Shown here: positions 1-64,000 of the stretch, piece by piece | How the letters are laid out: every line of letters starts with the position of its first letter | How positions within the stretch are numbered: position 1 is the stretch's first letter | Assembly (NCBI GenBank): GCA_963833605.1 | Contig: CAWHYZ010000003.1 | Span: 71,760-135,759 of the forward strand | DNA from: an uncultured Alphaproteobacteria bacterium | GTDB lineage: Bacteria; Pseudomonadota; Alphaproteobacteria; Rhizobiales; Xanthobacteraceae | Direction of reading: 5' to 3' | Length of the DNA stretch: 64,000 bases | Notes under the pieces: generated by a model | Seen by the model: the letters and a program-made list of their open reading frames with translations, nothing else | Database searches by the model: none | What the model was told of the DNA's origin: nothing | Translations under genes and position numbers: made by a program

Positions 1-940
1 GATGCCAATGTGGCGCTGGGACGGCTCGACCCTGACAATTTCCTCGGCGGCCAGATGAAGCTCGATGGCGCGGCAGCGGCGCGCGGTATCAGGGAGAAGA
101 TCGCAGCGCCGCTGAAGATGGAATTGACTGCGGCAGCCCAGGCGATCCTCGACATTTCGATCTCCACCATGTCGCTAGCCGTGCGCGAAGTGTCGGTCAA
201 AAAAGGCTTTGACCCGCGTGATTTCGTGCTGGTGGCGGCAGGCGGTGCCGGTCCGCTGCACATCGCGGCAGTCGCGCGCGAGCTACACGTGCCCAAGGTG
301 ATCGTGCCTTTGTTCCCGTCGCACTTTTCTGCGCTCGGCATGCTGCTTGCAGACGAGCGGCACGATTTCATCCGCACCTGTTACGGCGACTTGGCAGGCA
401 TCGATTTCGCCGCGCTTGTACGGACTCACGCTGAGATGGTGCGCGAGGCGATGAGCGGGCTACGCCACAAGGACAACGCCGAACAGCAAATCCACCTCGA
501 CCTGCGTTACGTCGGCCAGGAATTCACCCTGCAGGTGCCGGTCACCATAGATCAACTCAAGGCCGCCAACTGGCGCAGCATCCGCCAGGCGTTCGACGTC
601 ATGTATGAGCATCGCTACGCCCACCATTCCCCGGAGGAGCCGGTAGAGATGGTCAACATCCGGCTCGCGGTCATCGGCAAGCGCCCGCGCTTGCAATTTC
701 CAACGCTTGCGCAGCGCCGAACCGCCGCGCCGGCGCGCCAACGCGAAGTTTATCTCTCCGATCCGTCGAAGCAGTATCGCTTGTCCGGTCTATGACCGCG
801 CGGCGCTCGGTGCCGGCGAACGCATTGCTGGGCCGGCCCTGATCCAGGAGCATGGCACCACGACGGTGCTGTTCGAGCACGATAACTGTGAGGTAGCGCC
901 GTCAGGCGAGCTGGTAATTTCGGTCGGGGACGCAGCATGA
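1..940 (+). pseudogene. hyuA: N-methylhydantoinase A / oxoprolinase-type subunit (HyuA family). The 5' end is cut by the window edge and the reading frame breaks near 775-785.
   Basis: Frame-1 ORF 10..795 carries hydantoinase_A-like motifs (VAAGGAGPLH, FPSHFSALGM). The family C-terminus (CPVYDRAALGAGERIAGPALIQEHGTTTVLF) continues in frame 2 (ORF 707..940). Its stop overlaps the hyuB start (ATGA at 937-940). Confidence 0.8.
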
Positions 941-2682
941 CCAAACAACTCGATCCCGTCACCCTCGAAGTGATCCGCAACGCGCTACCGGCGATCGCCA
1001 ACGAGATGGCGGCTGATCTGCAGCGCACGTCCTACAACATGATGATCTACGAGGTACGGGACTATTGCACTGCTTTGCTCAACCCGAAAGGTGAGCTCAT
1101 TTCGCAGAATGTCGGCGGCGTGTCGCACTTCGTCGCCGATCTTGGCGTGATCATCGTCGATGGCATGCAGCGCTATGGCGAAAAGGGGTTCCGGGCAGGG
1201 GACGTGATCATCACCAACCACCAGGCGGTCGCCGGTCAACACCTCAACAACATCGTCATCTATACGCCATACTTCTACAAAGGCGAGCTTCTGATGTTCG
1301 CAATGGTCCGGGCGCATTGGATCGACGTTGGCGGCACATCCACCGGCTTCGGCGCCGGCGCCACCGTCGCCGATCCCTGGCTCGAAGGGCTGCAGCTCGA
1401 CCAGCTGAAAATCTATCGCGAGGGCGAACTCGACGAGACGCTCTATCGCGTCATTAAGGACAACATCCGCTTCCCGGAATCCTCACTCGGCGATCTGAAA
1501 TCGCAGATGGCCGCCTGCCGCCTCGCGGCGCGCCGAACCGACGAGCTGTTCGACAAATACGGTCGTGACACCATCCTGACGGCGATCGATACCATTTTCG
1601 ATGAGACCGAACGCAAGTGCCGCAACGTCGTCGCAAAGCTTCCCGACGGCGTCTACGAGGCGGACGCCGCCATGGACAATGACGGGGTCAAGCGCGACGA
1701 ACCGGTGCCGATCCATGCGAAGATCACAATCTCTGGCAGTGACATGACGATCGATCTGTCGAAATGCTCGCAAGAGCGCAAGGCCGGTATCAACTCGCGC
1801 ACCTATGCGGGCGCGCGCGTCGCCTACAAGGCGCTGACCGGGCCGCTCGAGCCGGTCAACGAGGGCTCGTTCCGCGCCCTCAAGGTCGTGATTCCCGAGG
1901 GCAACATCATGATGGCGCGCTTTCCGGCGCCGATGGCGGGCTGGAGCACGATCGTGCCGACGGTGGTCGATACAATCGTGCGCGCGCTCGCGCCCGCCAT
2001 GCCGGACCGGGTCCCGGCCGGCCACCACGGATTGCTCGGTGGCACCGTCGTATTCTTCGGTGTGCACCCGAAGACCAACCGCCGCTTCGTCATCCAAAGC
2101 ATCGAGGGCGGCGGTTGGGGCGGGCGGCCGCACGAGGACGGCGAGTCTGCCTCGGTGTCGGTCTGCCAAGGCGACGTGCGCAACGGGCCGATCGAGTCGA
2201 TCGAGCTCAAGTGTCCGGTCCTGATCGAGGCGCGTGAACTGCGCCGCGACTCCGCCGGCCCAGGCAAATATCGCGGCGGCGTTGGCCTCGACGTGCGCGT
2301 GCGTAATCTGGTCGAGGGTCAGTGGAATTTCGAGCAGACGCGACGCTCGCAGTGTCCGCCCTGGGGCCTGTGGGGTGGCAAGCCCGGCGAATACAGCGAG
2401 TATCTGCTGCGCCAGCCGGGCGAGAATGATTTTGCCATCGGCTACGGCAATCGCCGCACCGTGCCGGTCAACTCCGAGGTGATCGTGCGCACCGGCGGCG
2501 GCGGCGGCTGGGGCGATCCGCTCGAGCGCGCACCGGAGGCGGTGCGTGCCGACGTGATTGCCGAGCTGGTCTCGATCGAGGCGGCACGCAATCAATATGG
2601 CGTCGTGATCCGCACAGACTTGTCGCTGGATGCGCCAACCACGACGCAGCTGCGCGAAGAGATGCGGGCGAGAAAGGTTTAG
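937..2682 (+). CDS. hyuB: N-methylhydantoinase B / hydantoinase B-oxoprolinase family protein
   Basis: 581-aa ORF of typical HyuB length with a typical N-terminus (DPVTLEVIRNAL..IANEM). It is translationally coupled to hyuA. Confidence 0.9.
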   Translation: MTKQLDPVTLEVIRNALPAIANEMAADLQRTSYNMMIYEVRDYCTALLNPKGELISQNVGGVSHFVADLGVIIVDGMQRYGEKGFRAGDVIITNHQAVAGQHLNNIVIYTPYFYKGELLMFAMVRAHWIDVGGTSTGFGAGATVADPWLEGLQLDQLKIYREGELDETLYRVIKDNIRFPESSLGDLKSQMAACRLAARRTDELFDKYGRDTILTAIDTIFDETERKCRNVVAKLPDGVYEADAAMDNDGVKRDEPVPIHAKITISGSDMTIDLSKCSQERKAGINSRTYAGARVAYKALTGPLEPVNEGSFRALKVVIPEGNIMMARFPAPMAGWSTIVPTVVDTIVRALAPAMPDRVPAGHHGLLGGTVVFFGVHPKTNRRFVIQSIEGGGWGGRPHEDGESASVSVCQGDVRNGPIESIELKCPVLIEARELRRDSAGPGKYRGGVGLDVRVRNLVEGQWNFEQTRRSQCPPWGLWGGKPGEYSEYLLRQPGENDFAIGYGNRRTVPVNSEVIVRTGGGGGWGDPLERAPEAVRADVIAELVSIEAARNQYGVVIRTDLSLDAPTTTQLREEMRARKV

Positions 2683-2694
2683 CGACCGGCCGGC

Positions 2695-4122
2695 ATGACA
2701 TCGATCGATCAACTCGGCGCCTACGTCTCCCAGGGAATCCGCGGCAGCATCTCCGAACCACTGCGTGCCGCGCTCGTCCTTCGCGTCATCGACACCGTCA
2801 CCGCGTGGGTGGCGACGGCGGGCACGACAGAAGCCCGCACGCTTCGCCAATTTCAACGCGACGCTTTGCAAAATTTTTTCGATCCGACGCTCGATATCCT
2901 GATCCACTGCGCGCTTACGCGCTTGAGCGAGACCGACGACATCCATTTGGCTTCGATGATCACGCCGGGCGCGATTGTCATTCCAGGCGCGCTCACCATT
3001 GCGGCAACCTTGCCGCCCAATCCGGCCGCACTGCAGGAAGCGATCGTTGCCGGCTACGAAGTCATGATCCGGCTCGGCCTCGCGCTCGATGGCCCGACCA
3101 TCCTGTATCGCGGCATCTGGCCGAGCTTGATCGCAGCGCCAGTCGGCATCGCGGCGGTTGCTGCGCGCCTCCTCGATCTGTCTGCCAGCGAGGCCGCCCA
3201 CGCATTAGCGCAGGCACTGACTTTGGCGGCGCCCGGCGTCGGACATCACAATGCGCCGACAGGATCGCGCTGGTTCGCGATTGGCCATGCGGCGCGAAAC
3301 GGCGTTTTGGCGGCGCGGGCCGCTCGCGCCGGTTTTACTTCAGATCTCGGTATTCTCGAAGGCAGCTATTTCAACACCGTCTACGGCATCACGCCCAAGA
3401 TCACCGTGCTGACCGAAAATCTTGGCGCGCCCGCCAAACTCACGGACGTTTCGTTCAAGCCCTGGTGCGCGGCGCGCCAGACCATGGCGGCAACCCAGGC
3501 TTTCCGCGAACTCCTCAACAGCGGCGTTGCGTCCGACGATGTCACGGCGATCGACGTTTCGGTGCCGCCGCCGTTCCTGAAGATGGTCGACCACGGGATC
3601 GTCGGTGGCCGGACTGCCCGTCTTACTAGCCAGCCGTTTCAGCTTGCGCTCGCCGCACTGGTGCCGGACCTCCAATTCGACGTGGCGCAAGCGGCCGACG
3701 CGCCGACCGATGTTCTGCGATTCATGAACAAGGTCACGGTGCGCGCCGACGAGAATTTGTTGGATGGATTCCCGCGTCGCTGGCCCGCGCGTGTGCGCGT
3801 TCGCACCCCACAAACCGAACGCGAGCGATTGATCGCGCACATTCCTGGTGATCCGGAGCGGCTACCTGATAGGATCGATATCGTTACCAAATCACGCCGC
3901 CTGGTCGGGCGGATTGCTGAAGATATTGTTGATCAATGCGACGCTTTGTTCGACACGCGAACGACGCCCGCACAATTGGTCGCATTCATCAATCAATCAT
4001 GTGGGTACACGCTTAGCTCTTCGTGGCCAGAGTGTTTGGACCCATCTCGATCAGAAGGTGCACGCCTCCTTGGGCGTGACGCGTGGAACACGCCTGCACG
4101 CGATGACGCGCGTAGGCTCTGA
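2695..4122 (+). CDS. MmgE/PrpD (2-methylcitrate dehydratase) family protein
   Basis: 475-aa ORF, 13 nt after hyuB. Overall composition and length fit the MmgE/PrpD family. The last ~40 aa run into lower-GC sequence, so the C-terminus is less certain. Confidence 0.7.
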   Translation: MTSIDQLGAYVSQGIRGSISEPLRAALVLRVIDTVTAWVATAGTTEARTLRQFQRDALQNFFDPTLDILIHCALTRLSETDDIHLASMITPGAIVIPGALTIAATLPPNPAALQEAIVAGYEVMIRLGLALDGPTILYRGIWPSLIAAPVGIAAVAARLLDLSASEAAHALAQALTLAAPGVGHHNAPTGSRWFAIGHAARNGVLAARAARAGFTSDLGILEGSYFNTVYGITPKITVLTENLGAPAKLTDVSFKPWCAARQTMAATQAFRELLNSGVASDDVTAIDVSVPPPFLKMVDHGIVGGRTARLTSQPFQLALAALVPDLQFDVAQAADAPTDVLRFMNKVTVRADENLLDGFPRRWPARVRVRTPQTERERLIAHIPGDPERLPDRIDIVTKSRRLVGRIAEDIVDQCDALFDTRTTPAQLVAFINQSCGYTLSSSWPECLDPSRSEGARLLGRDAWNTPARDDARRL

Positions 4123-4235
4123 CGTCGACGGTATCGGGGTCCAGCCAAATTTTGTGAAGCGCGTCACTGGGCGCGCTCCGAAAAAAGCGTATCGTCCAAC
4201 TCGCAAACGTCGCGCTCCATGTTCAGTCATAGGGG

Positions 4236-4736
4236 ATGCACATGCCCAATCCAGGACAACCCACCATCTCTCCCGGTGCAACCGGTGACGCGGTCCGACG
4301 GCTGCAGCGGGCGCTGCGGCGCACGCCCGATCTTGACCTTGTTGTTGACGGTAATTTCGGCCCGAAGACCGAGCAGGCTGTGAAGGATTTCCAGCAAGGC
4401 GCCGGCCTCGTTGCGGATGGCGTGGTTGGCCCACTGACCTGGGCGGCGTTGCCGGACGGGGGTCCGATGCCGACCCTGCAGCAAGGCGCGAGTGGCAGTG
4501 TCGTGAAGAGCCTGCAGCAGGTGCTCGCTGTTGGCGCGCCCGGCGCGTGGAACACGGGTCCGGGCGCGATCGACGGTAATTTCGGCCCGGCCACCAAAGC
4601 GTCGGTCAAGGCGTTTCAGACTTGGGGCAGCGTGCCGGCGGATGGTGTCGTCGGGGATCAGACTTGGTCGGTGTCGCTGCATGCGGCAAGCGCGACACTG
4701 GAGACCAGGGTCGGATTGCAATTTGTTGTGGGTTAG
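4236..4736 (+). CDS. Protein made of two peptidoglycan-binding (PG_binding_1) repeats
   Basis: Two copies of G..G..V..LQ..L......DG.FGP.T..AVK.FQ...GL.ADGVVG..TW. No catalytic domain or obvious signal peptide seen. Confidence 0.75.
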   Translation: MHMPNPGQPTISPGATGDAVRRLQRALRRTPDLDLVVDGNFGPKTEQAVKDFQQGAGLVADGVVGPLTWAALPDGGPMPTLQQGASGSVVKSLQQVLAVGAPGAWNTGPGAIDGNFGPATKASVKAFQTWGSVPADGVVGDQTWSVSLHAASATLETRVGLQFVVG

Positions 4737-4842
4737 TAGTCGACGCCCACGGCTGCGGTCATGGCCGGGATCCTGTCCCGGCCCTCCACGTTGTTTTGCT
4801 GATCCGGCACGCGATCGACGCGCCGATCCGCGGAGACCCGCT

Positions 4843-5139
4843 CTAAGTCTTCGGTCCCGCGCCCGGATCGCTGATCAGGTGTGCCGCCACCAGCCGGTGC
4901 CAGATGAACAAAACCACTACCGCCCCGATAATGGCAGCGATGAAGCCAGCACCTTGATCGGGATGGTACCAGCCGATCGCCTGTCCTATCCAGGTGGCAA
5001 GGAACGCCCCTACGATGCCGAGCACAGTGGTGAGGATGAAACCTTGTGGGTTATTGGGACCAGGCGCCAGCCAGCGCGCCACCAGGCCTGCCACGAAACC
5101 CACGATGATGATCCAGATGATGCTCCACATGATTGTCAC
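4843..5139 (-). CDS. GlsB/YeaQ/YmgE family (transglycosylase-associated) stress membrane protein
   Basis: 98 aa with three hydrophobic Gly-rich helices (IIVGFVAGLVARWL, TTVLGIVGAFLATWIG, AIIGAVVVLFIW). Confidence 0.85.
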   Translation of the reverse strand: MTIMWSIIWIIIVGFVAGLVARWLAPGPNNPQGFILTTVLGIVGAFLATWIGQAIGWYHPDQGAGFIAAIIGAVVVLFIWHRLVAAHLISDPGAGPKT

Positions 5140-5144
5140 TCGCT

Positions 5145-5720
5145 TTAAACCCAGCGTGAAGCTTCGGCCTCAGTCGGCATCCGCCCCTGTGGGGTGAGCT
5201 GGTCGACGAGCTCTGGCAGCTGATCGCTCAAGCCCGCCAACAGATCGCCTTTGGAAAGCCCGGCGTGCTGGGCAAGCGTGTTCACCTGTTCAGAGCCGAG
5301 CGCTTTCTCGAGATCGGAAGGTGAGATCTGTTTGTTTGGTCCGGTCCCGACCCATGAGCTCGCCACGTCGCCATGGCCGTTTTGCTCGAGCTGTTTGAGG
5401 AGGTCGCCGAGCCCGCCGCTGAGCACGCTGCCAGCGGCGCCACCGGCCAGCAACCCGCCCAGGCCACCCTTGAGCACATCCGCAAGGCTGCCGCCTGGAC
5501 CTGCACCAAGGTTGCCGCCGGGAGGGGAGATCGGGCCGGCTGTCCGGCCACCGGCGGGCGTTGCCTGCTGGCCGCCGCCGAGATGCTTAAGCGCCTTGTA
5601 GGCCAGTAGCCCGATCAGGGCCATCGTGAGTGGCGACATGCCGCCGCTGCCCCCACTCGGGGCCTGGCGTTGTCCGCGTGGCCCATTCTGCATGCCGTTG
5701 AGAACGTCCATCAAACCCAT
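5145..5720 (-). CDS. YidB / DUF937 family protein
   Basis: Gly-rich middle region. C-terminal motif SWVGTGPNKQISPSDLEKALGSEQV..LAQHAGLSKGDLLAGLSDQLPELVDQLTP is typical of YidB. Confidence 0.8.
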   Translation of the reverse strand: MGLMDVLNGMQNGPRGQRQAPSGGSGGMSPLTMALIGLLAYKALKHLGGGQQATPAGGRTAGPISPPGGNLGAGPGGSLADVLKGGLGGLLAGGAAGSVLSGGLGDLLKQLEQNGHGDVASSWVGTGPNKQISPSDLEKALGSEQVNTLAQHAGLSKGDLLAGLSDQLPELVDQLTPQGRMPTEAEASRWV

Positions 5721-5907
5721 TGTCGCCTCCTGTCTGCGTCGCCTCCATATGGCTTGAACCAGATACTCATTTTATGGGCGCGATATGACACTCACAAGGC
5801 ATTGTATCGTGGCCCCGCTCTAAAAGGATACCGCACGCGGGCATGACGTGAGAGAGTTGGTAGCTTAGTCCTTCCTGCACGAGCCGCGCACCCATAGGAG
5901 TCCGCAC

Positions 5908-6345
5908 ATGCAGTCCGGTTTGTTTGCGTTCGCAGCGGCATGCGCGTTTGTCGGCGTGGCGCTTTACATCAACATCGTCGAACAACCTGCCCGGATGACA
6001 CTCGCTCCTCGCGCGATGATGCGCGAATGGACGCCGAGCAATCGCCGCGGCTTTATCCTGTTGTCCGCGCTTGCGGTCATATCGACGATCCTCGCCTTTG
6101 CGGACTACGCGCGCACGGGTGATATCCGTTGGACAATCGGTGGAGCCATCATGCTGGCGAGTTGGCCCTACGCCTACTACGTGATCGTGCCGGTGAACGT
6201 CTGGCTCAACGCGCTCCAGCCAGGCGCGCCGGCCACGGCCCTGCGCGAGCTGATGCGCGATTGGGGTCTGCTGGAATGGGGTCTCACCGCTATCGGACTG
6301 TGGGCCTGCGGCGTCTTCGCTTGGGCTTTGATCAGGCCAGCCTGA
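5908..6345 (+). CDS. DUF1772 (anthrone-oxygenase-like) membrane protein
   Basis: 145 aa with four predicted TM helices and the N-terminal motif YINIVEQPAR. Confidence 0.65.
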   Translation: MQSGLFAFAAACAFVGVALYINIVEQPARMTLAPRAMMREWTPSNRRGFILLSALAVISTILAFADYARTGDIRWTIGGAIMLASWPYAYYVIVPVNVWLNALQPGAPATALRELMRDWGLLEWGLTAIGLWACGVFAWALIRPA

Positions 6346-6462
6346 AGTTGTTGGCTCCCAGCCTCGTCTTGAGTGAATGCAGTTGAATTGCGATTGTGGG
6401 TCGGGTTGACATCCTTCGGCCCTCGACCGTTGCTTAAATGCCTAAATATCGAGCTGATCCCC

Positions 6463-6927
6463 GTGTCGATCATCACCAGCGCCGCAACCAGCACGAAACC
6501 TTCGCTCACCATCCGGCGCCGGTTCAACGCGCCGCGGACGAATGTCTACGCCGCCTGGACCGATCCGGAGCAAATGCAGCGCTGGTTCGGACCTGCCGGG
6601 GCGCGCACCTTGGAAGCGCAGGCGGACGTTCGCGTCGGCGGACGTTTCCGCGTCATATTCCGTACCCCAGACGGTGAGGACCACGAAGTGACCGGTGTCT
6701 ATCGTGAAGTCATGGCCGACACCAGGCTCGTTTTCACCTGGGCGTGGCGTTCCACTGCGGAGCGAGAATCGCTCGTTACGGTGGTGCTTGCAAGCGACGG
6801 CGAAGGGACCGTGATGACCTTCAACCATGAACAATTCTTCGACCAAGCCAGCCGCGACGCGCCCAACACCGGCTGGCTGGGAGCCTTCGACAAGCTGGAG
6901 AAATTTGTTGCGTCGCAAGGTGGCTGA
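6463..6927 (+). CDS. SRPBCC / AHSA1 (activator of Hsp90 ATPase homolog 1-like) family protein
   Basis: Motifs R.F.APR..V..AWTDPE....WFGP, GG.FR and TFNHE. I prefer the in-frame GTG at 6463 over the ORF-track start at 6373, but the start is uncertain. Confidence 0.75.
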   Translation: MSIITSAATSTKPSLTIRRRFNAPRTNVYAAWTDPEQMQRWFGPAGARTLEAQADVRVGGRFRVIFRTPDGEDHEVTGVYREVMADTRLVFTWAWRSTAERESLVTVVLASDGEGTVMTFNHEQFFDQASRDAPNTGWLGAFDKLEKFVASQGG

Positions 6928-6949
6928 GCGCCCGGTTAGGTACCATGTG

Positions 6950-7876
6950 TTATGTCACCGTCGCCCGCATCAGGCGCTCAAGTCCCTGCGCCGTTGACAC
7001 TTCCGGCACCCAGCCGAGGCGCGTAAGCGCCTGCGGGTCAGCGACCAGCGACCCGGTCAGATAGGACCAGCTTGCGGCGTGTCCGGAGACTTCGAGTGCC
7101 GCTCGCAGCAGGGACGCGGGTACCGCGATGAGGCCTGGACGGCGCCCGAGGCCGCGTCGCATCGCGGCGATCATCTGCGACAGCGTCAACGGTTGGGGGT
7201 CGGCCACGATGAGCGGGCGTCGCAGCACCGAGGAAGCTCCCAACACCTGCGCGACCGCTCCGGCCAGATTGTCGAGTGCCAACAGTGAGCGCCGCGCCGT
7301 CAGTCCGCCAAGGGGCAGCGGATAGGGCGAACGCGCAAGCCGTGCGAGCTGCACCAAATTACCGGTCATACCCGGGCCGTAGACGGTGACCAAGCGCAGC
7401 GCGACCCAATCAAGATCAAGTTCCGCGAGACCGCGTTCAGCCGCGAGCTTTGAACGCCCATAGGCGTCAGTCGGCTGTGGCGGCATCGCTTCGGTCAGAA
7501 CGTCGGTCGCAGTCGCACCCGACTGGGCACGCACGGAAGACAGGAAAATAAACCGCCGCACACCGGCGCGTTGCGCCGCCCGCGCTAGCCCGATGGTCGC
7601 TTCGGTGCCGAGCAGGCGGTGGTCATCTTCCGGCAGTCCCGACATCGCGTGCGACGGACCAGCGGTATGGATCACCGCGTCAACGTCGGCCAGCGCCGCC
7701 GACATATTCTGCGGCCGCATCAGGTCGCCGACCACGGCGCTCGCGCAATCGAGCGCCACGGCTGTCGGACGGCGAAGCAGAACGCGCAACCGGAAGCCGC
7801 GCTTGCCAAGCTCGCGCAACAGGTGTTGCCCAATGAAGCCAGTGCCGCCGGTGAGCGCGATGAGCGGCTTGTTCAT
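6950..7876 (-). CDS. NAD-dependent epimerase/dehydratase family protein
   Basis: N-terminal Rossmann motif LTGGTGFIGQHL, YGRSK active-site motif, 308 aa. Confidence 0.85.
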   Translation of the reverse strand: MNKPLIALTGGTGFIGQHLLRELGKRGFRLRVLLRRPTAVALDCASAVVGDLMRPQNMSAALADVDAVIHTAGPSHAMSGLPEDDHRLLGTEATIGLARAAQRAGVRRFIFLSSVRAQSGATATDVLTEAMPPQPTDAYGRSKLAAERGLAELDLDWVALRLVTVYGPGMTGNLVQLARLARSPYPLPLGGLTARRSLLALDNLAGAVAQVLGASSVLRRPLIVADPQPLTLSQMIAAMRRGLGRRPGLIAVPASLLRAALEVSGHAASWSYLTGSLVADPQALTRLGWVPEVSTAQGLERLMRATVT

Positions 7877-7984
7877 GTGACGTAAAGCCCAACAGTGGTA
7901 GCAGTAGCCATGTTACCACGTCTGCCGGCCCTCTGACCTTGGCCTGCAACTGTGCGCCGATGTCGGAGTTAAATAGGTACCCGC

Positions 7985-8617
7985 ATGCTCAATCCTGATC
8001 AAACGCACCCGCCGCCAAATCACACCGCCGGCGTGCACACCTCCGCGGTGTTGCGTTCGTTGATCGACGAGGCGCCGCCGACCGAGTTCACGCTGCGCTG
8101 GCTGATCGGCAACCTCCCGCATCGCTCGTTCGGTGCCATGATGTTGTTGTTGGCGATCGTTGCCATGGTCCCGGTGATCTCGATCGCGGCTGGCCTGCTT
8201 ATCGCCGTGCTGGCAGTACAGATCATCCTCGGTTACCGTACCCCGAGGTTTCCAAGCCGCCTGATGAACCATCCGCTGCCTTCGCGCTATCTTCGGGCGC
8301 TCGAGCAGCACGCTATTCCGTTGCTCGACAAGATCGAGACCGTGGTACGCCCGCGCTGGCCTGCGCTCGTGCAAGGCACGTTGCGTCTGGTGGGCATCGT
8401 TGTATTATTGCTGACCGTTATTCTGCTGACCTTTCCGCTGCCGCTGTCCAACATCCCACCGGCAGCTGTCATCGCGCTGATCGCGCTCGGCTACGCGGAG
8501 CAGGACGGGTTGCTTCTGTCAGTCGCGTTGGCCTTGGCGGTCGTGCTGCTGGGGCTCGTGTTCGCAGCCGTGTTGGGATTGATCGACGGCGCAGAGTGGG
8601 TCCTGCGCTTCCTGTGA
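7985..8617 (+). CDS. exoD: Exopolysaccharide biosynthesis protein, ExoD family
   Basis: 210 aa with an ExoD-like architecture (RSFGAMMLLLAIVAMVP, multiple TM helices). Confidence 0.7.
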   Translation: MLNPDQTHPPPNHTAGVHTSAVLRSLIDEAPPTEFTLRWLIGNLPHRSFGAMMLLLAIVAMVPVISIAAGLLIAVLAVQIILGYRTPRFPSRLMNHPLPSRYLRALEQHAIPLLDKIETVVRPRWPALVQGTLRLVGIVVLLLTVILLTFPLPLSNIPPAAVIALIALGYAEQDGLLLSVALALAVVLLGLVFAAVLGLIDGAEWVLRFL

Positions 8618-8629
8618 TCGGTCGCCCCA

Positions 8630-9775
8630 TCAAAATGCCGCCGCCAGATCCCTTGCTCCCTGCTGGGTGACGCCGCGGTTCATTCTGGCATTGGTCGCGG
8701 CCAACAACTTGGCGACGGTATTGTTGCGAATTGCGACCGGATTGCGCTCATAGCCGTTGCGCAAAAAGAAGTTCGAAGTCGGTATCTGCTCGCGCATTTC
8801 GCTCGGGATGCTGATCATGTCGAACCCATTGCCATCGCCGGTCAGGTTCATCATTTCAAGCTCGGCCGCAGTCAGGTGCGCCGCATGGCCCTTGCGACGG
8901 GCAAAGATGATCGAGTCGAGCAGCTTTTGAGCCTGCAGCAGCGGTCCGACATCGACATCCAGGTTCATTGCGTGCACGGCGAGGCCTTTCGGCGTATTGG
9001 CGAGCCTCTCATGCTCTTTCCATTGGTCCGGTACGCTCCGGCAGAAGGCCGTCATCTGTCGCACGACATCGATCTTCCTGGCGAAGGCGACCTTGGCTGC
9101 GCCGGTGAGCGTGGCGGATTTGCTCCGCAGCCGCTCCAGAAATCGTTCGCCTTGCTCGGCCATGATTTCAACGCTGTTGGTGTTGAGCAGCTGATTGTAC
9201 CCAAGCGCGGTCGATATCGCCCGCGCCCCCGGTGTGTCGTGCTCGAGCCCGGCCTGAGTGTCGTATTTGCCATTGCCCCCGACCTCGAACACATAGATGC
9301 GTACCACCTGCTCGCTGGTCAGCCCAGCTGCGCCGGCGACTTTGGCGTAAGCCCTTTTGAAATCGTTTTCGTTCGCGGGTCTGGTCGGTACAAACTGGTA
9401 TTGCTCGCGCGCGTGACGCAGAAAATCCGCGATCACCGGCAGCGCCGGCCGTGGTGGGACCGGCTCCTCCGGCGTCGGAGGGATCGGTCGCGGCGGGCCG
9501 CTGTAGACCGGAGGTTGGACCAACACATAGTCCTCCGCGACGATCGCCTCCCCATTGCGGCGCTTGGCATTGCGCAACTGGCGCTTCTGCCGGACCGAGT
9601 CCCAGTATGTTGTGGCAGTCTCGTCGAAAGCCTGGCGCGCTGCCTGATAGTCCGCAAGTTTGCGCTGGTACTCGGACGTAGTGTCGGCCGGCGGCTCCAA
9701 GGCGCTTGTCGGGGCCGCGTTCAACAGCGCGGCCGCCACCAGCAAGGGCACAGCCATGCGGATATGTCTTGCCAT
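8630..9775 (-). CDS. Secreted hypothetical protein: signal peptide, Pro-rich linker, then a C-terminal domain that may have a lysozyme/transglycosylase-like fold
   Basis: Signal peptide MAVPLLVAAALLNAAPTSA. The FEVGGNG...STALGYNQLL stretch is reminiscent of the SLT E-S...GLMQ motifs, but the similarity is weak. Confidence 0.6.
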   Translation of the reverse strand: MARHIRMAVPLLVAAALLNAAPTSALEPPADTTSEYQRKLADYQAARQAFDETATTYWDSVRQKRQLRNAKRRNGEAIVAEDYVLVQPPVYSGPPRPIPPTPEEPVPPRPALPVIADFLRHAREQYQFVPTRPANENDFKRAYAKVAGAAGLTSEQVVRIYVFEVGGNGKYDTQAGLEHDTPGARAISTALGYNQLLNTNSVEIMAEQGERFLERLRSKSATLTGAAKVAFARKIDVVRQMTAFCRSVPDQWKEHERLANTPKGLAVHAMNLDVDVGPLLQAQKLLDSIIFARRKGHAAHLTAAELEMMNLTGDGNGFDMISIPSEMREQIPTSNFFLRNGYERNPVAIRNNTVAKLLAATNARMNRGVTQQGARDLAAAF

Positions 9776-9900
9776 GGGGTCTCTTTTCCCCGCGAATCAG
9801 GATGCTCGACGACCTACTGTGGCACAGGCGGCGAAAGTGGAGTGTCGCGATCGAGCCGGCGGTGTAGATTTGTTCGCCTGATCCTCGTTCCCGGATTCCC

Positions 9901-11523
9901 ATGAATCACATTCCAGTCATTATCGCGGGCGGCGGCCCGGTCGGCATGACGCTCGCGCGCGATCTTGCGCGCCGCGGCATTCAGACGCTGCTGGTCGAGC
10001 GCAATCTCACGACCACGCGCCATCCCAAAATGGACATCACGAACGCTCGCAGCATGGAGTTGTTTCGCCGGCTCGGCGTCGCCGATGCGCTGCGTGCCGT
10101 TGCGGTCCCGGAAGCCAACAATTTCGACGTGTCCTGGATCACCGGCCTCTCTGGTCATGAGCTCCATCGCTTCCGCTATCCGAGCGTAACGCAGTGGCGG
10201 CAGATCATCCGCGACAAGAACGACGGCAGCATGCCTGGCGAACCGCCCATGCGTGTCTCCCAGGTCGAGATCGAACCGGTTCTGGCGCAGGCGATCCGAT
10301 CCGAACCGTTGATCGATGCCCGCTGGGGCATGGCATTCGAAGATTTGAAGCAGGACATCAGCGGCGTGACCGCGACCCTGCGACCGGAAGGAGGCGCCGT
10401 CGTCCAGGTGCGTTGCGATTATTTGGTCGGGTGCGACGGCGGCACCAGCGAGGTTCGTCACTGCCTTGGTATCGGGCTGGATGGCCAAGCCTCGGTGCAG
10501 CAGCGCTTCATGACCCATTTTCGCTCCGACGCCCGGGACGTGCTGCAGCCCTGGGGCATCGCCTGGCACTACCAGTCGCTCCGCGGCACATTGATTGCCC
10601 AAAACGATCGCGACATCTGGACCCTGCAAACACGCTGGCCCGAGGATGTTCCGCCTTCGGCGATCGATCCCGACAAGCTGCTGCTTAACTTTGCGGGACA
10701 CGATTTCGATTATGAGATCCTGGTCGCCAACGCATGGATGTCGCATCTGCTGGTCGCACAGGCATATCAGAGCGGACGCGTGTTTCTGGCCGGCGACGCT
10801 GCGCATCAATACATTCCAACCGGTGGCTATGGCATGAACACCGGCATCGGGGATGCCTGTGACTTGGGCTGGAAGCTCGCTGCCGTGTTGCATGGGTTCG
10901 GTTCGCGCGATCTCCTGTCTTCCTACGACGCCGAGCGCCGCCCGATCGGTGCGCGCAACTGCGAGGCTTCCCGGCGCCACACCAAAGTGCGCAGCGAAAT
11001 TGCCAAGATTTTGCGGGCGGATTTGAACGTGCCCGGCCCGGCTGGCGATCAGGCACGCGCCGAAGCGGGCAGGCGTATCGAGGCGCTCGGCAACGCTGAA
11101 AACGAGAGCTTTGGCATCGAACTCGGCTACGCGTATGTCGATTCGCCAGTTGTGTGCGGCGAGCCGGACACGATCGTTCCCGGTGATGCGCTGAACTATG
11201 TGCCCTCAACGGTGCCCGGCGTACGGCTGCCGAGCGTCATCCTCGACGACGGCACGCCCATCTATGACCGGCTCGGGCCATGGTTCACCCTGCTGTGCAG
11301 CGGCGTGGCGCCGAGTGCAGCATTGCTATCCGCGGCGGAGAAAAATCGGATGCCTGTGACGGTGCTGCCGCTAGATGCGTCCGAGTTCCAGCACGCCTAC
11401 GGCCACGGCCTCATTCTGGTACGCCCGGACCAGCATATTGCGTGGCGGGGCGGCGCTTGCGACGACACCGCCGCTGCGGACGCGATCATCAGACGCAGTC
11501 TGGGGTGGGACCACGCAGAGTGA
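9901..11523 (+). CDS. FAD-dependent aromatic-ring monooxygenase (PheA/TfdB-like)
   Basis: N-terminal dinucleotide fold VIIAGGGPVGMTLARDLARRG, GCDG motif, GDAAH..P.GG.G.N.G..DA motif, 540 aa. Confidence 0.9.
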   Translation: MNHIPVIIAGGGPVGMTLARDLARRGIQTLLVERNLTTTRHPKMDITNARSMELFRRLGVADALRAVAVPEANNFDVSWITGLSGHELHRFRYPSVTQWRQIIRDKNDGSMPGEPPMRVSQVEIEPVLAQAIRSEPLIDARWGMAFEDLKQDISGVTATLRPEGGAVVQVRCDYLVGCDGGTSEVRHCLGIGLDGQASVQQRFMTHFRSDARDVLQPWGIAWHYQSLRGTLIAQNDRDIWTLQTRWPEDVPPSAIDPDKLLLNFAGHDFDYEILVANAWMSHLLVAQAYQSGRVFLAGDAAHQYIPTGGYGMNTGIGDACDLGWKLAAVLHGFGSRDLLSSYDAERRPIGARNCEASRRHTKVRSEIAKILRADLNVPGPAGDQARAEAGRRIEALGNAENESFGIELGYAYVDSPVVCGEPDTIVPGDALNYVPSTVPGVRLPSVILDDGTPIYDRLGPWFTLLCSGVAPSAALLSAAEKNRMPVTVLPLDASEFQHAYGHGLILVRPDQHIAWRGGACDDTAAADAIIRRSLGWDHAE

Positions 11524-11536
11524 CTGCCCGCGGGCC

Positions 11537-12607
11537 TTATGCGGCCGCTTTGCGGTTGGCGGCAAGTCGCGCGTCCACCGTTGCTACGGTCTCGTCGACG
11601 ATCGGCGAGCGCAGGCCTTTTTGGGCCGCAATCGTTTGCACCAGCCGGTCGGTCCTCTCGATATTCTGTGCGCCCGCGAACAAGGCGCGTGCCGCTGAAG
11701 ACGGCCGCGTCAAGCCTTGGGCGGCTGCGGCGTATTTCTCGAACGGCACCAGATCATTCGGGTCGGCCCCGAGCGTCACCACGAGATCGCGCACCCAATT
11801 GTAGACCGTGCGAGATTTTTCGAGGTCGGCATGCACGGCTTCTTTGATGGTGATGGCGGCGTCCTTGGTTACGCAGCGATAATTGCCGGTGAGCAACATG
11901 GCCCACTTCGCCAGCGGCACGAAGATCGAATCGTGCACCTTGAGCTTGACCGGAATGTCCATCGGCCCGTCGCCGGCGTCGTAGCGGATTGCTTCGATAT
12001 CTTTCTGCATCTGGCGCAGGATCGCGGTGTGGGCATCGGAGTCAAAGCGCGCCACCTTGAAATTGGTCGGCAAGGTGACCAGCAGCACGTTGGACTTCTC
12101 TTCTGGCGGGCGGATGGCCTGTGGGTCCGGGCTGCAAAGCGTCATTAGTCCGGGATCGAAGCCTTCCCATACGCTTGGATCCGTGTAACAGGCGCGCAAC
12201 GGATCGGCGGCCAGCCCCGGAATGCGCTTGAGATAGGGCAGCGGCGGCATGTTCATGATCGACATGCACGGCACTTTTGCTTTGGCGACAGCCCCGAGAA
12301 GCTCGCGCACACCCGGCGCTCGGTACTGCGGCTCCTGCATGGCGAGTGCGACCAGATCGTAGTCGGTCGGGTTAACGGCGGTCGGAACGTCAGCCGAAAG
12401 CTTGCCGGGGAGCTTGCGTGAGTCGATCTCGACAAGCCCGGATTTGCCCTTGATTGGCAACCGTACGCGGGTTCCTTCCTGGTTGATCACCTCCGTCTCG
12501 GCTGGCAGGCACACGAGCTTAACCTTGTGCCCGGCGAACAGGAGCTTGGTCGCCAGCAGCGAGCCGTAGGAAGCACCCATGATCATGACATTGTAGGTGG
12601 ACGGCAT
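11537..12607 (-). CDS. Rossmann-fold oxidoreductase of unknown function (ApbA/PanE-like)
   Basis: Start placed at ATG 12607, preceded by a GGGAGA Shine-Dalgarno (SD). N-terminus VMIMGASYGSLLATKLL. The 121-aa upstream extension in the ORF track is Arg/Pro-rich and not protein-like. Confidence 0.55.
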   Translation of the reverse strand: MPSTYNVMIMGASYGSLLATKLLFAGHKVKLVCLPAETEVINQEGTRVRLPIKGKSGLVEIDSRKLPGKLSADVPTAVNPTDYDLVALAMQEPQYRAPGVRELLGAVAKAKVPCMSIMNMPPLPYLKRIPGLAADPLRACYTDPSVWEGFDPGLMTLCSPDPQAIRPPEEKSNVLLVTLPTNFKVARFDSDAHTAILRQMQKDIEAIRYDAGDGPMDIPVKLKVHDSIFVPLAKWAMLLTGNYRCVTKDAAITIKEAVHADLEKSRTVYNWVRDLVVTLGADPNDLVPFEKYAAAAQGLTRPSSAARALFAGAQNIERTDRLVQTIAAQKGLRSPIVDETVATVDARLAANRKAAA

Positions 12608-12779
12608 CGCTATCTCCCGTGTGCTTGGATTGAGAACCGCAATGCTATTGCGGGCGGGGCACGATCGCAATGCGCGTTCTGCCCGGCAATTCGAAATCCT
12701 TCCGGATTGGCCGCGGGCCCGGTTGCGCGGCTGCCGCAGCGCAATACCGGGTTTATGCGAAACCCGGATCCCTAGCCGT

Positions 12780-13856
12780 TCAAGACCGGCGGGTCCCCCT
12801 GTTCGCGCTGGACCTGCGGGGCGCTGAAGGTCGTGGGGTGCGAACCTGCTTCGGCGTCTGCCCGGTCCAGCGCTTGAATGCATGGGTGAATGCGCTGATC
12901 TCCTCATAGCCGAGCAGCCACGCAATCTGGGAAATCGACAGGGCTTCGTCGCGCAGATAGCGCCGGGCAAGGTCGGTTTTCATCTCGACGAGTATTTCGG
13001 TAAAGGTCAGCCCCTCGGACGCGAGACGACGGACGAGCGTGCGCTTGCCCATGCCCAAGCGACGAGCGATTTCACCCAAATCCGCCTTGCCATGTGGCAG
13101 CAGTGGAGCAATGGCCTTTTCCACGTCGGTGCGCAAAGTCCGGCGATCGGCACGCCGGTGCCCGAGCGCGCTCTCGCAATAATCGACCAGCAACTCTCCC
13201 AGGCGTGGATCGGCGCCGGCGATCGGCGCTTGGGTCATGGCTTTTTGAAAAATAATTTCATCCACATTGGCGTCGAAGACGATCTCGCATCCCAGGAATG
13301 CACTCATTTCCGGCGCTGCGTCACGATGGTGCATGACCTGCACACGTTGCGGCGGCGCTCGGTAATTGGCCAAATGCCAACCGAGACGAACCATTGTGGT
13401 CAGCAAGAACTCGATCTGATGGCGGTCAGCGCGTCGATCGACGCCGACATAGTCGAGGATGATCCCGAATTCCTGTCCGTCTCGGATCCGCAGCGCGAAC
13501 CCCTCGTTCGCGATCGTGCTGTAGCGCTGCGCGCGCAGCAAGGCTTCGCCGATCTGTTCCGAGGAGGCCAGCACGTAATAGAGCAACCCGATTTCCCGAA
13601 GGTCAAAATCGCGCGCCAGATGAAATCCGAGAAAATCGTCCTGCAGCGCGTCCGCGATCAGCTCAAGCAGGATGATCTGGCTCTGTACCGGGATCCGTGC
13701 GCTGCGATCTTCGATCTCCCGTCGAGTCACTCCCGCCCGAACCAGCAGTGGAGCAAGATCGATCCCGGCGCTGTGCGCGCGCAAGCAAGCGAACCGGCTG
13801 AGACCTCCGGCCGCAAGCGGCATCGCGCACAGTGGCCGCAGACCCGAATTACGCAT
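12780..13856 (-). CDS. AraC family transcriptional regulator with an N-terminal arabinose-binding-like domain
   Basis: C-terminal double HTH (LSISQIAWLLGYEEISAFTHAFKRWTGQTP). Start placed at ATG 13856 (MRNSGLRPL); the upstream extension was rejected. Confidence 0.85.
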   Translation of the reverse strand: MRNSGLRPLCAMPLAAGGLSRFACLRAHSAGIDLAPLLVRAGVTRREIEDRSARIPVQSQIILLELIADALQDDFLGFHLARDFDLREIGLLYYVLASSEQIGEALLRAQRYSTIANEGFALRIRDGQEFGIILDYVGVDRRADRHQIEFLLTTMVRLGWHLANYRAPPQRVQVMHHRDAAPEMSAFLGCEIVFDANVDEIIFQKAMTQAPIAGADPRLGELLVDYCESALGHRRADRRTLRTDVEKAIAPLLPHGKADLGEIARRLGMGKRTLVRRLASEGLTFTEILVEMKTDLARRYLRDEALSISQIAWLLGYEEISAFTHAFKRWTGQTPKQVRTPRPSAPRRSSANRGTRRS

Positions 13857-13973
13857 ACTTGTTTTCCGTCCACGCTCGACGAGGTCGCCAACCTGGCGTG
13901 CAGCGTCAATTTTTTGGCACGTTATAGCAAGACGATATTGGGCCGTTGCTTGTAGGAGGGGCTTGGCGACGTT

Positions 13974-14360
13974 GTGTCCCGGCGGGTAAGAGGGCAGCCG
14001 GACAATGGAGGATTGGGGTTGATACCGCAAAGTTCCAGGGGCGGAGAGCAAGACCTCGGGCAGAGGCTTCTGCTCGCCTACGTTTCCCTGTGCACCGTGG
14101 AAGACGGCTTGCGAGCCGCGCTGCTTGCACGTTTCGGCAATTATGAGGTGCGCCTCATCGAGTTTACATCGCCCAGGCGCGCCGGCGGCAAGCCGTTGTG
14201 GTTGGAATTGTACGACCGCGAGTTTAGGTCTGCTTTCGATTGCTACGCCTGGTCGCGCTTGTCCAAGCTCGATGAGGCAGTCGCCGCCGCCGAGCAGCTC
14301 ATCGCGAAGGCCAAGCAATTGCATGGGCAGACGCCGCAGCGCAGCCACGCGTTGCATTAG
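13974..14360 (+). CDS. Hypothetical protein (weak call)
   Basis: ORF only, with no recognisable family. A short hairpin, GCACCG-N6-CGGTGC, follows the stop at 14361-14378. The start is uncertain. Confidence 0.3.
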   Translation: MSRRVRGQPDNGGLGLIPQSSRGGEQDLGQRLLLAYVSLCTVEDGLRAALLARFGNYEVRLIEFTSPRRAGGKPLWLELYDREFRSAFDCYAWSRLSKLDEAVAAAEQLIAKAKQLHGQTPQRSHALH

Positions 14361-14870
14361 GCACCGCTGCGCCGGTGCAGTTTAAGATTGCCGCCATTGA
14401 CGTTGGCTCCAAGCCGGCCCTTGCCAGTCAATCGCGCGAATGAACGTGCGCGCTCAGCGTCGCTTTGGGTGTGGACGGTTCCACGCGCATCGGGTCAGCA
14501 CCCTGGTTCGTCAGCGGCTCTACATCGAGCGCGTCATCGGCATAGGCCTCGTCGGCCACCACCTCATCCGGTGTGCGCGTGAGGCCTCGGTCGGGCACCA
14601 GCACGCTTCGCGCTATTCGACCGGAGTTCGGACGCCCGCACCCGCCGCAGAGTAGACCTCACGCGCAGGAATGGCACTCCCGCGGGGGACCCGATAAGTT
14701 GTCGATCGTCATCACCAAGGCTTGTCGGAGGTCTCGTGCGCGAGCGCGGTGCCCCGTCCGGACCGTCTTGCCCCAAGTGACGAAGCGGCGCATTCCTCGA
14801 CAAGATCGCCCGGTAAACCTGGCCTTGGGCGCGGGTAGGAAAACGGGTCAGGCAGCGGAGAACCTTGCAT

Positions 14871-15884
14871 ATGGCCAAGATCGTGTTTGGATTTGGAACG
14901 TCCCACGGACCCTTGCTGGCGACCCCGCCGCATGAGTGGGATCTGCGGGCCAATGTGGATCGCAAAAACAGGGCGCTTGCGTTCGGGGCTGGCACCTACG
15001 ACTTCGGGCAGCTTTACGACCTGCGCAAGGGCGATCATTTCGAAAAGCAGAACACGCTCGAGGTTCGCAAGGAGCGTCACGACCGCTGCCAGAAACAACT
15101 CGACGTGCTCGCCGAGCGCCTCGCCAAGATCGATCCGGACGTGCTGGTGATCGTCGGCGATGATCATCATGAATGGTTCCTCAACGACATCCAACCGGCG
15201 CTCTCGGTCTTCCACGGCATGCAGGTGTTCAACCGCGCCCTGACCAAGGCCGAAGAGGACGAGAAGATCGCCAACGGGAACGGCTATGCGATGAAGATCT
15301 ACTACCCGCAGAAGGACGAGATCTATCCGTGCCCATCGGGCTTGGCGGCCCATATGGTCAACCAAGCGGTACAGCAGGATTTCGACGTGGCTGCCCTGGG
15401 CGAGCAGCCCGCCGACGGTGGCGTCCTGCGTCAACTCGGACATTCCTACGGTTTCATCTATCGTCGCATCCTCAACAGCCGACCGATTCCCCTGATCCCG
15501 GTCCTGGTCAATACCTACTATCCGCCTAACCAGCCGACACCCAAGCGCTGCCTTGATTTCGGTCGCGCGCTCGGCCGCGCCATCAAGTCGTGGCGGGGCA
15601 ACGAGCGGGTCGCGGTCGTAGCTTCCGGGGGCGTGAGCCATTTTGTGGTCGACGAGGCCTTCGACCGCCGCCTGCTCGGCGCCATGAAGCAGCGCGATTA
15701 CAAAGTCTTGATCGGGGAGCCGGACATTCACTTTCGCTCTGGAACCTCTGAGACCAAGAACTGGCTTGTTGTTGCTGGTATTCTGGCTGAGACCAATCTT
15801 GACATGGAACTTCTGGACTATGTGCCCTGCTATCGCTCGGAGGCCGGCACCGGCAGCGGAATGGCGTTTGCCACCTGGCAGTGA
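14871..15884 (+). CDS. Class III extradiol ring-cleavage dioxygenase (LigB superfamily)
   Basis: N-terminus FGFGTSHGPLL, GDDHHEWF and SGGVSHF motifs. ATG 14871 lies 10 nt after a GGAG. Confidence 0.8.
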   Translation: MAKIVFGFGTSHGPLLATPPHEWDLRANVDRKNRALAFGAGTYDFGQLYDLRKGDHFEKQNTLEVRKERHDRCQKQLDVLAERLAKIDPDVLVIVGDDHHEWFLNDIQPALSVFHGMQVFNRALTKAEEDEKIANGNGYAMKIYYPQKDEIYPCPSGLAAHMVNQAVQQDFDVAALGEQPADGGVLRQLGHSYGFIYRRILNSRPIPLIPVLVNTYYPPNQPTPKRCLDFGRALGRAIKSWRGNERVAVVASGGVSHFVVDEAFDRRLLGAMKQRDYKVLIGEPDIHFRSGTSETKNWLVVAGILAETNLDMELLDYVPCYRSEAGTGSGMAFATWQ

Positions 15885-15898
15885 GCAAACCGTGTGGA

Positions 15899-16561
15899 TC
15901 AAGTGATGAGGCTGGCACCGAGGTTCACTGCGAGGGCCAGAATCGCGACGCTAAAGAAGAACGACACGATTCCATGCATCACCACGACACGACGCACAGG
16001 CATTGAGGTCACCTCGACGTCAGAGACCTGGAACGTCATCCCGATCACGAATGAAAAATAGATGAAGTCCCAATAGTTGGGATGGACGGTCTCGGGAAAG
16101 GCCAATCCACTGCCGTGCTCGCCTGGTCCGCGATAGAAGCGATGTGCGTAGTGGAACGCGAAGATCGTGTGGATCAGAGCCCAGGACAGCAACGTCGTGA
16201 TGGCCGCCAGCGGGAAGGCGAACTGCTCGCGCGGGGTTGGGGCACGCGTGGCGCCCACTTCGACAATGATTGCCGCAAGACTCGCGACTGCGGCGGCGAC
16301 GGTCAGGATCAGAATGAGCAATCCGCCCTCGTCGTACTGTTCGGCGCGAGCCTGCACCCTCTTCAGATCGAAGTCTTGGACAAGGATGAAGGCGGTGACC
16401 AGATAGACGATGGCACCGATATCCCAACCAATCAGTAACCGCGTCGAGGAGCGCAGGCTGTGCGGCAACAACAGCAAGACGATAACGCCGATGGCTGCGG
16501 CGATACTCAAACGCGCGTGATAGCGAACAATCCGCAGCGGTTTTGGCAGACGATGTAACAT
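15899..16561 (-). CDS. DUF1345 family membrane protein
   Basis: FAFHYAH.FY and YWDFIYFSFVIGMTFQVSDV motifs. Start placed at MLHRLPKPL. Confidence 0.8.
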   Translation of the reverse strand: MLHRLPKPLRIVRYHARLSIAAAIGVIVLLLLPHSLRSSTRLLIGWDIGAIVYLVTAFILVQDFDLKRVQARAEQYDEGGLLILILTVAAAVASLAAIIVEVGATRAPTPREQFAFPLAAITTLLSWALIHTIFAFHYAHRFYRGPGEHGSGLAFPETVHPNYWDFIYFSFVIGMTFQVSDVEVTSMPVRRVVVMHGIVSFFFSVAILALAVNLGASLIT

Positions 16562-16635
16562 GCGCTCCTTCGTCCTTTCGTCGCTGGGCCCGCGACCGTA
16601 GCGCACCGCTATCCCTCCAGGCTACGATTGTCGCA

Positions 16636-17331
16636 ATGACACCGAAAGGGCGACATGGCATCCGGCGTTTCATCCGCGTTGTGGTTTGTGCCCTCCTGTT
16701 GATCATCGTGCTGCCGTTCGGTCTCACGCTGCTCTATGGGGTGATCGCTCCGGTCTCGACCCCGATGCTCTGGCGTTTGGCGACCGACCAGCGCGTCGAG
16801 CGGGTGTGGATACCACTCGACCGCGTGGCGCCGGCCTTGGTGATCGCGGCGATCGTTGCCGAGGACGCCCGCTACTGCCGTCACCACGGGGTTGATGTCG
16901 AGAGCGTTGTCGAGCTGATCGAGGAGGCTGACGACCTGCGTGAAGCGCGCGGCGGATCGAGCATCACCCAGCAGACCGCGAAAAATCTATTCCTATGGCG
17001 GTCGCGAAGCTTTGTGCGCAAGGCACTCGAATTGCCGCTGGCGATGTGGCTCGACCTCGTCCTCGGTAAGCGGCGCGTGCTCGAAATCTATCTCAACATC
17101 GCCGAGTGGGGGCCCGATGGAGAGTTCGGGATCGAGGCCGGCGGGCGCCGCGCATTTGGCAAATCGGCGCATGACCTCGACACTCGTGAAGCGGCGCTGC
17201 TCGCAGCCATGCTGCCCAATCCGCGTCGGCGCGACGCCCGCCGGCCCGGACCTGGACTGCGCCGGCTCGCCGGCATCTACCAGGCGCGTTCGGCAGCAAG
17301 TCGCGGCGTCGCGGTCTGTGTCCTGCGTTGA
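16636..17331 (+). CDS. mtgA: Monofunctional biosynthetic peptidoglycan transglycosylase
   Basis: GT51 motifs AIVAEDARYCRHHG, GGSSITQQTAKNLFLW and RVLEIYLNIAEWG. Start at ATG 16636. Confidence 0.9.
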   Translation: MTPKGRHGIRRFIRVVVCALLLIIVLPFGLTLLYGVIAPVSTPMLWRLATDQRVERVWIPLDRVAPALVIAAIVAEDARYCRHHGVDVESVVELIEEADDLREARGGSSITQQTAKNLFLWRSRSFVRKALELPLAMWLDLVLGKRRVLEIYLNIAEWGPDGEFGIEAGGRRAFGKSAHDLDTREAALLAAMLPNPRRRDARRPGPGLRRLAGIYQARSAASRGVAVCVLR

Positions 17332-17514
17332 CACGGCAAGTTCGACCGCAGCCTGCGACGGTTTGTACTATCCATCAACGACGGCGACACCTACGGCAGC
17401 CGGCCGTTCATTTCGCCTCAAAGCGCACTAGCCACAGGGTCGACCATCCTCTATAAGCCGCGCTTCCAGCTCAAATCGCCTTGGCGCTTGGCGCCCCTTA
17501 AATGCGAGGATCCT

Positions 17515-17700
17515 ATGGCTGTTCCAAAACGCAAAACCTCGCCGTCGAAACGCGGCATGCGTCGCTCGCACGACGCCTTGAAAAAGCCGACCTATGTCGA
17601 GGACAAGGACTCCGGCGAGCTGCGCCGGCCGCATCATCTCGATCTCAAGACCGGGATGTATCGCGGCCGCCAGATCCTGAAGGTAAAGACGGAAGCCTGA
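17515..17700 (+). CDS. rpmF: 50S ribosomal protein L32
   Basis: [30 protein letters not shown] lies upstream of ATG 17515. Confidence 0.95.
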
Positions 17701-17703
17701 ACT

Positions 17704-18291
17704 CTATTTCTTCTCGTTGCCGGTGAGCTGGTCGATGCGCTTCTGCATGTCCTCCAGCCTGCGCTTCATGTCGTCGAGTTCGCCGCCGGGCGCTTTTTCC
17801 TTGCCCTTCTCGGCCTCGGCGGCCGCCTGACCTTCGCGCCGCGCGAATGGCACAAACATCGCAAACGTGCGTTCGAACATTTCCATGTTTCGGCGCACCT
17901 GGTCTTCCATCGCGCCGAAGCCAACGCCGCCGAATGCCTGCGCCATCTGTTCGCGGAACTTGCCCTGCTCGCGCGTGAACGCCTCGATCGAGGTTTCCAA
18001 AAAGCGCGGCACCAAAGTCTGCATGCTGTCGCCATAAAAGCGGATCAACTGGCGCAGGAATGTGATCGGCAGCAGGTTCTGCCCTTCCTTATTCTCCTGC
18101 TCGAAAATGATCTGAGTGAGCACCGAGCGGGTGATGTCCTCGCCGGTCTTGGCATCGTACACCGCAAAGTCTTCACCCTTCTTGACCATGCCGGCGAGGT
18201 CTTCGAGCGTCACGTAGGTGCTGGTGCCGGTGTTGTAGAGTTTGCGGTTGGCGTACTTCTTGATAATGACGGGGTTGTCGGGCTTGTTCAT
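17704..18291 (-). CDS. phaR: Polyhydroxyalkanoate synthesis repressor PhaR
   Basis: IKKYANRKLYNTGTSTYVTLEDLAGMVKKGEDF.V.DAKTGEDITRSVLTQIIFEQE is the canonical PhaR N-terminus. Confidence 0.9.
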   Translation of the reverse strand: MNKPDNPVIIKKYANRKLYNTGTSTYVTLEDLAGMVKKGEDFAVYDAKTGEDITRSVLTQIIFEQENKEGQNLLPITFLRQLIRFYGDSMQTLVPRFLETSIEAFTREQGKFREQMAQAFGGVGFGAMEDQVRRNMEMFERTFAMFVPFARREGQAAAEAEKGKEKAPGGELDDMKRRLEDMQKRIDQLTGNEKK

Positions 18292-18556
18292 CGCGATCGC
18301 GTCACAAAATGCCGGCGGGCCCCGGCGCAATAGGCTAGTTTGACAAAATAGGCGGTTTCCCGCGCAGCGGCCACCTTTTTGTGCAGTGCTTTTGAGCGCC
18401 GTCCCGGTGGGTAAAGCTCGCGATGGACACGCGCCGGGCCGACGCGCTATCGAGAATGCCAGGAATTAGCTGAAGCACGTCCGACCGAGCACCGGTCCAA
18501 CACGCCCAAAACCATCGCCGGCACAGCCGTTCGCCGGCCCAAACAGGAGTTCTGTC

Positions 18557-19733
<1,177 letters not shown>

Positions 19734-19783
19734 GGAATCGCTTCAAGCGATCCAACCGCCGGGAATCAGGGAGGAGACCAGGC

Positions 19784-20506
19784 ATGCCCCGCGTTGCAGT
19801 GGTGACGGGCGGTACCCGCGGCATCGGCTCGGCAATCGCCCGCGCGCTCAGTGCGGCCGGTTATCAGGTTGCCGCCAATTACGGCGGCAACGATGAGGCC
19901 GCCCAGAAATTCAAGGCCGAGACCGGCATCCCGGTCTACAAGTGGGACGTGAGCTCGTTCGAGGCCTGCGCGGAGGGCGTCAAGAAAGTGGTGGCCGATC
20001 TCGGCCCGGTCGAGGTGCTGGTCAACAACGCCGGCATCACCCGCGACACCACGCTCCATCGCATGAAGCCGGAGCAATGGAACGCGGTGATCAACACCAA
20101 CCTCAACTCGCTGTTCAACATGTGCCGGCAGGTGATCGAGAGCATGCGCGAACGCAAGTTCGGTCGCATCATCAATATTTCTTCGATCAACGGCCAGAAG
20201 GGTCAGATCGGTCAGACCAACTACTCGGCCGCCAAGGCAGGCGAGATCGGGTTTACCAAGGCATTGGCGCAGGAGAACGCGCGCCTGGGAATCACGGTCA
20301 ACGCGATATGCCCGGGCTATATCAACACCGAAATGGTGCAGGCGGTACCAAAGGACGTGCTTGAGAAGATCATCGCGCAGATCCCGGTCGGTCGGCTGGG
20401 TGAGCCTGACGACATTGCACGTTGTGTGGTGTTTCTGGCCGCCGACACGGCCGACTTCATCACTGGCGCGACGCTCAACGTGAATGGCGCCCAGTACCTG
20501 AGCTAA
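19784..20506 (+). CDS. phaB: Acetoacetyl-CoA reductase (SDR)
   Basis: VTGGTRGIGSAI, NNAGITRD and YSAAKAG motifs, 240 aa, directly downstream of phaA. Confidence 0.9.
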   Translation: MPRVAVVTGGTRGIGSAIARALSAAGYQVAANYGGNDEAAQKFKAETGIPVYKWDVSSFEACAEGVKKVVADLGPVEVLVNNAGITRDTTLHRMKPEQWNAVINTNLNSLFNMCRQVIESMRERKFGRIINISSINGQKGQIGQTNYSAAKAGEIGFTKALAQENARLGITVNAICPGYINTEMVQAVPKDVLEKIIAQIPVGRLGEPDDIARCVVFLAADTADFITGATLNVNGAQYLS

Positions 20507-20510
20507 GGTC

Positions 20511-20972
20511 TCACGGCGCCCAGTCCTTGGGTGCAAGTTCGAAGCCGGCATACTCGAAGCCGGGCGCGACCGTGCAGCCGACCAGCGTCCAATCGCCAAG
20601 GCTTTCGGCCGCCTGCCAGGCATGCGCCGGCACGATCGCCTGCGGCCGTTGGCCAGCCGCGAGGTCGGGTCCAAGCATGACGGTTTTGGTGGTGTTTTTT
20701 TCGGTGATCGCCAACCGCAACGGGGCGCCCGCGTGCCAGTGCCAGCCCTCTGCCGCGTCGACCCGGTGCCAATGCGAGCGCTCGCCGCGCGCCAGCAGGA
20801 AATAGATCGCGGTCGAGGCCGCGCGCTTGCCGTCGATCAGCTGGGTGTCGCGAAACGTTTCGCAAAAATGCCCGCCCTCCGGATGCGGCCGCATGGCGAG
20901 CAGGCGAATGATCTCGGCGGCGCTCAAAGCATCGTCAGGAACAGGGGCCACGGATCTTCCTGCCAAATGCAA
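20511..20972 (-). CDS. Cupin domain protein (DUF985 family)
   Basis: L.PHPEGG.F.ETFRD motif, 153 aa. Confidence 0.8.
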   Translation of the reverse strand: MHLAGRSVAPVPDDALSAAEIIRLLAMRPHPEGGHFCETFRDTQLIDGKRAASTAIYFLLARGERSHWHRVDAAEGWHWHAGAPLRLAITEKNTTKTVMLGPDLAAGQRPQAIVPAHAWQAAESLGDWTLVGCTVAPGFEYAGFELAPKDWAP

Positions 20973-20987
20973 CCCACCTGGAATGGA

Positions 20988-21755
20988 TCAAAACTTGTTC
21001 TTGCGCGCGCGCACCTCGGCAAAGACCTCGGCTGGCGAATGCCCGGAAAGGCCGACTGCGGCCGCGACCGCCGGCACGTCGGCGCGCAGAAATACGTTTT
21101 CCTTCTTCTCCGCGCCAAGCAGTGACGGGATCGTTGGTTTGCCTTGCGCCAGCAGTCGCACGACATCTTGTTCGCGCGCCGCCAAATCCGTGTTGTCGGG
21201 CTCGATCGTCTTGGCAAAGCGGATATTGGCGGCGGTGTATTCGTGACCGCAATAGACTTTTGTCGCGTCGGGGAGCGCGCGCAGTTTCAGCAGCGATTGC
21301 CACATCATCTGCGGCGTGCCCTCGATCACCCGGCCGCAGCCGATCGAGAACAGGGTATCGCCCACGAAAGCGAGCCCCTCGTCGGCCAGCCAATAGGCGA
21401 TGTGGCCTGCGGTGTGGCCAGGCGTCTCGAGCACGCGCGCCTTCAACGCGCCGACCTTCACCTCGTCGCCCTCCTTGACGTCCACGTCGACCGCTGGAAT
21501 GCGCGCGGCTTCGGCGCGCGGCGCCGTGACTTTGCAACGATGATGCTCCTTGAGCGCAACGATGCCGCCGGTATGGTCGCCATGATGGTGGGTGACCAGA
21601 ATGTCGGTCAGCCGCCAGCCCGTGGCCTTGAGGGCGGCTTCGACCGGCGCCGCTTCCGGCGCATCGATCGATGCGGTCGCGCCGGTCGACGGGTCATGCA
21701 CGAGCACTCCGTAATTGTCCTGCAGGCAGCGAAACAGATGCGTTTGAGCTGGCAT
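20988..21755 (-). CDS. gloB: Hydroxyacylglutathione hydrolase (glyoxalase II)
   Basis: Metallo-beta-lactamase motif THHHGDHTGG, CGHEYT and 255 aa. Confidence 0.9.
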   Translation of the reverse strand: MPAQTHLFRCLQDNYGVLVHDPSTGATASIDAPEAAPVEAALKATGWRLTDILVTHHHGDHTGGIVALKEHHRCKVTAPRAEAARIPAVDVDVKEGDEVKVGALKARVLETPGHTAGHIAYWLADEGLAFVGDTLFSIGCGRVIEGTPQMMWQSLLKLRALPDATKVYCGHEYTAANIRFAKTIEPDNTDLAAREQDVVRLLAQGKPTIPSLLGAEKKENVFLRADVPAVAAAVGLSGHSPAEVFAEVRARKNKF

Positions 21756-21844
21756 GAGTGCGCTCCATCATTGCGGGCCGGAGTGTAGCGATCACGGCCC
21801 GGGATGGCCACGTTTGCAATTTATTTCATGGTAGCCTTGCGCCC

Positions 21845-22585
21845 ATGTCGCTCGATGTCGTCGATCTTCGCAACTTCTACACCCAACGGCTGGGGACGGT
21901 GGCGCGCCGGTTCGTCGGCCGCGCCATTCGGGCGTCATGGGGCGACACCGCCGGCCAGCGCGTACTCGGCGTTGGCTACGCCACGCCCTATCTGGGCCTG
22001 TTTCGCGAGGAGGCCGAGCGCTGCCTTGCCTTCATGCCGGCCAGCCAGGGCGTGGTGAAGTGGCCGAGCGCGCGGCCGACGTTGGCAAGCCTCGTCGATC
22101 CGTCCGAAATGCCGCTGCCTGACGCCTCGGTCGACCGAGTATTGCTCGTGCACGCTCTCGAAATGTCTGAAGATGCCGCAGCGCTACTGCGCGAGGTCTG
22201 GCGTGTTCTCGATGCCGGCGGGCGGCTGCTCGCCGTCGTGCCCAACCGGCGCGGGCTGTGGGCCCGCATGGACACGACCCCATTTGGGTACGGCCGGCCC
22301 TATTCGCGCGCGCAAATCGTCACCCTGCTGCGTGACACCTGGTTCACGCCGATGAGCTGGGGGGAGGCGCTTTATGTGCCGCCGATTTCGCGCGCCTGGT
22401 TCCTGCGCTCGGCGGTTGCTTGGGAGCGCACCGGGGCGACGATCTCGGCCCCGTTCAACGGCGTGCACCTCGTCGAAGCAACCAAGCAGGTGTACCGGGT
22501 CATTCCTGCCCGGCGCACGCGCCGGCAACTGGTCCCGGCTCTCAAGCCTGCATTGGTGCCGTCGCCCGGCGTATCCGCACGGTAG
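21845..22585 (+). CDS. Class I SAM-dependent methyltransferase
   Basis: VLGVGYATPYL, DRVLLVHALE and LREVWRVLDAGGRLL motifs. Start at ATG 21845. It is divergent from gloB, as is common in alphaproteobacteria. Confidence 0.75.
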   Translation: MSLDVVDLRNFYTQRLGTVARRFVGRAIRASWGDTAGQRVLGVGYATPYLGLFREEAERCLAFMPASQGVVKWPSARPTLASLVDPSEMPLPDASVDRVLLVHALEMSEDAAALLREVWRVLDAGGRLLAVVPNRRGLWARMDTTPFGYGRPYSRAQIVTLLRDTWFTPMSWGEALYVPPISRAWFLRSAVAWERTGATISAPFNGVHLVEATKQVYRVIPARRTRRQLVPALKPALVPSPGVSAR

Positions 22586-22596
22586 ACCGTCGACCC

Positions 22597-23346
22597 CTAT
22601 TCGCCGGGGGCCGCGTCGTCGCCACCGTCCTGACCGCCCATCTCCTGCATCGAGGGCATGTCGTTGCGCGGGCCGCGATGGCGGCGGCGCCGGCGATGCA
22701 ACGGGAAGCGGTCGCCGCGGTCGCCGCGATCACCGCCGCCTTGGCGCTCTTGGTTGTCATAGCCTCCGCCATTGCCCTGCTGCGGATGCGATTGCCCATA
22801 GGACGGCGGCTGCTGCCCCTGCTGGCCGCCGGTGATGAACGAGGGCAGGCGATCGATTTGGCCGTCGTCCTGCTGCGGCCCGCCCGACTGCTGCATGCGC
22901 GGCTGTTGGTCGCGCGGCGGATAGAATTGGGCATCGCGTGGCAAATACGGTTGCGGGTCGCGCGGACCATAGCCCGGCTGCTCGCCGCCCATCTGAGGCG
23001 AGTTATCGTCGCCGTCGTCAAAGCCATCGTCAGCGCGCATGTCGGGACCCGGACCGCCGCCTTCCGGCCGATTGCCCTGGTAGTAGGGATTGTTCTGGCG
23101 GAATTGTTCCTGCGCGGCAGCGATCAGGCGATAGTAATGCTCGGCGTGCTGCTGATAGTTTTCGGCCGCGATCGGGTCGCCGGAGGCGTGCGCATCGCGG
23201 GCCAACTGCTGGTACTTTTCAGCAACGTGGGATGCGGTCCCCCGGATCTTCACGTCCGGACCATTGGATTCGTATACCCTGGTCAAGGGGTTGTGCCCCT
23301 TGTTGCGACTACGTCCCCGCATGCGTTTGTTTTGACCGTTTCTCAT
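22597..23346 (-). CDS. DUF4167 domain-containing protein
   Basis: N-terminus RGRSRNKGHNPLTRVYESNGPDVKIRGTASHVAEKYQQLARDA, followed by a Gln/Gly/Pro/Asp-rich tail. Confidence 0.85.
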   Translation of the reverse strand: MRNGQNKRMRGRSRNKGHNPLTRVYESNGPDVKIRGTASHVAEKYQQLARDAHASGDPIAAENYQQHAEHYYRLIAAAQEQFRQNNPYYQGNRPEGGGPGPDMRADDGFDDGDDNSPQMGGEQPGYGPRDPQPYLPRDAQFYPPRDQQPRMQQSGGPQQDDGQIDRLPSFITGGQQGQQPPSYGQSHPQQGNGGGYDNQERQGGGDRGDRGDRFPLHRRRRRHRGPRNDMPSMQEMGGQDGGDDAAPGE

Positions 23347-23809
23347 GGCTTCTGTTCGCCACTCCTTGGGTTACAGCGACGCTGGTCGCTGGCTGATTGA
23401 CTAGAACCCGCGCTCACTTGCCAACACGACAACAGCCCCTACGCCCCTGCCAAATGCGCAAGGAAAACCGTCCAGGCCCTCGGTTATCGAGCCCCCACTC
23501 TTGCTGCGCTGATCGCAATAAGCCCACAAATCCGCGATCTTACCGCGTCATTCCGCCTTTCATCATACGCTCCGCCGCGTGCTTGGACGACGGCCGCGCT
23601 TACCCGATGAAATTCCTCGACCTGCAGTTCAGCAAACCGGATGCCTTGTCACTCTGGGGTGCGGATGTCGCTTCCTCCGCGCCGCCTGCCTCGCCGAGCC
23701 ATGCTCCGGGCCATTCGTGGCGCGCACCGATCCTCGGTCGATTCCGTGGATCGAACGTAATGGGTCCCGGCCAATAATCCAAGCGATTTTTTTGATGCCT
23801 CGTAATCGC

Positions 23810-24697
23810 CTATCGCATGGGTTGCGCACTGGCCGCAATTGCGCGCGGAATGCCCGCCAGGTCCATTACCGGCTCGGCCACGCGAAAACCGGCCCCCGCG
23901 AGCAGTTGCGCGACCGCGAGCGCTTGGCCTACCCCAAGCTCCAGGACCAGCGCGCCGGTCGGACCGAGCAGGCGCTCGGCGTCCGTGGTGATGGACCGAT
24001 AGGCCGCAAGGCCGTCTTCGCCGCCGTCGAGCGCCAGACGCGGTTCGCCCCGCACCTCCGGCGCAAGCGACGCGAGTTCGTGCGTCGCGACGTAGGGCGG
24101 GTTGGAAACGACAAGGTCGAAACCGCCCGCCAGCGCACTGGCGAAATCGGCGCACACGAAGCGGGCGCGTTGCGCCACGCCGAGGCTGCGGGCATTTTCG
24201 CGCGCCACCGTGAGCGCGGCGGTGCTGATGTCGGTGCCGATGCCGTGCGCGTTTGGCAATTCCGACAGCAGCGCGACCAGGAGGCAGCCCGAGCCGGTGC
24301 CGAGATCCGCAATGCGCAGCGGCCGTGCCCGTGATCCGCCCGCGTCGACCGCCGCCAAGGCGACCTCGACCACGGTTTCGGTCTCCGGCCTCGGCACGAG
24401 CGTGGCTGGGCTGACGCGCACCGGCAGACCCCAGAACTCCTTGCGGCCGATGATCGAAGCCACGCTTTCACGCGCGAGCCGTCGCGCGCCAAGGGCCGCG
24501 ATCCGCTGTACCTCGACGGGGCCGAGGTCGCGTTCGGCCGCAGCGACGAGGCCGGCGTGATCGAGACCGAGCACGAAGCTCACGAGCACGCGGGCATCGA
24601 GCTCGGGCGACTCGATTCCGGCGTCCCGGAACATGGCCGCGAGCGCGCGCCGGGCGGCGCCGATCGACGCAGCCTGATCGAGCGCCAGCGCGCTCAT
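23810..24697 (-). CDS. prmC: Release-factor glutamine N5-methyltransferase
   Basis: DLGTGSG and VSNPPY motifs. A 4-nt overlap with the prfA stop. Confidence 0.9.
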
Positions 24698-25776
24698 GCG
24701 TGCGCGCCGTCCTGTGCGGCCAGCAGCGCCGCCTGATGCTCGGTGACGAGCGCGTCGACAATTTCGTCGAGCGCTTCACCTTCGATCACGCGGGGTAGCT
24801 TGTAGAGCGTCAGGTTGATGCGATGGTCGGTCACCCGGCCTTGCGGAAAGTTGTAGGTGCGGATGCGCTCCGAGCGGTCGCCGGATCCGACCTGGCCGCG
24901 TCGTTCGGCGGCGCGCGCCGCGTCCTGACGCTGGCGCTCGGCGTCGTAGAGCTTGGCGCGCAGGTGCGCCAGCGCCTTGGCCTTGTTGCGGTGCTGGGAG
25001 CGCTCCTCCTGCACCACCACCGCGATGCCGCTCGGAATATGGGTGACCCGCACCGCCGATTCGGTCTTGTTGACGTGCTGGCCGCCGGCGCCGCCGGACC
25101 GCATGGTATCGATCTTGAGGTCGGCGTCGTTGATGGCGATGTCGACGTCCTCGACCTCGGGCAGCACCGCGACGGTCGCGGCCGAGGTGTGGATGCGGCC
25201 GGAGGCTTCGGTCTCCGGCACGCGCTGCACCCGATGCACGCCGGATTCGTACTTGAGTTTTGCAAACGCGCCACGGCCGCGGATTTCCATCACGATTTCC
25301 TTGAACCCGCCCATGGCGCCTTCGCTCGCTGAGATCACCTCGGTCTTCCAGCCGTGCTGATTGGCGTAGCGCTCATACATGCGGAAGAGATCGCCGGCGA
25401 AAATAGCCGCTTCGTCGCCGCCGGTGCCGGCGCGGATTTCGAGAATGACGTTGCGGTCGTCCATGGCGTCCTTGGGCAGAAGCGCGGTGCGGATCTCCTG
25501 CTCCAGCGCCAGGCGCTTGGCCTCGAGCGCCGGCCTTTCGGCATTGGCGATGGCGCGCATCTCGGGCTCGGTCGCACCGTCCTCGATCAGGCTGTCGAGA
25601 TCGGCGAGCTCGGCCGCAATTCCACGATAGGCCTTCACACGACCCGCCACCGGGCTGAGCTCGGCAAATTCGCGCGCGAGCCGCACGTAGGCTTCCGGCG
25701 CCAGCGCCTGGGCGAGCTCCGCTTCGATCGCGGCATGGCGCGCCAGCAGCGCGTCGAGCTTGGCTTCAGGCAGCAT
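24694..25776 (-). CDS. prfA: Peptide chain release factor 1
   Basis: [13 protein letters not shown] (GGQ motif) and a PET-type tripeptide context ([14 protein letters not shown]), 360 aa. Confidence 0.95.
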
Positions 25777-26430
25777 GGGTCAGATCCAACATCTTGGTTA
25801 GGTAGAAGACCGAAGGGGCGGGGGCAAGGCGCGCGTCGCGGCCCGCAAGCGCCGGATCGGCGTCCCGCTTCATGGATTCCCATGGATGCCATGGAGGCCC
25901 TCGTGCGCACGCACCCTGGTGGGCATTCATGGAGCCGCTGGCGGGAAGCGTTCGCGCGGCGCGCCGCAATCCGCGCAGCCAACGCTGCGCCGCCCGGAGA
26001 AAGCGGGTTCCGGGCCACCCATTGTCCTCTTTTCCGTTTCCCCAAGGGGATGGGAGCGCCGAGGCCGGCGAGTAAGTTCAACATATCGTCCGCGCTTTCG
26101 ACGCGGACCCGCGTCCGGTGAAGGACACGGCCCGCCTCTCGGCGCTCCACGCGGCTTTGTGAGCTCCAAGGAGCTTTCGGGACTTCGGACCAGGCGAGCG
26201 CTAAGCCCAGACCCTGCTGCACTAGGTCCCGCGGGACGACCGTAGTATCGCCCGGCTGATCCTCGGAGCCTCCCGAGTGCCCGGTTACGAGCCGGACCCG
26301 CAGGCACCGCATTCCCGCTCCGCTTCCGGACCGTCTCGAGAAACGCCCCTTGGTGAGCGGGAATGCGGTTATAATGCATTTTGTTATGCAATTGTCAAGA
26401 AATGTTTTCGGCCGCGCCTATGAGTTCCTG

Positions 26431-26585
26431 GGCCATCCTTCGAGACGCCCGCGCTGGGCGCAAGATCTTGTAGGATGGGTTGAGCGCAGCGAAACCCATC
26501 CTGTTCCTTCAAAGCGATGGGTTTCGCTGCGCTCAACCCATCCTACGGTCGCGCGGCCGCAGGCCGCGCGTCTCGAAGGGTGGCC
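26431..26585. repeat. Nested imperfect palindrome (REP/MITE-like)
   Basis: Inner arms are 26470-26500 (GTAGGATGGGTTGAGCGCAGCGAAACCCATC) and its exact complement at 26517-26546. Outer arms are 26431-26448 and 26568-26585, with 17 of 18 positions complementary. Confidence 0.85.
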
Positions 26586-26732
26586 ACAAACGCCGGCCCG
26601 GGCCAGCCATAAACACAATGGCATCTTGTTAGAACGTACAGACTTAAGAGGGCTGCGTGCTCGCGGCGTTCTGCTTCCGGGGAACGATGCGTGCGGAAGA
26701 TCGTGCTGCGCTGGCGCGCGGGCGAACGCGGC

Positions 26733-27881
26733 TTAGAATCGGGCCACGACCGATGCGGTGACGACGTTGTCGACGAAACTTGCAGCGGGGTCGTTCGAAT
26801 GATCGCGGATGTACTGATATTCGAGTTTCAGGCCGACCTGATAGGCGAACAGGTTGGGGAAGAAGACGATCGCGCCCGGTGACCAGATGAAATCCTGCCG
26901 TTTCGCAGCGACCGTCCCGGGGACTACACCCACCGTCCCGGGCACCACATTGGACCCGTACCAGCGCTCGAGCAGATACACCGCAGGTCCGGCCAAGACC
27001 CCGTCGTAAATCTGGCGGAAAAGCTCAATGCGCCCGCCGGTTTCGATGAAATTGGCAGGCTCCACACCGGGCTGCAGGATCGAGATTGGCGTCGCGCCCG
27101 GCGCGTCGCCGCGGCGAACCCAAGGCGACACGACGAGGGTGTTCAGCGGATCCAGGAAGCCGGGGCTCACGAAACGTCCGATGACGTCCCAATACCAACC
27201 CTGCGCGGCAGGGAAGAAATTGTCATAGTCCCGATAGGCGGCACGAAAGGCGACGCTCTGCAGCGCGCCGTTGACATTTGCCTCGATGGTCGCGCGCGCA
27301 ATCGCCTCGCCGTACCACGGATGCTGGTCGAAATAGGCGCCGCCGAGGCCAGCCGCGATGTGCAGCGAGGTGCCGCCGATGAAATCGAATACCGGGCCGG
27401 TCGTGGCGCCGAGGTAGCCGTAGTTCAGGTCGTCAGCGCGCGTATGTCCGATGCCCGCCGCCAAGCCGGTGGTGCGCCAACGCTGGTCGCCAAGCGTACG
27501 TTCGTCCTTCATCGCGAGCGTTCCGAACGCCTGCGTTTCCGGCGTGGGATGGGTCGGAACGTAGAGCGGGTTCGACTCGTAGGAGACCCCGGTCTGCATC
27601 AGGAACTCGGTAAAATTGGGCTGCAGCTTGCGCGCGACCCGCCGCAATCCCTCCTGCGCCTCCTGGTTGTTTGGATCGTTGAGCGCCACACGCTCGTAGG
27701 CCGCAAACGCCCAGCGCAGCTTGCCGCTCTCTTCGGCCAGCCGCGCGTAGCGCAGGTTGATCTCACTGTCGGCGGGACGAACCAGGATTTCCGAGTACAG
27801 ATAGGACAGCTGGTCCGTGGCAGCGTTCGCCGCGCAACCGGCCGCGAGCAGTGCGGCTATGACGTAGCCAACAACGCGCAT
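26733..27881 (-). CDS. Outer-membrane beta-barrel protein with an N-terminal TPR-like segment
   Basis: Signal peptide MRVVGYVIAALLAAGCAANA, a TPR-like LRYARLAEESGKLRWAFAAYERVALNDPNN, alternating-strand composition and a C-terminal Phe. Confidence 0.65.
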   Translation of the reverse strand: MRVVGYVIAALLAAGCAANAATDQLSYLYSEILVRPADSEINLRYARLAEESGKLRWAFAAYERVALNDPNNQEAQEGLRRVARKLQPNFTEFLMQTGVSYESNPLYVPTHPTPETQAFGTLAMKDERTLGDQRWRTTGLAAGIGHTRADDLNYGYLGATTGPVFDFIGGTSLHIAAGLGGAYFDQHPWYGEAIARATIEANVNGALQSVAFRAAYRDYDNFFPAAQGWYWDVIGRFVSPGFLDPLNTLVVSPWVRRGDAPGATPISILQPGVEPANFIETGGRIELFRQIYDGVLAGPAVYLLERWYGSNVVPGTVGVVPGTVAAKRQDFIWSPGAIVFFPNLFAYQVGLKLEYQYIRDHSNDPAASFVDNVVTASVVARF

Positions 27882-28105
27882 GGCTTCCCGTCTCGCGAGA
27901 TCGCGCACAAATCATCGATGTGGGAGACCCCCTCCCCAATTGCACATCATACCCGATCGGGCGCTATTTGGCAAAACCTGCGGGAGAGGGCAGCATTGTA
28001 CCGCACGGCCCGCGAGTGCATTTATGGCGGCAGTGCGCTACATTGAGCGCGAGCGTTTTCCGAAGGGGTTGAATTGAAAAGCGCTCTCTTGGGCCTTGAT
28101 TGGTC

Positions 28106-28146
28106 GCATTTTCAGCGGAAAACCGGTGTCCACTTCCCTGAAGTGC
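28106..28146. repeat. Partial copy of the AAAACCGGTGNCCACTT stem-loop family
   Basis: GCATTTTCAGCGGAAAACCGGTGTCCACTTCCCTGAAGTGC. It shares the loop core with the copies at 29221, 53632 and 53696. Confidence 0.6.
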
Positions 28147-28221
28147 TCCATGTGGGGGGTGAACCTGTTCTCAATCTCCAGCGACCATAGCCCGCGCGGC
28201 GTCCAGCCCAAGGAGTGCAAC

Positions 28222-28995
28222 ATGCGCCTGTTGGCAGGCGTGCTCGCGGTTGCTGTCTTGGCCTGCGCGGCTGCGCCGGAATTTGCGCTGGCGGACAAGA
28301 TCGGCGTTGCCTCGTCCGTCAAAAACCAGGTGCAACGCGTCAGTCCGGCGCCGGCGCAACAGATTTCGGCCGGTAGCGAACTCATTGCCAACGAGCACAT
28401 CCGCACCGGCGAGGCGAGCTCGGCACAGCTGCTGTTTCTGGACGAGACCAGCGTGAGCCTGGGAGCACAATCGGACCTCGTGCTCGACCGCTTCGTCTAC
28501 AATCCCAATCGCGGATCCGGCAACGTCGTGCTGTCGACGGCGCGTGGAGCGTTGCGGTTCGTGACGGGCGCACAGAATCCGACCAACTACACAATCAAGA
28601 CGCCGGTCGCGACCATCGGGGTACGTGGCACCATTGCGGAGATTTACACCTATATGTCCGGGGGCGTGATCTTCTCACGGGTCACCGATGTGGAGGGATT
28701 GCTGGCCGTCACCACGCGATCCGGGCAGGTGATCAGGCTGACGCCGGGAATGTCGGTGATTGTTTCGGGAACCGGGGCGGTACAGGGCCCCGTCAAGGCC
28801 GACCTATCCGGCATCAACACCGCGGGCAGCGTACCGATGTTCGGGCCCACGGTCCCGACCGTTTCGCGCACGTTCGACGTGCCGGACAGCCGGCTCGACA
28901 TGACGGACCAGATCAAGGCGCTGACCCCGCCGGCCTTGCCGCCACCGCCTCCGATCAGAAGTGGCGGCGGCAACAGCATCGGAGGCGCGCGCTAG
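28222..28995 (+). CDS. FecR-domain protein, secreted
   Basis: Signal peptide MRLLAGVLAVAVLACAAAPEFALA. FecR-type core (G..L...E.IRTG..S.A.L.F.D.T...LG..S.L.LD.F........LS..RGALRFVTG...Y.I.TP.ATIGVRGT). An AAGGAG SD precedes ATG 28222. Confidence 0.75.
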   Translation: MRLLAGVLAVAVLACAAAPEFALADKIGVASSVKNQVQRVSPAPAQQISAGSELIANEHIRTGEASSAQLLFLDETSVSLGAQSDLVLDRFVYNPNRGSGNVVLSTARGALRFVTGAQNPTNYTIKTPVATIGVRGTIAEIYTYMSGGVIFSRVTDVEGLLAVTTRSGQVIRLTPGMSVIVSGTGAVQGPVKADLSGINTAGSVPMFGPTVPTVSRTFDVPDSRLDMTDQIKALTPPALPPPPPIRSGGGNSIGGAR

Positions 28996-29067
28996 TGCCC
29001 GGTTTCCGAAGTTCGTGATACATGCCGGCATCCTCTGACACGAACTTCGGAAACAAACGGGCACTAG
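28992..29067. repeat. CTAGTG...CACTAG hairpin element, copy A
   Basis: Left arm CTAGTGCCCGGTTTCCGAAGTTCGTG; right arm CACGAACTTCGGAAACAAACGGGCACTAG. Confidence 0.85.
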
Positions 29068-29080
29068 CAAGTATATGATT

Positions 29081-29158
29081 CTAGTGCCGCTCCTCGATTT
29101 GAAGTTCCTGAACGAAATTGCGGCGGCTGGTGCAGGAACTTCAAATCGGCGGCACTAG
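29081..29158. repeat. CTAGTG...CACTAG hairpin element, copy B
   Basis: Left arm CTAGTGCCGCTCCTCGATTTGAAGTTCCTG; right arm CAGGAACTTCAAATCGGCGGCACTAG. Confidence 0.85.
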
Positions 29159-29205
29159 CGCATGATCCGGCGAAGTGTGAGCGATTTGCCGAAAGGATCA
29201 TGCGC
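29158..29205. repeat. ~50-bp stem-loop repeat, in inverted orientation relative to the 53.6-kb copies
   Basis: 11-bp stem, GCGCATGATCC ... GGATCATGCGC. The loop is related to the reverse complement of the AAAACCGG..CCACTTTT core. Confidence 0.7.
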
Positions 29206-29220
29206 CAAGTCAAGATATTG

Positions 29221-29268
29221 GCGCGCCATCGAACGCAAAACCGGTGACCACTTTTGCTGATCGCGTGC
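29221..29268. repeat. Degenerate copy of the AAAACCGGTGNCCACTTTT stem-loop family
   Basis: Core CAAAACCGGTGACCACTTTTG at 29235-29255. Confidence 0.55.
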
Positions 29269-29276
29269 TGAGAGCG

Positions 29277-29633
29277 CTACGTCGGTGTCTGCTCGATTGC
29301 GTCGACGCGGTTGGGATAGAACGCCACATAGCCGGCGATCTGGACGACGCCGGGAAATGGGTGCTCGTAGCTCCAGATCGCATTTTCGGCGACCTTGCCA
29401 TCGGCCTTGATGGAGAAATAGGACGCGTCGCCCTTGTAGGGGCAATGCGTGCTGTGCTCGGTCGGCGCCAGCAGGCTCATATCCACATCGGCGCGCGGGA
29501 CATATTGTACCGGCGGGTAGGATGCTTCCTTGAGCGTCAGGGCGCGCGTGGTGTTGGCCACCGTGCGCCCGGCAAAGCTCACGCGCACCCGGTTCGGATT
29601 CGGCGAGATCGTGATCGGATGGTCGTCCGCCAT
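29277..29633 (-). CDS. DUF427 domain-containing protein
   Basis: R.RV.FAG..VA.T.RAL.L.E...PP..Y.P..DV......T.H.T.CP.KG.A.YF motif. A GGGAGA SD precedes ATG 29633. Confidence 0.85.
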   Translation of the reverse strand: MADDHPITISPNPNRVRVSFAGRTVANTTRALTLKEASYPPVQYVPRADVDMSLLAPTEHSTHCPYKGDASYFSIKADGKVAENAIWSYEHPFPGVVQIAGYVAFYPNRVDAIEQTPT

Positions 29634-29799
29634 TAAGGTTTCTCCCAACTACATCGGTTTCCGACACATAGCGCAGACCGCGTGTCACGCCATATCGGCT
29701 CACGCGAACGTTACGATAGGGCTCTCGGCAACGCCGGCCAAGGGTCCGGTCCCGGCCATGACCAGGTCAGAGATGATTTTCGCACAACCCGAACTCAGC

Positions 29800-31011
29800 T
29801 TAGCTGCCAACGTCCCCGCTGAGCACCGGCCCGAACAACTCCCAGCGCTCGCCCGTGAAGCGTTGCATGCGCATCTGCTCGATCGGGTAATAATCGGTTG
29901 GGCTGGTGTTGATCGTGATGCCGGGGATCAGCATCGGGTTGGCGAGGTCTTTGAGCGAGGCCGCCTGCTTCATCACGTTCGCGCGCGTCAGGTCGTCGCC
30001 GCTCTGCCTGAGCACATGCACCAGCGTATGAGCCACCGCATAGCCGTACACCGTGAAGCTCGAGGTGCGATCGCCATCGGGAAAGTATTTCTCCATGAAG
30101 GCTTGCCAATCCTTGAAGTTCTGATCGTCCTTCCAGGTTGGGTCGGTTGGGTCCTTGACATAGGCGGTCGTCAGCACACCCTTGGCGTTCTCGAAGCCCG
30201 CGGGCTGCAAGACGGAACCCACCGAGTTCGACACATTGTTGAGCAGATGCAGCGGGTGCCAGTCGATTTCGGCAACCTTGCGGATCGCCTGCGCGGCAAA
30301 CTTCGGCGTGGCGACGTTGAAGAACACGTCGGCGCCGCTGCCCTTGAGGCTGATGATCTGCGAATTGACGGTCGGATCGGTGGTTTCGTAGGCCTGCTCG
30401 GATACGATCGCGATCTTGCCGTTGAGTCCGTCTTTAAGGCCCTTCAGATAGTCTTTGCCATAGTCGTCATTCTGATAAAGCACCCCGATCTTGCCGTTCG
30501 GATTCTTCTCGATCAGGTACTTGGCATAGATGCGCCCCTCGCTCTGATAGTTCGGCTGCCAGCCCATGGTCCATGGGAAGTTTTTCGGATCGCCGAACTT
30601 GGTCGCACCGGTAGCAACGAACAGCTGCGGCACGCCTTTGCTGTTCATGTAGCGTTCGATCGCGGTGTTGTGCGCGGTGCCGAGGCTCTGGAAGATCAAC
30701 AGAACTTCGTCGCTCTCGACCAGCTTGCGCGCCTGCTCGACGGTCTTGGGCGGGCTGTAACCATCATCCTGGGAGATGAAGTTGATCTTGCGCCCGTTGA
30801 TGCCGCCCTCTGCGTTCACCTTGGTGAAGTAGGCCGCGATCGTGCGACCGATCAGGCCATAGGCTGACGCCGGCCCGCTGTAGGGATTGATATTGCCGAT
30901 CTTGATTTCGGTATCGGTCGCGCCCGGGTCGTATCGTTTTTGTGCAGACGCCGGAAGCGCCAGTATCAGGATCGCAAATGCCGAGAGCATTGCCAGCAGA
31001 TGACGTTTCAT
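29800..31011 (-). CDS. ABC transporter substrate-binding protein (branched-chain amino acid / LivK-like). It is an orphan: no permease or ATPase gene is adjacent.
   Basis: Signal peptide, IKIGNINPYSGPASAYG, 403 aa. Confidence 0.85.
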   Translation of the reverse strand: MKRHLLAMLSAFAILILALPASAQKRYDPGATDTEIKIGNINPYSGPASAYGLIGRTIAAYFTKVNAEGGINGRKINFISQDDGYSPPKTVEQARKLVESDEVLLIFQSLGTAHNTAIERYMNSKGVPQLFVATGATKFGDPKNFPWTMGWQPNYQSEGRIYAKYLIEKNPNGKIGVLYQNDDYGKDYLKGLKDGLNGKIAIVSEQAYETTDPTVNSQIISLKGSGADVFFNVATPKFAAQAIRKVAEIDWHPLHLLNNVSNSVGSVLQPAGFENAKGVLTTAYVKDPTDPTWKDDQNFKDWQAFMEKYFPDGDRTSSFTVYGYAVAHTLVHVLRQSGDDLTRANVMKQAASLKDLANPMLIPGITINTSPTDYYPIEQMRMQRFTGERWELFGPVLSGDVGS

Positions 31012-31212
31012 CTTCTTCCTCCCCTGAGGCGCGTTGCCGGGATGCTAGATCAGCGCGGTCCCGCGCGCCAGACGCAGTGTGGCGCGGCACTCCACCTTTT
31101 CGTGCGTGCGGCGATCGCGTGCACAGGTCTCGTCGTCGTGACGCCCGGCCAGGAGGAGCCCCGGGGAAACCATCCCCACAAGGGGAAGGGTTGAGGAGCG
31201 GCGGCGCCGCGC

Positions 31213-33910
31213 TCATGCCGTAAGCGGCAGCGCTGCGAGCATGATAGCCGGGTCGCCGGGGTCAGCGTCGATGCGGAAGCCCAACTCCCGGCACATGCGC
31301 AACATGGCGGTATTCTCGCGCAACACCTGCCCCTCGATCCGCCTGAGACCTTCGTTCCTGGCGTATTCGATCATCAACTCCATCAGCTTCCACCCCAGGC
31401 CCTGACCCTTGAGGTCGGAGCGCAACAGGATGGCGTATTCGCCCGACTCGTAGTTGGCATCGGAATGCAGGCGCACGACGCCGAGCAACTCGCGCCGGTC
31501 CTCGTCGATCGCCACGAAGGCCATCGCCCGCGCGTAGTCGATCTGCGTCAATCGGGCGATAAAGGCGTGACTGAATGCGCGCATTGGCGAAAAGAATCGC
31601 AGCCGCAGATCCTCCTGAGATACATGCGCGAAAAATTCGGGATAAAGGACCTCATCCTCCGGGCGCACCGGTCGCACGAAGATGCGCCGTCCGTGGTCAA
31701 GCGTGATATGGCGCTCCCACTCGGTCGGGTATGGTCTCACCGCAAAGCGCGGGTGTCCCGATCCTTTGAATTTCGGCTCCGCGGAGGCGACCGCAACCCG
31801 CGCGTCGAGGGCGATCAGGCCGTTCTCGTCGGCAAGCAGCGGATTGATGTCAAGCTCGCGTACCTGCGGGAGGTCGGCGGCGAGTTGCGCGATCTTCACC
31901 AGCGTCAACGCGAGATCATCTTCGTTCACGGCGGGAACGTCGCGATAAGCGCGCAGCAGGCGCGCGACACGGGTCTGGGCGATGAGATCGCGCGCCAGCT
32001 TCAGGTCGAGCGGCGGCAGCGCCAGCGCTTTGTCGTTGATGACCTCAACTGCAGTCCCGCCGCTGCCGAAAACGATGACCGGACCGAATGTCGCGTCGTC
32101 CGCGATGCCGACGATCAGTTCGCGCGCCTTCGGCTGCACAATCATGGGCTGAAGCGTAACGCCTAGAATACTCGCATCGGGGCGCAGGCGCTTGGCGCTG
32201 GCCATGATCTCGGCCACTGCGTTGCGCACCGCGGTAGTGCTGGTGAGGTTAAGCCGCACGCCGCCTACGTCCGATTTGTGCACGATGTCGCGTGACAGGA
32301 TTTTGGCGACGACCGATTGGCCGGCGCTCAGGAACTTTTCGGCAGCCACCGCGGCTTCCTCGGCGGTGCGTGCGAGGACGGTCGGTACCGTTGCAATTCC
32401 GTAAGCGCGCAACAGGTCCACGACTTCGAGCGGATCAAGCCAGCGGCGCCCGTCGGCACAAACGCCCTCGACGATCCGGCGTGCCGCTGCCGTGTCCGGC
32501 TGGATCTCGCGCGGCAAGCTGGGGGGCGTCTGCATCAACGCGTCGATCGCATCGCGGTGACGTACGATCTGCATGAAGCCGCGCACCGCGTCGGTTTCGG
32601 TCTCAAAATGCGGAATATTGGCATCGTTGAATGTTGCGGAGATCTTCGGCTCGGCGCCGACCCACAGTGCGAATACCGGCTTTGGCTGCGGCTTGCGCGC
32701 GCGCAGGTGGCGCACGACATCGGCCACCCGCGCCGCAATGGCGGCGGCCGGTGCGATTGCGGTTTGAACATTGATCGCCAGCACCGCGTCGATCTCAGGT
32801 GCTGCCAACAAGGTTTCGAGCGTGGCCTCATAGCGGGCGGCGTCGGCATCTCCGATGATGTCGACCGGGTTCGATCTCGACCACGTCGGCGGCAGCATGC
32901 GATCGAGCGCATCGCGCGTCGATGGTGTGATCTCCGCGAGCGTCCCGTTGAAGTCAGCGAGACGGTCGGCAGCCAGCACGCCGATGCCGCCGCCATTGGT
33001 CAGGATTGCAAGCCGGTTGCCATCGAGATGTCTGACACGCCCGAGCGTTTCGGCAGCATCAAACAGTTCGCCGAGATCGAGCACGCGTAACAGACCAGCG
33101 CGGCGAAACGCTGCGGCGTAGACCGCATCCGAGCCGGCCAGCGCGCCGGTATGGGTGGCGGCCGCCTTGGCTCCCGCCGCCTGGCGGCCGGCCTTGACCA
33201 CGACGACCGGTTTGACCCGGGCGGCAGCCCGCGCGGCCGACATGAACTTGCGGGCATCCTTGATCGACTCGACATAAAGCAAGATCGCGCGCGTCGATCG
33301 ATCGAGCGCGAAATAGTCGAGCAGATCGCCAAAATCGACGTTCGAGCTGGTCGCCGATCGATACGATCGCGGAAAATCCGACATGCCGCTGCGCGGCCCA
33401 GTCGACCATGCCTGCCGCGATCGCGCCGGATTGGGAAATCAACGCGAGTTCGCCGGCCATCGGCATGCTGGCCGCGAAGCTCGCATTGAGGTTCTGTCCT
33501 GGCACCAACACACCCAGACAATTGGGGCCGACAAGCCGTAATCCCTTGGCGCGCGCTGCCTGCTCGCAGGCTTGGGCGACTGAACCCGGGCCATGGCCGA
33601 GACCGGCCGTGATGATGATTGCGGCGGCCGCGCCCATCTGGGCCGATTGTGCCACCACGTCAGGCACCGCGGTCGGAGGAGCCGTGATGACGACCAGATC
33701 GGGAGGCCCCGAAAGCTCCGACAAATCCCGGATCGCCTGCAGTCCTTCGATCTCATGGTGCTTCGGGTTGACGAGCCACAGGGGGCCGGACCACCCGGCG
33801 CTGCGCAGATTGTTGAGGATCGCCCGGCCGACCGATTTTTCCCGCGGGCTCGCGCCGACCAGCGCGACCGAACGGGGAACGAACAGGCGATCAAGGCGAT
33901 AGGTCGACAT
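31213..33910 (-). pseudogene. Acetyl-CoA synthetase (ADP-forming)-like / GNAT fusion (Pat-type protein acetyltransferase), with an apparent 1-nt insertion near 33342
   Basis: ORF 33059..33922 gives the CoA-binding N-terminus up to ...FSAIVSIGDQ. ORF 31213..33384, in another frame, continues (S)SNVDFGDLLDYFALDRSTRAILLYVESI... and ends in a GNAT domain. The coding strand reads CAGCTCGAACGTCGAT, and CAGCTCGACGTCGAT would restore GDQLDVDFGD. Confidence 0.85.
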
Positions 33911-33928
33911 GACAGCGATCACGTAACC

Positions 33929-33953
33929 TTAGTTATGAATTTGAAGTTCCTAC
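33929..33953. repeat. Solo half-copy of the CTAGTG hairpin family (B/C-type arm)
   Basis: TTAGTTATGAATTTGAAGTTCCTAC, compared with the copy B arm CTAGTGCCGCTCCTCGATTTGAAGTTCCTG. Confidence 0.5.
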
Positions 33954-34043
33954 GATCGTTGCGGCACGCTCGCATGGGAACCTCGAAGAAATCGGACAAA
34001 CGTGCACGTCGAGACCGCCCCCGCAACCGCGCAAGCCCCCGTG

Positions 34044-34057
34044 TTGACCTTCCTCAA
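34044..34057. promoter_or_regulatory. FixK/FNR-type box TTGACCTTCCTCAA
   Basis: Perfect TTGA-N6-TCAA. The centre lies about 63 nt upstream of the chaB-like ATG at 34114. Confidence 0.7.
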
Positions 34058-34113
34058 ATATGACAGCCGCGGTTGGCGGTATTCTAAGACTAACGACCGA
34101 AGGCATTTTGGCC

Positions 34114-34323
34114 ATGCCCTATGCGACGAATGAAGATCTGCCCATTTCAGTGCGACGACATCTTCCGCCGCATGCGCAGGATATCTACCGCGAGGCGTTC
34201 AATCACGCCTTTTCGGCCTATCCGGCCGAAGAGGAGCGCGCGCATCGCATTGCCTGGTCTGCAGTCAAGCGGTCTTATGTCAAGGTCGGCGCAAGCTGGG
34301 TCGCGCGTGCGACTCACCAGTAA
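34114..34323 (+). CDS. ChaB family protein
   Basis: LP..VR..LP.HAQDIYREAFNHA........EERAHRIAWSAVKR.Y matches the ChaB fold signature. 69 aa. Confidence 0.8.
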   Translation: MPYATNEDLPISVRRHLPPHAQDIYREAFNHAFSAYPAEEERAHRIAWSAVKRSYVKVGASWVARATHQ

Positions 34324-34341
34324 CCAAGGAGAATCGCGATC

Positions 34342-34779
34342 ATGAAAAAATCAACCGCGACTAAGAGCGCGCCGGAGTTGGCAATCTCGCCTGAAAAGTT
34401 GTGCTTCATCATCGTCAAGGCGCATGAGTTCGACGCCAAAGACATCGTCACCGACCCCGACTTGGGCTCCAACGCGGCGGACGATGCAATGCTGTCCGTG
34501 CTTGAGGACCACAAGGACGATCCAGTGGTGTTTGAGCTCAGAGGCTTCATCGGCGCGCTAACCGAGGACGAGCAGATCGACCTGGTCGCCTTGGCTTGGC
34601 TCGGACGCGGCGATGGCTCCCTTGCGGACTGGGAGGAACTGCGTGCTGAAGCGGCGCGGGCCCACAACAAGCGCACTGCGTCCTATCTTCTGGGCATGCC
34701 GCTGCTGGCTGATTACCTGGAGGAGGGGTTGTCTGAGTTCGGGCGGTCTTGCGAAGAGTTCGAAATGGGGCGACTCTGA
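34342..34779 (+). CDS. DUF3775 domain-containing protein
   Basis: ISPEKLCFIIVKAHEFDAKD...LTEDEQIDLVALAWLGRGD...ASYLLGMPLLADYLEEGL. Confidence 0.8.
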   Translation: MKKSTATKSAPELAISPEKLCFIIVKAHEFDAKDIVTDPDLGSNAADDAMLSVLEDHKDDPVVFELRGFIGALTEDEQIDLVALAWLGRGDGSLADWEELRAEAARAHNKRTASYLLGMPLLADYLEEGLSEFGRSCEEFEMGRL

Positions 34780-34809
34780 ACCGCGATCCTGAGTTTGCAA
34801 GCCGGGCGC

Positions 34810-35835
34810 ATGACCAAGGAAGCTCCAGAGCCGAATGTCGCAGCGAGCGTTGGCGCGGGCGGTCGGTTACGCTTGTTCGCGCTTTCGGCAAGCGCCGAGA
34901 TGGGCGAGGCGGTGGCACGAATAATGGGTCAGGCGCTGGCAGCCCATGAAGAGCGGTCATTCGAAGATGGCGAGCACAAGATTCGGCCACTCGACGATGT
35001 CAGCGCCGCGGATGTTTATGTCATCCAGGGACTGCACGGCGGTCCAATCGAGGGCGTGAACGACAAGCTTTGCCGGCTCCTGTTTTTCATCGGCGCCCTC
35101 AAGGATGCGGGCGCCGCTCGCGTCACTGCCGTCGTTCCCTACCTGTGTTACGCGCGCAAGGACCGGCGGACCAAGCCGAACGATCCGGTGACGACACGTT
35201 ACGTCGCCCAGATGTTCGAAGCGGTGGGAACCGGTCAGATCATCTCGCTTGAAGTGCACAATCCGACGGCCTTCGAAAACGCGTTCCGTTGCCGTACGGT
35301 CATGCTCACGGCGACCCCGCTGTTCATCGACTATGTGCGAGGGCTGACGCAGGAGGTGCTTTGCGTCGTCTCACCCGATCCCGGCGGCGCGAAGCGAGCG
35401 GAGCTGTTTCGCGACGCCCTCGAGAGCACTTTGGGTCGCACGGTCGGTAAAGGCTTTGCCGACAAGCATCGCAGTGCCGGCGTTCTGTCCGGTGATCTTT
35501 TCGTCGGTGACGTTGCGGGAGCGACGGCTCTGATCATCGACGATCTGATCAGTACCGGCCACACGCTGCTGCGGGCCGCCGTGGCCGCCCGCCGGGCCGG
35601 CGCCCGCCGGGTGGTGGCGCTCGTTACGCACGGATTGTTCATGGCCGGGGCGGCGGAGGCTATCGCCGACCCCGCCATCGACCGGTTGGTGGTCACCGAT
35701 TCCGTGCCGCCGTTTCGCCTTGCGTCGGAAGTAGCCCGCCGCAAGGTCGACGTGCTGCCCGCGGCGCCGCTTCTGGCCGATGCGATTGGCCGCGTTCACC
35801 ACGGACGGGCGCTGACCGATCTGCTGGTCTTCTAG
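34810..35835 (+). CDS. Ribose-phosphate pyrophosphokinase (Prs) family protein
   Basis: F.DGE..IR......DVYVIQ, VPYL.YARKDRR and IIDDLISTGHT motifs. First ATG at 34810. Confidence 0.8.
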   Translation: MTKEAPEPNVAASVGAGGRLRLFALSASAEMGEAVARIMGQALAAHEERSFEDGEHKIRPLDDVSAADVYVIQGLHGGPIEGVNDKLCRLLFFIGALKDAGAARVTAVVPYLCYARKDRRTKPNDPVTTRYVAQMFEAVGTGQIISLEVHNPTAFENAFRCRTVMLTATPLFIDYVRGLTQEVLCVVSPDPGGAKRAELFRDALESTLGRTVGKGFADKHRSAGVLSGDLFVGDVAGATALIIDDLISTGHTLLRAAVAARRAGARRVVALVTHGLFMAGAAEAIADPAIDRLVVTDSVPPFRLASEVARRKVDVLPAAPLLADAIGRVHHGRALTDLLVF

Positions 35836-35935
35836 ACGAGAACCCGCAAAAGTGGGCAGCGGTTTTGCGTTCGATCGCGCGCCAACACCTTGATTTGCGC
35901 AGGATCTTTTCGGCGAATCGCTCACATTAGCCGGA

Positions 35936-37000
35936 TCATGCACGCATCAAGCGGGCGAGCTTTCTCGCGTCAGCCGCCGCGATTGCGAGATAGCTGCGGG
36001 CGAGCCGCGGCCATTTCGCCGGCGTGCGCGGATTGCCCTCCAGCAGGTGAGCGATGGCGAGGCGCGCCCGCAGGGTCGCGCGATGGCAGCGGTAGAACCA
36101 AAATAACGCCTCGGGCACATGGTCGCGTAGTCCCCGCATCACCCGCCGGCGCAGGTATTCGCCGGCCCAAACGGTGCCAAGCCGTTCGCATTCAAGGTCG
36201 AGGAAGGCGACTTCGTCCAACGGGTCGACCGCGCGCAGCCGGTCGTTGAATTCGAGGCAATCGATGATCCGCACCGGATCCCCCAGCCAGATGTGTTCCG
36301 GGCGCAGATCCCCGTGCCCGTCGACAATCCATCGGCCGCGCACGCGCCGCTCGAGGAGATCGCGACGTTGCGCCAGAAACCGGCGTTGCAGCCCGTCGAG
36401 CTGCATGATCAGGCCTGCCGGCAAGTGGAAGCGCGGGTCGAGCAGAACCCTGCGGTTATAGGCAAGACTCTTCCACCAGTCGGATAGATGGATCTCGGCT
36501 GCAATTGGTGACCTCACGGAGCGCCGGTAGAATTGCACGAGTTTCGCCACTAGGCGGTCGAGCTGCCAGGTTTCGAGGGAACGCTGTCCGAGTGCATGGG
36601 CAAGGGTCTCAGTCTCATCGAGGCGGCGCATGACGACAAGCCAGTCGATGACGGGGCCGGGGCCTCCCAGCGCCAGTCCTACATTCGGACCGGAGCAGGT
36701 TCCGCTTGGCGTGGCGGTCAGCGCCGCTACATCGAGATAGACATCGGGTGCGAGGCGGCGATTGAGCCGGAGCTCGGCTCGACAAGCCGCCTCCCGGCGC
36801 GCCAGCGTGGAGAAATCGAGGTAGGAGAAGCAAACCGGCTTCTTGAGTTTGTAGGCACGCTCACCTGCGAGAAAAACCCACGACATGTGGGTCTCGCGGC
36901 AGGCAACGGTGTCGACCTCAGGCCCATAGGTTGCCGGGCGGCAGAGGAAGGCAACCTTTTGCTCTAGAGTGGTTTGGGCAGGCCTTGACCGATCGGACAC
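35936..37000 (-). CDS. Aminoglycoside-phosphotransferase-fold kinase-like protein. It resembles the N-terminal half of 'bifunctional APH/ATP-binding' proteins of the Rv2004c type (recalled, not searched).
   Basis: Catalytic-loop-like DGHGDLRPEHIW and IDCLEF. An AAGGAG SD at 37012-37007 is followed by GTG codons at 37003 and 37000, so I prefer one of these over the TTG at 37024. Confidence 0.65.
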   Translation of the reverse strand: MSDRSRPAQTTLEQKVAFLCRPATYGPEVDTVACRETHMSWVFLAGERAYKLKKPVCFSYLDFSTLARREAACRAELRLNRRLAPDVYLDVAALTATPSGTCSGPNVGLALGGPGPVIDWLVVMRRLDETETLAHALGQRSLETWQLDRLVAKLVQFYRRSVRSPIAAEIHLSDWWKSLAYNRRVLLDPRFHLPAGLIMQLDGLQRRFLAQRRDLLERRVRGRWIVDGHGDLRPEHIWLGDPVRIIDCLEFNDRLRAVDPLDEVAFLDLECERLGTVWAGEYLRRRVMRGLRDHVPEALFWFYRCHRATLRARLAIAHLLEGNPRTPAKWPRLARSYLAIAAADARKLARLMRA

Positions 37001-37050
37001 CACCAGCTCCTTGCTGATCGGCAAATCTAGCGAGACACTGGCGCGTGCAG

Positions 37051-37064
37051 TTGACGCCGATCAA
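37051..37064. promoter_or_regulatory. FixK/FNR-type box TTGACGCCGATCAA between divergent genes
   Basis: Perfect TTGA-N6-TCAA. A -41.5 geometry predicts a minus-strand transcription start site (TSS) near 37016, just upstream of the AAGGAG SD of the kinase-like gene. Confidence 0.7.
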
Positions 37065-37097
37065 AACGTTTGATCCGTGGCGGACTAGGATTTGACT

Positions 37098-37787
37098 ATG
37101 CCTTTTCGCAATCGTTCGGAAGCGGGACAAAGACTGGCTGCCGCGCTGGCCGAATACCGGCGCGAACACGTGACTGTGCTGGCGCTGCCGCGTGGCGGCG
37201 TCCCGGTCGCTGCCGAAATCGCCCAGGCGCTCGAGGCTCCGCTCGATCTGATCCTGGTCCGCAAGGTGGGAGTGCCATTTCAGCCCGAGCTTGCCATGGG
37301 TGCGGTCGTCGACGGCAGCGAGCCGGTTATTGTCCGCAATCACGACGTGATCGCATTGACCGGTATCAGCGAGGAGGAATTCGAGAGCGTCTGCGAACGT
37401 GAGCTCACCGAAATCGAACGCCGGCGGCAACGCTACCTTGCTGATCGCGAGCGTGCTCCGATCGCCGGACGCGTGGTGATCGTCATCGATGACGGCATCG
37501 CCACGGGCGCGACCATGCGGGCAGCTCTCCAGGCCACCCGACAACGTCAGCCGCGCAAGCTTGTGCTGGCCGTACCGGTCGCGCCCAGCAGCACGCTGAG
37601 AGAGTTACGGGACGAAGCCGACGAAATCATCTGTCTTGAGGATCACGAAAACTTCGGCGCCATTGGCTACTTTTACAGGGATTTTCGGCAAGTGACCGAC
37701 GACGAGGTCATCGAGCTACTCGCGCGCTATCCGGTTCGGCGAGCAAGCGACACCGAGAAGACGCAGCCAAGAGGGGCGGTTTCGTGA
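37098..37787 (+). CDS. Phosphoribosyltransferase family protein
   Basis: MPFRNRSEAGQRLA...VLALPRGGVPVA, IVIDDGIATGATM. The first ATG is at 37098 and AGGA lies 7 nt upstream. Confidence 0.85.
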   Translation: MPFRNRSEAGQRLAAALAEYRREHVTVLALPRGGVPVAAEIAQALEAPLDLILVRKVGVPFQPELAMGAVVDGSEPVIVRNHDVIALTGISEEEFESVCERELTEIERRRQRYLADRERAPIAGRVVIVIDDGIATGATMRAALQATRQRQPRKLVLAVPVAPSSTLRELRDEADEIICLEDHENFGAIGYFYRDFRQVTDDEVIELLARYPVRRASDTEKTQPRGAVS

Positions 37788-37812
37788 TCGGACCCCGTCG
37801 GGGGAGTGGGAG

Positions 37813-38622
37813 ATGTCGTACGTTTCCATAATGGTCTATTGCGACGGGGAGTCGGAACGTATTCGGCTGGCCATCGAGCTTGCCGAACGCTTCAAAGCAC
37901 GCCTGATCGGGGTTGCGGCGCGTGCCCCGATACCGGTGGTGACCGGAGAAGACGCGGCAATTGATGCGGCGCTGCTGCAACAGGAGAACGCCGCCGTGCG
38001 TGCCTTCCTCGACAAGGCGGGCGAGCAGTTTCGCGCTGTAGCGGGGAAATGCGAGACACCGATCGAGTGGCGATCCGCGCCGGACATTCCCAACGATTTC
38101 GTGGCCCGCGAGGCCCGCGCTGCCGATCTGGTGATTGTCGGCCAAACCCCCACCGCGGACCATCGCTCGCTCGCCGTCGGCAGCCTGTTGCTCAAGGCCG
38201 GCCGCCCGGTACTGGTCGCACCGCGCGCACTCGCTTCACTCCCCGCCCGGCACGCTGTCGTGGCGTGGAAGGATACGCGCGAAGCACGCCGTGCCGTGCG
38301 TGATGCCCTTCCGTTCCTGCACAGAACAGAAAACGTGGCGCTCGTCGCGGTTTGCGAATGGGGCGCCGAAGCGACAGCCTTGCGCCAGCTCAAGGATGTC
38401 GCTCGCTTCCTTGCGCAGCATCACATCACCAATGTGACGGAACGCGTGCTGCCCGACGAGCCGGTCGCGGGCGACGTGCTGCTGCGGTTTGTTGGAGATG
38501 AGCGCGCCGATCTCCTGGTCGCTGGAGCCTATGGTCACAGTCGCCTCGGGGAATGGATATTCGGAGGCGTAACGCGAGACTTGCTGACTAAAAGCTCGGT
38601 CTGTTGCCTATTTTCCCATTGA
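37813..38622 (+). CDS. Universal stress protein (tandem USP domains)
   Basis: 269 aa. C-terminal motif ADLLVAGAYGHSRLGEWIFGGVTRDLL. Confidence 0.85.
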   Translation: MSYVSIMVYCDGESERIRLAIELAERFKARLIGVAARAPIPVVTGEDAAIDAALLQQENAAVRAFLDKAGEQFRAVAGKCETPIEWRSAPDIPNDFVAREARAADLVIVGQTPTADHRSLAVGSLLLKAGRPVLVAPRALASLPARHAVVAWKDTREARRAVRDALPFLHRTENVALVAVCEWGAEATALRQLKDVARFLAQHHITNVTERVLPDEPVAGDVLLRFVGDERADLLVAGAYGHSRLGEWIFGGVTRDLLTKSSVCCLFSH

Positions 38623-38644
38623 CTGGGACGCGAACCGCAGCAGC

Positions 38645-38736
38645 CTAGTGTGGCGGATTTGACGTTCCTACCAGAGCGCGCGCGCGCTCATCCCGGCGAG
38701 TTCTTTGTAGGAACGTCAAATCCAAAGCCACACTAG
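38645..38736. repeat. CTAGTG...CACTAG hairpin element, copy C
   Basis: Left arm CTAGTGTGGCGGATTTGACGTTCCTAC; right arm GTAGGAACGTCAAATCCAAAGCCACACTAG. Confidence 0.85.
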
Positions 38737-38749
38737 AATCAAATACTTG

Positions 38750-38824
38750 TTAGTGTCCCTTTGGTTCCAACGTTCATATGAAACAGTGCGGCAAGGGGAT
38801 ACGAACGTTGCACCGGAACACTAG
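38750..38824. repeat. CTAGTG-family hairpin element, copy D (TTAGTG...CACTAG)
   Basis: Left arm TTAGTGTCCCTTTGGTTCCAACGTTC; right arm GAACGTTGCACCGGAACACTAG. Confidence 0.8.
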
Positions 38825-38842
38825 GTGGTCTGGTCGCCATCA

Positions 38843-39067
38843 CTAAGCTTTCGCGAAGCTTATTTCCGCACCCTGCAACTCGTCGATCAGGTGCTCATCG
38901 AGCGTGTCGTACAGGGCGCCGATGCTGGGCGCTCGTTGCAATTTCTGCTCACGCAGCCGGGCCCAGGCATCGGCGCAAGCAGCGCCGAAGCTTGCCGCGT
39001 CAACCACGTCGTAAGTCCCTTCGTACCAGGCCGTGCCGTCTTTCTTGATCCGCAATTTGATGAGCAT
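38843..39067 (-). CDS. Hypothetical small protein (74 aa from MLIKLRIKKDG)
   Basis: ORF only. The start was chosen because the near-FixK box at 39133-39146 predicts a TSS near 39098, which is downstream of the ORF-track start at 39106. Confidence 0.4.
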   Translation of the reverse strand: MLIKLRIKKDGTAWYEGTYDVVDAASFGAACADAWARLREQKLQRAPSIGALYDTLDEHLIDELQGAEISFAKA

Positions 39068-39132
39068 GTCGCATTCCTCCGCACGCCCCCAGGCAACGAA
39101 ACGCATCTCGAAGACGGTTTGTCGTGCTGATT

Positions 39133-39146
39133 TTGATACGGATCGA
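39133..39146. promoter_or_regulatory. Near-consensus FixK-type box TTGATACGGATCGA
   Basis: One mismatch in the right half-site (TCGA where TCAA is expected). Confidence 0.4.
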
Positions 39147-39211
39147 TCATTCCATGTCGAGGCAGATTGCTATCCGACTCTCATGGGAATGTAGCGACCC
39201 TGCAGGCTCAA

Positions 39212-39246
39212 CGCAAAAGAAATGCCCCGGCCCGAGGGTCGGGGCA
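39212..39246 (-). terminator. Rho-independent terminator downstream of the 39310..39507 ORF
   Basis: The minus strand reads TGCCCCGACCCTCGGGCCGGGGCA followed by TTTCTTTTGCG. Confidence 0.7.
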
Positions 39247-39309
39247 GTTTCCTGGGCGGCATTGGGGAAACGGGGGAGGGCGGCGCCCAGAATTCGGGAA
39301 TGATGAGAC

Positions 39310-39507
39310 CTAACGTAGAACCGTGAAACCGGTGCCCGCGTGTGTCGACACTGAACTCGCTTTCACAACGATGCGCGGCCCGGAAGCATTGATTGCTGAT
39401 TGGCTTGCAAAAACACTAATCAAAACAACCAAGATCGCCCCCAGCAATGCAACGGCTACGATCTTCACATGCGTTGCCGGATCAGCGGTAAGGACGGACG
39501 TATTCAT
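39310..39507 (-). CDS. Hypothetical small single-pass membrane protein (65 aa)
   Basis: MNTSVL... with TM helix IVAVALLGAILVVLISVFA. A GGGAGA SD precedes ATG 39507 and a terminator lies downstream. Confidence 0.45.
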   Translation of the reverse strand: MNTSVLTADPATHVKIVAVALLGAILVVLISVFASQSAINASGPRIVVKASSVSTHAGTGFTVLR

Positions 39508-39597
39508 GACCCCATCTCCCAAAGTACCCGTATTTTTGTAAACCTCCCACAACGCGTGCGAAATTCAGATAAACCCCCTAAGGGCAATCCCGTAAGC

Positions 39598-39628
39598 CTA
39601 GGGCCCGGCTTCCGAAGTTCATGATACA
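39598..39628. repeat. Solo half-copy of the CTAGTG hairpin family (A-type arm)
   Basis: CTAGGGCCCGGCTTCCGAAGTTCATGATACA, compared with copy A CTAGTGCCCGGTTTCCGAAGTTCGTGATACA. Confidence 0.6.
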
Positions 39629-39661
39629 TTTGATAGATTGCCGCTACAGACGCGCCCATTC

Positions 39662-39841
39662 TCACTCTTCGAACTGCGGTGCCGCGGCATCTTCCGGCTC
39701 GGCCCTTTCCAGCGATTCGCTATCTTCTGCCGGTGCTTCCTTTTCAACGTCCAGGGATTCCTGCTGCAGAAGTTTTGCGGGTTCGTCGACGTTGGTATTG
39801 TACGACCAATGCCGTGCCCGCCTTCTCGGCGCGTTAGTCAT
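39662..39841 (-). CDS. Hypothetical 59-aa protein with a basic N-terminus and an acidic C-terminus; below the ORF-track length cutoff
   Basis: GGAGGCCGAC ATG (strong SD) 17 nt after the CBS-BON stop. My translation: MTNAPRRRARHWSYNTNVDEPAKLLQQESLDVEKEAPAEDSESLERAEPEDAAAPQFEE. Confidence 0.4.
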   Translation of the reverse strand: MTNAPRRRARHWSYNTNVDEPAKLLQQESLDVEKEAPAEDSESLERAEPEDAAAPQFEE

Positions 39842-39857
39842 GTCGGCCTCCGTACGC

Positions 39858-40544
39858 TCAGTAGCCCCACTGGTGGGGTCGCTTGATCAGGTGCTCATTG
39901 ACGGCGCGGACCCCCGGCATCGATTCGGCCGCGACACGGATGGCCTTTCTTTCCACATCCGAGTTGGAAACTCCCCACAGATCGACCACGCCGTCGATGA
40001 CAGTGACATTCAAGAGATCCGTGTGCGCCCAGCGTTGGCCCTTCAGATGCGCCAGCAACTTGTCGCGAATGGCAACATCGGAGAGTGGGATGTCCAGGGC
40101 CTTACGCTCACTCGCGACAGCCTGAATGAGGTTCGCGCGGCTGACAATTCCAACAAGCTGCCCATCCTTCACGATGGGCACCCGCTTAATCGAATGGGTT
40201 TCCAGCAAGTCCGCGATCTCGTGGAGTGGAGCATCCGGCGTCGCGGTTGTGACTTCAGTGGTCATGACGTCGGATACCTTGCGGGCATGCGCCTTGACAT
40301 AATTGGCGGCAAGCGCCTCGTCCCGTGTCAGTGCGAGCAGCCACCACGAACGTTGCTGCTGGGTACCCGCCTCGGCGCGATGCAGCAGGTCGCCCTCGCT
40401 CACAATGCCGACGAGCTTGCCATGGTCGTCGACCACCGGGACGGCGCTGATCCGTCGATCGAGGAAAAGCTTGGCCACCTCCCTCACAGTCGAGCCGGGC
40501 TTGACGGTGATGACAGGCGAAACCATCACATCGCGGGCTTTCAT
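39858..40544 (-). CDS. CBS-pair + BON domain protein
   Basis: Two CBS motifs (ISAVPVVDDHGKLVGIVSEGDLL, IKRVPIVKDGQLVGIVSRANL) and a C-terminal BON-like segment (VIDGVVDLWGVSNSDVERKAIRVAAESMPGVRAV). A GGGAGA SD is present. Confidence 0.85.
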   Translation of the reverse strand: MKARDVMVSPVITVKPGSTVREVAKLFLDRRISAVPVVDDHGKLVGIVSEGDLLHRAEAGTQQQRSWWLLALTRDEALAANYVKAHARKVSDVMTTEVTTATPDAPLHEIADLLETHSIKRVPIVKDGQLVGIVSRANLIQAVASERKALDIPLSDVAIRDKLLAHLKGQRWAHTDLLNVTVIDGVVDLWGVSNSDVERKAIRVAAESMPGVRAVNEHLIKRPHQWGY

Positions 40545-40583
40545 CGAAATCTCCCTATTCCCCCCCGCAACCAAGCGGCGGGC

Positions 40584-41114
40584 TCACCTTGCGTGGCGCA
40601 GCCAGTAATCTCGCTCCAATGCGGCCATTCGTTCGCGCGTCATGGCGTCTTCACTGGACGACTCCGAAACTTTGCGCAGGCTTTGCATCAGTGCCCGCAG
40701 CAGATCCGAGCGGCTTACAATTCCGACTAGCTGATCGCCCTTAGTGACGGGCAGGCGCTTGATGTCATGCTTCTCCATCTGGCGCAGCACGTCCTCAAGC
40801 GGAGCATCCTCGGACACGCTGATCGGATTTGGAGTCATGACGCTCTCGACCTGTTCGTCAACAAGCCGGCCAAGGCCTTCGCGCCTCTTGTGATTGGTGA
40901 TCAGTTCGAGCCAGCGCGGCCGCGCGCTCTTGGCGCCATTTCGGGTCGGTCGCAGGAAGTCGCGCTCGGTAATGATGCCGACCAGCCGACCAGCCGAATT
41001 CACGACGGGCAATCCGCTGACGCGGCTTTGCAGCATCAAATTGCCCGCTTCCAGAACCGTGGAGTCGGATTTCACCGAAACCACGTTGCGCGTCATTACA
41101 TCGCAAACTCTCAT
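40584..41114 (-). CDS. CBS-pair domain protein
   Basis: VSGLPVVNSAGRLVGIITERDFL and IKRLPVTKGDQLVGIVSRSDLL. Start at ATG 41114 (MRVCDVMTRNV). Confidence 0.85.
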   Translation of the reverse strand: MRVCDVMTRNVVSVKSDSTVLEAGNLMLQSRVSGLPVVNSAGRLVGIITERDFLRPTRNGAKSARPRWLELITNHKRREGLGRLVDEQVESVMTPNPISVSEDAPLEDVLRQMEKHDIKRLPVTKGDQLVGIVSRSDLLRALMQSLRKVSESSSEDAMTRERMAALERDYWLRHAR

Positions 41115-41118
41115 GCCG

Positions 41119-41592
41119 TCATGCCTTGATTGCACCGCGTGCAGCTTGTTGCACAGGAATGATCGCCGCAAGCAGCGTGTTGATGTGCCCGTCACCCCAG
41201 CATGGGAGGACCAGCCGGGCATAGCCAGGCTTAGCCTGATCTGGGCTGAATACGTTTGGGCAATAGCTCGGGCCACGCGTTTCAAGTGCGTCCGTACACT
41301 GCTGCGCAAGCCCCTCGAGAAGTGTCCGCAACCTGAGTTCGTCAAGGAACTTGCCGGCCAGGCCCCCACCGTACTGTTGCTCGATCCACGAGCCCGCGAT
41401 ATCGACGCGAAAACGTACCGGATCGTAGAAAACCTCGATCAGCAGGATATTTTGCTCAACGTCCGACAGTGAGGTAAGCTTGATATCGTCGGAGAACGGA
41501 ATGCTGTTCCCGCCTCGTTTGAGCTTTTGCCAATAATCTTCGACCTGAACGAGATCAGCTTCCATTCGTCCGGCCAGCGCACGACTCATCAT
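41119..41592 (-). CDS. PAS-like domain protein (DUF1457/PAS_5 type)
   Basis: YWQKLKRGGNSIPFSDDI...LLIEV....RFRVDIAGS pattern typical of the small alphaproteobacterial PAS_5 proteins. Confidence 0.6.
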   Translation of the reverse strand: MMSRALAGRMEADLVQVEDYWQKLKRGGNSIPFSDDIKLTSLSDVEQNILLIEVFYDPVRFRVDIAGSWIEQQYGGGLAGKFLDELRLRTLLEGLAQQCTDALETRGPSYCPNVFSPDQAKPGYARLVLPCWGDGHINTLLAAIIPVQQAARGAIKA

Positions 41593-41645
41593 GGCTCGAA
41601 CACCTTCCTTGTTTGTTCAAGCTAACGCGCTGCTCCAAACTAGTT

Positions 41646-41659
41646 TTGACGTGCCTCAA
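41646..41659. promoter_or_regulatory. FixK/FNR-type box TTGACGTGCCTCAA between divergent genes
   Basis: Perfect TTGA-N6-TCAA. The -41.5 geometry gives leaders of about 19 nt (minus strand, PAS gene) and about 37 nt (plus strand, SbmA-like gene). Confidence 0.7.
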
Positions 41660-41730
41660 ATAACTTAGCTGAAAACACGCTTTAATGTTCCATATGATTT
41701 TGCAGCAGCAACGGGATTAAGGCCGGCATC

Positions 41731-42885
41731 ATGTGGGCGCTGCAGCGCTTTGCCCCCGAGCAGCGGCAGCTGTTTCTCCGATTCTGGAAGAGCGCCTCCG
41801 GCTTTTGGCGGGGACGCGCGGCCTGGATCGCGTGGTCTCTTACAATCTCGCTCATTGTCGTCGTGCTGTTGCAACTCTTCATCCAATACGAGTTGAATCT
41901 GTGGAACCGCAACTTTTTCGATGCGCTCGGACGGCGGAGTTCACGCGATCTGTGGCGACAGGTGCTGATGTTCTTTCCGCTGATCGCGTGCAGTGTTGTG
42001 CTCGCTACCGCCTCAGTCTGGGGCCGCATGACCGCGCAGCGGCGGTGGCGGCAATATCTGACTGCGCAGCTGATTTTGTATTGGTTGGCCAGGGGTCGCT
42101 ACCGTCGACTCAACTACTTGCAGCACGGGCGGGAGAACCCGGAATATCGGATCGCTGAGGACGCACGTTTGGCTACAGATTCCCCAATCGATCTGGGCCT
42201 CGGGCTTCTATCCTCATCGCTGATAGCGGTGACGTTCATCGGGGTATTGTGGACCGTGGGAGGCAGCCTCGTCGTCGAGGCGTTCGGAACGACTTTTGCG
42301 CTGCCCGGTTATCTGGTCATTAGCGTCATTATCTATTCGACCGTGATCACCGGCGCGATGATGCTCATCGGGCGCTCGTTGACAATCGTCATTCAGTCCA
42401 AGAACCAGGCCGAGGCCGAGCTGAGGTCGACGGCGAACACGCTGCGTACGAACGCCGAAAGAGCCGCTATCGCGGAGGATGAAGCAGCGGTGCGCCGTGA
42501 GCTCTGGCACGCACTCAAGGGGGCTCTCGCGCGCTGGCGAGACCTGTGCTCGCAACTCGTGCGCACGACCTTGGTGCTGCAGACCAACACCTTGCTGGCG
42601 CCGGTGGTCGGTCTGGTTCTATGCGCCCCGAAATTTCTGTCCGGCGCGATGACGCTGGGCGAACTGACACAGGCGGCGGCCGCGTTCGTGCTGGTGCAGA
42701 GCGCGTTCAACTGGCTCGTCGACAACTATCAGCGGCTGGCAGACTGGGTCTCGTCCGTAAATCGCGTGGCTACGCTCTTGCTTGCTCTTGATGAGCTTTG
42801 CGAGGTTGAAAGACGCACGCCGGCAGCCGGAACCGCGCACGCGGACCAGCGAGCTCAGACGCGTGCCGCCGTCACCTCCGGGTAG
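41731..42885 (+). CDS. SbmA/BacA-like family transporter (transmembrane domain only)
   Basis: FW.SASGFWRG, LNLWNRNFFDAL, ENPEYRIAEDARLATD motifs. 384 aa. Confidence 0.8.
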   Translation: MWALQRFAPEQRQLFLRFWKSASGFWRGRAAWIAWSLTISLIVVVLLQLFIQYELNLWNRNFFDALGRRSSRDLWRQVLMFFPLIACSVVLATASVWGRMTAQRRWRQYLTAQLILYWLARGRYRRLNYLQHGRENPEYRIAEDARLATDSPIDLGLGLLSSSLIAVTFIGVLWTVGGSLVVEAFGTTFALPGYLVISVIIYSTVITGAMMLIGRSLTIVIQSKNQAEAELRSTANTLRTNAERAAIAEDEAAVRRELWHALKGALARWRDLCSQLVRTTLVLQTNTLLAPVVGLVLCAPKFLSGAMTLGELTQAAAAFVLVQSAFNWLVDNYQRLADWVSSVNRVATLLLALDELCEVERRTPAAGTAHADQRAQTRAAVTSG

Positions 42886-43794
42886 AGCCGCTCGAACGTC
42901 CTCGCGCCGGCAGAGTTCGGTTCCTGTGTGCAGCAGCGCAGCCGAGCCAGCGGCCATTGCCAACCGGAACGCATCTGCGAGGTTTCGCCCCGCGGCCAGT
43001 CCGAAGACCATGCCGCCCAAAAAGCTGTCGCCTGCTCCGACGGTGCTGGCTGGTACGATCGGCAGCGCCGGGCTGCGCCAGATTGCATCCCGCGTAAACA
43101 GCATTGCTCCCTGATGACCGAGCGTCAGAGCCACCATCTCGGCGCGGCCTTCGCCAACGAGGCGCGATCCAGCCGCGATCCATGCCGTCTCGTCGGGCAA
43201 TGGCCGTCCCAACAACTCGCCAAGCTCGCGCAGGTTGGGCTTGGCCAGGTAGACTCCCGCCGCAAGCGCCGCGGCCAGCGGCGGTCCCGACGTATCGAGC
43301 ACCAGCCGTGCACCCCAACCGCTGACGATCCGGCCAACACGCGCATAGAAATCGTCCGGAGCACCAGGTGGCAGGCTGCCGCTGGCCACCACGTACGCCG
43401 GTTTTGGCTGAATCGACTTCAGAACATCGAGGCAGGAACGCCACTCGGCCTCGCTCATAAGCGGGCCTGGCAACACAAACCGATATTGCTGGCCCGTTTC
43501 GAGCTCGCATACCGTGAAGTCCTCGCGCGTCTCCTCCGCGGCATCGCATGTGAGTTGCGGGATTTGCTCGCTTTCGACCAAACGCCGGAGAAGTTGACCA
43601 GTGGCACCGCCGGCCGGATAGACGGCGGACACATCTCCACCCAGCCGCTTGACCACGCGGGCCACATTGATGCCGCCGCCGCCGGCATCCCGACGCTGCG
43701 CGGAGCAGCGCAATTTTTGGATCGGCCGAACCCGATCGACGCTGGTTGATACATCGATCGCCGGGTTCACCGTTAGGGTGACGATATGGTCCAT
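42855..43794 (-). pseudogene. PfkB-family sugar/1-phosphofructokinase-type kinase with an apparent 1-nt insertion near 42895
   Basis: ORF 42619..43794 has PfkB motifs (GGGGINVARV, TVGAGDSF). After ...ELCRREDV it runs on into the convergent SbmA-like gene. In the -1 frame, ERLYPEVTAARV* gives a natural C-terminus with a stop at 42855. Confidence 0.8.
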
Positions 43795-43819
43795 AGAATC
43801 GTGCTCGATGGTGCCATCG

Positions 43820-45167
43820 TCAGGCCGTCGATACGTCTTGTTTGATCATATCCGCATACCAAGCAAACGAAGCCTTCGGAATGCGCCGCTGCGTAGCGTA
43901 GTCCATGTACACGAGGCCGAATCGCGATCCGTATCCTGAGTTCCATTCGAAATTGTCGAGCAACGACCATACGAAATAGCCGCGAACGTCGGCCCCGGCC
44001 CGTATCGCGCGGCGCATCGCGTCGGTATAGGACCGCAGGTAATCGATGCGCCCTTGATCGATGATCTGCCCCGAATTCGTCGGGGCTCTCGCTTGCACCG
44101 AAGCCGTTTTCCATCACGTAGATCGGCAGTTGGTAGCGGCGGTGGAGAGCCAGCAACGTTTCGCCGAATGCCTGAGGATCGATCGCCCAACCGACTCCCG
44201 TTCGCTTCTTCTCGGGCGGAGGATCGGTCAATCGAAAACCCAGCTGCGAACCGGGGTCGGCTTTTACATAGATCGGTGAATAGTGATTGAGTCCGAACCA
44301 GTCGACCGGCCGGCAGATGCGTGCGAGATCACCGGCTTGCTGGAACGGCTCGATGTCGCCCGCCAGCAAAGCCGGATAGCAGGCTTGCAACTGCGGATCC
44401 GGCATCGCCCCGTTCCAGTAGGCCTCGAGCAGGTTGCGCGCAGCTTCGTCCTCAGGCGTTGCCGGGACGCACGGTTGATAGTTATGGATTGCACCGATGG
44501 ACGCCTTCGGCACGTGTGCGCGCAGCGCGTCGACGCCGGCGCCGTGGGCGAGATTGACATGATGGATCGCGCGCAGCAGGGCTGCACGATCGGTCAGACC
44601 CGGGGCATGCCAGCCGAATCCATAGCCGAGCAGCGTGAAGAGCGAAGGCTCGTTGAAGGTGGCGAACCGCTTGACGCGATCGCCGTAGCGACGTGCGACG
44701 AGCGTCGCATAATCGGCAAACCAGCCGGCACACTCGCGATTGGTCCAGCCGCCGCGATCGTCGAGCGCCTGAGGGAGGTCCCAATGATAGAGGCAGAGCC
44801 AGGGCTCTATGCCGGCCGCCAGCAAGGCGTCGATCAGACGGTCGTAAAAGGCGAGGCCGGGCTCGTTGGCCGCGCCGCGGCCGGCGGGAAGCACGCGCGG
44901 CCACGCCGTCGAAAAACGATAGGCACGTATCCCGAGATCGCGCATCAACGCGATGTCCTGGTCGTAACGGTGGTAGTGATCGCACGCGACGTCGCCGGTA
45001 TCACCGTTGGCGACCCGCCCCTTCTGCCGACAGAACGTATCCCAGATGCTGGCGCCGCGCCCGTCCTCATTCGCGGCCCCTTCGATCTGATAGCTCGCGG
45101 TGGAAACGCCCCAAACAAACCCGGCGTTTGTTTGGTCTGCTCCACGCGAATCGCTAGTCGGCGGCAT
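43820..45167 (-). pseudogene. GH1 beta-glucosidase with an apparent 1-nt insertion near 44066-44080
   Basis: FVWGVSTASYQIEGA, TFNEP and YVMENGFG in ORF 43773..45206. The conserved tail RIDYLRSY...GYFVWSLLDNFEWNSGY...FGLVYMDY is in another frame (ORF 43820..44098). The start ATG at 45167 overlaps the GH4 stop (ATGA). Confidence 0.85.
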
Positions 45168-46447
45168 CAGACACACGTCCTGATGTAGGGCTTGTTCACC
45201 TCCCACAGCTCATCGAGCAAGCTCGCTGCGGCAGTGGTCGAGGTCACGACCGGGTCGATCAGCAACGCCTGCATGGCCATCTCCTTGGATGCGTGCACCG
45301 CCGCTTCCACCGCCAATTGCTGTACGCTCGCCTGCATCGACAGCAACTTTGCGATTGGGTCCGGCAGCGGGCCGAGCGAAATCGGGTGAATACCGGCGGC
45401 ATCCGCCAACAGCGGTACCTCAACCGCCAGATCGGGCGCCAGATTCGGAATGACACCCCGATTGTAGACGATGCCGGACTCGATGAACCGCTTTCTGTTG
45501 TGAACGATTCCCTCGATCACTGCGACCCCGCGCTCGCCGGACGGCGTGAGCCAGTCCGCCGGCGGCGGCATGCTTCCGGACAGGACATCGTGCAACGATT
45601 TTGCGAACGCGGCGCGTTCCGCCTCGTCGCGCGCAAAATCATGACCCTGTTCGCCCGCTTCCCAACCATAGGGAACGTATTCGCCCATGTGTTCGTCGCT
45701 GCAGGTCACCCACCATCCGAAGGCGTGGAACAGGCGGCGGCTGAGCGGCGCAAACGTCGGATCGTGATCCGGTTCGCTTGCGCGCAGCCGCGGGTAGAGA
45801 TCCTCACCGGTCACGCGATGCCGGATGTGCAGCAGCCATTGAAAATGGTTCAGGCCGGCGCCCCATACCTCAACGTCTTCCTTCGGCATGTCCATGATGT
45901 GCGCAACGTAGTCGCGGCCACCGAAGATACCCTCGCACAGGCCGAGCGCACGTGTGCGGCTGTACTTGCCGAGCGCCAGAATGATGCGGCTCTCGGGGTT
46001 GGAAAAATTGATCAGCAACGCGTTCGGGCAGAGCTCCTCCATGTCGCGGACGAAATCGAAAACGAGGGGCAGTGTCCGCAATGTGAAGAACAGTCCTCCG
46101 GGGCCGCCATTCTCGCCCAGGGTTTGATGAATCCCGTATTTCTTGGGAATTTCGAAATCGGGCTTCCAAAGCCGGTTCCTGTCGATCACCGTCGCATTGA
46201 TGACGAATGCTGCCCCCGGCAGCGCACGGCGCCGCTCGGTCGTGGACTCGATCGTCACGCCGGCACTGGTTTTCGTATTCAGTAGTCGGGCAAGCTGCGT
46301 CATTTGCGCGAGCTTTCCGGCATCGGTATCCACCAGTACCAGCGTGCTGCCCGACATCTCCCCGCACGAGAAGATATCCCTGAACAGGCTCAGCCCGAAC
46401 GACATGCTACCGGCGCCGATGAAGACAATTTTGGTTGTGTTTGCCAT
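45167..46447 (-). CDS. Glycoside hydrolase family 4 (NAD/Mn-dependent alpha-glucosidase/galactosidase type)
   Basis: N-terminal Rossmann [23 protein letters not shown] and NHFQW motifs. 426 aa. Confidence 0.8.
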
Positions 46448-46500
46448 GCGCCAAACATTGCCATTTTTAGGTCATCGTATAGGGGGATGCGCGCAACGTA

Positions 46501-46514
46501 TTGATCCGTGTCAA
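46501..46514. promoter_or_regulatory. FixK/FNR-type box TTGATCCGTGTCAA between divergent genes
   Basis: Perfect TTGA-N6-TCAA. The -41.5 geometry gives leaders of about 19 nt (GH4 operon) and about 27 nt (MlaD-like gene). Confidence 0.7.
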
Positions 46515-46575
46515 CGAGTGGAAGCGCGATCGGCTGTTACAAAGCAAACTTCAAACCGGCATACCGTAGAGGCCC

Positions 46576-47697
46576 ATGGAAACCAAGGCACGTTATTTTC
46601 TGGTCGGCCTGTTCGCGCTGGTGGTCATCGCGGGGGCGTTCGGTTTCGTCTATTGGCTGCAGACCATCGGCGGTCTCGGCGAACGCCTCGTTTACCGCGT
46701 CCGCTTCGAGCGGACGGTCTCCGGACTGCGGGTCGGCTCCGCCGTTTTGTTCAACGGCGTACGGGTTGGCGAGGTTACCGGTTTGGAACTCGATCCAGAT
46801 CGTCCGGCGCAGGTTACGGCGACCATCGCCGTCCAACAAGCGACCCCGGTCCGGGGCGACACGCGGGTCGAGATCGATGTCCAAGGTCTGATGGGCTCGC
46901 CTTCGCTGTCGTTGCAGGGCGGCTCGCCGGCAGCCGCGCGCTTGAACACAGCACAGGGCGAAATCCTGGCTGCCGACCCCGCCGCGGGGGTCGACACCAT
47001 GCAGACGGCGCGTGAGGCGCTGCGGCGCATCGACAGCCTTCTGGCGGCAAACTCCGAGTTGTTGCACGCCACCATCGCCAACCTTGAAAAGTTTTCGGGC
47101 GCACTCGCACGCAACGCCGATCGCATCGACGGGATCCTGAGCGGTGTGGAGCGGATGACCGGCGCTGGTCCGGCGGCGCGCCCGTCAGTGATTGCGAGCC
47201 TGACCGCGCCCCAGGACTTCCCGGCGCGCGAACAGCCGCCCGCACGAAGCCAACTGGTCGTTCCCGAGCCGACGGCTCTGCTGATGTTCGACACCCAAAG
47301 AATCCTGACCTGGCCAAACGATCCTGACGGGCCGAACTTTGCCGGGACGCAATGGAGCGACAGCCTGCCAAAACTCATGCAATCGAAAATCATCGAAAGC
47401 TTCGAGAACGCAAATTCGGTTGGCGCGGTCGGGCGCCCGACCGAAGGATTCAACGCGGATTTTCAACTGTTGATCAACATTCGCGCGTTTCAGATTTCGC
47501 TCTCGCCGCAGCCGGTGGCGGAAGTGGAGTTCTCCGCCAAGCTGCTGGGTCAAGACGGGAAAGTCGTGGGGGCACGGATATTTCGGAGCACGGCCCCACT
47601 CGACGCGGTCGACGCCGCGGCAGCGGCTGGCGCACTTGATCGGGCCTTCGGCAAGGCGGCGGTCGATCTCGTGCAGTGGACTGCGCCGCTGCTCTGA
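46576..47697 (+). CDS. MlaD/Mce-domain protein with a C-terminal ABC-auxiliary (DUF330-like) region
   Basis: N-terminal TM helix ARYFLVGLFALVVIAGAFGFVYW. Mce core SGLRVGSAVLFNGVRVGEVTGLELD. Confidence 0.7.
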   Translation: METKARYFLVGLFALVVIAGAFGFVYWLQTIGGLGERLVYRVRFERTVSGLRVGSAVLFNGVRVGEVTGLELDPDRPAQVTATIAVQQATPVRGDTRVEIDVQGLMGSPSLSLQGGSPAAARLNTAQGEILAADPAAGVDTMQTAREALRRIDSLLAANSELLHATIANLEKFSGALARNADRIDGILSGVERMTGAGPAARPSVIASLTAPQDFPAREQPPARSQLVVPEPTALLMFDTQRILTWPNDPDGPNFAGTQWSDSLPKLMQSKIIESFENANSVGAVGRPTEGFNADFQLLINIRAFQISLSPQPVAEVEFSAKLLGQDGKVVGARIFRSTAPLDAVDAAAAAGALDRAFGKAAVDLVQWTAPLL

Positions 47698-47829
47698 TAC
47701 CGCCGCTTCCCCATCGCCACTTTCAGGCTATTGAATTTACGTCACAAATCTTTTCAAGCGGCTCGCGCACGTGATCTGCGGCCGATCCGCGGCTCGCGGC
47801 GCAAGCGTGTCGCGCAATCCGTCCGCCAG

Positions 47830-47849
47830 CCTAAGGGAAACCCCTTAGG
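47830..47849. promoter_or_regulatory. Perfect 8-bp inverted repeat CCTAAGGG-AAAC-CCCTTAGG upstream of fixK (candidate operator; function unknown)
   Basis: Seen directly. Its centre is about 70 nt upstream of the fixK ATG at 47910. Confidence 0.35.
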
Positions 47850-47909
47850 GGTGATATCTGAATTTTCTTTCGCATAGCGCCGCTTAGGCTCGCGTCCAGT
47901 CGAATTCAA

Positions 47910-48635
47910 ATGGAGCTGGCTATGCAAGCGCACATGACGATCCAGGCAAGGCGTCCAACCCGGGCAATGGCCCATGCCGTAGCGCAGGTTGGCATCCAGG
48001 GCGAGCGCCGCCTTTCTGCGGTGCCCCAAATGCTGTTCGGATCGCCCGAACTGACCGGTATTCCAATCGCATATGACCGTAATGCTGAGATCTACGGCGA
48101 AGGCGAAGCGGCCGACTATGTCTACAAGGTGATTACCGGTGCCGTGCGTACCTACAAGGTGCTCAATGACGGCCGCCGCCAGATCAACGCGTTCTATCTG
48201 CCAGGGGACTTTTTCGGTCTTGAACTCGGGGACGAGCATACGTGGTCCGCTGAAGCCGTCGTTGGTTCCACCATTACGTTGGTGAAACGAGATCTCGTGC
48301 TGAGCGCGGCGAAACGCGATGGTGATGTGGCACGGCAGGTTTGGTCCATGACTGCCGGTGAACTCGACGGGGCACGCAATCACAGCCTCCTGCTCATCCA
48401 AAGCGCCCAGGAGCGGGTTGCGGCTTTTCTGCTCGAAATGTCGCGGCGATTGGCCGGCACGAATTCGGTCGAACTGCCAATGGGGCGTCAAGACATTGCG
48501 GATTACCTCGGGCTCACGATCGAAACGGTTTCACGCACGTTGACCCAGCTGGAGAATACGCGGACTATTGAGCTGGTTGCGTCGCGAGTGATCGCATTAC
48601 GGGACCGATCCCTGCTGTCTCGCCTTAACGGTTAG
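47910..48635 (+). CDS. fixK: Crp/Fnr-family regulator of the FixK type (no N-terminal Cys cluster)
   Basis: HTH RQDIADYLGLTIETVSRTLTQLE, a cNMP-like beta-roll (YVYKVITGAVRTYKVLNDGRRQINAFYLPGDFFG) and no FNR-type cysteines. The start is ambiguous: ATG at 47910, 47922 or 47934. Confidence 0.85.
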   Translation: MELAMQAHMTIQARRPTRAMAHAVAQVGIQGERRLSAVPQMLFGSPELTGIPIAYDRNAEIYGEGEAADYVYKVITGAVRTYKVLNDGRRQINAFYLPGDFFGLELGDEHTWSAEAVVGSTITLVKRDLVLSAAKRDGDVARQVWSMTAGELDGARNHSLLLIQSAQERVAAFLLEMSRRLAGTNSVELPMGRQDIADYLGLTIETVSRTLTQLENTRTIELVASRVIALRDRSLLSRLNG

Positions 48636-48670
48636 CGCGACGTGCAGGTATCGAAGTCGAGGAGGATTTC

Positions 48671-49408
48671 ATGCGGGCCGCAGACATCATGACTCTCGAC
48701 CCGGTCACGATTTCTCCTGAGGGTTCGATCATGGAAGCCATTGGGGTGATGCTGCAACACAAGTTCAGCGGTCTCCCAGTGGTGGAGCGAAACGGTTCGC
48801 TTGTCGGCATTGTGACCGAAGGCGATCTGCTGCGCCGGACCGAGACCGGGACCCAACGCAAGCGACCGCGATGGATCGAGATTTTCATGGGATCCGGGCG
48901 GCTCGCAACCGAGTACGTTCAAACGAGCGGGCGCAAGGTCGAAGAGGTCATGAGCCGCGACGTTCAGACGGTGACCGAGGATGCGTCCTTGAGCGATATC
49001 GTGCGGCTTATGGAGCAGCATCAGATCAAACGATTGCCGGTCGTGCGCGCCGGCATGCTGGTCGGCATCGTCAGCCGTGCAAATCTACTGCGGGCGCTCG
49101 CGAGCGTCATCGGCGAGGCCAAGCCAGCGGCGAGCCAGGATGATGCGTCGATCCGCACACGCATCTATGCCAAACTCAAAGAGCAGGCGTGGGCACCCGT
49201 TAATCTCCTGGATATCGTAGTGAACAATGGGGTCGTCCACTTGTGGGGGGTGCTGCTCGACGAACGGCAGCGCGAGGCCATTCGTGTCGCGGTGGAAAAC
49301 ACCTCCGGGGTGAAAACCATCGAGGATCACCTGGTCTGGGTCGAGCCCATGTCCGGGATGACGATCGCGGCACCTGAAAGCACGGTGTCGCAGACAAAAG
49401 CGTCCTGA
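48671..49408 (+). CDS. CBS-pair + BON domain protein, paralog of 39858..40544
   Basis: FSGLPVVERNGSLVGIVTEGDLL, IKRLPVVRAGMLVGIVSRANLL and a BON-like VVNNGVVHLWGVLLDERQREAIRVAVENTSGVKTI. A GAGGAGG SD is present. Confidence 0.85.
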   Translation: MRAADIMTLDPVTISPEGSIMEAIGVMLQHKFSGLPVVERNGSLVGIVTEGDLLRRTETGTQRKRPRWIEIFMGSGRLATEYVQTSGRKVEEVMSRDVQTVTEDASLSDIVRLMEQHQIKRLPVVRAGMLVGIVSRANLLRALASVIGEAKPAASQDDASIRTRIYAKLKEQAWAPVNLLDIVVNNGVVHLWGVLLDERQREAIRVAVENTSGVKTIEDHLVWVEPMSGMTIAAPESTVSQTKAS

Positions 49409-49430
49409 CCAAACTTTCATTCATCATTCA

Positions 49431-49763
49431 ATGACGAGTTACATGCCTCTTTGGCGATGGATGTGCCGGCTCCTGATCGCGGTCGGGCCGATATCGGTGG
49501 CGACTGCGGGGACGCTTGAGGATCAAGGCAAGGTGTTGTTGACCCGACTCTGCGCCCAGTGCCACGCAGTCGGACGAACCGGGACGAGCCCTCACCTCGG
49601 AGCGCCGCCGTTTCGCACGATCGGGGATCGCTACAACATCGCTGAATTGACCGAGAGAATGACCGACCGGCTGATCTCGACGCATCCCGACATGCCGGAC
49701 TTCCATTTCAGCGAGGACAATGCCAAGGCGGTGCGCGCCTATTTGTATTCGATACAGCAGTAA
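49431..49763 (+). CDS. Small mono-haem cytochrome c
   Basis: Signal-like N-terminus, CAQCH haem motif and a THPDMP candidate Met ligand. Confidence 0.75.
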   Translation: MTSYMPLWRWMCRLLIAVGPISVATAGTLEDQGKVLLTRLCAQCHAVGRTGTSPHLGAPPFRTIGDRYNIAELTERMTDRLISTHPDMPDFHFSEDNAKAVRAYLYSIQQ

Positions 49764-49868
49764 GTGCGACGCTCCGCCGGGACGACCGAGCGTACGGGAT
49801 CGTGCATCTGCATCGCCGAATTACTACGATCGCGGCCGAAATTGATCTTACGCAAGCGCGGCGGTCGC

Positions 49869-52205
49869 ATGGTCCCGCACGATAACCCAATGGCAATCGC
49901 GACTTGGGAAATCTTGATCCCGTCAGAGCGCAGCCTCAGACGCGCGTTGGTGATTATTGCGGTGCTCGGACTCGCAGTGGGAATTCTACTGCGCCTTTCC
50001 GACTATCCCGATCTCGCGAACCTCGCGTGGTCGGCGGCCACCGTGCCGGTTGCCGCCGGTCTCGTTGGCTCGATCATCAGGGATCTGTTGGCCGGGCGCT
50101 TAGGGGTCGATGCGATCGCGCTCGTTGCAATGGTGGGCGCACTCGCGCTGGGCCAGCCGCTGGCGGGCGCCGTTGTCGCGCTGATGTATTCGGGCGGCAA
50201 TATGCTCGAGGATATCGCGGTCGCGCGCGCCGAGAAGGATCTGCGAGCGCTGGTCGACCGTGCGCCCCGCTTGGCACATCGCGAAACGGGTGAGGCCGTC
50301 GCGGATGTTCCTGTCGGCGATGTCCTCGTGGGCGACAAACTCCTGGTGCGCGCCGGCGAGGTCATCCCGGTCGACGGTTTTGTGAGCTCGCTCACCGCCA
50401 CAATCGACAAATCGGCGGTGACCGGCGAACCGATTCCAAAGCTGCGGCCGCGAGGCTCTGCGATTTCCAGCGGTGCGCTTAATGCCGGTGAGACGTTCTC
50501 CATGATCGCCTCCTCGACTGCCGGCGAGAGCACCTATGCGGGCATCCTGCGACTGGTCAATGCGGCGCAGACCGCCAAGGCGCCATTCGTGCGGCTCGCG
50601 GATCGCTACGCGCTGTTCTTCCTGCCGTTCGCCCTTCTTGTGGCAGCTGTTGCCTGGCTCCTTTCGGGAGATCTCATTCGCGGACTGGCCGTGATGGTCG
50701 CGGCAACGCCCTGTCCGCTCATCCTGGCGGCGCCGGTCGCTTTCATCGCCGGGGTCGCCCAGGCGGCGCGGCGCGGCATTCTGATCAAAGGCGGAGCGCC
50801 GCTCGAGGCGCTGGCGCGGGCGCACACGGTCTTGTTCGACAAGACCGGCACGCTGACGGTCGGCGGCGCACGGCTTCTGTCGGTCGAGGCTGCGCCCGGT
50901 GAGAGTCCCGATGCGGTGCTGCGGTTGGGGGCTTCGCTCGAGCAGGCTTCGCATCATGTCGTCGCTGCCGCGATTGTTGCGGCCGCCCGCGAGCGCGGGA
51001 TGCGGCTTGTGATGCCCGAAAAGGTGCGTGAGGAGGCGGGTTCGGGGCTACACGGAAGCATCGAGGGCAACCGCGTAAGCGCCGGCTCCTACGACATCGT
51101 GTTTGGACATCGACAGGCCGATGCATGGGCCCTGCGGGCCCTGCGTCGGGCCTCCTGGCGATCGGCGCTGGTCGTCTTCGTTGCGGTCGACGGGCGGCCG
51201 GTCGGCGCGCTGCTGCTGGCCGATGAACTGCGCGCCGATACGCCGCACGCGATCCGCATGCTGCGTGCGGCCGGCGTAGCGCGCATCGGCATGATCACCG
51301 GCGATCGGGCGGCCGCTGCACAGACCATCGGGGCGGCGCTCGATCTGGATTGTGTCCTGGCTGACCGCGTTCCATCCGACAAGGTCGATGCCGTGCGCAC
51401 CGAGCGGCGGCTCAATCCGACCGTCATGGTGGGGGACGGAATCAATGACGCGCCGGCGCTGGCGGCCTCCGACGTCGGCATCGCGATGGGGGCCCGCGGT
51501 GCCAGCGCCTCGTCCGAGGCGGCCGACGTGGTGATCCTGGCGGATCGGCTCGATCGGGTCGGCGAGGCTATCGTCATTGCCCAGCGCGCCCGCCGCATCG
51601 CGGTCGAGAGCATCATTGTCGGCATGGGCTTGTCGATTCTGGCCATGCTGGCCGCGGCGGCCGGATGGCTGGTTCCGGTCGCGGCCGCGATCGTGCAGGA
51701 AGTGATCGACGTGGCGGTGATCCTCAATGCGCTGCGCGCCCTGCGCCCAGCGGACCGCCGTATCCGGCATATGATTCCGGCGGCTGCCGGGCGCGAGCTG
51801 CACCACGATCACGTGAAGCTCGGACACGGTCTCGATCGGCTCCGGTCGATTGCGGATGCTCTCGACGACGCGACCGCCGAAACGGCGACTGCGTTGGTCA
51901 CCGAAGCCAATGACATCGTCCAGCACGCGGTGGTGGAACACGAACGCGATGATGAAGGAAACGTCTACCCCAGGATCGCGAAGGCTCTATCCGACCGCAA
52001 CGCTCTCTCGGCGATGAGCCGGGCGCACCGCGAAATCCTGCACCTGGCCCGGCTGCTTGCGCGCCTCGTCGAAGATCTGCCGCTGGAGAAGATCGATCGC
52101 TACCTCATTCGTGACGCGCAGCGCGTGATCGAGGCAGTCGAAGCGCTCGTGCGCATCCATATCGCGCAGGAAGACGATATTTACGAAGCAGTCGTGGCAA
52201 CCTAA
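49869..52205 (+). CDS. P1B-type heavy-metal ATPase with a C-terminal hemerythrin-like domain (P1B-5-like)
   Basis: DKTGTLT, GDGINDAPALA and a transmembrane TPCP motif, with no N-terminal metal-binding domain. The C-terminal ~150 aa carry H/E/D-rich helices (HHDHVKLGH, VVEHERDDE, HREILHL, HIAQEDDIYE). The start is uncertain (ATG 49869 chosen). Confidence 0.85.
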   Translation: MVPHDNPMAIATWEILIPSERSLRRALVIIAVLGLAVGILLRLSDYPDLANLAWSAATVPVAAGLVGSIIRDLLAGRLGVDAIALVAMVGALALGQPLAGAVVALMYSGGNMLEDIAVARAEKDLRALVDRAPRLAHRETGEAVADVPVGDVLVGDKLLVRAGEVIPVDGFVSSLTATIDKSAVTGEPIPKLRPRGSAISSGALNAGETFSMIASSTAGESTYAGILRLVNAAQTAKAPFVRLADRYALFFLPFALLVAAVAWLLSGDLIRGLAVMVAATPCPLILAAPVAFIAGVAQAARRGILIKGGAPLEALARAHTVLFDKTGTLTVGGARLLSVEAAPGESPDAVLRLGASLEQASHHVVAAAIVAAARERGMRLVMPEKVREEAGSGLHGSIEGNRVSAGSYDIVFGHRQADAWALRALRRASWRSALVVFVAVDGRPVGALLLADELRADTPHAIRMLRAAGVARIGMITGDRAAAAQTIGAALDLDCVLADRVPSDKVDAVRTERRLNPTVMVGDGINDAPALAASDVGIAMGARGASASSEAADVVILADRLDRVGEAIVIAQRARRIAVESIIVGMGLSILAMLAAAAGWLVPVAAAIVQEVIDVAVILNALRALRPADRRIRHMIPAAAGRELHHDHVKLGHGLDRLRSIADALDDATAETATALVTEANDIVQHAVVEHERDDEGNVYPRIAKALSDRNALSAMSRAHREILHLARLLARLVEDLPLEKIDRYLIRDAQRVIEAVEALVRIHIAQEDDIYEAVVAT

Positions 52206-52389
52206 TCGCAATCGTCGAGACAGCTGGCTCCAACCGGTGAGGGTGACTTTTCCGGTTTTGTTTTCATCGCTGCTGAGCTATGCGATCCTGACGCACTTGG
52301 TCAAAGTCTGGTTCGTTCGCCGTTGGGGGGATGTAGGCCTCCGCCCCATGGAACCGAAACTGCCGGCGCGCCCTCGCGTTGCCCAGTTT

Positions 52390-52403
52390 TTGAGCTAGCT
52401 CAA
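52390..52403. promoter_or_regulatory. FixK/FNR-type box TTGAGCTAGCTCAA (a fully palindromic 14-mer)
   Basis: Perfect TTGA-N6-TCAA. The centre lies 41.5 nt from the A of ATG 52438. Confidence 0.7.
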
Positions 52404-52437
52404 TACGCCTTACGCAAGAGCAACTGCACTATCCGCC

Positions 52438-53562
52438 ATGCCCGGCGTCGACGATTATCCGCTTGCCGCTCTCGGCCTGCTCTGGCCGGCGATCATCGCA
52501 GAGCAGGCAAGCGAATTGGCAACTGCTTGGACGCAGGGGCTGCTCGATCTTGCCAACGCCCATGGTGAGCCACCGGGTGCCGAGCCAGGCTGGGTGACAC
52601 CCAACGAGGTCGTGCTTGACCTCGAGAGCGTGCGGCTACGCGGCTTTTGCACCTCCGCAAAAGGGCAACCCATTTTGGTCTGTGCGCCGTTTGCCCTGCA
52701 CGGTGCCGCCATCACCGACATCGCGCCTGGCCATAGTCTGGTTGAAGCGTTGCACGCGACAACGCAGAGCCCGGTGTTCGTGACGGATTGGCGGTCGGCC
52801 ACTGCCAGCATGGGTTTGCGTGCCATTGACGATTACCTCGCCGATCTCAACGTGCTCGTCGATGAACTCGGAGGAGCGGTCGATCTCATTGGGCTCTGCC
52901 AAGGCGGTTGGATGGGGCTTGCGTACGCGACACGCTTCCCCAGGAAAGTGCGCAAGCTGGTGCTGGCAGGGGCGCCGATCGACATCAGTGCCGCCGACAG
53001 CGCCTTGTCGCGAATTGCGCAGTCGACGCCTTTGAGCGTGTTCAAGGAATTGGTGGCTCTTGGCGGCGGCCGCATGCTGGGACGCAGCCTGTTTCGTTTC
53101 TGGGAGCCGAGATCGCTTGAAACTGAGGCCATTCACTCGACGTTGCAAAGTGCTCAGGCGATGGACACGGAAGCATTCCGCCGGCTCGCTGCGCGCTTTC
53201 GCGAATGGTACGCATGGACGCTCGATTTGCCCGGCCGCTACTATCTCGAAGTGGTCGAACGGCTTTACCTGAACAACGAGCTCGCGACCGGGCGGTTCAT
53301 GGCGCTCGGCCGACGCATCGACCTAGCCGCCGTGCAAGTGCCTGTTTTCCTGCTTGCCGCGCGTGATGATCAAGTCGCTGCCCCGGCCCAGACCCTGGGT
53401 CTTCGGCAGCTGATCGGGACGCCGCCGGCGGGGATCCGCCACGTCGTTGCGCCAGGCGAGCACCTCGGACTCTTCATGGGGTGCCGAACGCTCGCCAACG
53501 AGTGGCGTGAGATCGGGGCGTGGCTGGCGCAGCCGGATCCGGCTCTGTCGGACGCTGCCTGA
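52438..53562 (+). CDS. Alpha/beta-fold protein resembling a class III/IV PHA synthase catalytic subunit
   Basis: Lipase-box-like GLCQGGW (G-x-C-x-G-G) with downstream Asp (ARDDQV) and His (GEHLGLF) candidates. 374 aa. No phaE-like partner is adjacent. Confidence 0.65.
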   Translation: MPGVDDYPLAALGLLWPAIIAEQASELATAWTQGLLDLANAHGEPPGAEPGWVTPNEVVLDLESVRLRGFCTSAKGQPILVCAPFALHGAAITDIAPGHSLVEALHATTQSPVFVTDWRSATASMGLRAIDDYLADLNVLVDELGGAVDLIGLCQGGWMGLAYATRFPRKVRKLVLAGAPIDISAADSALSRIAQSTPLSVFKELVALGGGRMLGRSLFRFWEPRSLETEAIHSTLQSAQAMDTEAFRRLAARFREWYAWTLDLPGRYYLEVVERLYLNNELATGRFMALGRRIDLAAVQVPVFLLAARDDQVAAPAQTLGLRQLIGTPPAGIRHVVAPGEHLGLFMGCRTLANEWREIGAWLAQPDPALSDAA

Positions 53563-53631
53563 GAAGCGCTGGCGCGGACCAATCTCATGTAGTGGAACTT
53601 CGGAATCGGGATGCGCTCTATCCTTTTGTTT

Positions 53632-53680
53632 GAGCGTGTCCTTTTCGCAAAACCGGTGTCCACTTTTGCGGGACACGCTC
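53632..53680. repeat. ~50-bp stem-loop repeat with an AAAACCGGTGTCCACTTTT loop
   Basis: 10-bp stem, GAGCGTGTCC ... GGACACGCTC, between the convergent PHA synthase genes. Confidence 0.85.
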
Positions 53681-53695
53681 TAGAATCTTCTTTTT

Positions 53696-53744
53696 GCGCA
53701 TGTCCTTATCGGAAAACCGGCACCCACTTTTCCGGGACATGCGC
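53696..53744. repeat. ~50-bp stem-loop repeat with an AAAACCGGCACCCACTTTT loop
   Basis: 10-bp stem, GCGCATGTCC ... GGACATGCGC, ending 5 nt before the phaC stop. Confidence 0.85.
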
Positions 53745-53748
53745 TAAA

Positions 53749-55572
53749 TTAGCGTTGCCGCACATACGTCCCGGGCGCCGGACCAAGTGGCGTCAGTCCT
53801 TGCGCGGGCGCCCCGATGCTGGGCAACGACACGCGTCCGGCCTCGCTTTGCGCCGTGAGCCACAACGTCCATTCCGGCCACCATGACCCGTCCTTGCGGT
53901 TCGCGTGCGCGAGCCAGGTATCCGAATCGACGTAGCGACCTTCGGGTGCCCGCGTCGCCACGTAGTAATGGCGTCCGTGGTGACCGGGCTCCGACACCAC
54001 GCCCGCATTGTGACCCCCGTTCGTGAGCACGAATGTGAGCGCGTTGTCGGTGAACAGGTGGACCTTGTAGACCGAGCGCCACGGCGCGATGTGGTCGGTC
54101 TCGGTGCCGATCACGAACATCGGTGTATGGATGTCCTTCAACGCAATGACGCGCCCGTCCACCGCATAGCGCCCGGCGGTCAACCGATTTTCGAGGAAGA
54201 GCGCGCGCAGATATTGCGAATGCATGCGATAGGGCATGCGGGTTTGGTCGGCATTCCAGGCGGTGAGGTCGGTCGCGGCATCGCGCTCGCCAATCAGGTA
54301 CTCGCGCATCATCTTCGACCAGATCAGGTCGTTCGAACGCAGTGCCTGAAAGGCCCCGGCCATCTGCCGCGTATCGAGCACGCCCTGGTCCCACATCATG
54401 TCTTCAAGAAACGCAATCTGGCTCTCGTCGACGAACAGCATCAGTTCGCCGGCCTCGCTGAAATCGGTCTGGGCGGCGAGCAGCGTCACACTCGCCAGCC
54501 GGTCATCGCCGTCCCGCGCCATGGTGGCGGCGGCGATCGCCAACAGGGTGCCGCCGATGCAATAGCCGCACGCGTGCACCTTGCGGTCTGGCACCACGTC
54601 GTTGACCGCCTCGAGCGCCGCCATGATGCCGGCGGTGCGATAACTATCAAACGCAAGGTCGCGATCGGCGGCGGTCGGGTTACGCCAGGACACCATGAAC
54701 ACGGTGAAACCGTGCTCGACCAGGTAGCGCACCAGGGAATTGTGCGGGCGCAGGTCGAGTACGTAATATTTCATGATCCACGCCGGCACGATCAGCACTG
54801 GGTCGGCGATCACGTCCTGTGTCATGGGCTTGTATTGAATGAGCTCTATCAAGTCGTTGCGGTAGACCACCTCGCCGGGCGTGATCGCGAGGTCCTCGCC
54901 AACCCGAAAGCCGCTAGGTGCGGGCGATTGCTCCATCGCGAACGCGCGCAGGCTATCCTCGAAGAAATTGCTGATACCGCGCACCAGGTTCGCGCCGCCC
55001 TCCGCGCGGGTCCGCTCGACGACGACCGGATTGAGCCACGGGACGTTCGATGGCGAGCAAACGTCGAGCATCTGACGTGCCATGAAATCGACGCGCGTCG
55101 CATTTTTCGGCGTCATGCCGCGCACCTCGCGCGTCGCAGCGCGCCACCACTCCTCCTGTGCGAGAAACAGCTGCTGCCAGACCACATAGGGTCGCTTGCC
55201 CCATTCGGGATCGGCAAAGCGGTGGTCGCCCGCGGGAGGCGGAAACGGCACCGTCGTTTGCTTTCCCATTCCGACATCCATGGTGAAGCGCATGAGCCGC
55301 GCGGCAAAGGCCACCGACTGCAGGGCAAGCTCCAATTGACGCCCCGGTGCGCGGCCGAGATGAGAGGCCCAATCGGTCCAGGCCGCCAGCTGCGCATGCG
55401 GCGATACCCCCTGTGTGACGCGAGCCGTCATCGCCCGCGCCACCTGGTTGAGTGTCTCGAACGAGGGCAGGTCCATGTGTCCGGCTAGGTCGGCGGCAAC
55501 AGGCCCGGCCGCGCGTGGCGCGCTTTCGTGCGGATGTCGAACGGACTGCTTCAGCGGGGACATCTCGAGCAT
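53749..55572 (-). CDS. phaC: Class I poly(3-hydroxyalkanoate) synthase
   Basis: Lipase box GYCIGGT, the PhaC N-domain (FADPEWG, WQQLFL) and about 607 aa from ATG 55572 (MLEMSPL). Confidence 0.9.
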   Translation of the reverse strand: MLEMSPLKQSVRHPHESAPRAAGPVAADLAGHMDLPSFETLNQVARAMTARVTQGVSPHAQLAAWTDWASHLGRAPGRQLELALQSVAFAARLMRFTMDVGMGKQTTVPFPPPAGDHRFADPEWGKRPYVVWQQLFLAQEEWWRAATREVRGMTPKNATRVDFMARQMLDVCSPSNVPWLNPVVVERTRAEGGANLVRGISNFFEDSLRAFAMEQSPAPSGFRVGEDLAITPGEVVYRNDLIELIQYKPMTQDVIADPVLIVPAWIMKYYVLDLRPHNSLVRYLVEHGFTVFMVSWRNPTAADRDLAFDSYRTAGIMAALEAVNDVVPDRKVHACGYCIGGTLLAIAAATMARDGDDRLASVTLLAAQTDFSEAGELMLFVDESQIAFLEDMMWDQGVLDTRQMAGAFQALRSNDLIWSKMMREYLIGERDAATDLTAWNADQTRMPYRMHSQYLRALFLENRLTAGRYAVDGRVIALKDIHTPMFVIGTETDHIAPWRSVYKVHLFTDNALTFVLTNGGHNAGVVSEPGHHGRHYYVATRAPEGRYVDSDTWLAHANRKDGSWWPEWTLWLTAQSEAGRVSLPSIGAPAQGLTPLGPAPGTYVRQR

Positions 55573-55632
55573 GTGGAAGACCTGCAACAAGGGCGGAAAC
55601 TCATCTCCGTATCGGTGCGAGACGAATGTGTC

Positions 55633-55646
55633 ATGATCTAGGTCAA
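55633..55646. promoter_or_regulatory. Near-consensus FixK-type box (minus strand TTGACCTAGATCAT)
   Basis: One mismatch. The -41.5 geometry predicts a TSS about 26 nt upstream of the phaC ATG at 55572. Confidence 0.45.
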
Positions 55647-55785
55647 CGCGCGTGCCCCCGGCTGTCCAAATCGCGACCAACCGCCTAATCTAAATCGCGT
55701 CGACAAACACGCGATATTGCGCCAAAAGGTTGCTACGCCTGCCGGGGGATCGGGAATCGGCGGCGGCTCACGGAGACCAAGTATC

Positions 55786-56118
55786 ATGCTTCGTAAATTG
55801 GCTTGCGTTGTCACGCCCATTGCCGCCACGGTCGTGGGTTTCGGCCTCGCGATTTCGACCGCATCCGCCGACCCGGCCAACGGGGAGCGTCTTGCACGCC
55901 AATGGTGCGCCGCGTGCCATGTCGTCGCGCCCGATCAAAAGGGGACAGCCGTCGACGTTCAACCGTTTTCGGCCATCGCGCGGATGCCGGGCTTCAACCG
56001 CGAGAAGGTTGCTTTTTTTCTGCTCGACCCGCATCCCAAGATGCCGAACATGTCGTTGTCGCGGAGCGAGGCCGCCGATCTCGCTGACTACATTGCATCG
56101 CTCGCGACCACCCGCTGA
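55786..56118 (+). CDS. Small mono-haem cytochrome c
   Basis: Signal peptide MLRKLACVVTPIAATVVGFGLAISTASA, CAACH and DPHPKMP. Confidence 0.75.
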   Translation: MLRKLACVVTPIAATVVGFGLAISTASADPANGERLARQWCAACHVVAPDQKGTAVDVQPFSAIARMPGFNREKVAFFLLDPHPKMPNMSLSRSEAADLADYIASLATTR

Positions 56119-56169
56119 ATGGGCGCTGCGTTGATGCGATCCCAGGGTGGTCCGGCTTCAGGAGGACGT

Positions 56170-56472
56170 ATGAAGGTGCATCGTTGGATCGCGCTTGCGG
56201 CATGCGTGTTGCCGTCAACGGTCCTTGCCGCTGACGCCAACAACGGCAGAGATATTGCGCAGCGCCAATGCGCCGCCTGTCACATCGTTATGCCACATCA
56301 ACGCAACGAGGTGGCCGACGCTCCGCCCTTCGACGTGATCGGCAGGAAACGCGGCTTTGATGCTGACGTGCTTGCATACGCTCTGCTCGAACCCCACCCA
56401 AGGATGAACTTTGCGCTGACGCGGCGCGAAGCGGTCGACGTTGCGGCTTATATCAGTACGCTCGCGAAATAG
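56170..56472 (+). CDS. Small mono-haem cytochrome c
   Basis: A GGAGGA SD, signal peptide MKVHRWIALAACVLPSTVLA, CAACH and EPHPRM. Confidence 0.75.
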   Translation: MKVHRWIALAACVLPSTVLAADANNGRDIAQRQCAACHIVMPHQRNEVADAPPFDVIGRKRGFDADVLAYALLEPHPRMNFALTRREAVDVAAYISTLAK

Positions 56473-56538
56473 CGGGTACGGACGCAACCCACCTACTCCT
56501 GAGCACTCCGGCTACACGCCGATCGACCAAGGCGGCGA

Positions 56539-57663
56539 CTACGTCGCCTGGGCAGCAACCGAGCGGAAGCGCCATAGCGCAAGACCGAAGAATAAGCCGC
56601 CGATAACCGCGACCGCGAGGAATTGCGGCCAGACCACGCCGAAGCCGGCTCCCCGATAGAGAATCGATTGTGCAAATGACACGAAGTGGGTCGATGGGGA
56701 CGCCTGCATGATGGTTGCGAGCCAAGGGGGCATGCTTTCGAGCGGCGTATTGCTGCCCGAGAGCAGGTTCATCGGCAAAAAAACCAGCATGAACAGCAAT
56801 CCCAGCTGTGGCATGGAGCGCGCTACGGTGCCGAGAAAAATGCCAATCAACGTCGCAAAGAACAAATAAATCGCCACTCCGATCATGAACAACGGGACCG
56901 ATCCGGCGATGGGAACGCCGAGTACCATTTGAACAACGAGGTAAAGCGATAGCCCAACCGCTATGACGATCACCAGTCCGTTGGCCCAGACCTTGGACAT
57001 GGCGATTTCGAACGGCGTCAGGGGCATCACCAGAAGATGATCCATGGTTCCGTGTTCGCGTTCACGGACAATGGCTGCTCCCGCAAGAATGATCGCCAGC
57101 ATTGTGACATTGTTGATAATGCCCATGACGCTTATGAACCATGCGGTCGTGATGTTTGGGTTGAATGCGATGCGCACGGCGAGATTAACGGGCGGCAGGG
57201 GCAAGCCCTCTGTACGTGATACGAAGTCGTTGATTTCACGCGTGATGATCTGTTGCGCGTAACCGGCACCGATGCCGGCCTGCACCATTGCGGTCGCGTC
57301 GACGTTGACCTGGATAACGGGCTGGCGGCCGCCCAGCACATCGCGCTGAAAGTGGGGGGGAATATCGATCACAAAAGTGTACGTGCCGTTGTTCATCAGG
57401 GGCACGATGTCCCGCTCGGCGATTGCACGCGGTGGCTTGAAGTATGGCGGCAGGAAAGCGTGCGTGATCCGGCGTGAAAGCTCCGAATGATCTTCGTCGA
57501 CAACGGCGATCGAGGCATTGTGCACCTCCTGCGAGCTGCTTTGGGCCTGGCTGATGATGGCCAGCGAGAACGCGTAGATGACGAGTTCCAGCAGCACAAA
57601 GTCGTGCGAGAAGCTGCGCAGCTCCTTGAGGCCGAGCCAGAATATGTTGCTGATCTTCGGCAT
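56539..57663 (-). CDS. ABC-2 type transporter permease (YhhJ-like)
   Basis: 374 aa, with an N-terminal TM helix plus a C-terminal six-helix ABC-2 domain. Follows the RbbA-like gene. Confidence 0.85.
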   Translation of the reverse strand: MPKISNIFWLGLKELRSFSHDFVLLELVIYAFSLAIISQAQSSSQEVHNASIAVVDEDHSELSRRITHAFLPPYFKPPRAIAERDIVPLMNNGTYTFVIDIPPHFQRDVLGGRQPVIQVNVDATAMVQAGIGAGYAQQIITREINDFVSRTEGLPLPPVNLAVRIAFNPNITTAWFISVMGIINNVTMLAIILAGAAIVREREHGTMDHLLVMPLTPFEIAMSKVWANGLVIVIAVGLSLYLVVQMVLGVPIAGSVPLFMIGVAIYLFFATLIGIFLGTVARSMPQLGLLFMLVFLPMNLLSGSNTPLESMPPWLATIMQASPSTHFVSFAQSILYRGAGFGVVWPQFLAVAVIGGLFFGLALWRFRSVAAQAT

Positions 57664-57672
57664 CGGCTGCCC

Positions 57673-60432
57673 CTAACGTTCCTGCTTGCGCAAAAGCAGG
57701 AGACTGATTGTGGTCAAAACCGGAACGAACGTCGCCAACGCGATCAAGTTTGCGCTGAGGTCGCCAAAGCCAAGTCCTTTGGTGAACGTGCCGACGCTGA
57801 TCGGAAGAAAATAGCTCATCGGGAAGCAGCGGCCCATGATTGCTGCGACCCCGGTCAGCGACGACACCGGGATCATCATCCCGGAGAACTGCGTTGCCGG
57901 CAGAACCGTGAGGATGGCGGTGCCGAACAACGCCGCGATCTGGGTTTTGGTGAAAGCCGAGATCAGCATGCCGTAGGCCGTCGTCGCCGTGACGTAGGCC
58001 AGCGCTCCGAGCAGCAACGCCGGGAAGCTTCCCTTGAGGGGCACCCTGAACAGGAACAATGCCATCACGAACATCACGGCAAAGTTAGTCATTGCTACCG
58101 CAATGTAGGGCAGCTGCTTGCCGAGCAGGAATTCGATACGGGTGATTGGCGTGACGTACAGGTTGGTGATCGAGCCCAGCTCTTTTTCCCGCACGATAGC
58201 GAGCGCCATCAAGATCGCCGGGAACAGCGCCAACAGAAGGGCCATGCTGGACGGAACCATGGTGTAGATGCTGACGAAATCCTGGTTGTATTTAAATCGC
58301 ACTTCGATATTGGCCAGGGGCTGCGCGCCCGGGATGGTGGTCTTGACGGCCGGATCCGTCAGATAGAGCTGATGCATTCCCGTGAGATAGCCGCGGATCG
58401 TCTCTGCGCGAAACGGCATTGCGCCATCCACCCAGGCACCAACCCAGACCGGCCGGCCACGCTTGATGTCGCGTCCGAAATTCGGCGGGATTTCAATCGC
58501 CGCCTTGATGTCTCCGCTTGCCAGCCGGTTGTTGAGATCCGCGTAGTCCGCCAGCGGTTTTCTCTCCACAAAATACGTCGATCCTCTGAGCTCTTCCAGA
58601 TAGGCGCGACTCTCAGGACTCTGATCGTAATCCAGGACTGCGAACGACAGATTGTTGACGTCGGTTGAGATGCCGAAACCAAAGACGAGCATCAACAGGG
58701 TTGTTCCGAAAAGGGCGAACCCCAGTCGGATCGGGTCACGTATCAGCTCAAGGGATTCCCGGATCGCCGTGGCGAACAGCCGCCGCATACTGAACCACGA
58801 CGTTGCAAATGCTTGCGGCCCGGCCGGCCGCGGGCTGGCGCCGCCATGCGCTGGCTGACGTGTCTGCGTCAGCACCTCGCTTCCAGGTGCCTGCGTTCCG
58901 GCCGCTTCCTCGAGATAGCTGATGAAGGCAGCTTCGAGGGTCGCGACCCCGCGCGTCCTGATCAGGGCCGCCGGCGTATCGGTTACCAGCACGCGGCCCG
59001 AATCCATGAGCGCGATCCGGTCGCAGCGCTCAGCCTCGTTCATGAAGTGGGTGGAGACGAATATGGTCACGCCTTGATTGCGCGCCAAATCAACCAGCAG
59101 TTCCCAGAATTTGTCGCGCGCCAACGGGTCTACACCGGAGGTCGGCTCGTCGAGAATGAGAATTTCCGGCTCGTGCACGATCGCGACGGCGAGCGAGAGC
59201 CGTTGCCGAATCCCCAACGGCAAATCCAGAGTGGTTTGATCGAGATAGTTCGAAAGACCAAAGCGGTTCACGAGGGCGGCAATGCGGGCTCTGGCCCTGC
59301 CGGCCGGCAGTTGGAAGAGCCGCGCGTGCAGCACAAGGTTCTGGCGCACCGTGAGTTCGGTATAAAGGGAAAACGATTGCGACATGTAGCCGACGCGCTT
59401 GCGTGCCGCGACATCGCGCGCATCGAGCGGCTGCCCGAACAGCAGCGCCTCGCCCGCGCTCGGTGGGAGCAGCCCGGTCAGCATCTTCATGGTGGTGGTC
59501 TTGCCGCAACCATTTGAGCCGACAAAGCCGAAGATTTCCCCTCGCTCGATGGTGAAGCTTACCCGGTCGACTGCGGTAAAATCGCCGAACCGGCAGGTGA
59601 GGTCGCGAGCGGTGATGACCGGCTCGGCGTCGAGGATCGGGCGCGGCGGTATATGCAGAACCTTGTGGCCGGCGCGCTGGTCGTCCGGAAGGGCCGCAAT
59701 GAAGGCATCCTCCACGGTCGATACTTCGGCGCTCTGCTTCAACTCTGCCGGGGTACCAGCCGCGAGCACTTTGCCGGCGTTCATTGCGACCAGCCAATCG
59801 AACCGCTCCGCCTCGTCCATATAGGCGGTCGCCACCACGATGCTCATGCCTTCGCGACGCGCGCGCATGCGGCCGATCAGGTCCCAGAACTGACGTCGCG
59901 ACAGGGGGTCCACGCCGGTCGTGGGCTCATCGAGAATCAAGAGATCGGGATCGTGAATGAGCGAGCAGCACAATCCGAGCTTTTGCCGCATGCCGCCGGA
60001 CAGCTTCTTTACCGGGCGGTCGGCGAAGGGTTTGAGGCCGGTGCTGTCGAGCAATTCCGCGATGCGCCATTCCCGCTCCGGACGTGACTGGCCAAACACG
60101 CGGCCAAAGAATTCAATATTTTCGCGCACGCTCAGGTCGGGATAGAGGTTCTTGCCCAAGCCCTGCGGCATGTAGGCGATGCGCGGACATATCGCCGCTC
60201 GGTGCGCCGCCTGCCTGATGTCGCCACCCAGAACCATAGCGGTGCCGGATTGAATCTGGCGGGCGCCGGCCAGAATGCTCAGCAGCGACGATTTTCCGAC
60301 ACCGTCGGGACCGATCAGCCCCGTCATGTAGCCCGAAGGAAACTCGAGACTGATTGCGTCGAGCGCGAGCGTTGCGCCATAACGCTGCGTGAGGTTGTCG
60401 AGGCGCGCGACCGGGCGCCCCAGCGGAATCAT
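57673..60432 (-). CDS. RbbA-like fused ABC protein (two ATPase domains plus an ABC-2 permease domain)
   Basis: Two Walker A motifs ([18 protein letters not shown]), two LSGG-type signatures and a C-terminal membrane domain. 919 aa. Confidence 0.9.
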
Positions 60433-61553
60433 GCCGGCGCCTTCCCTTGCAGTCGTTCAGGCCAGGCGACCGCCGGGTCGGTGCGGATATAGGCAATTCC
60501 GGGTAGACCGCTTCGCACCGCATCGCCACGCGCACGCAATCGCTCGGGATCAATACGAACTCGGATCCTGAACATCAGCTTGTCGCGCTCGATCTTTGTC
60601 TCGACTGTCTTGGGGGTGAACTGAGCCTGGGTGGCAACGAACGAAACCTTGGCCGGAATCGCGACATTCGGATAGGCATCGAGCACGATGCGAGCATCCG
60701 CTCCGAACTTCACACGACCTGCCTCTGCGGTCGGCAGATAGATGTCCATGTAGACATAGCTAATGTCCAGCATGGAGAAGACCTTGCCGCCGGCGGGAAG
60801 CACCTCGCCGACATTGGCGATGCGGTACTGAATGCGGCCGTCACGGGGTGCGACCAGCGTGTTATCAGCGATGTTGACGGTATAAAGCTCCACTTCGTGT
60901 GTGGCCGCATCAAGCGCATGCTCGGCTTCGATTTCTCGAGCCTGGGCAGCTCGCAGCGCCGCCTTGGCGCCATCCAGCTGCTGCTGCCGCTGGTCCAAGA
61001 CTTCCTTTGTCTGAAAACCCTTCTGCGCGAGGGCGGTGGCGCGGTCGAACTCCTGCTGCGCCAGCAAGACCTGGCTGTTGAGCTGCACGGCATTGGCGTT
61101 AGCTTCTTCGATGGCTTTGTGAGACAACTCGACCTGGGCACGTGCCTTTTTCAGCGACGCCTCGAGATCTCGCGTATCCATCCGCGCGAGCACCTGGCCG
61201 GCTTTGACCATGTCGCCTTGGTCTACGAAAATCTCGGCGATGCGGCCGGCGAACTTGGTCGCAATATCGATTTGATCCGCCTCCAAACGGCCATTGCCCC
61301 AGTAGATGCCGGGCGGCAGCTGCGACTCGGCGCTCTTCCACCAATAGAATCCGCCAGCACCACCTGCGATCACCGCAAGCAGGAGTCCGATGGCGAGCCT
61401 CCATCGCCGGTGGCGGCTGAACTTTGGCCCGAGAGGTGCTGGCAGATTGCCGCTGACCGGCGCCGGGACAGGGGCCGGAGCTTCACCGAACAAATCAGGC
61501 TCGGCGTTCGCAAGCGTCTGTTGCTTCGGTGTTTGATCGGCCTGGCGAGCCAA
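60429..61553 (-). CDS. HlyD-family membrane fusion / secretion protein
   Basis: N-terminal TM helix, long coiled coil, barrel-sandwich motifs. The stop overlaps the start of the RbbA-like gene. Confidence 0.9.
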
Positions 61554-61623
61554 TTTCGTCTCCGATTGCAGTGTCTAATGTGGCCTGTTGGGGGACCTGT
61601 TCGCAAGCCACTGCAAGAGGGCA

Positions 61624-61637
61624 TTGCGCGAAATCAA
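61624..61637. promoter_or_regulatory. FixK2-type box TTGCGCGAAATCAA
   Basis: Fits the relaxed consensus TTG(A/C)-N6-(T/G)CAA. The -41.5 geometry predicts a TSS about 36 nt upstream of the hlyD-like ATG at 61553. Confidence 0.5.
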
Positions 61638-61666
61638 TTCGGCGGCGTACGCCGCGGCGATTTGGA

Positions 61667-62062
61667 CTAGCGCTCAAACGCGCGCTGCACGCAGTCGAAC
61701 AGGCGGGTCCCCAGAAACGGCTTCTCGATCACCCAAACGCCGGCCGTCGCGGCGCGCCGACGGATGTTTTCGCTGAGATGGCCGGTTGCGAGGATGACCG
61801 GGATCGAGGCGTGCCGTTCCCGCAATCGGGCCACAAACTCCAGCCCATTCATCGCCGGCATGTTGTAATTGACAATCAGGCAACTTGAGGCCGGCAAGCT
61901 GTCCTCATTGAGCAATTCGCTAGGGTCCGCATAGACCTGCACCAGAAAGCCTTCGGCCTCGAGCGAAAATTTCAGCGAGTTTCGTACTGCGGTATCGTCG
62001 TCGAGGACGAGAATATGCCTAGGCGCCGCCGCAACCTGTTCCATTGAAGCAGAAAACATCAA
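61667..62062 (-). CDS. Single-domain (receiver-only) response regulator downstream of fixJ
   Basis: ILVLDDD...NYNMPAMNGLEF...PVILATGH...EKPF. Possible starts are TTG 62062, ATG 62059 and ATG 62044. Confidence 0.85.
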   Translation of the reverse strand: MMFSASMEQVAAAPRHILVLDDDTAVRNSLKFSLEAEGFLVQVYADPSELLNEDSLPASSCLIVNYNMPAMNGLEFVARLRERHASIPVILATGHLSENIRRRAATAGVWVIEKPFLGTRLFDCVQRAFER

Positions 62063-62082
62063 AGCGCCAGACGTGCTTTGAT
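62050..62082 (-). terminator. Terminator-like hairpin after fixJ, overlapping the next gene's FixK box and start region
   Basis: The minus strand reads ATCAAAGC-ACGTCTGGC-GCTTTGAT followed by GTTTTCTG. The 8-bp stem is modest. Confidence 0.4.
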
Positions 62083-62091
62083 TTCGCTCAA
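62078..62091. promoter_or_regulatory. FixK/FNR-type box TTGATTTCGCTCAA
   Basis: Perfect TTGA-N6-TCAA. The centre lies 40.5 nt from the A of ATG 62044 on the minus strand. Confidence 0.65.
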
Positions 62092-62128
62092 AAACAAGGC
62101 CGAATAAATCTTCGGTGCCGGAGGCCGC

Positions 62129-62731
62129 TCATGGCATCGCCAGCAATGCCATGCGAACCAGGTGGGATAGGCTCTTGGCCTGCATCTTGGTCAGGATGCT
62201 GGCGCGATGGATTTCGAGCGCACGCGGACTGATGCCAAGTTGTTGCGCAATTGCCGAATTCAGCTGTCCGGCCGTGAGGGCTGCCAGAACCTGCTGCTCA
62301 ATCGGGGAGAGTCCCGCCATCCGGTCCCTGACCGCGGTCATTTCTTCTTGGCGCGCGCCTGCGGTGTCGGTCAGCGCCGATCTCACGGCCCCGAGCAGCT
62401 CTTCGTGGTGGTAGGGCTTTTCGATGAAATCCATAGCCCCGGATTTGATCAATTCCACCGCAAGGGAAACGTCGCCCTGGCCGGTCATGATGATCATCGG
62501 CCAGTCGATGTTCTCGTCCCTGAGCCGCCGCAACAGCTCGAGCCCGGTGATCTCGGGCATCCGCACATCGGAAATGATGCAACCGGGCTCGATGCGTGCA
62601 AGCTGACCGAGGAAAGCCACCGCCGACTCATAGGCGCGCACGCGAAATCCGGCAGTGTCGAGCAGGAACGCGAGGGAATCGCGCGCAGCATCGTCGTCGT
62701 CGATCACGTGCACCACCAGCTCACGCGTCAT
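62129..62731 (-). CDS. fixJ: Two-component response regulator FixJ (receiver + LuxR-type HTH)
   Basis: [74 protein letters not shown]. Confidence 0.9.
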
Positions 62732-63971
62732 CGCCGAGCTCCTCGGGAGTGATCGCGCGCAGGGTGAAGCGGAAAACGGTCCCTCCGCCAGGATTGGGTT
62801 GCACCGTCATCAGGCCCCCGTGCGACTCGACGATCGTGCGCGAAATCGAGAGCCCGATTCCCATTCCCTGCCGTTTCGTGGTGACGAACGGCAGGAAAAG
62901 CCGCGGAGCGATCTCCGGCGCGATACCATGGCCGGTGTCGGCGACATCGACCGCGATCATGCCATCACCGGCCGGCGAAGTCACGATCGTCAACTCGCGG
63001 CGGTCGGAGCCTTCCAGTGCCTCGAGCGCATTGCGCAAGAGATTGAGCAAGACCTGTTGAACCTGGATCTTGTCGACCAGCACGAGGTCGATGACCGGGT
63101 CGAGCTCAAAGATGACCCGCACCGATTTCTCCTTGGCGGCGACGAGAGCAAGCGCGCTCGCTTCCTCGATAAGCTTCTTGATGCTTTCGATCCGCCGTTC
63201 GGTTTCGCCGCGCGCGACGAAGTCGCGCAGGCGCTGGATGACGTCGCCGGCTCGCACCGCCTGTTCGGCGGCCTTGTCGAGTGCGTCCAGAACCAGCGTG
63301 GCACGCTTGTCCGGGCTGTCCTGAAGTAGCCGTCGCGATCCCTGCAGATAATTGGCAATCGCCGCCAGCGGCTGGTTGAGCTCGTGTGCAAGCGTCGATG
63401 CCATTTCGCCCATGGTGCTCAGGCGCGACACGTGCAGGAGCTCCGACTGCACTTCGTGCAGGCGGCGCTCGCGCTCGTGCCGCTCGGTGAGATTGCGCAC
63501 AAAGCCGATGAACTGCCGCTTGCCTTCGAGCAGGACCTCGCCGACGAACAGCTCCATCGGAAAGGTACTGCCGTCCTTGCGCTGGCCGACCACTACCCGC
63601 GAGGTGCCGATGATGCGCCGCTCGCCAGTCATAAGGTATCGCTCGAGGTAGCCGTCATGCTCCTGCCGATAAGGCATCGGCATCAGCACGCTGACATTGC
63701 GGCCCTGAATTTCCCCGGCCGTGAAACCGAACAGCCGCTCCGCCGTGGCGCTGAACGACTGGACGAGTCCGCCCTCGTCGATGATGACCATTGCATCGGG
63801 CACGGTCTCGAGGATCGAACGGAGGTGCGCTTCGCGGCTGTTCACCTCCGCGACCAGGTCGCGGACGACGTCGAGCGCTTGCTGCGCGAGATCGCCGGTG
63901 CGGGAAGATCCCAGCTTTTCGTGCCCGGTACGTTCCGTTGCCGGATTATGGTAACGGTTTGCGGTCACCAT
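62721..63971 (-). CDS. fixL: Oxygen-sensor histidine kinase FixL (one haem-PAS domain + HisKA + HATPase)
   Basis: Haem-PAS signature [26 protein letters not shown]...[14 protein letters not shown]-box [13 protein letters not shown], and N/G boxes. An in-frame stop lies 5 codons upstream of ATG 63971, so the protein is 416 aa. Confidence 0.9.
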
Positions 63972-64000
63972 GCTGTTTCCCGCCTACGGGTACAGTGGGC

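Follow-up and report, generated by a model that had tools for sequence, protein, structure and literature searches.

A conserved cluster of FixK-type promoters together with fixLJ and fixK in an uncultured soil alphaproteobacterium

In Bradyrhizobium diazoefficiens, phaC2, genes for CBS, HlyD-ABC, USP and MCE proteins, and bll2758 are FixK2-dependent and box-associated; phaC2 (bll6073) has a FixK2 box, and the MCE protein bll6063 is induced under microoxia. The core FixK regulon predicted for the Bradyrhizobiaceae includes FixL, FixJ, HlyD, ABC, CBS, cytochrome c and kinase proteins. A P1B-5 class of heavy-metal ATPases has also been described (PMC9388753). The consensus of these boxes, TTGA-N6-TCAA, is common to FNR-, FixK- and Dnr-type proteins, and thus boxes alone do not identify a local FixK as the binding protein.

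We analysed a window of 64,000 nucleotides, the whole stretch of DNA considered here, from an uncultured member of the Xanthobacteraceae (in the GTDB sense, which includes Bradyrhizobium relatives). Its gene content and motifs indicate that the block at ~34-64 kb is probably a chromosomal gene cluster belonging to a low-oxygen regulon of the FixLJ-FixK type. A 28-kb stretch holds FixL/FixJ, FixK and about a dozen FixK-motif promoters, and this motif cluster is real and conserved (Table 1). The target families (USP, CBS, PhaC, HlyD-ABC, MlaD, PfkB, cytochrome c and P1B-5 ATPase) match those of experimental and predicted Bradyrhizobiaceae FixK regulons, and in B. diazoefficiens these families likewise occur in clusters that depend on FixK2 and are associated with boxes; bll7988-7986, for example, are homologous to the HlyD-ABC operon and are FixK2-dependent and box-associated. 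An earlier, sequence-only reading of this DNA had included respiration genes among the targets. This was an overstatement: they amount to just three small c-type cytochromes, and a terminal oxidase is absent from the block.

The same reading had held that the dense packing of targets stands out. However, the B. diazoefficiens clusters and the predicted core regulon are comparable, as is a conjugative plasmid of Bradyrhizobium septentrionale, which has seven perfect boxes in 40 kb, the same box density as here, in a very similar set with sensor kinase, two receiver, FixK-like, cytochrome c, USP, CBS and SbmA-like genes. IS66 elements, an integrase and a group II intron border that plasmid set, and the order of the island genes is reshuffled among related metagenome-assembled genomes (MAGs), as might be expected if the block were a horizontally acquired mobile island whose compactness reflects recent transfer rather than selection for co-regulation. 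We regard this as quite unlikely: the window has no tRNA gene, the scanned ORFs contain no integrase or transposase domain, G+C is uniform (0.58-0.68) across the 34-kb boundary, and the left 31 kb is box-free core housekeeping DNA including prfA, prmC and phaRAB. Such an origin would in any case be compatible with the regulatory explanation.

Table 1. Features of the proposed low-oxygen block, in window coordinates. Distances run from the box centre to the start codon.
Feature	Position	Strand	Evidence and remarks
Perfect box TTGACCTTCCTCAA	34044..34057		63.5 nt upstream of chaB ATG 34114; TATTCT at -10 position
ChaB, DUF3775 protein, PRPP-synthetase-like protein	34114..35835	+	Pfam, NCBIfam; probable operon
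355-aa APH-like protein	35936..37003	-	Homologues JGI-named 'aminoglycoside phosphotransferase family enzyme'
Perfect box TTGACGCCGATCAA	37051..37064		Divergent: APH-like gene 54.5 nt, PRTase gene 40.5 nt (leaderless geometry)
Phosphoribosyltransferase (PRTase), tandem-domain universal stress protein (USP)	37098..38622	+	Pfam
One-mismatch box TTGATACGGATCGA	39133..39146		72.5 nt upstream of 74-aa unknown gene (39067 to 38843, minus strand)
65-aa single-pass membrane protein	39310..39507	-	Translation; downstream of duplicated FixJ-type promoter
Second fixK-type promoter module	39561..39597	-	FixJ-box-like TACGGGATTGCCCTTA then ATCTGAATTT; inverted repeat I2
157-aa unknown protein, CBS-pair protein (start 41114), CBS-BON protein	39858..41592	-	Pfam; probable operon
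Perfect box TTGACGTGCCTCAA	41646..41659		Divergent: 157-aa protein operon 60.5 nt, SbmA/BacA-like gene 78.5 nt
SbmA/BacA-like transporter	41731..42885	+	Pfam
GH4 glycosidase, GH1 beta-glucosidase, PfkB sugar kinase	42619..46447	-	Pfam; probable operon
Perfect box TTGATCCGTGTCAA	46501..46514		Divergent: GH4 60.5 nt, MlaD 68.5 nt
MlaD/MCE protein fused to ABC-auxiliary lipoprotein domain	46576..47697	+	Pfam
fixK promoter module	47829..47865	+	FixJ-box-like TAAGGGAAACCCCTTA then ATCTGAATTT
fixK (237 aa), CBS-BON protein, small cytochrome c	47922..49763	+	Pfam; probable operon
One-mismatch box TTGATCTTACGCAA	49842..49855		41.5 nt from ATPase ATG 49890
P1B-5-type heavy-metal ATPase, C-terminal hemerythrin	49890..52205	+	Pfam E1-E2_ATPase, Hydrolase, Hemerythrin; NCBIfam ATPase-IB_hvy
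Perfect box TTGAGCTAGCTCAA	52390..52403		41.5 nt from alpha/beta-hydrolase ATG (leaderless geometry)
Alpha/beta hydrolase resembling PHB depolymerase	52438..53562	+	Pfam DUF3141, Abhydrolase_1, PHB_depo_C
Perfect box, coding	53032..53045		Inside alpha/beta-hydrolase gene
phaC, poly-hydroxyalkanoate synthase	53749..55572	-	Pfam PhaC_N, PHBC_N, Abhydrolase_1
One-mismatch box ATGATCTAGGTCAA	55633..55646		67.5 nt upstream of phaC ATG 55572
Two tandem small c-type cytochromes	55786..56472	+	Pfam Cytochrom_C, Cytochrome_CBB3
HlyD adaptor, fused double-ATPase/permease ABC protein, ABC-2 permease	56539..61553	-	Pfam; probable operon
Relaxed box TTGCGCGAAATCAA	61624..61637		77.5 nt upstream of HlyD start
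Receiver-only FixT-like protein	61667..62044	-	Pfam Response_reg alone
Perfect box TTGATTTCGCTCAA	62078..62091		Between fixJ and receiver-only gene; 40.5 nt from ATG 62044
fixJ, response regulator	62129..62731	-	Pfam Response_reg and GerE (REC and LuxR/GerE HTH)
fixL, 416-aa sensor kinase	62721..63971	-	Pfam PAS, HisKA, HATPase_c; one heme-type PAS

The perfect motif occurs seven times in the window against 0.59 expected, a count reached in 0 of 100 dinucleotide shuffles. All seven copies fall within 34.0-62.1 kb and none in 1-34 kb. When the scan was divided between intergenic and coding DNA, six copies were intergenic and one coding. For the intergenic set (3002 nt, 9.2% of 31.2-64 kb, 56% GC, based on the refined gene starts) 0.05 copies were expected, and the maximum in 5000 shuffles was two. 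The four one-mismatch intergenic sites (0.97 expected; four or more in 18 of 1000 shuffles) are by themselves only modestly enriched. The sequence-only reading had listed nine boxes, namely the six perfect palindromes and the relaxed sites at 39133, 55633 and 61624; each was found where it had been placed, and the three relaxed sites are promoter-positioned. The list was incomplete, as it overlooked the perfect coding copy at 53032 and the one-mismatch promoter site at 49842, which brings the promoter boxes to ten.

Could these palindromes lack any regulatory role, having arisen by chance or as copies of a dispersed repeat? The copy at 53032 is intragenic and has no counterpart at the matching place in the orthologous hydrolase genes of L004 or L005, and is probably non-functional; single one-mismatch sites are not rare either, with 15 in 31-64 kb. 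However, no shuffle gave six intergenic copies, the N6 spacers and flanks vary among the boxes, so that a single copied repeat does not account for them, and boxes are retained at orthologous promoters although the neighbouring intergenic DNA has diverged. This explanation is effectively refuted.

For each of the ten promoter boxes, one or more related Xanthobacteraceae MAGs (L002-L005, L082 and L084, whose proteins are 52-82% identical) carry an equivalent box at the orthologous promoter. The chaB box recurs at 63.5 nt (L082), 58.5 nt (L084) and 95.5 nt (L005), and L082 and L084 both retain the 37051 box, whose centre is 39.5-41.5 nt from the PRTase start. The 41646 box is perfect in L003 and L084 and reads TTGCGCCACGTCAA in L002, and L002 and L003 have orthologues of the 46501 box, at 61.5 and 72.5 nt. 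The hydrolase box is identical at 42.5 nt in L004 and reads TTGATCTAGCGCAA at 41.5 nt in L005; in L084, boxes also precede the orthologue of the receiver-only gene. Several imperfect boxes have perfect counterparts: TTGACCAAGGTCAA at 65.5 nt from the 74-aa gene in L084, TTGATCTTACTCAA at 41.5 nt from the ATPase start in L004, and TTGATCCTGATCAA in the phaC/cytochrome c spacer of L004. The HlyD box of L084, TTGACCTGGCGCAA, lies at 75.5 nt and shares the GCAA half-site.

Start codons were confirmed by orthologue alignment; those of the 157-aa protein operon were refined against L084, and the phaC start is the point where L004 homology begins. Measured from the box centre, the nearest confirmed start lies 40.5-78.5 nt away, in agreement with the 35-85 nt proposed earlier, and the boxes at 37051, 41646 and 46501 have suitable distances on both sides, as had been suggested for three boxes between divergent genes. 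Hexamers resembling -10 elements follow ~21 nt past the boxes. At four promoters of conserved geometry the predicted start site coincides with the ATG, as would be expected for leaderless mRNAs. Among the products, the tandem c-type cytochromes have signal-peptide-like N-termini in their translations, and the 355-aa APH-like protein, which has no Pfam family match, contains the motif HGDLRPEHI...IIDCLEF.

The regulators fixL, fixJ, fixK and the receiver-only gene are where the sequence-only reading had put them, but fixK lies mid-block and so does not bracket the targets with the others. FixL scores 547 bits against the NCBIfam FixL model over model positions 111-481; because the match begins at position 111, it lacks the ~110 residues found at the N-terminus of rhizobial FixL. 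It matches the FixL heme-domain structures 1D06 and 1DP6 at ~1e-43 to 1e-40 and contains EHDGYLERY together with a further stretch of 11 residues. At 262.9 bits, FixJ lies above the NCBIfam threshold of 255 for the FixJ equivalog. The fixLJ promoter falls beyond the window. At the site of FixJ CIISDVRMP the receiver-only protein reads CLIVNYNMP, in which Asn replaces the phospho-accepting Asp, making it a pseudo-receiver. The same Asn is found in its L084 orthologue (79% identical), whereas nearly all other homologues across the 80 loci retain Asp.

The best solved relative of the local FixK is B. japonicum FixK2 (PDB 4I2O, 9.6e-60); against the NCBIfam Caulobacter-FixK equivalog it scores 213 bits, under the cut-off of 300. 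In contrast to FixK2, it lacks Cys183 and indeed has no cysteine at all, and thus has no Fe-S cluster and no redox switch of the Cys183 type. An identical FixK protein, in an unchanged gene order, occurs on a Logan metagenome contig. The module 5' of fixK is nearly invariant in seven genomes (L001-L006 and L019, including Caulobacterales), and the half-sites and spacing of its TAAGGG-N5-CCTTA element match the B. japonicum phospho-FixJ site TTAAGGGGGGTGCCTTACG. The module that precedes the 65-aa membrane protein is also present in L004, ahead of the orthologous small ORF; the 65-aa protein has no Pfam family match, but does have a full-length L004 orthologue (57% identical).

It is unlikely, in our assessment, that these are genuine Crp/Fnr-family sites served mainly by a paralogue encoded elsewhere (an Fe-S FNR/AadR-type or NnrR/Dnr-type protein), with the local FixK as one or a minor input. 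FNR, FixK and DNR targets are very similar, overlapping regulons are documented, and in B. diazoefficiens FixK2 activates several CRP/FNR paralogues. Here, however, fixK sits centrally in the box cluster, its co-location with the boxes, fixLJ and a FixJ-type fixK promoter is conserved in related MAGs and Caulobacterales, and its recognition helix is almost the same as in FixK2, whose structure was solved on its box; furthermore, the Bradyrhizobiaceae are predicted to have a reduced FNR regulon and an expanded FixK regulon.

The proposed chain from FixLJ through FixK to the FixK boxes thus holds on every test that sequence data allow, and we hypothesize that it would operate as follows. At low oxygen, the heme-PAS kinase FixL would phosphorylate FixJ, and FixJ~P would bind the TAAGGG-N5-CCTTA element and activate two near-identical promoters, one driving fixK with the CBS/BON and cytochrome c genes and the other the 65-aa membrane protein. 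As a class II activator, the cysteine-free FixK would in turn bind its boxes, the centres of which would precede the transcription start by ~41.5 bp. The ten promoter boxes, three of them working bidirectionally and four giving leaderless transcripts, would control some 13 transcription units. These encode stress proteins (USP, CBS and BON), PHA synthase, the depolymerase-like hydrolase, the glycosidase/PfkB sugar operon, the PRPP-synthetase-like protein, the PRTase, the APH-like kinase, transporters (the SbmA-like and MlaD proteins, the P1B-5 ATPase with hemerythrin, and HlyD-ABC) and the c-type cytochromes. The FixT-like receiver, itself a predicted target and not phosphorylatable, probably feeds back on FixL.

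The cluster is a further example of a well-known low-oxygen regulon and is ordinary in kind. Of minor interest are the conserved leaderless-geometry promoters, the duplication of the FixJ-type promoter, and the Asp-to-Asn pseudo-receiver.

Our analysis supports, as far as sequence analysis goes, the interpretation that the sequence-only reading had put forward: the block would be a FixLJ-FixK low-oxygen regulon cluster, of an already known kind of system. Scanning both strands of the 64-kb window, we found seven perfect TTGA-N6-TCAA boxes (see table), compared with a mean of 0.59 and a maximum of 3 in dinucleotide-preserving shuffles of the window. All seven are confined to 34.0-62.1 kb, and the first 34 kb of the window holds none. 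The relaxed pattern TTG[AC]-N6-[TG]CAA matched 14 times in the window against 3.9 expected. Within 31.2-64 kb, the intergenic DNA delimited by refined start codons (3002 nt, 9.2% of this stretch, 56% G+C) holds six perfect boxes, where 0.05 were expected and 5000 shuffles gave a maximum of 2, whereas the 29.8 kb of coding DNA holds one. The six perfect palindromes and three relaxed sites that the sequence-only reading had listed are all real and correctly placed. It had, however, overlooked the perfect copy at 53032 and the one-mismatch site at 49842. We considered the 53032 copy, which lies within the alpha/beta-hydrolase gene, as an internal promoter and ruled this out, as it is coding and has no counterpart in orthologues. 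The enrichment of intergenic one-mismatch sites is modest (four against 0.97 expected, with at least four in 18 of 1000 shuffles) and therefore the relaxed sites need further support.

FixK-type boxes, FixJ-type modules, genes and repeats of the window, with the genes assigned to each box, the distance from box centre to gene start, and the box found at the orthologous promoter of related loci
Feature	Position (nt)	Strand	Gene and centre-to-start distance (nt)	Box in relatives (distance in nt)
Perfect box	34044		chaB, 63.5	L082, 63.5; L084, 58.5; L005, 95.5
Perfect box	37051		APH-like gene, 54.5; PRTase, 40.5	L082 and L084, PRTase start at 39.5-41.5
Relaxed box	39133		74-aa gene, 72.5	L084, 65.5, perfect
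Perfect box	41646		unk157 operon, 60.5; SbmA-like, 78.5	L002, L003, L084
Perfect box	46501		GH4 operon, 60.5; MlaD, 68.5	L002 and L003, 61.5 and 72.5
One-mismatch box	49842		ATPase, 41.5	L004, 41.5, perfect
Perfect box	52390		hydrolase, 41.5	L004, 42.5; L005, 41.5
Perfect box, coding	53032			
Relaxed box	55633		phaC, 67.5	
Relaxed box	61624		hlyD, 77.5	L084, 75.5, GCAA half-site identical
Perfect box	62078		receiver gene, 40.5	L084
FixJ-type module, first copy	47829-47865	+		
FixJ-type module, second copy	39561-39597	−		
phaR, phaA (thiolase), phaB (acetoacetyl-CoA reductase)	17704-20506			
Pat-like ADP-forming acyl-CoA synthetase/GNAT gene, two frames	31213-33922	−		
ChaB, DUF3775, PRPP-synthetase-like protein	from 34114	+		
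355-aa protein without Pfam family	37003-35936	−		
PRTase, tandem USP	37098-38622	+		
74-aa unknown protein	between USP gene and 65-aa ORF in map order	−		
65-aa membrane protein	39310-39507	−		
157-aa unknown protein, CBS pair, CBS-BON	41592-39858	−		
SbmA/BacA-like transporter	from 41731	+		
GH4, GH1, PfkB	46447-42619	−		
MlaD	from 46576	+		
FixK, CBS-BON, cytochrome c	47922-49763	+		
P1B ATPase with C-terminal hemerythrin	49890-52205	+		
PHB-depolymerase-like hydrolase	from 52438	+		
PhaC	55572-53749	−		
Two c-type cytochromes	between PhaC and HlyD operon in map order	+		
HlyD, ABC, ABC-2	61553-56539	−		
Receiver-only protein	62044-61667	−		
FixJ, FixL	last genes in map order	−		
40-nt element, two copies	35830-35869; 53646-53685	inverted to each other		
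Hairpin	38647-38733			

Relatives were profiled by a FixK search of genome contigs in a species-representative set, and two further loci (L082 and L084) were added through homologues of the 355-aa protein. FixK is 67-78% identical in five loci from Xanthobacteraceae MAGs (L001-L005), and the closest matches (75-78%) all come from such MAGs; more distant matches lie in Caulobacterales, Parvibaculum, Rhizomicrobium, Afipia and Rhodopseudomonas loci. The 237-aa FixK (start 47922) is also found on a Logan metagenome contig with identical gene order. Orthologous promoters in the relatives carry boxes again at nearly equal spacing (last column of the table), and the phaC/cytochrome c spacer of L004 has a perfect box. 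L084 (contig_50998 63070-84110) and L003 are overlapping parts of one 250-kb contig and together hold 12 distinct perfect boxes within 35 kb, so that the dense box cluster is, on this comparative evidence, a feature of the lineage.

FixL (416 aa) consists of a single PAS domain followed by HisKA and HATPase_c (Pfam), its PAS domain matches solved FixL heme-domain structures at 1e-43 to 1e-33, and the protein contains an EHDGYLERY...RKDGSTFPM segment; by domain criteria it qualifies as a putative heme-PAS oxygen-sensor kinase. Against the NCBIfam FixL equivalog (cut-off 850 bits) it scores 547, a shortfall due to the missing N-terminal ~110 positions of the rhizobial model. FixJ, with REC and a LuxR-type HTH, passes its NCBIfam equivalog cut-off (262.9 bits against 255), and fixJ overlaps the stop of fixL by 11 nt. 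FixK has the Pfam domains cNMP_binding, HTH_Crp_2 and Crp, and in PDB it matches best the box-bound structure of FixK2 (4I2O, 9.6e-60), with a recognition helix, DYLGLTIETVSRTL, that is almost identical to the aligned DYLGLTLETVSRAL of that structure and has the E..SR pattern. Overall it is only ~50% identical to FixK2. The 237-aa protein contains zero cysteines: the N-terminal [4Fe-4S] cysteine cluster is absent, which separates it from FNR, and Gly stands in place of the oxidation-sensitive Cys183 (LPMGRQDIADY, compared to LPMSRRDIGDY in the FixK2 C183S crystal form). Because it is cysteine-free, this FixK is neither an Fe-S FNR nor of the Cys183-regulated FixK2 type.

In the Caulobacter-type FixLJ-FixK-FixT system, fixL, fixJ, a single-domain receiver and fixK recur together in the Caulobacterales loci that we fetched, and in two of these (L025 and L055) FixK boxes lie 41.5-42.5 nt from the receiver ATG. 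The window has the same FixT arrangement, a single-domain receiver beside fixLJ with a FixK box upstream, as do many of the 80 loci of our wider set. It differs in that both proteins score under the equivalog cut-offs, FixK with 213 bits against 300 for Caulobacter FixK (still its best NCBIfam family) and the receiver with 41 bits against 150 for FixT, and in the phospho-site of the receiver. This protein resembles the FixJ receiver domain and has Asn for the phospho-accepting Asp (CLIVNYNMP). The same Asn is found in the L084 orthologue, which is 79% identical, whereas nearly all receivers in the FixT position of other loci retain Asp, and L055 has Ser. Caulobacter FixT holds an Fe-S cluster via four cysteines; the receiver of the window has two.

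When the DNA preceding fixK in the window and in L001-L005 was aligned, a near-invariant CCTA(A/C)GGG-N5-CCTTAGGG-N5-ATCTGAATTT emerged about 60-90 nt before the start. Its TAAGGG-N5-CCTTA element, at 47832, ~80 nt upstream of the fixK ATG and conserved in seven genomes, equals in half-sites and spacing the B. japonicum fixK2 oligonucleotide that served as a binding substrate for phospho-FixJ (TTAAGGGGGGTGCCTTACG), and it precedes fixK in L006 and the Caulobacter locus L019 as well. No FixK box with up to one mismatch lies upstream of fixK itself in the window, and such a box is present in L002 and L003, at about -140; a fixK autoregulation site, if there is any, is therefore not conserved. 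A second full module (TAAGGG-N5-CCTTA at 39579, then ATCTGAATTT) stands ~60 nt upstream of the ORF for a 65-aa single-pass membrane protein, and the two copies were independently picked up by a repeat finder as an inverted repeat. In L004 an orthologous small ORF (57% identity) follows the same module, immediately upstream of fixK. Since the fixK promoter module is duplicated upstream of its gene, the 65-aa protein is a candidate direct target of FixJ. Each transcription unit at 34-62 kb has a putative FixK-type box or FixJ-type module. Two pairings are tentative because of their distances: box 34044 is 141.5 nt from the Pat-like gene, and box 55633 is 146.5 nt from the cytochrome c pair.

The spacing between boxes and genes suggested a particular promoter geometry. 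Hexamers resembling a -10 element (TATTCT, TAGATT, TAGGAT, TTTAAT and TATACG) start ~21 nt past the box. In the class II arrangement of Crp/Fnr activators the box is centred at -41.5; the hexamers have the position expected for such a box and are compatible with a predicted class II geometry. Four ATGs (37098, 49890, 52438 and 62044) lie 40.5-41.5 nt from the box centre, that is, at the predicted +1, and this spacing implies putative leaderless mRNAs from four FixK-box promoters. The remaining box genes have predicted leaders of 13-37 nt with ribosome-binding sites. The probability that four of the 13 box-gene pairs fall by chance in one 2-nt bin is about 5e-4, and the ATG-at-+1 spacing is kept in L004, L005, L082 and L084. 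Across the 80 alphaproteobacterial loci, ATGs that open an ORF lie most often 60-63 nt from a perfect box; 41.5-42.5 nt forms a secondary peak, whose members include FixT-like receivers, a hemN-like gene and a Pat-like gene. In B. japonicum, leaderless mRNAs occur frequently, and 192 mapped transcription starts coincide exactly with start codons; no link to FixK was made there.

The gene map is based on Pfam and NCBIfam scans of GC3-supported ORFs, with start codons refined by ribosome-binding sites and by the point where orthologue similarity begins. The left 31 kb is housekeeping (hydantoinase, prfA, prmC, phaR-phaA-phaB, gloB and a solute-binding protein). The three pha genes there lie 14-16 kb away from the box-rich block and have no FixK box, and phaC and the depolymerase-like hydrolase within the block have one each. 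A check for mobile elements found no tRNA genes in the window, no Rfam family matched at the gathering threshold, and we found no G+C step. P1B-5 ATPases with a hemerythrin domain, including S. meliloti Nia, are a described class. The family of the 355-aa protein has at least 8000 members and the JGI name 'aminoglycoside phosphotransferase family enzyme'; a kinase-like HGDLRPEHI...IIDCLEF motif is visible in the protein, and in relatives its gene is always divergent from the PRTase gene. PDB sequence searches gave no usable match for the 355-aa and 157-aa proteins, and permissive Pfam scans of the unknown proteins returned sub-threshold matches only.

Three further features of the block were seen. 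The Pat-like gene runs in two overlapping frames that switch near 33340 (local sequence CTCGAACGTCGATTTTGG), where deletion of one base, reconstructed by eye, would give a continuous ...QLDVDFGDLLDYF... frame. Because removal of this single base would rejoin the frames, the split indicates a probable one-base insertion, either in a pseudogene or as an assembly error. A 40-nt element (CGCAAAACCG...CCCACTTTTGCGGG) occurs twice, with 80% identity, one copy directly past the stop codon of the PRPP-synthetase-like gene and the other past that of the hydrolase gene, and may be a terminator-like dispersed repeat. Finally, the spacer downstream of the USP gene contains a long near-perfect hairpin (CTAGTGTGGCGGATTTGACGTTCCTAC ... 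GTAGGAACGTCAAATCCAAAGCCACACTAG) that has no Rfam match.

The FixLJ-FixK2-FixK1 system of B. diazoefficiens (japonicum) follows the same cascade logic, in which FixL signals to FixJ, a FixJ site in the fixK promoter forms the next step, and TTGA-N6-TCAA boxes the last. Comparing the block with its regulon clusters bll2757-blr2770, bll4644-blr4659, blr6059-blr6074 and bll7986-bll7993, we found that phaC2, CBS, the HlyD-ABC operon, USP, MCE/Mla, a PfkB-like kinase and cytochrome c are shared target families, and that the receiver bll2758 adjoins fixJ, as the receiver of the window does. In B. diazoefficiens, microoxia induces USPs, CBS proteins, an MCE protein, Mla/ABC components, a PfkB-family kinase, a GNAT acetyltransferase and bll2758, while phaC2, divergent from a CBS gene with a common box, and the HlyD-ABC operon bll7988-7986 are FixK2-dependent and box-associated. 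In contrast to this system, FixL of the window has one PAS domain instead of two, the block contains no fixNOQP/fixGHIS oxidase genes, and regulators and targets lie in one 28-kb run rather than in several clusters. The core FixK regulon that Dufour, Kiley and Donohue (2010; PMC2908626) proposed for the Bradyrhizobiaceae is a prediction across genomes, and their work does not describe physical clustering. Their core set comprises FixL, FixJ, HlyD, an ABC permease and ATPase, CBS, a class I cytochrome c and a putative kinase, together with Hsp20, phosphoketolase, a Zn-alcohol dehydrogenase and hypothetical proteins. Nearly all of this set is present in the window; Hsp20, phosphoketolase and Zn-alcohol dehydrogenase are absent there, and Hsp20 is found in the L082 and L084 islands. 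The reactive cysteine that these authors found conserved in FixK of Nitrobacter, Bradyrhizobium and Rhodopseudomonas is lacking from FixK of the window.

The sequence-only reading had singled out the dense packing of targets as the striking feature of the block, but such density recurs in characterised relatives and on a plasmid. In B. diazoefficiens, bll7986-bll7993 has five boxes for eight genes, a similar local density. A stretch of the Bradyrhizobium septentrionale plasmid pBs162S2a (NZ_CP088289.1, 319929-360522) holds seven perfect boxes in 40 kb compared to 0.56 expected, six of them in ~20 kb upstream of a FixK-like gene (56% identical), with USP, CBS, cytochrome c and SbmA/BacA-like genes and two receivers as shared neighbours. 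Its sensor is annotated as a CHASE3-domain protein, unlike the heme-PAS FixL of the window, and the stretch additionally has phosphoketolase, acetate kinase and DnaJ/CbpM genes. This plasmid is conjugative, and IS66 elements, an integrase and a group II intron lie at the flanks of the island.

Four points appear modestly new: the conserved leaderless (ATG-at-+1) geometry, the second copy of the FixJ-type promoter in front of a small membrane-protein gene, the Asn pseudo-receiver that occupies the FixT position, and the absence of cysteine from FixK. To our knowledge, the first three of these have not been described for FixK regulons. The box-rich islands of L082 and L084 also have NadE, a ribosome hibernation factor (S30AE), Hsp20, GroEL and ClpP, and L082 additionally has nicotinamidase-like isochorismatase and NAPRTase genes; such a gene set suggests NAD salvage and dormancy and is reminiscent of the mycobacterial DosR regulon. 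In M. tuberculosis DosRST, as would be the case in the window, a heme-sensor kinase and a LuxR-type regulator drive the hypoxic induction of dormancy genes, among them tandem USPs, a CBS-pair protein, PfkB, a P-type ATPase, phosphoribosyltransferase-domain proteins, an APH-like protein and a storage-polymer synthase. The two systems have unrelated binding motifs and come from unrelated phyla, DosRST has no intermediate Crp/Fnr regulator, and its storage compound is triacylglycerol, compared to PHA in the system of the window; the likeness is one of gene content only, that of a functional analogue. A bolder reading, which we consider rather unlikely, is that FixLJ-FixK has been condensed in this soil Xanthobacteraceae lineage into a self-contained hypoxia/dormancy cassette, a DosR-like survival programme assembled from Fix parts. 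In such a cassette all units over ~28 kb would be wired either to FixK or, by a promoter module present twice, directly to FixJ, about one third of the FixK promoters would yield leaderless mRNAs with the ATG fixed at the class II start site, and feedback would run through the non-phosphorylatable (Asn) pseudo-receiver. On this reading, the occurrence of similar cassettes on conjugative plasmids would suggest that the cassette is mobile between genomes.

The general picture of alphaproteobacterial low-oxygen regulation is unchanged by these findings. They provide a comparatively validated map of the core of a FixLJ-FixK regulon in an uncultured lineage, with ten FixK boxes, two FixJ-type promoters and ~13 units, which could aid the annotation of the APH-like protein, the 157-aa, 74-aa and 65-aa proteins, ChaB and DUF3775, and they indicate that FixK targets of the Bradyrhizobium group physically travel together.

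What the first reader, a model, noticed from the sequence alone, without database searches (positions are those of the whole stretch)
34114..38622. An uncharacterised PRPP/nucleotide-linked module under FixK boxes
The module is ChaB, DUF3775, a Prs-like gene, an APH-fold kinase, a PRTase and a USP. Two FixK boxes (34044 and 37051) head this cluster.

It pairs a second-copy-type ribose-phosphate pyrophosphokinase with a stand-alone phosphoribosyltransferase. Alongside are an aminoglycoside-phosphotransferase-fold kinase-like protein, a tandem USP and two small domains of unknown function.

No pathway I know explains this combination.

Much of the island's content also occurs in the mycobacterial DosR dormancy regulon: USPs, an Rv2004c-like protein, an Rv0571c-like PRTase, a PfkB kinase (Rv2029c-like), CBS proteins (Rv2626c-like) and a P-type ATPase (CtpF-like). 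That regulon is controlled by an unrelated regulator.

This suggests a convergently recruited, functionally coherent hypoxia/dormancy toolkit whose biochemistry is still unknown.
Confidence: medium-low.
Basis: inference. Interest (0 to 1): 0.65.

Follow-up and report, generated by a model that had tools for sequence, protein, structure and literature searches.

The report
Low-oxygen PRPP synthase–kinase gene module
This stretch carries a low-oxygen-controlled gene set whose conserved core is an extra PRPP-synthase gene paired with an uncharacterised kinase gene, which suggests how non-growing bacteria keep nucleotide and NAD pools alive and gives a testable lead on two unexplained tuberculosis dormancy genes.

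Summary
All six genes sit at the stated coordinates. Both TTGA-N6-TCAA boxes exist, and the window holds 7 such boxes against 0.59 expected.

The conserved unit is not Prs plus PRTase. It is the Prs-like gene plus the kinase-like gene.
- The two genes lie together in 78 of 80 related genomes, from Alpha-, Beta- and Gammaproteobacteria.
- They are fused into one 704-aa protein in one lineage and form a same-strand operon in another.
- The kinase-like protein has an APH/choline-kinase fold and is homologous to the N-terminal domain of Rv2004c-type proteins.

Frequent companions are the TT1426-type PRTase (49/80 loci), a dienelactone hydrolase (35/80), and the NAD-salvage genes PncB (27/80) and PncA (18/80). 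An exact FixK-type box lies inside the module in 54 of 80 loci.

My best reading is a microoxia-induced PRPP supply-and-use route for nucleotide and NAD salvage. The kinase's substrate is unknown.

The broader idea of an FNR-box island that mirrors the DosR regulon was already published for the Burkholderia cenocepacia lxa locus. The USP, CBS and P-type ATPase parallels hold only at superfamily level. The Prs–kinase pairing itself has no literature I could find.

The parts
34044..34057 (.). FixK/FNR-type box 1 (TTGACCTTCCTCAA). It lies in the divergent promoter region between the Pat-like acetyltransferase gene and chaB.
   Evidence: Exact TTGA-N6-TCAA match. The window has 7 such boxes against 0.59 expected. 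The box centre is 63 nt upstream of the chaB ATG.
34114..34323 (+). chaB-family small protein (69 aa), first gene of the chaB-DUF3775-prs operon.
   Evidence: PF06150, E=2.5e-22. Same position in L004. Within 10 kb of the kinase gene in 15/80 loci. A natural DUF3775+ChaB fusion exists, P0344.
34342..34779 (+). DUF3775 protein (145 aa): acidic, all-alpha, function unknown.
   Evidence: PF12616, E=4.9e-31. AF2 model pLDDT 78, all-helical. No Foldseek PDB match, best E 0.5. No functional literature. Present in 15/80 loci.
34795..35835 (+). Prs-like ribose-phosphate pyrophosphokinase. The start is TTG 34795 or, more likely, ATG 34810. It belongs to a divergent subfamily.
   Evidence: TIGR01251 scores 230 bits, but all equivalog models are below cut-off. 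About 33% identical to B. subtilis Prs 1DKR, E=6e-45. Catalytic residues are 100% conserved in 74 family members, with family-specific changes Q103K, Q47K, N49R and G142N. Next to the kinase gene in 78/80 loci.
35936..37000 (-). Kinase-like protein (354 aa from GTG 37000), stand-alone COG2187-type domain with APH/choline-kinase fold. It is convergent with prs-like.
   Evidence: AF2 pLDDT 90.4. Foldseek hits are only APH, ChoK, MTR-kinase and capreomycin-phosphotransferase structures, E 3.6e-6 to 1e-3. Invariant K51/K53, E76, H229-G-D231, H236, D247. Homologous to Rv2004c-type proteins. Fused to Prs-like in P0158.
37051..37064 (.). FixK/FNR-type box 2 (TTGACGCCGATCAA), in the 97-bp divergent region between the kinase-like gene and the PRTase gene.
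   Evidence: Exact match. The centre is 57 nt upstream of GTG 37000, which matches the -58 to -74 spacing typical of the 36/80 related loci that have a box upstream of the kinase gene. It lies only 40 nt upstream of the PRTase ATG 37098, so a class II promoter there would give a leaderless mRNA (inference).
37098..37787 (+). Type I phosphoribosyltransferase of the TT1426 (1WD5) family, substrate unknown.
   Evidence: PF00156, E=9e-18. 1WD5, E=7e-41, aligned from residue 1. PRPP loop VVIVIDDGIATGATM is present. Within 10 kb of the kinase gene in 49/80 loci. Found fused to erythromycin esterase or alpha/beta hydrolase elsewhere.
37813..38622 (+). Tandem universal stress protein (269 aa), downstream of the PRTase gene.
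   Evidence: PF00582, two stretches, E=2.7e-11. Same PRTase-USP order in L004 and L097. No PDB sequence hit.
38843..39067 (-). Conserved small protein (74 aa) of unknown function, a recurrent neighbour of the module.
   Evidence: 80% identical to the 74-aa gene in L004. A gene of the same size with no Pfam hit sits next to the kinase gene in L001. tblastn hit in 22/80 loci. No Pfam or PADLOC hit.
31213..33922 (-). Pat-type protein acetyltransferase (ADP-forming acyl-CoA synthetase-like domains plus GNAT), divergent from chaB and sharing box 1. It is read as two overlapping frames.
   Evidence: CoA_binding_2, Succ_CoA_lig, ATP-grasp_5 and GNAT domains are split over ORFs 33059-33922 and 31213-33384. 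It is also split in the close relative L097.
42895..43794 (-). PfkB-family hexose kinase, part of the same FixK-box island.
   Evidence: 58% identical to the L001 PfkB and 48% to the Rhodococcus PfkB that sits next to the Rv2004c-type gene. TIGR03168 scores 294 bits against a cut-off of 216.

Best explanation
This is part of a FixLJ/FixK-type low-oxygen stress island.

Three transcription units make up the finding:
- chaB-DUF3775-prs-like, read from box 1.
- The kinase-like gene, read from box 2 and convergent with prs-like.
- PRTase-USP, read divergently from box 2.

The functional core is the Prs-like enzyme working together with the kinase-like enzyme. I propose that the Prs-like protein is an extra PRPP synthase, catalytically intact but differently regulated. 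It would keep making PRPP when oxygen and energy charge are low.

The PRPP would be consumed by salvage phosphoribosyltransferases. Here that is the TT1426-type PRTase. In many relatives it is also nicotinate PRTase, working with nicotinamidase. The result would be that bases released by RNA and NAD turnover are recycled instead of being re-synthesised.

The kinase-like protein would carry out an ATP-dependent phosphorylation in the same route. The most likely substrate is an anionic ribose-type metabolite that feeds, or derives from, the Prs reaction.

**Shown:** gene content, folds, conserved catalytic residues, conserved adjacency, a natural fusion, and conserved boxes.
**Inferred:** PRPP synthesis by this isozyme, its altered regulation, the salvage role, the kinase substrate, and actual oxygen control.
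For: **Prs-kinase link**
- Adjacent in 78/80 loci spanning Xanthobacteraceae, Methylocella, Stella, Gluconacetobacter, Caulobacterales, Rhodoferax/Polaromonas and Halomonas. About 71 of these are immediately convergent.
- Natural fusion P0158 (704 aa), found on 7 contigs.
- Same-strand Prs-then-kinase operon in L090, where the kinase is 37% identical.
- The locus of the HPPK-kinase fusion still carries Prs-like, DLH and PRTase genes.

**Enzymes look active**
- All Prs catalytic positions are 100% conserved, while Q103K, Q47K, N49R, G142N and the C-terminal SVS motif differ.
- The kinase keeps the Lys/Glu pair, the HGD catalytic loop and the metal-binding Asp. It has many invariant Arg and His residues.
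- The PRTase keeps its PRPP loop.

**Salvage link**
- PRTase in 49/80 loci, DLH in 35/80, PncB in 27/80 and PncA in 18/80.
- PncB identity is confirmed by NF006696 at 633 bits against a cut-off of 503.
- A nadE-prs operon lies next to the kinase gene in Methylocella tundrae.

**Low-oxygen control**
- 7 boxes in the window against 0.59 expected.
- FixL and FixJ are encoded in the window.
- 54/80 loci have at least one exact box inside the module, at 0.32 per kb against about 0.009 per kb by chance.
- A box lies upstream of the kinase gene in 36/80 loci.
- Hsp20, GroEL, HPF, USP and CBS genes are recurrent neighbours.
- B. diazoefficiens induces a different second Prs (bll3116) in microoxia (PMC6515984).
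Against: - No expression or biochemical data exist for any member.
- The window itself has no pncA, pncB or nadE. NAD genes accompany only about a third of the loci.
- Halomonas and Rhodoferax loci have no exact box, so FixK control is not universal.
- The kinase has His in place of the canonical Brenner-motif Asn. The mycobacterial homologue has Asp there. Chemistry other than simple phosphotransfer is therefore possible.
- The kinase domain is also fused to AAA_33 P-loop kinases, to HPPK and to DUF2267. A pure ribose-feeding role does not explain these fusions.
- The base specificity of the PRTase is unknown.
- Whether these genomes also have a canonical prs gene could not be checked.
Confidence: 0.45

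Rival explanations
1. The kinase-like protein is not a metabolic enzyme. It is a regulatory partner of the Prs-like enzyme: a protein kinase, a nucleotide-sensing pseudokinase, or an associated subunit like the PRPP-synthetase-associated proteins. It would tune PRPP synthesis to energy status.
For: Pairing is strict (78/80 loci) and a fusion exists, as expected for proteins that interact physically. The canonical Asn of the catalytic loop is replaced by an invariant His. No known small-molecule kinase family matches by sequence. The fold family is the protein-kinase-like fold; from general knowledge it also contains protein kinases, but none appeared among the hits.
Against: All top structural matches are small-molecule kinases. 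The catalytic Asp, the Lys/Glu pair and the metal-binding Asp are invariant, so this is not a degenerate pseudokinase. The same domain is fused to P-loop kinases and to HPPK. That pattern looks more like consecutive metabolic steps than regulation of one target.
Confidence: 0.2
2. The module makes a dedicated, still unknown phosphoribosylated metabolite, such as a signal, cofactor precursor or storage compound. Prs would make PRPP, the TT1426-type PRTase would attach an unusual base or acceptor, the kinase would phosphorylate the product, and the frequently linked dienelactone hydrolase would process it.
For: The PRTase family has no assigned substrate. Its only structure, 1WD5, is a 'hypothetical protein'. 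It is repeatedly adjacent or fused to hydrolases: DLH in 35/80 loci, and fusions to alpha/beta hydrolase and erythromycin esterase. The kinase substrate is also unknown. Invariant basic residues in the kinase suggest an anionic ligand.
Against: The PRTase is missing from 31/80 loci and DLH is missing from the window, so the four-step chain is not conserved as a unit. Nothing points to a specific acceptor. The NAD salvage genes offer a simpler sink for PRPP.
Confidence: 0.2
3. There is no common pathway. The genes are independent stress genes that sit together only because FixK/FNR-regulated islands are mosaics of co-regulated genes.
For: Island content is variable. ChaB and DUF3775 are each in 15/80 loci and the tandem USP in 5/80. 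A 94-96% identical relative has a 3.1-kb insertion between prs-like and the kinase gene. Many unrelated stress genes (Hsp20, GroEL, PolX, RtcB, Lon-like) come and go.
Against: The Prs-kinase pair persists across three proteobacterial classes in three arrangements: convergent, co-directional and fused. Mosaic co-regulation does not produce that pattern.
Confidence: 0.08
4. The module is an anti-phage defence or toxin-antitoxin system that uses a PRTase-type effector.
For: A weak PADLOC hit of the PRTase to ShosT (E=4e-4), covering only the PRPP-binding loop.
Against: None of the other six proteins has a PADLOC hit. The context is stress and metabolism genes with FixK boxes, not mobile or defence genes.
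Confidence: 0.02

Closest known systems
Low-oxygen-activated (lxa) locus of Burkholderia cenocepacia (Sass et al. 2013, PMC3721108)
   Same: A proteobacterial island preceded by FNR/Anr-type TGA-N6-TCA motifs. It encodes multiple USPs, alpha-crystallin/Hsp20, a phosphofructokinase, PHA synthesis genes and a cation ATPase. Its authors explicitly noted the overlap with the M. tuberculosis DosR regulon.
   Different: The passages of that paper returned by my term search do not describe a Prs-like/COG2187 kinase pair, a TT1426-type PRTase, ChaB or DUF3775; 'pyrophosphokinase' does not occur in its text. The window's island is linked to FixLJ. I did not compare lxa sequences directly.
M. tuberculosis DosR/DevR regulon loci Rv2005c-Rv2004c-Rv2003c and Rv0569-Rv0574c (Rv0571c, pncB2)
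   Same: Rv2004c is described as COG2187 plus a gluconate-kinase-like domain (PMC1950094). The window kinase is homologous to that domain family, including a Mycobacterium protein (E=3e-43) that sits among nitroreductase, USP and P-type ATPase genes. Rv0571c is a putative PRTase of unknown function. It is DevR-controlled, as is the Rv0574c-Rv0573c (pncB2) operon. The PRTase + hydrolase + PncB (+ CapA-like) combination recurs next to the proteobacterial module.
   Different: The regulator family differs: a DosR response regulator rather than a CRP/FNR-type box. The window kinase is stand-alone, lacks the P-loop domain and has His (not Asn or Asp) in the catalytic loop. I know of no Prs-like gene in the DosR regulon (memory only). 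Sequences from M. tuberculosis H37Rv itself were not available, so orthology to Rv2004c, Rv0571c and Rv2030c is inferred through Rhodococcus and Mycobacterium sp. homologues.
Class I ribose-phosphate pyrophosphokinase (Prs; B. subtilis 1DKR, E. coli, human PRPS1)
   Same: The same two-domain fold and the same catalytic residues: FxDGE, the RxDR motif, the active-site His, the SPDxGG loop, the K-x-R flexible loop and the DD...TG.T ribose-5-phosphate loop.
   Different: About 33% identity. It scores below every NCBIfam equivalog cut-off. Family-wide substitutions include Q103K, and positions that I recall as allosteric or regulatory are changed, including the C-terminal SVS motif. It is encoded in a stress island or on plasmids, which suggests an accessory isozyme.
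Aminoglycoside phosphotransferase / choline kinase / 5-methylthioribose kinase superfamily
   Same: The predicted bilobal kinase fold, the ATP-binding Lys/Glu pair, the HGD catalytic loop and a downstream metal-binding Asp.
   Different: TM-scores are only 0.45-0.55 and identity is at most 17%. The Pfam APH model does not hit. The canonical Asn is replaced by an invariant His, giving HGDLRPEH. No substrate is known.
Thermus thermophilus TT1426 (PDB 1WD5), structural-genomics PRTase
   Same: Full-length homology, E=7e-41, with the same PRPP loop.
   Different: TT1426 itself has no assigned function. It appears only in computational function-prediction papers.
Microoxia-induced bll3115-bll3117 cluster of Bradyrhizobium diazoefficiens (PMC6515984)
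   Same: A second 'ribose-phosphate pyrophosphokinase' (bll3116) is induced under microoxia in a related alphaproteobacterium.
   Different: The partners differ: an MBL-fold hydrolase and a thymidine-phosphorylase-family protein. No COG2187 kinase is reported. Sequence relatedness to the window Prs-like protein was not tested.

Membership tests
FixK/FNR-regulated low-oxygen island | Palindromic TTGA-N6-TCAA boxes in promoter positions, more frequent than chance | tested here: met
   7 boxes against 0.59 expected, and 0/100 shuffles reach 7. Six are intergenic. 54/80 related loci have a box inside the module.
FixK/FNR-regulated low-oxygen island | Cognate regulators encoded (FixL, FixJ, FixK) | tested here: inconclusive
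   FixL (62721-63971) and FixJ (62129-62731) are present, together with an orphan receiver. No CRP/FNR-family gene turned up among the ORFs I annotated in this 64-kb window.
FixK/FNR-regulated low-oxygen island | Induction under low oxygen, dependent on the regulator | not testable with these tools
   This needs RNA or reporter data from a cultured carrier strain.
Class I PRPP synthase (Prs) | Two PRT-type domains with the conserved catalytic residues | tested here: met
   Pfam and TIGR01251 hits. Catalytic positions are 100% conserved in 74 sequences.
Class I PRPP synthase (Prs) | Scores as an equivalog of housekeeping Prs | tested here: not met
   All NCBIfam equivalog models are far below cut-off, for example 187 against 506 bits.
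Class I PRPP synthase (Prs) | Canonical allosteric/regulatory-site residues | tested here: inconclusive
   Several positions differ family-wide: Q47K, N49R, Q103K, G142N and loss of the C-terminal SVS. My mapping of these positions to the allosteric site rests on memory of the B. subtilis and human structures.
APH/choline-kinase-type small-molecule kinase | Protein-kinase-like bilobal fold | tested here: met
   Foldseek probability 1.0 to 34 APH/ChoK/MTRK structures at E<=1e-3, with TM 0.45-0.55.
APH/choline-kinase-type small-molecule kinase | Brenner motif HxDxxxxN plus a downstream metal-binding Asp | tested here: not met
   The motif is HGDLRPEH, with the Asn replaced by His in about 97% of the 150 cluster representatives. 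The metal-binding Asp (IIDCLEF) is present.
APH/choline-kinase-type small-molecule kinase | Match to the Pfam APH (PF01636) sequence model | tested here: not met
   No Pfam hit at E<=0.01. Only a 'faint' APH hit is recorded for a distant relative.
Rv2004c-type bifunctional protein (COG2187 + P-loop kinase) | Homology of the N-terminal COG2187 domain | tested here: met
   E=1e-33 to L001 APH+AAA_33. E=3e-43 to the Mycobacterium sp. SM1 494-aa protein. Rv2004c is described as COG2187 in PMC1950094. H37Rv itself was not compared.
Rv2004c-type bifunctional protein (COG2187 + P-loop kinase) | C-terminal AAA_33 P-loop kinase domain | tested here: not met
   The window protein ends after the kinase-like domain, and there is no AAA_33 sequence in the window. 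AAA_33 is within 10 kb in only 3/80 loci.
TT1426-type type I PRTase (the family I recall as COG1926; Rv0571c/Rv2030c PRTase domain) | PRPP-binding loop and full-length similarity to 1WD5 | tested here: met
   E=7e-41 over residues 1-209.
TT1426-type type I PRTase (the family I recall as COG1926; Rv0571c/Rv2030c PRTase domain) | Fusion or adjacency to a hydrolase domain (alpha/beta hydrolase/DLH, or erythromycin esterase) | tested here: not met
   No DLH in the window. DLH is present in 35/80 related loci, and fusions occur in Salipiger and Rhodococcus.
Anti-phage defence system | Match to known defence protein models | tested here: not met
   Only a marginal ShosT hit limited to the PRPP loop (E=4e-4). 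The other six proteins have no hit.

The most novel reading that the evidence does not exclude
COG2187-type kinase domains, both the stand-alone 'HGDLRPEH' form here and the domain in Rv2004c-type proteins, would be enzymes of a previously unrecognised ribose-phosphate/PRPP-linked pathway. The pathway would operate with a dedicated PRPP synthase isozyme and TT1426-type PRTases. Its role would be to maintain NAD and nucleotide pools, or to make a new phosphoribosylated metabolite, in oxygen-starved, non-growing bacteria. It would be shared between Proteobacteria under FixK/FNR control and Mycobacteriales under DosR control.
Probability: 0.25. Interest if true: 0.75.

Novelty: new variant of a known kind. 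Interest (0 to 1): 0.55.

Why it matters
Low-oxygen stress islands and the mycobacterial DosR regulon contain several genes that have stayed functionally blank for two decades. Examples are Rv2004c and Rv0571c/Rv2030c. One meta-analysis gave Rv2004c the highest growth-inhibition score among devR-regulon genes (PMC1950094).

This work shows that the homologous kinase domain is evolutionarily locked to an accessory PRPP synthase: adjacent in 78/80 loci and fused in one lineage. It also shows that the PRTase travels with hydrolases and NAD-salvage genes. Together these give a concrete biochemical hypothesis that can be tested in tractable, non-pathogenic bacteria such as Sinorhizobium, Paraburkholderia and Methylocella.

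The hypothesis is that PRPP supply for salvage is a dedicated, regulated function of hypoxic non-growth.

If the module turns out to be only a backup Prs with accessory genes, the finding is an ordinary extension of known FixK regulons.

Tried and rejected
- **Kinase-like protein, sequence searches.** Pfam, NCBIfam, and PDB searches with single sequence and with profile gave nothing. Only structure prediction plus Foldseek identified the fold.
- **Exact look-up of the window kinase.** This failed. The likely reasons are an uncertain start codon and indel noise in the assembly.
- **DUF3775.** The literature search returned one irrelevant paper. The AF2 model has no Foldseek PDB match. The fold and role remain unknown.
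- **PADLOC scan.** No defence assignment.
- **USP against PDB.** No hit, so no Rv2623-type relationship is detectable.
- **CBS against PDB.** Rv2626c is only a generic CBS hit. I rejected specific orthology for both USP and CBS.
- **NadE as a regular partner.** It occurs in only 3/80 loci.
- **Rv2004c-type two-domain gene as a regular neighbour.** It occurs in only 3/80 loci.
- **Terminator and sigma-70 promoter scans of the region.** Nothing above chance.
- **Direct comparison with M. tuberculosis H37Rv proteins.** This was not possible. The last homologue search, seeded with the Rhodococcus protein, returned Mycobacterium sp. but no M. tuberculosis entry among the best 120.
- **PRPP review PMC5312242.** Not held, so my mapping of allosteric-site residues rests on memory.
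- **TT1426/1WD5 literature.** Only computational function-prediction papers.
- **HPPK-kinase fusion (P0164).** I considered it a clue to pterin metabolism and set it aside. It is a single case, and its locus still carries Prs-like, DLH and PRTase genes.

Full report

Yes. The ORFs at the stated coordinates encode the following.
- A ChaB-family protein, 34114-34323 (PF06150, E=2.5e-22).
- A DUF3775 protein, 34342-34779.
- A Prs-like ribose-phosphate pyrophosphokinase, 34795/34810-35835.
- A 354-362-aa protein on the minus strand, 35936-37000/37024.
- A type I phosphoribosyltransferase, 37098-37787.
- A tandem USP, 37813-38622.

The exact palindromes TTGA-N6-TCAA sit at 34044 and 37051. The window holds 7 of them against 0.59 expected from shuffles, and no shuffle reached 7. 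FixL, FixJ and an orphan receiver gene lie at the right end of the window.

The neighbouring genes fit a low-oxygen stress island:
- a Pat-type acetyltransferase;
- two CBS-BON proteins and one CBS protein;
- an SbmA/BacA-like transporter;
- PfkB;
- an MlaD protein;
- a P1B-type ATPase with a hemerythrin tail;
- PhaC and a PHB-depolymerase-like hydrolase;
- c-type cytochromes.

The left 30 kb of the window is ordinary housekeeping DNA.

**2. The kinase-like protein**

No Pfam, NCBIfam or PDB sequence search recognises it. An AlphaFold model built on 41 homologues is confident (pLDDT 90.4, pTM 0.87). Its only significant structural neighbours are small-molecule kinases of the protein-kinase-like fold. 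These include choline/ethanolamine kinases, aminoglycoside, capreomycin and spectinomycin phosphotransferases, and 5-methylthioribose kinase (E 3.6e-6 to 1e-3, TM about 0.5).

Across diverse homologues the expected catalytic elements are invariant: the YKLKKP lysines, Glu76, the H229-G-D231 catalytic loop, and Asp247 in IIDCLEF. The canonical Asn of the catalytic loop is an invariant His, giving HGDLRPEH.

The family is large. It has 10,224 cluster representatives at E<=1e-3.

It is a paralogue of the N-terminal domain of the 'bifunctional aminoglycoside phosphotransferase/ATP-binding protein' class (APH-like plus AAA_33):
- 31% identity, E=1e-33, to such a protein in L001.
- 36.6% identity to a Rhodococcus plasmid protein flanked by PfkB, PpsA, CBS and USP genes.
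- 35% identity, E=3e-43, to a Mycobacterium sp. SM1 protein flanked by a nitroreductase, two USPs and a P-type ATPase.

The literature describes Rv2004c as COG2187 plus a gluconate-kinase-like part (PMC1950094). It places Rv2004c in the DevR-controlled Rv2005c operon (PMC3177182).

The window has no two-domain copy.

**3. What is actually conserved**

A scan of one genome per species returned more than 527 relatives. I examined the best 80 loci.

- The Prs-like gene lies within 10 kb of the kinase gene in 78 of 80 loci. Three of these 78 were recovered only as partial or frameshifted hits. About 71 are immediately convergent with the kinase gene.
- The carrier lineages run from Xanthobacteraceae, Methylocella, Bradyrhizobium, Stella, Gluconacetobacter and Caulobacterales to Rhodoferax/Polaromonas and Halomonas.
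- In a more distant relative (37% identity) the two genes form a same-strand operon.
- In another lineage they are fused into one 704-aa protein, seen on 7 contigs from several samples. The Prs half of that fusion carries the same subfamily signatures as the window protein.

Companion genes, by number of loci out of 80:

| Companion | Loci | Calls |
|---|---|---|
| TT1426-type PRTase | 49 | 47 |
| Dienelactone hydrolase (DLH) | 35 | 58 |
| Nicotinate PRTase PncB | 27 | 58; identity confirmed by NCBIfam, |
| HPF plus cold-shock-domain protein | 27 | 58 |
| 74-aa unknown protein, also in the window at 38843-39067 | 22 | 58 |
| Nicotinamidase PncA | 18 | 58 |
| ChaB | 15 | 47 |
| DUF3775 | 15 | 47 |

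The neighbour families were found by unbiased clustering of ORFs around the kinase gene and then counted by tblastn.

Two further points:
- ChaB and DUF3775 are themselves found fused (P0344).
- In Methylocella tundrae, prs-like is co-directional with NAD synthase.

**4. Regulation**

Exact boxes are about 20-fold enriched across the 80 loci (0.18 per kb). Inside the module itself the density is 0.32 per kb, and 54/80 loci have at least one box there.

A box lies upstream of the kinase gene in 36/80 loci, mostly 58-74 nt from the start. In the window, box 2 is 57 nt from GTG 37000.

Box 2 is only 40 nt from the PRTase ATG, whose position is fixed by alignment to TT1426 from residue 1. If the box also drives the PRTase gene as a class II site, the mRNA would be leaderless. 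This is inference.

Halomonas and Rhodoferax loci lack exact boxes, so control there must differ.

**5. Are the enzymes likely to be active?**

I aligned 74 Prs-like sequences with B. subtilis Prs. Every catalytic position is 100% conserved. These are FxDGE, Arg102/Asp104/Arg105, His136, SPDxGG, Lys198/Arg200 of the flexible loop, and the DD...T-G-x-T ribose-5-phosphate loop.

Several other positions differ family-wide: Q103K, Q47K, N49R, G142N, and loss of the C-terminal SVS motif. From memory of the B. subtilis and human structures, some of these belong to the ADP/phosphate allosteric site. That underlies my suggestion of an isozyme with altered regulation, which remains inference.

The protein fails every NCBIfam equivalog cut-off. 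It is often plasmid-borne in cultured strains. Both facts fit an accessory copy, but I could not check for a housekeeping prs in the same genomes.

The PRTase keeps its PRPP loop, and its closest structure has no known function.

**6. Mechanism**

The best-supported reading is a microoxia-induced PRPP supply-and-use route. It has three parts:
- an accessory PRPP synthase;
- salvage PRTases that consume the PRPP (the TT1426-type enzyme, and PncB with PncA in many relatives);
- a coupled kinase step of unknown substrate.

Three rivals are not excluded: the kinase as a regulator of Prs, a dedicated unknown phosphoribosylated metabolite, and mere co-regulated mosaicism. A defence-system reading is rejected.

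The kinase domain is also fused to AAA_33 P-loop kinases, to HPPK and to DUF2267. It occurs in three-domain proteins that carry both the Asn-type and the His-type kinase domains. These fusions argue for a role in multi-step phosphoryl chemistry, but they do not identify the substrate.

**7. Comparison with what is known**

The general concept is published. Sass et al. (PMC3721108) described the B. cenocepacia lxa locus as a proteobacterial island under FNR-type boxes whose content overlaps the DosR regulon.

In B. diazoefficiens, a different second Prs (bll3116) is microoxia-induced (PMC6515984).

The DosR parallels fall into two groups:
- Real at the level of homology: the kinase domain, the PRTase domain and PfkB.
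- Only at superfamily level: the USP, the CBS proteins and the P-type ATPase.

One extra parallel emerged. In M. tuberculosis, Rv0571c (a putative PRTase) lies two genes from the DevR-controlled Rv0574c-pncB2 operon. In Proteobacteria the homologous PRTase travels with a hydrolase, with PncB and occasionally with a CapA-like gene. My identification of Rv0574c as CapA-like, and of the Rv0571c and Rv2030c domain architectures, is from memory.

Shared homologous sub-clusters under unrelated regulators fit horizontal spread with regulator replacement at least as well as convergence.

I found no literature on DUF3775's function, on COG2187 function, or on the Prs-kinase pairing.

**8. Verdict**

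The island type is known. The Prs-like/COG2187-kinase module is an uncharacterised, widely conserved variant within it.

Interest is moderate. The finding gives a specific, testable biochemical lead for long-unexplained dormancy genes, but no function has yet been shown.

Noticed in passing
window 31213-33922 (-), 43773-45206 (-), 42619-43794 (-), 18870-19733 (+): Several genes look frameshifted or truncated. The Pat-type acetyltransferase is split over two overlapping frames. A GH1 beta-glucosidase has its C-terminus in another frame (43820-44098). PfkB reads about 80 aa past its usual end. A thiolase ORF lacks its first ~110 residues. The 94-96% identical relative L097 also has split Prs, kinase and Pat genes, and its contig name looks like long-read assembler output. 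Indel sequencing errors are therefore more likely than true pseudogenes.
   Followed up: partly
window 49431-52205 (+): A heavy-metal (P1B) P-type ATPase carries a C-terminal hemerythrin domain. It is preceded by a small c-type cytochrome and a CBS-BON protein. This could be an oxygen- or NO-sensing metal pump. A 48% identical ATPase lies near the module in Sinorhizobium sojae.
   Followed up: no
window 53032-53045: One of the seven FixK-type boxes lies inside the annotated alpha/beta-hydrolase (PHB-depolymerase-like) ORF 52438-53562 rather than in an intergenic region. Either the gene model is wrong or there is an internal promoter.
   Followed up: no
window 61667-63971 (-): fixL, fixJ and an orphan receiver gene, with a FixK-type box at 62078 just upstream of the receiver gene. 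No fixK (CRP/FNR) gene was found in the window. An HlyD-like gene (60429-61553) and a large ABC-2 transporter follow.
   Followed up: partly
L097 11542-14652 (relative of window 35836-35935): A 94-96% identical relative has a 3.1-kb insertion exactly between the convergent prs-like and kinase genes. The insertion carries transglutaminase-like and N-formylglutamate amidohydrolase genes.
   Followed up: partly
P0125, P0130, P0171 (cluster representatives): Three-domain proteins of 660-900 aa combine an Asn-type COG2187 domain (HGDLHLGN), an AAA_33 P-loop kinase and a His-type COG2187 domain (HGDLRPEH). The two kinase-like paralogues therefore probably work together.
   Followed up: partly
window 38843-39067 (-); L004 5723-5947: A conserved 74-aa protein with no Pfam or PADLOC hit accompanies the module in 22/80 loci.
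   Followed up: partly
Loci L032 and others (families 17 and 19): An RtcB RNA ligase (recognised by eye from its sequence, not scanned against a library; tblastn hits in 7/80 loci) and a putative archease (family 19, 6/80 loci) sit near the module. From memory, RtcB (Rv2631) is also in the DosR regulon. One search lists Rv2631 in the Rv2628 operon.
   Followed up: no
L100 6376-7845 (Rhizobium daejeonense plasmid): The Prs-like protein here is 489 aa, with an unexplained N-terminal extension of about 170 aa. It is divergent from the kinase gene, with a single FixK-type box between them.
   Followed up: no
P0152 (cluster representative): A fusion of the His-type kinase domain with DUF2267. Its significance is unknown.
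   Followed up: no
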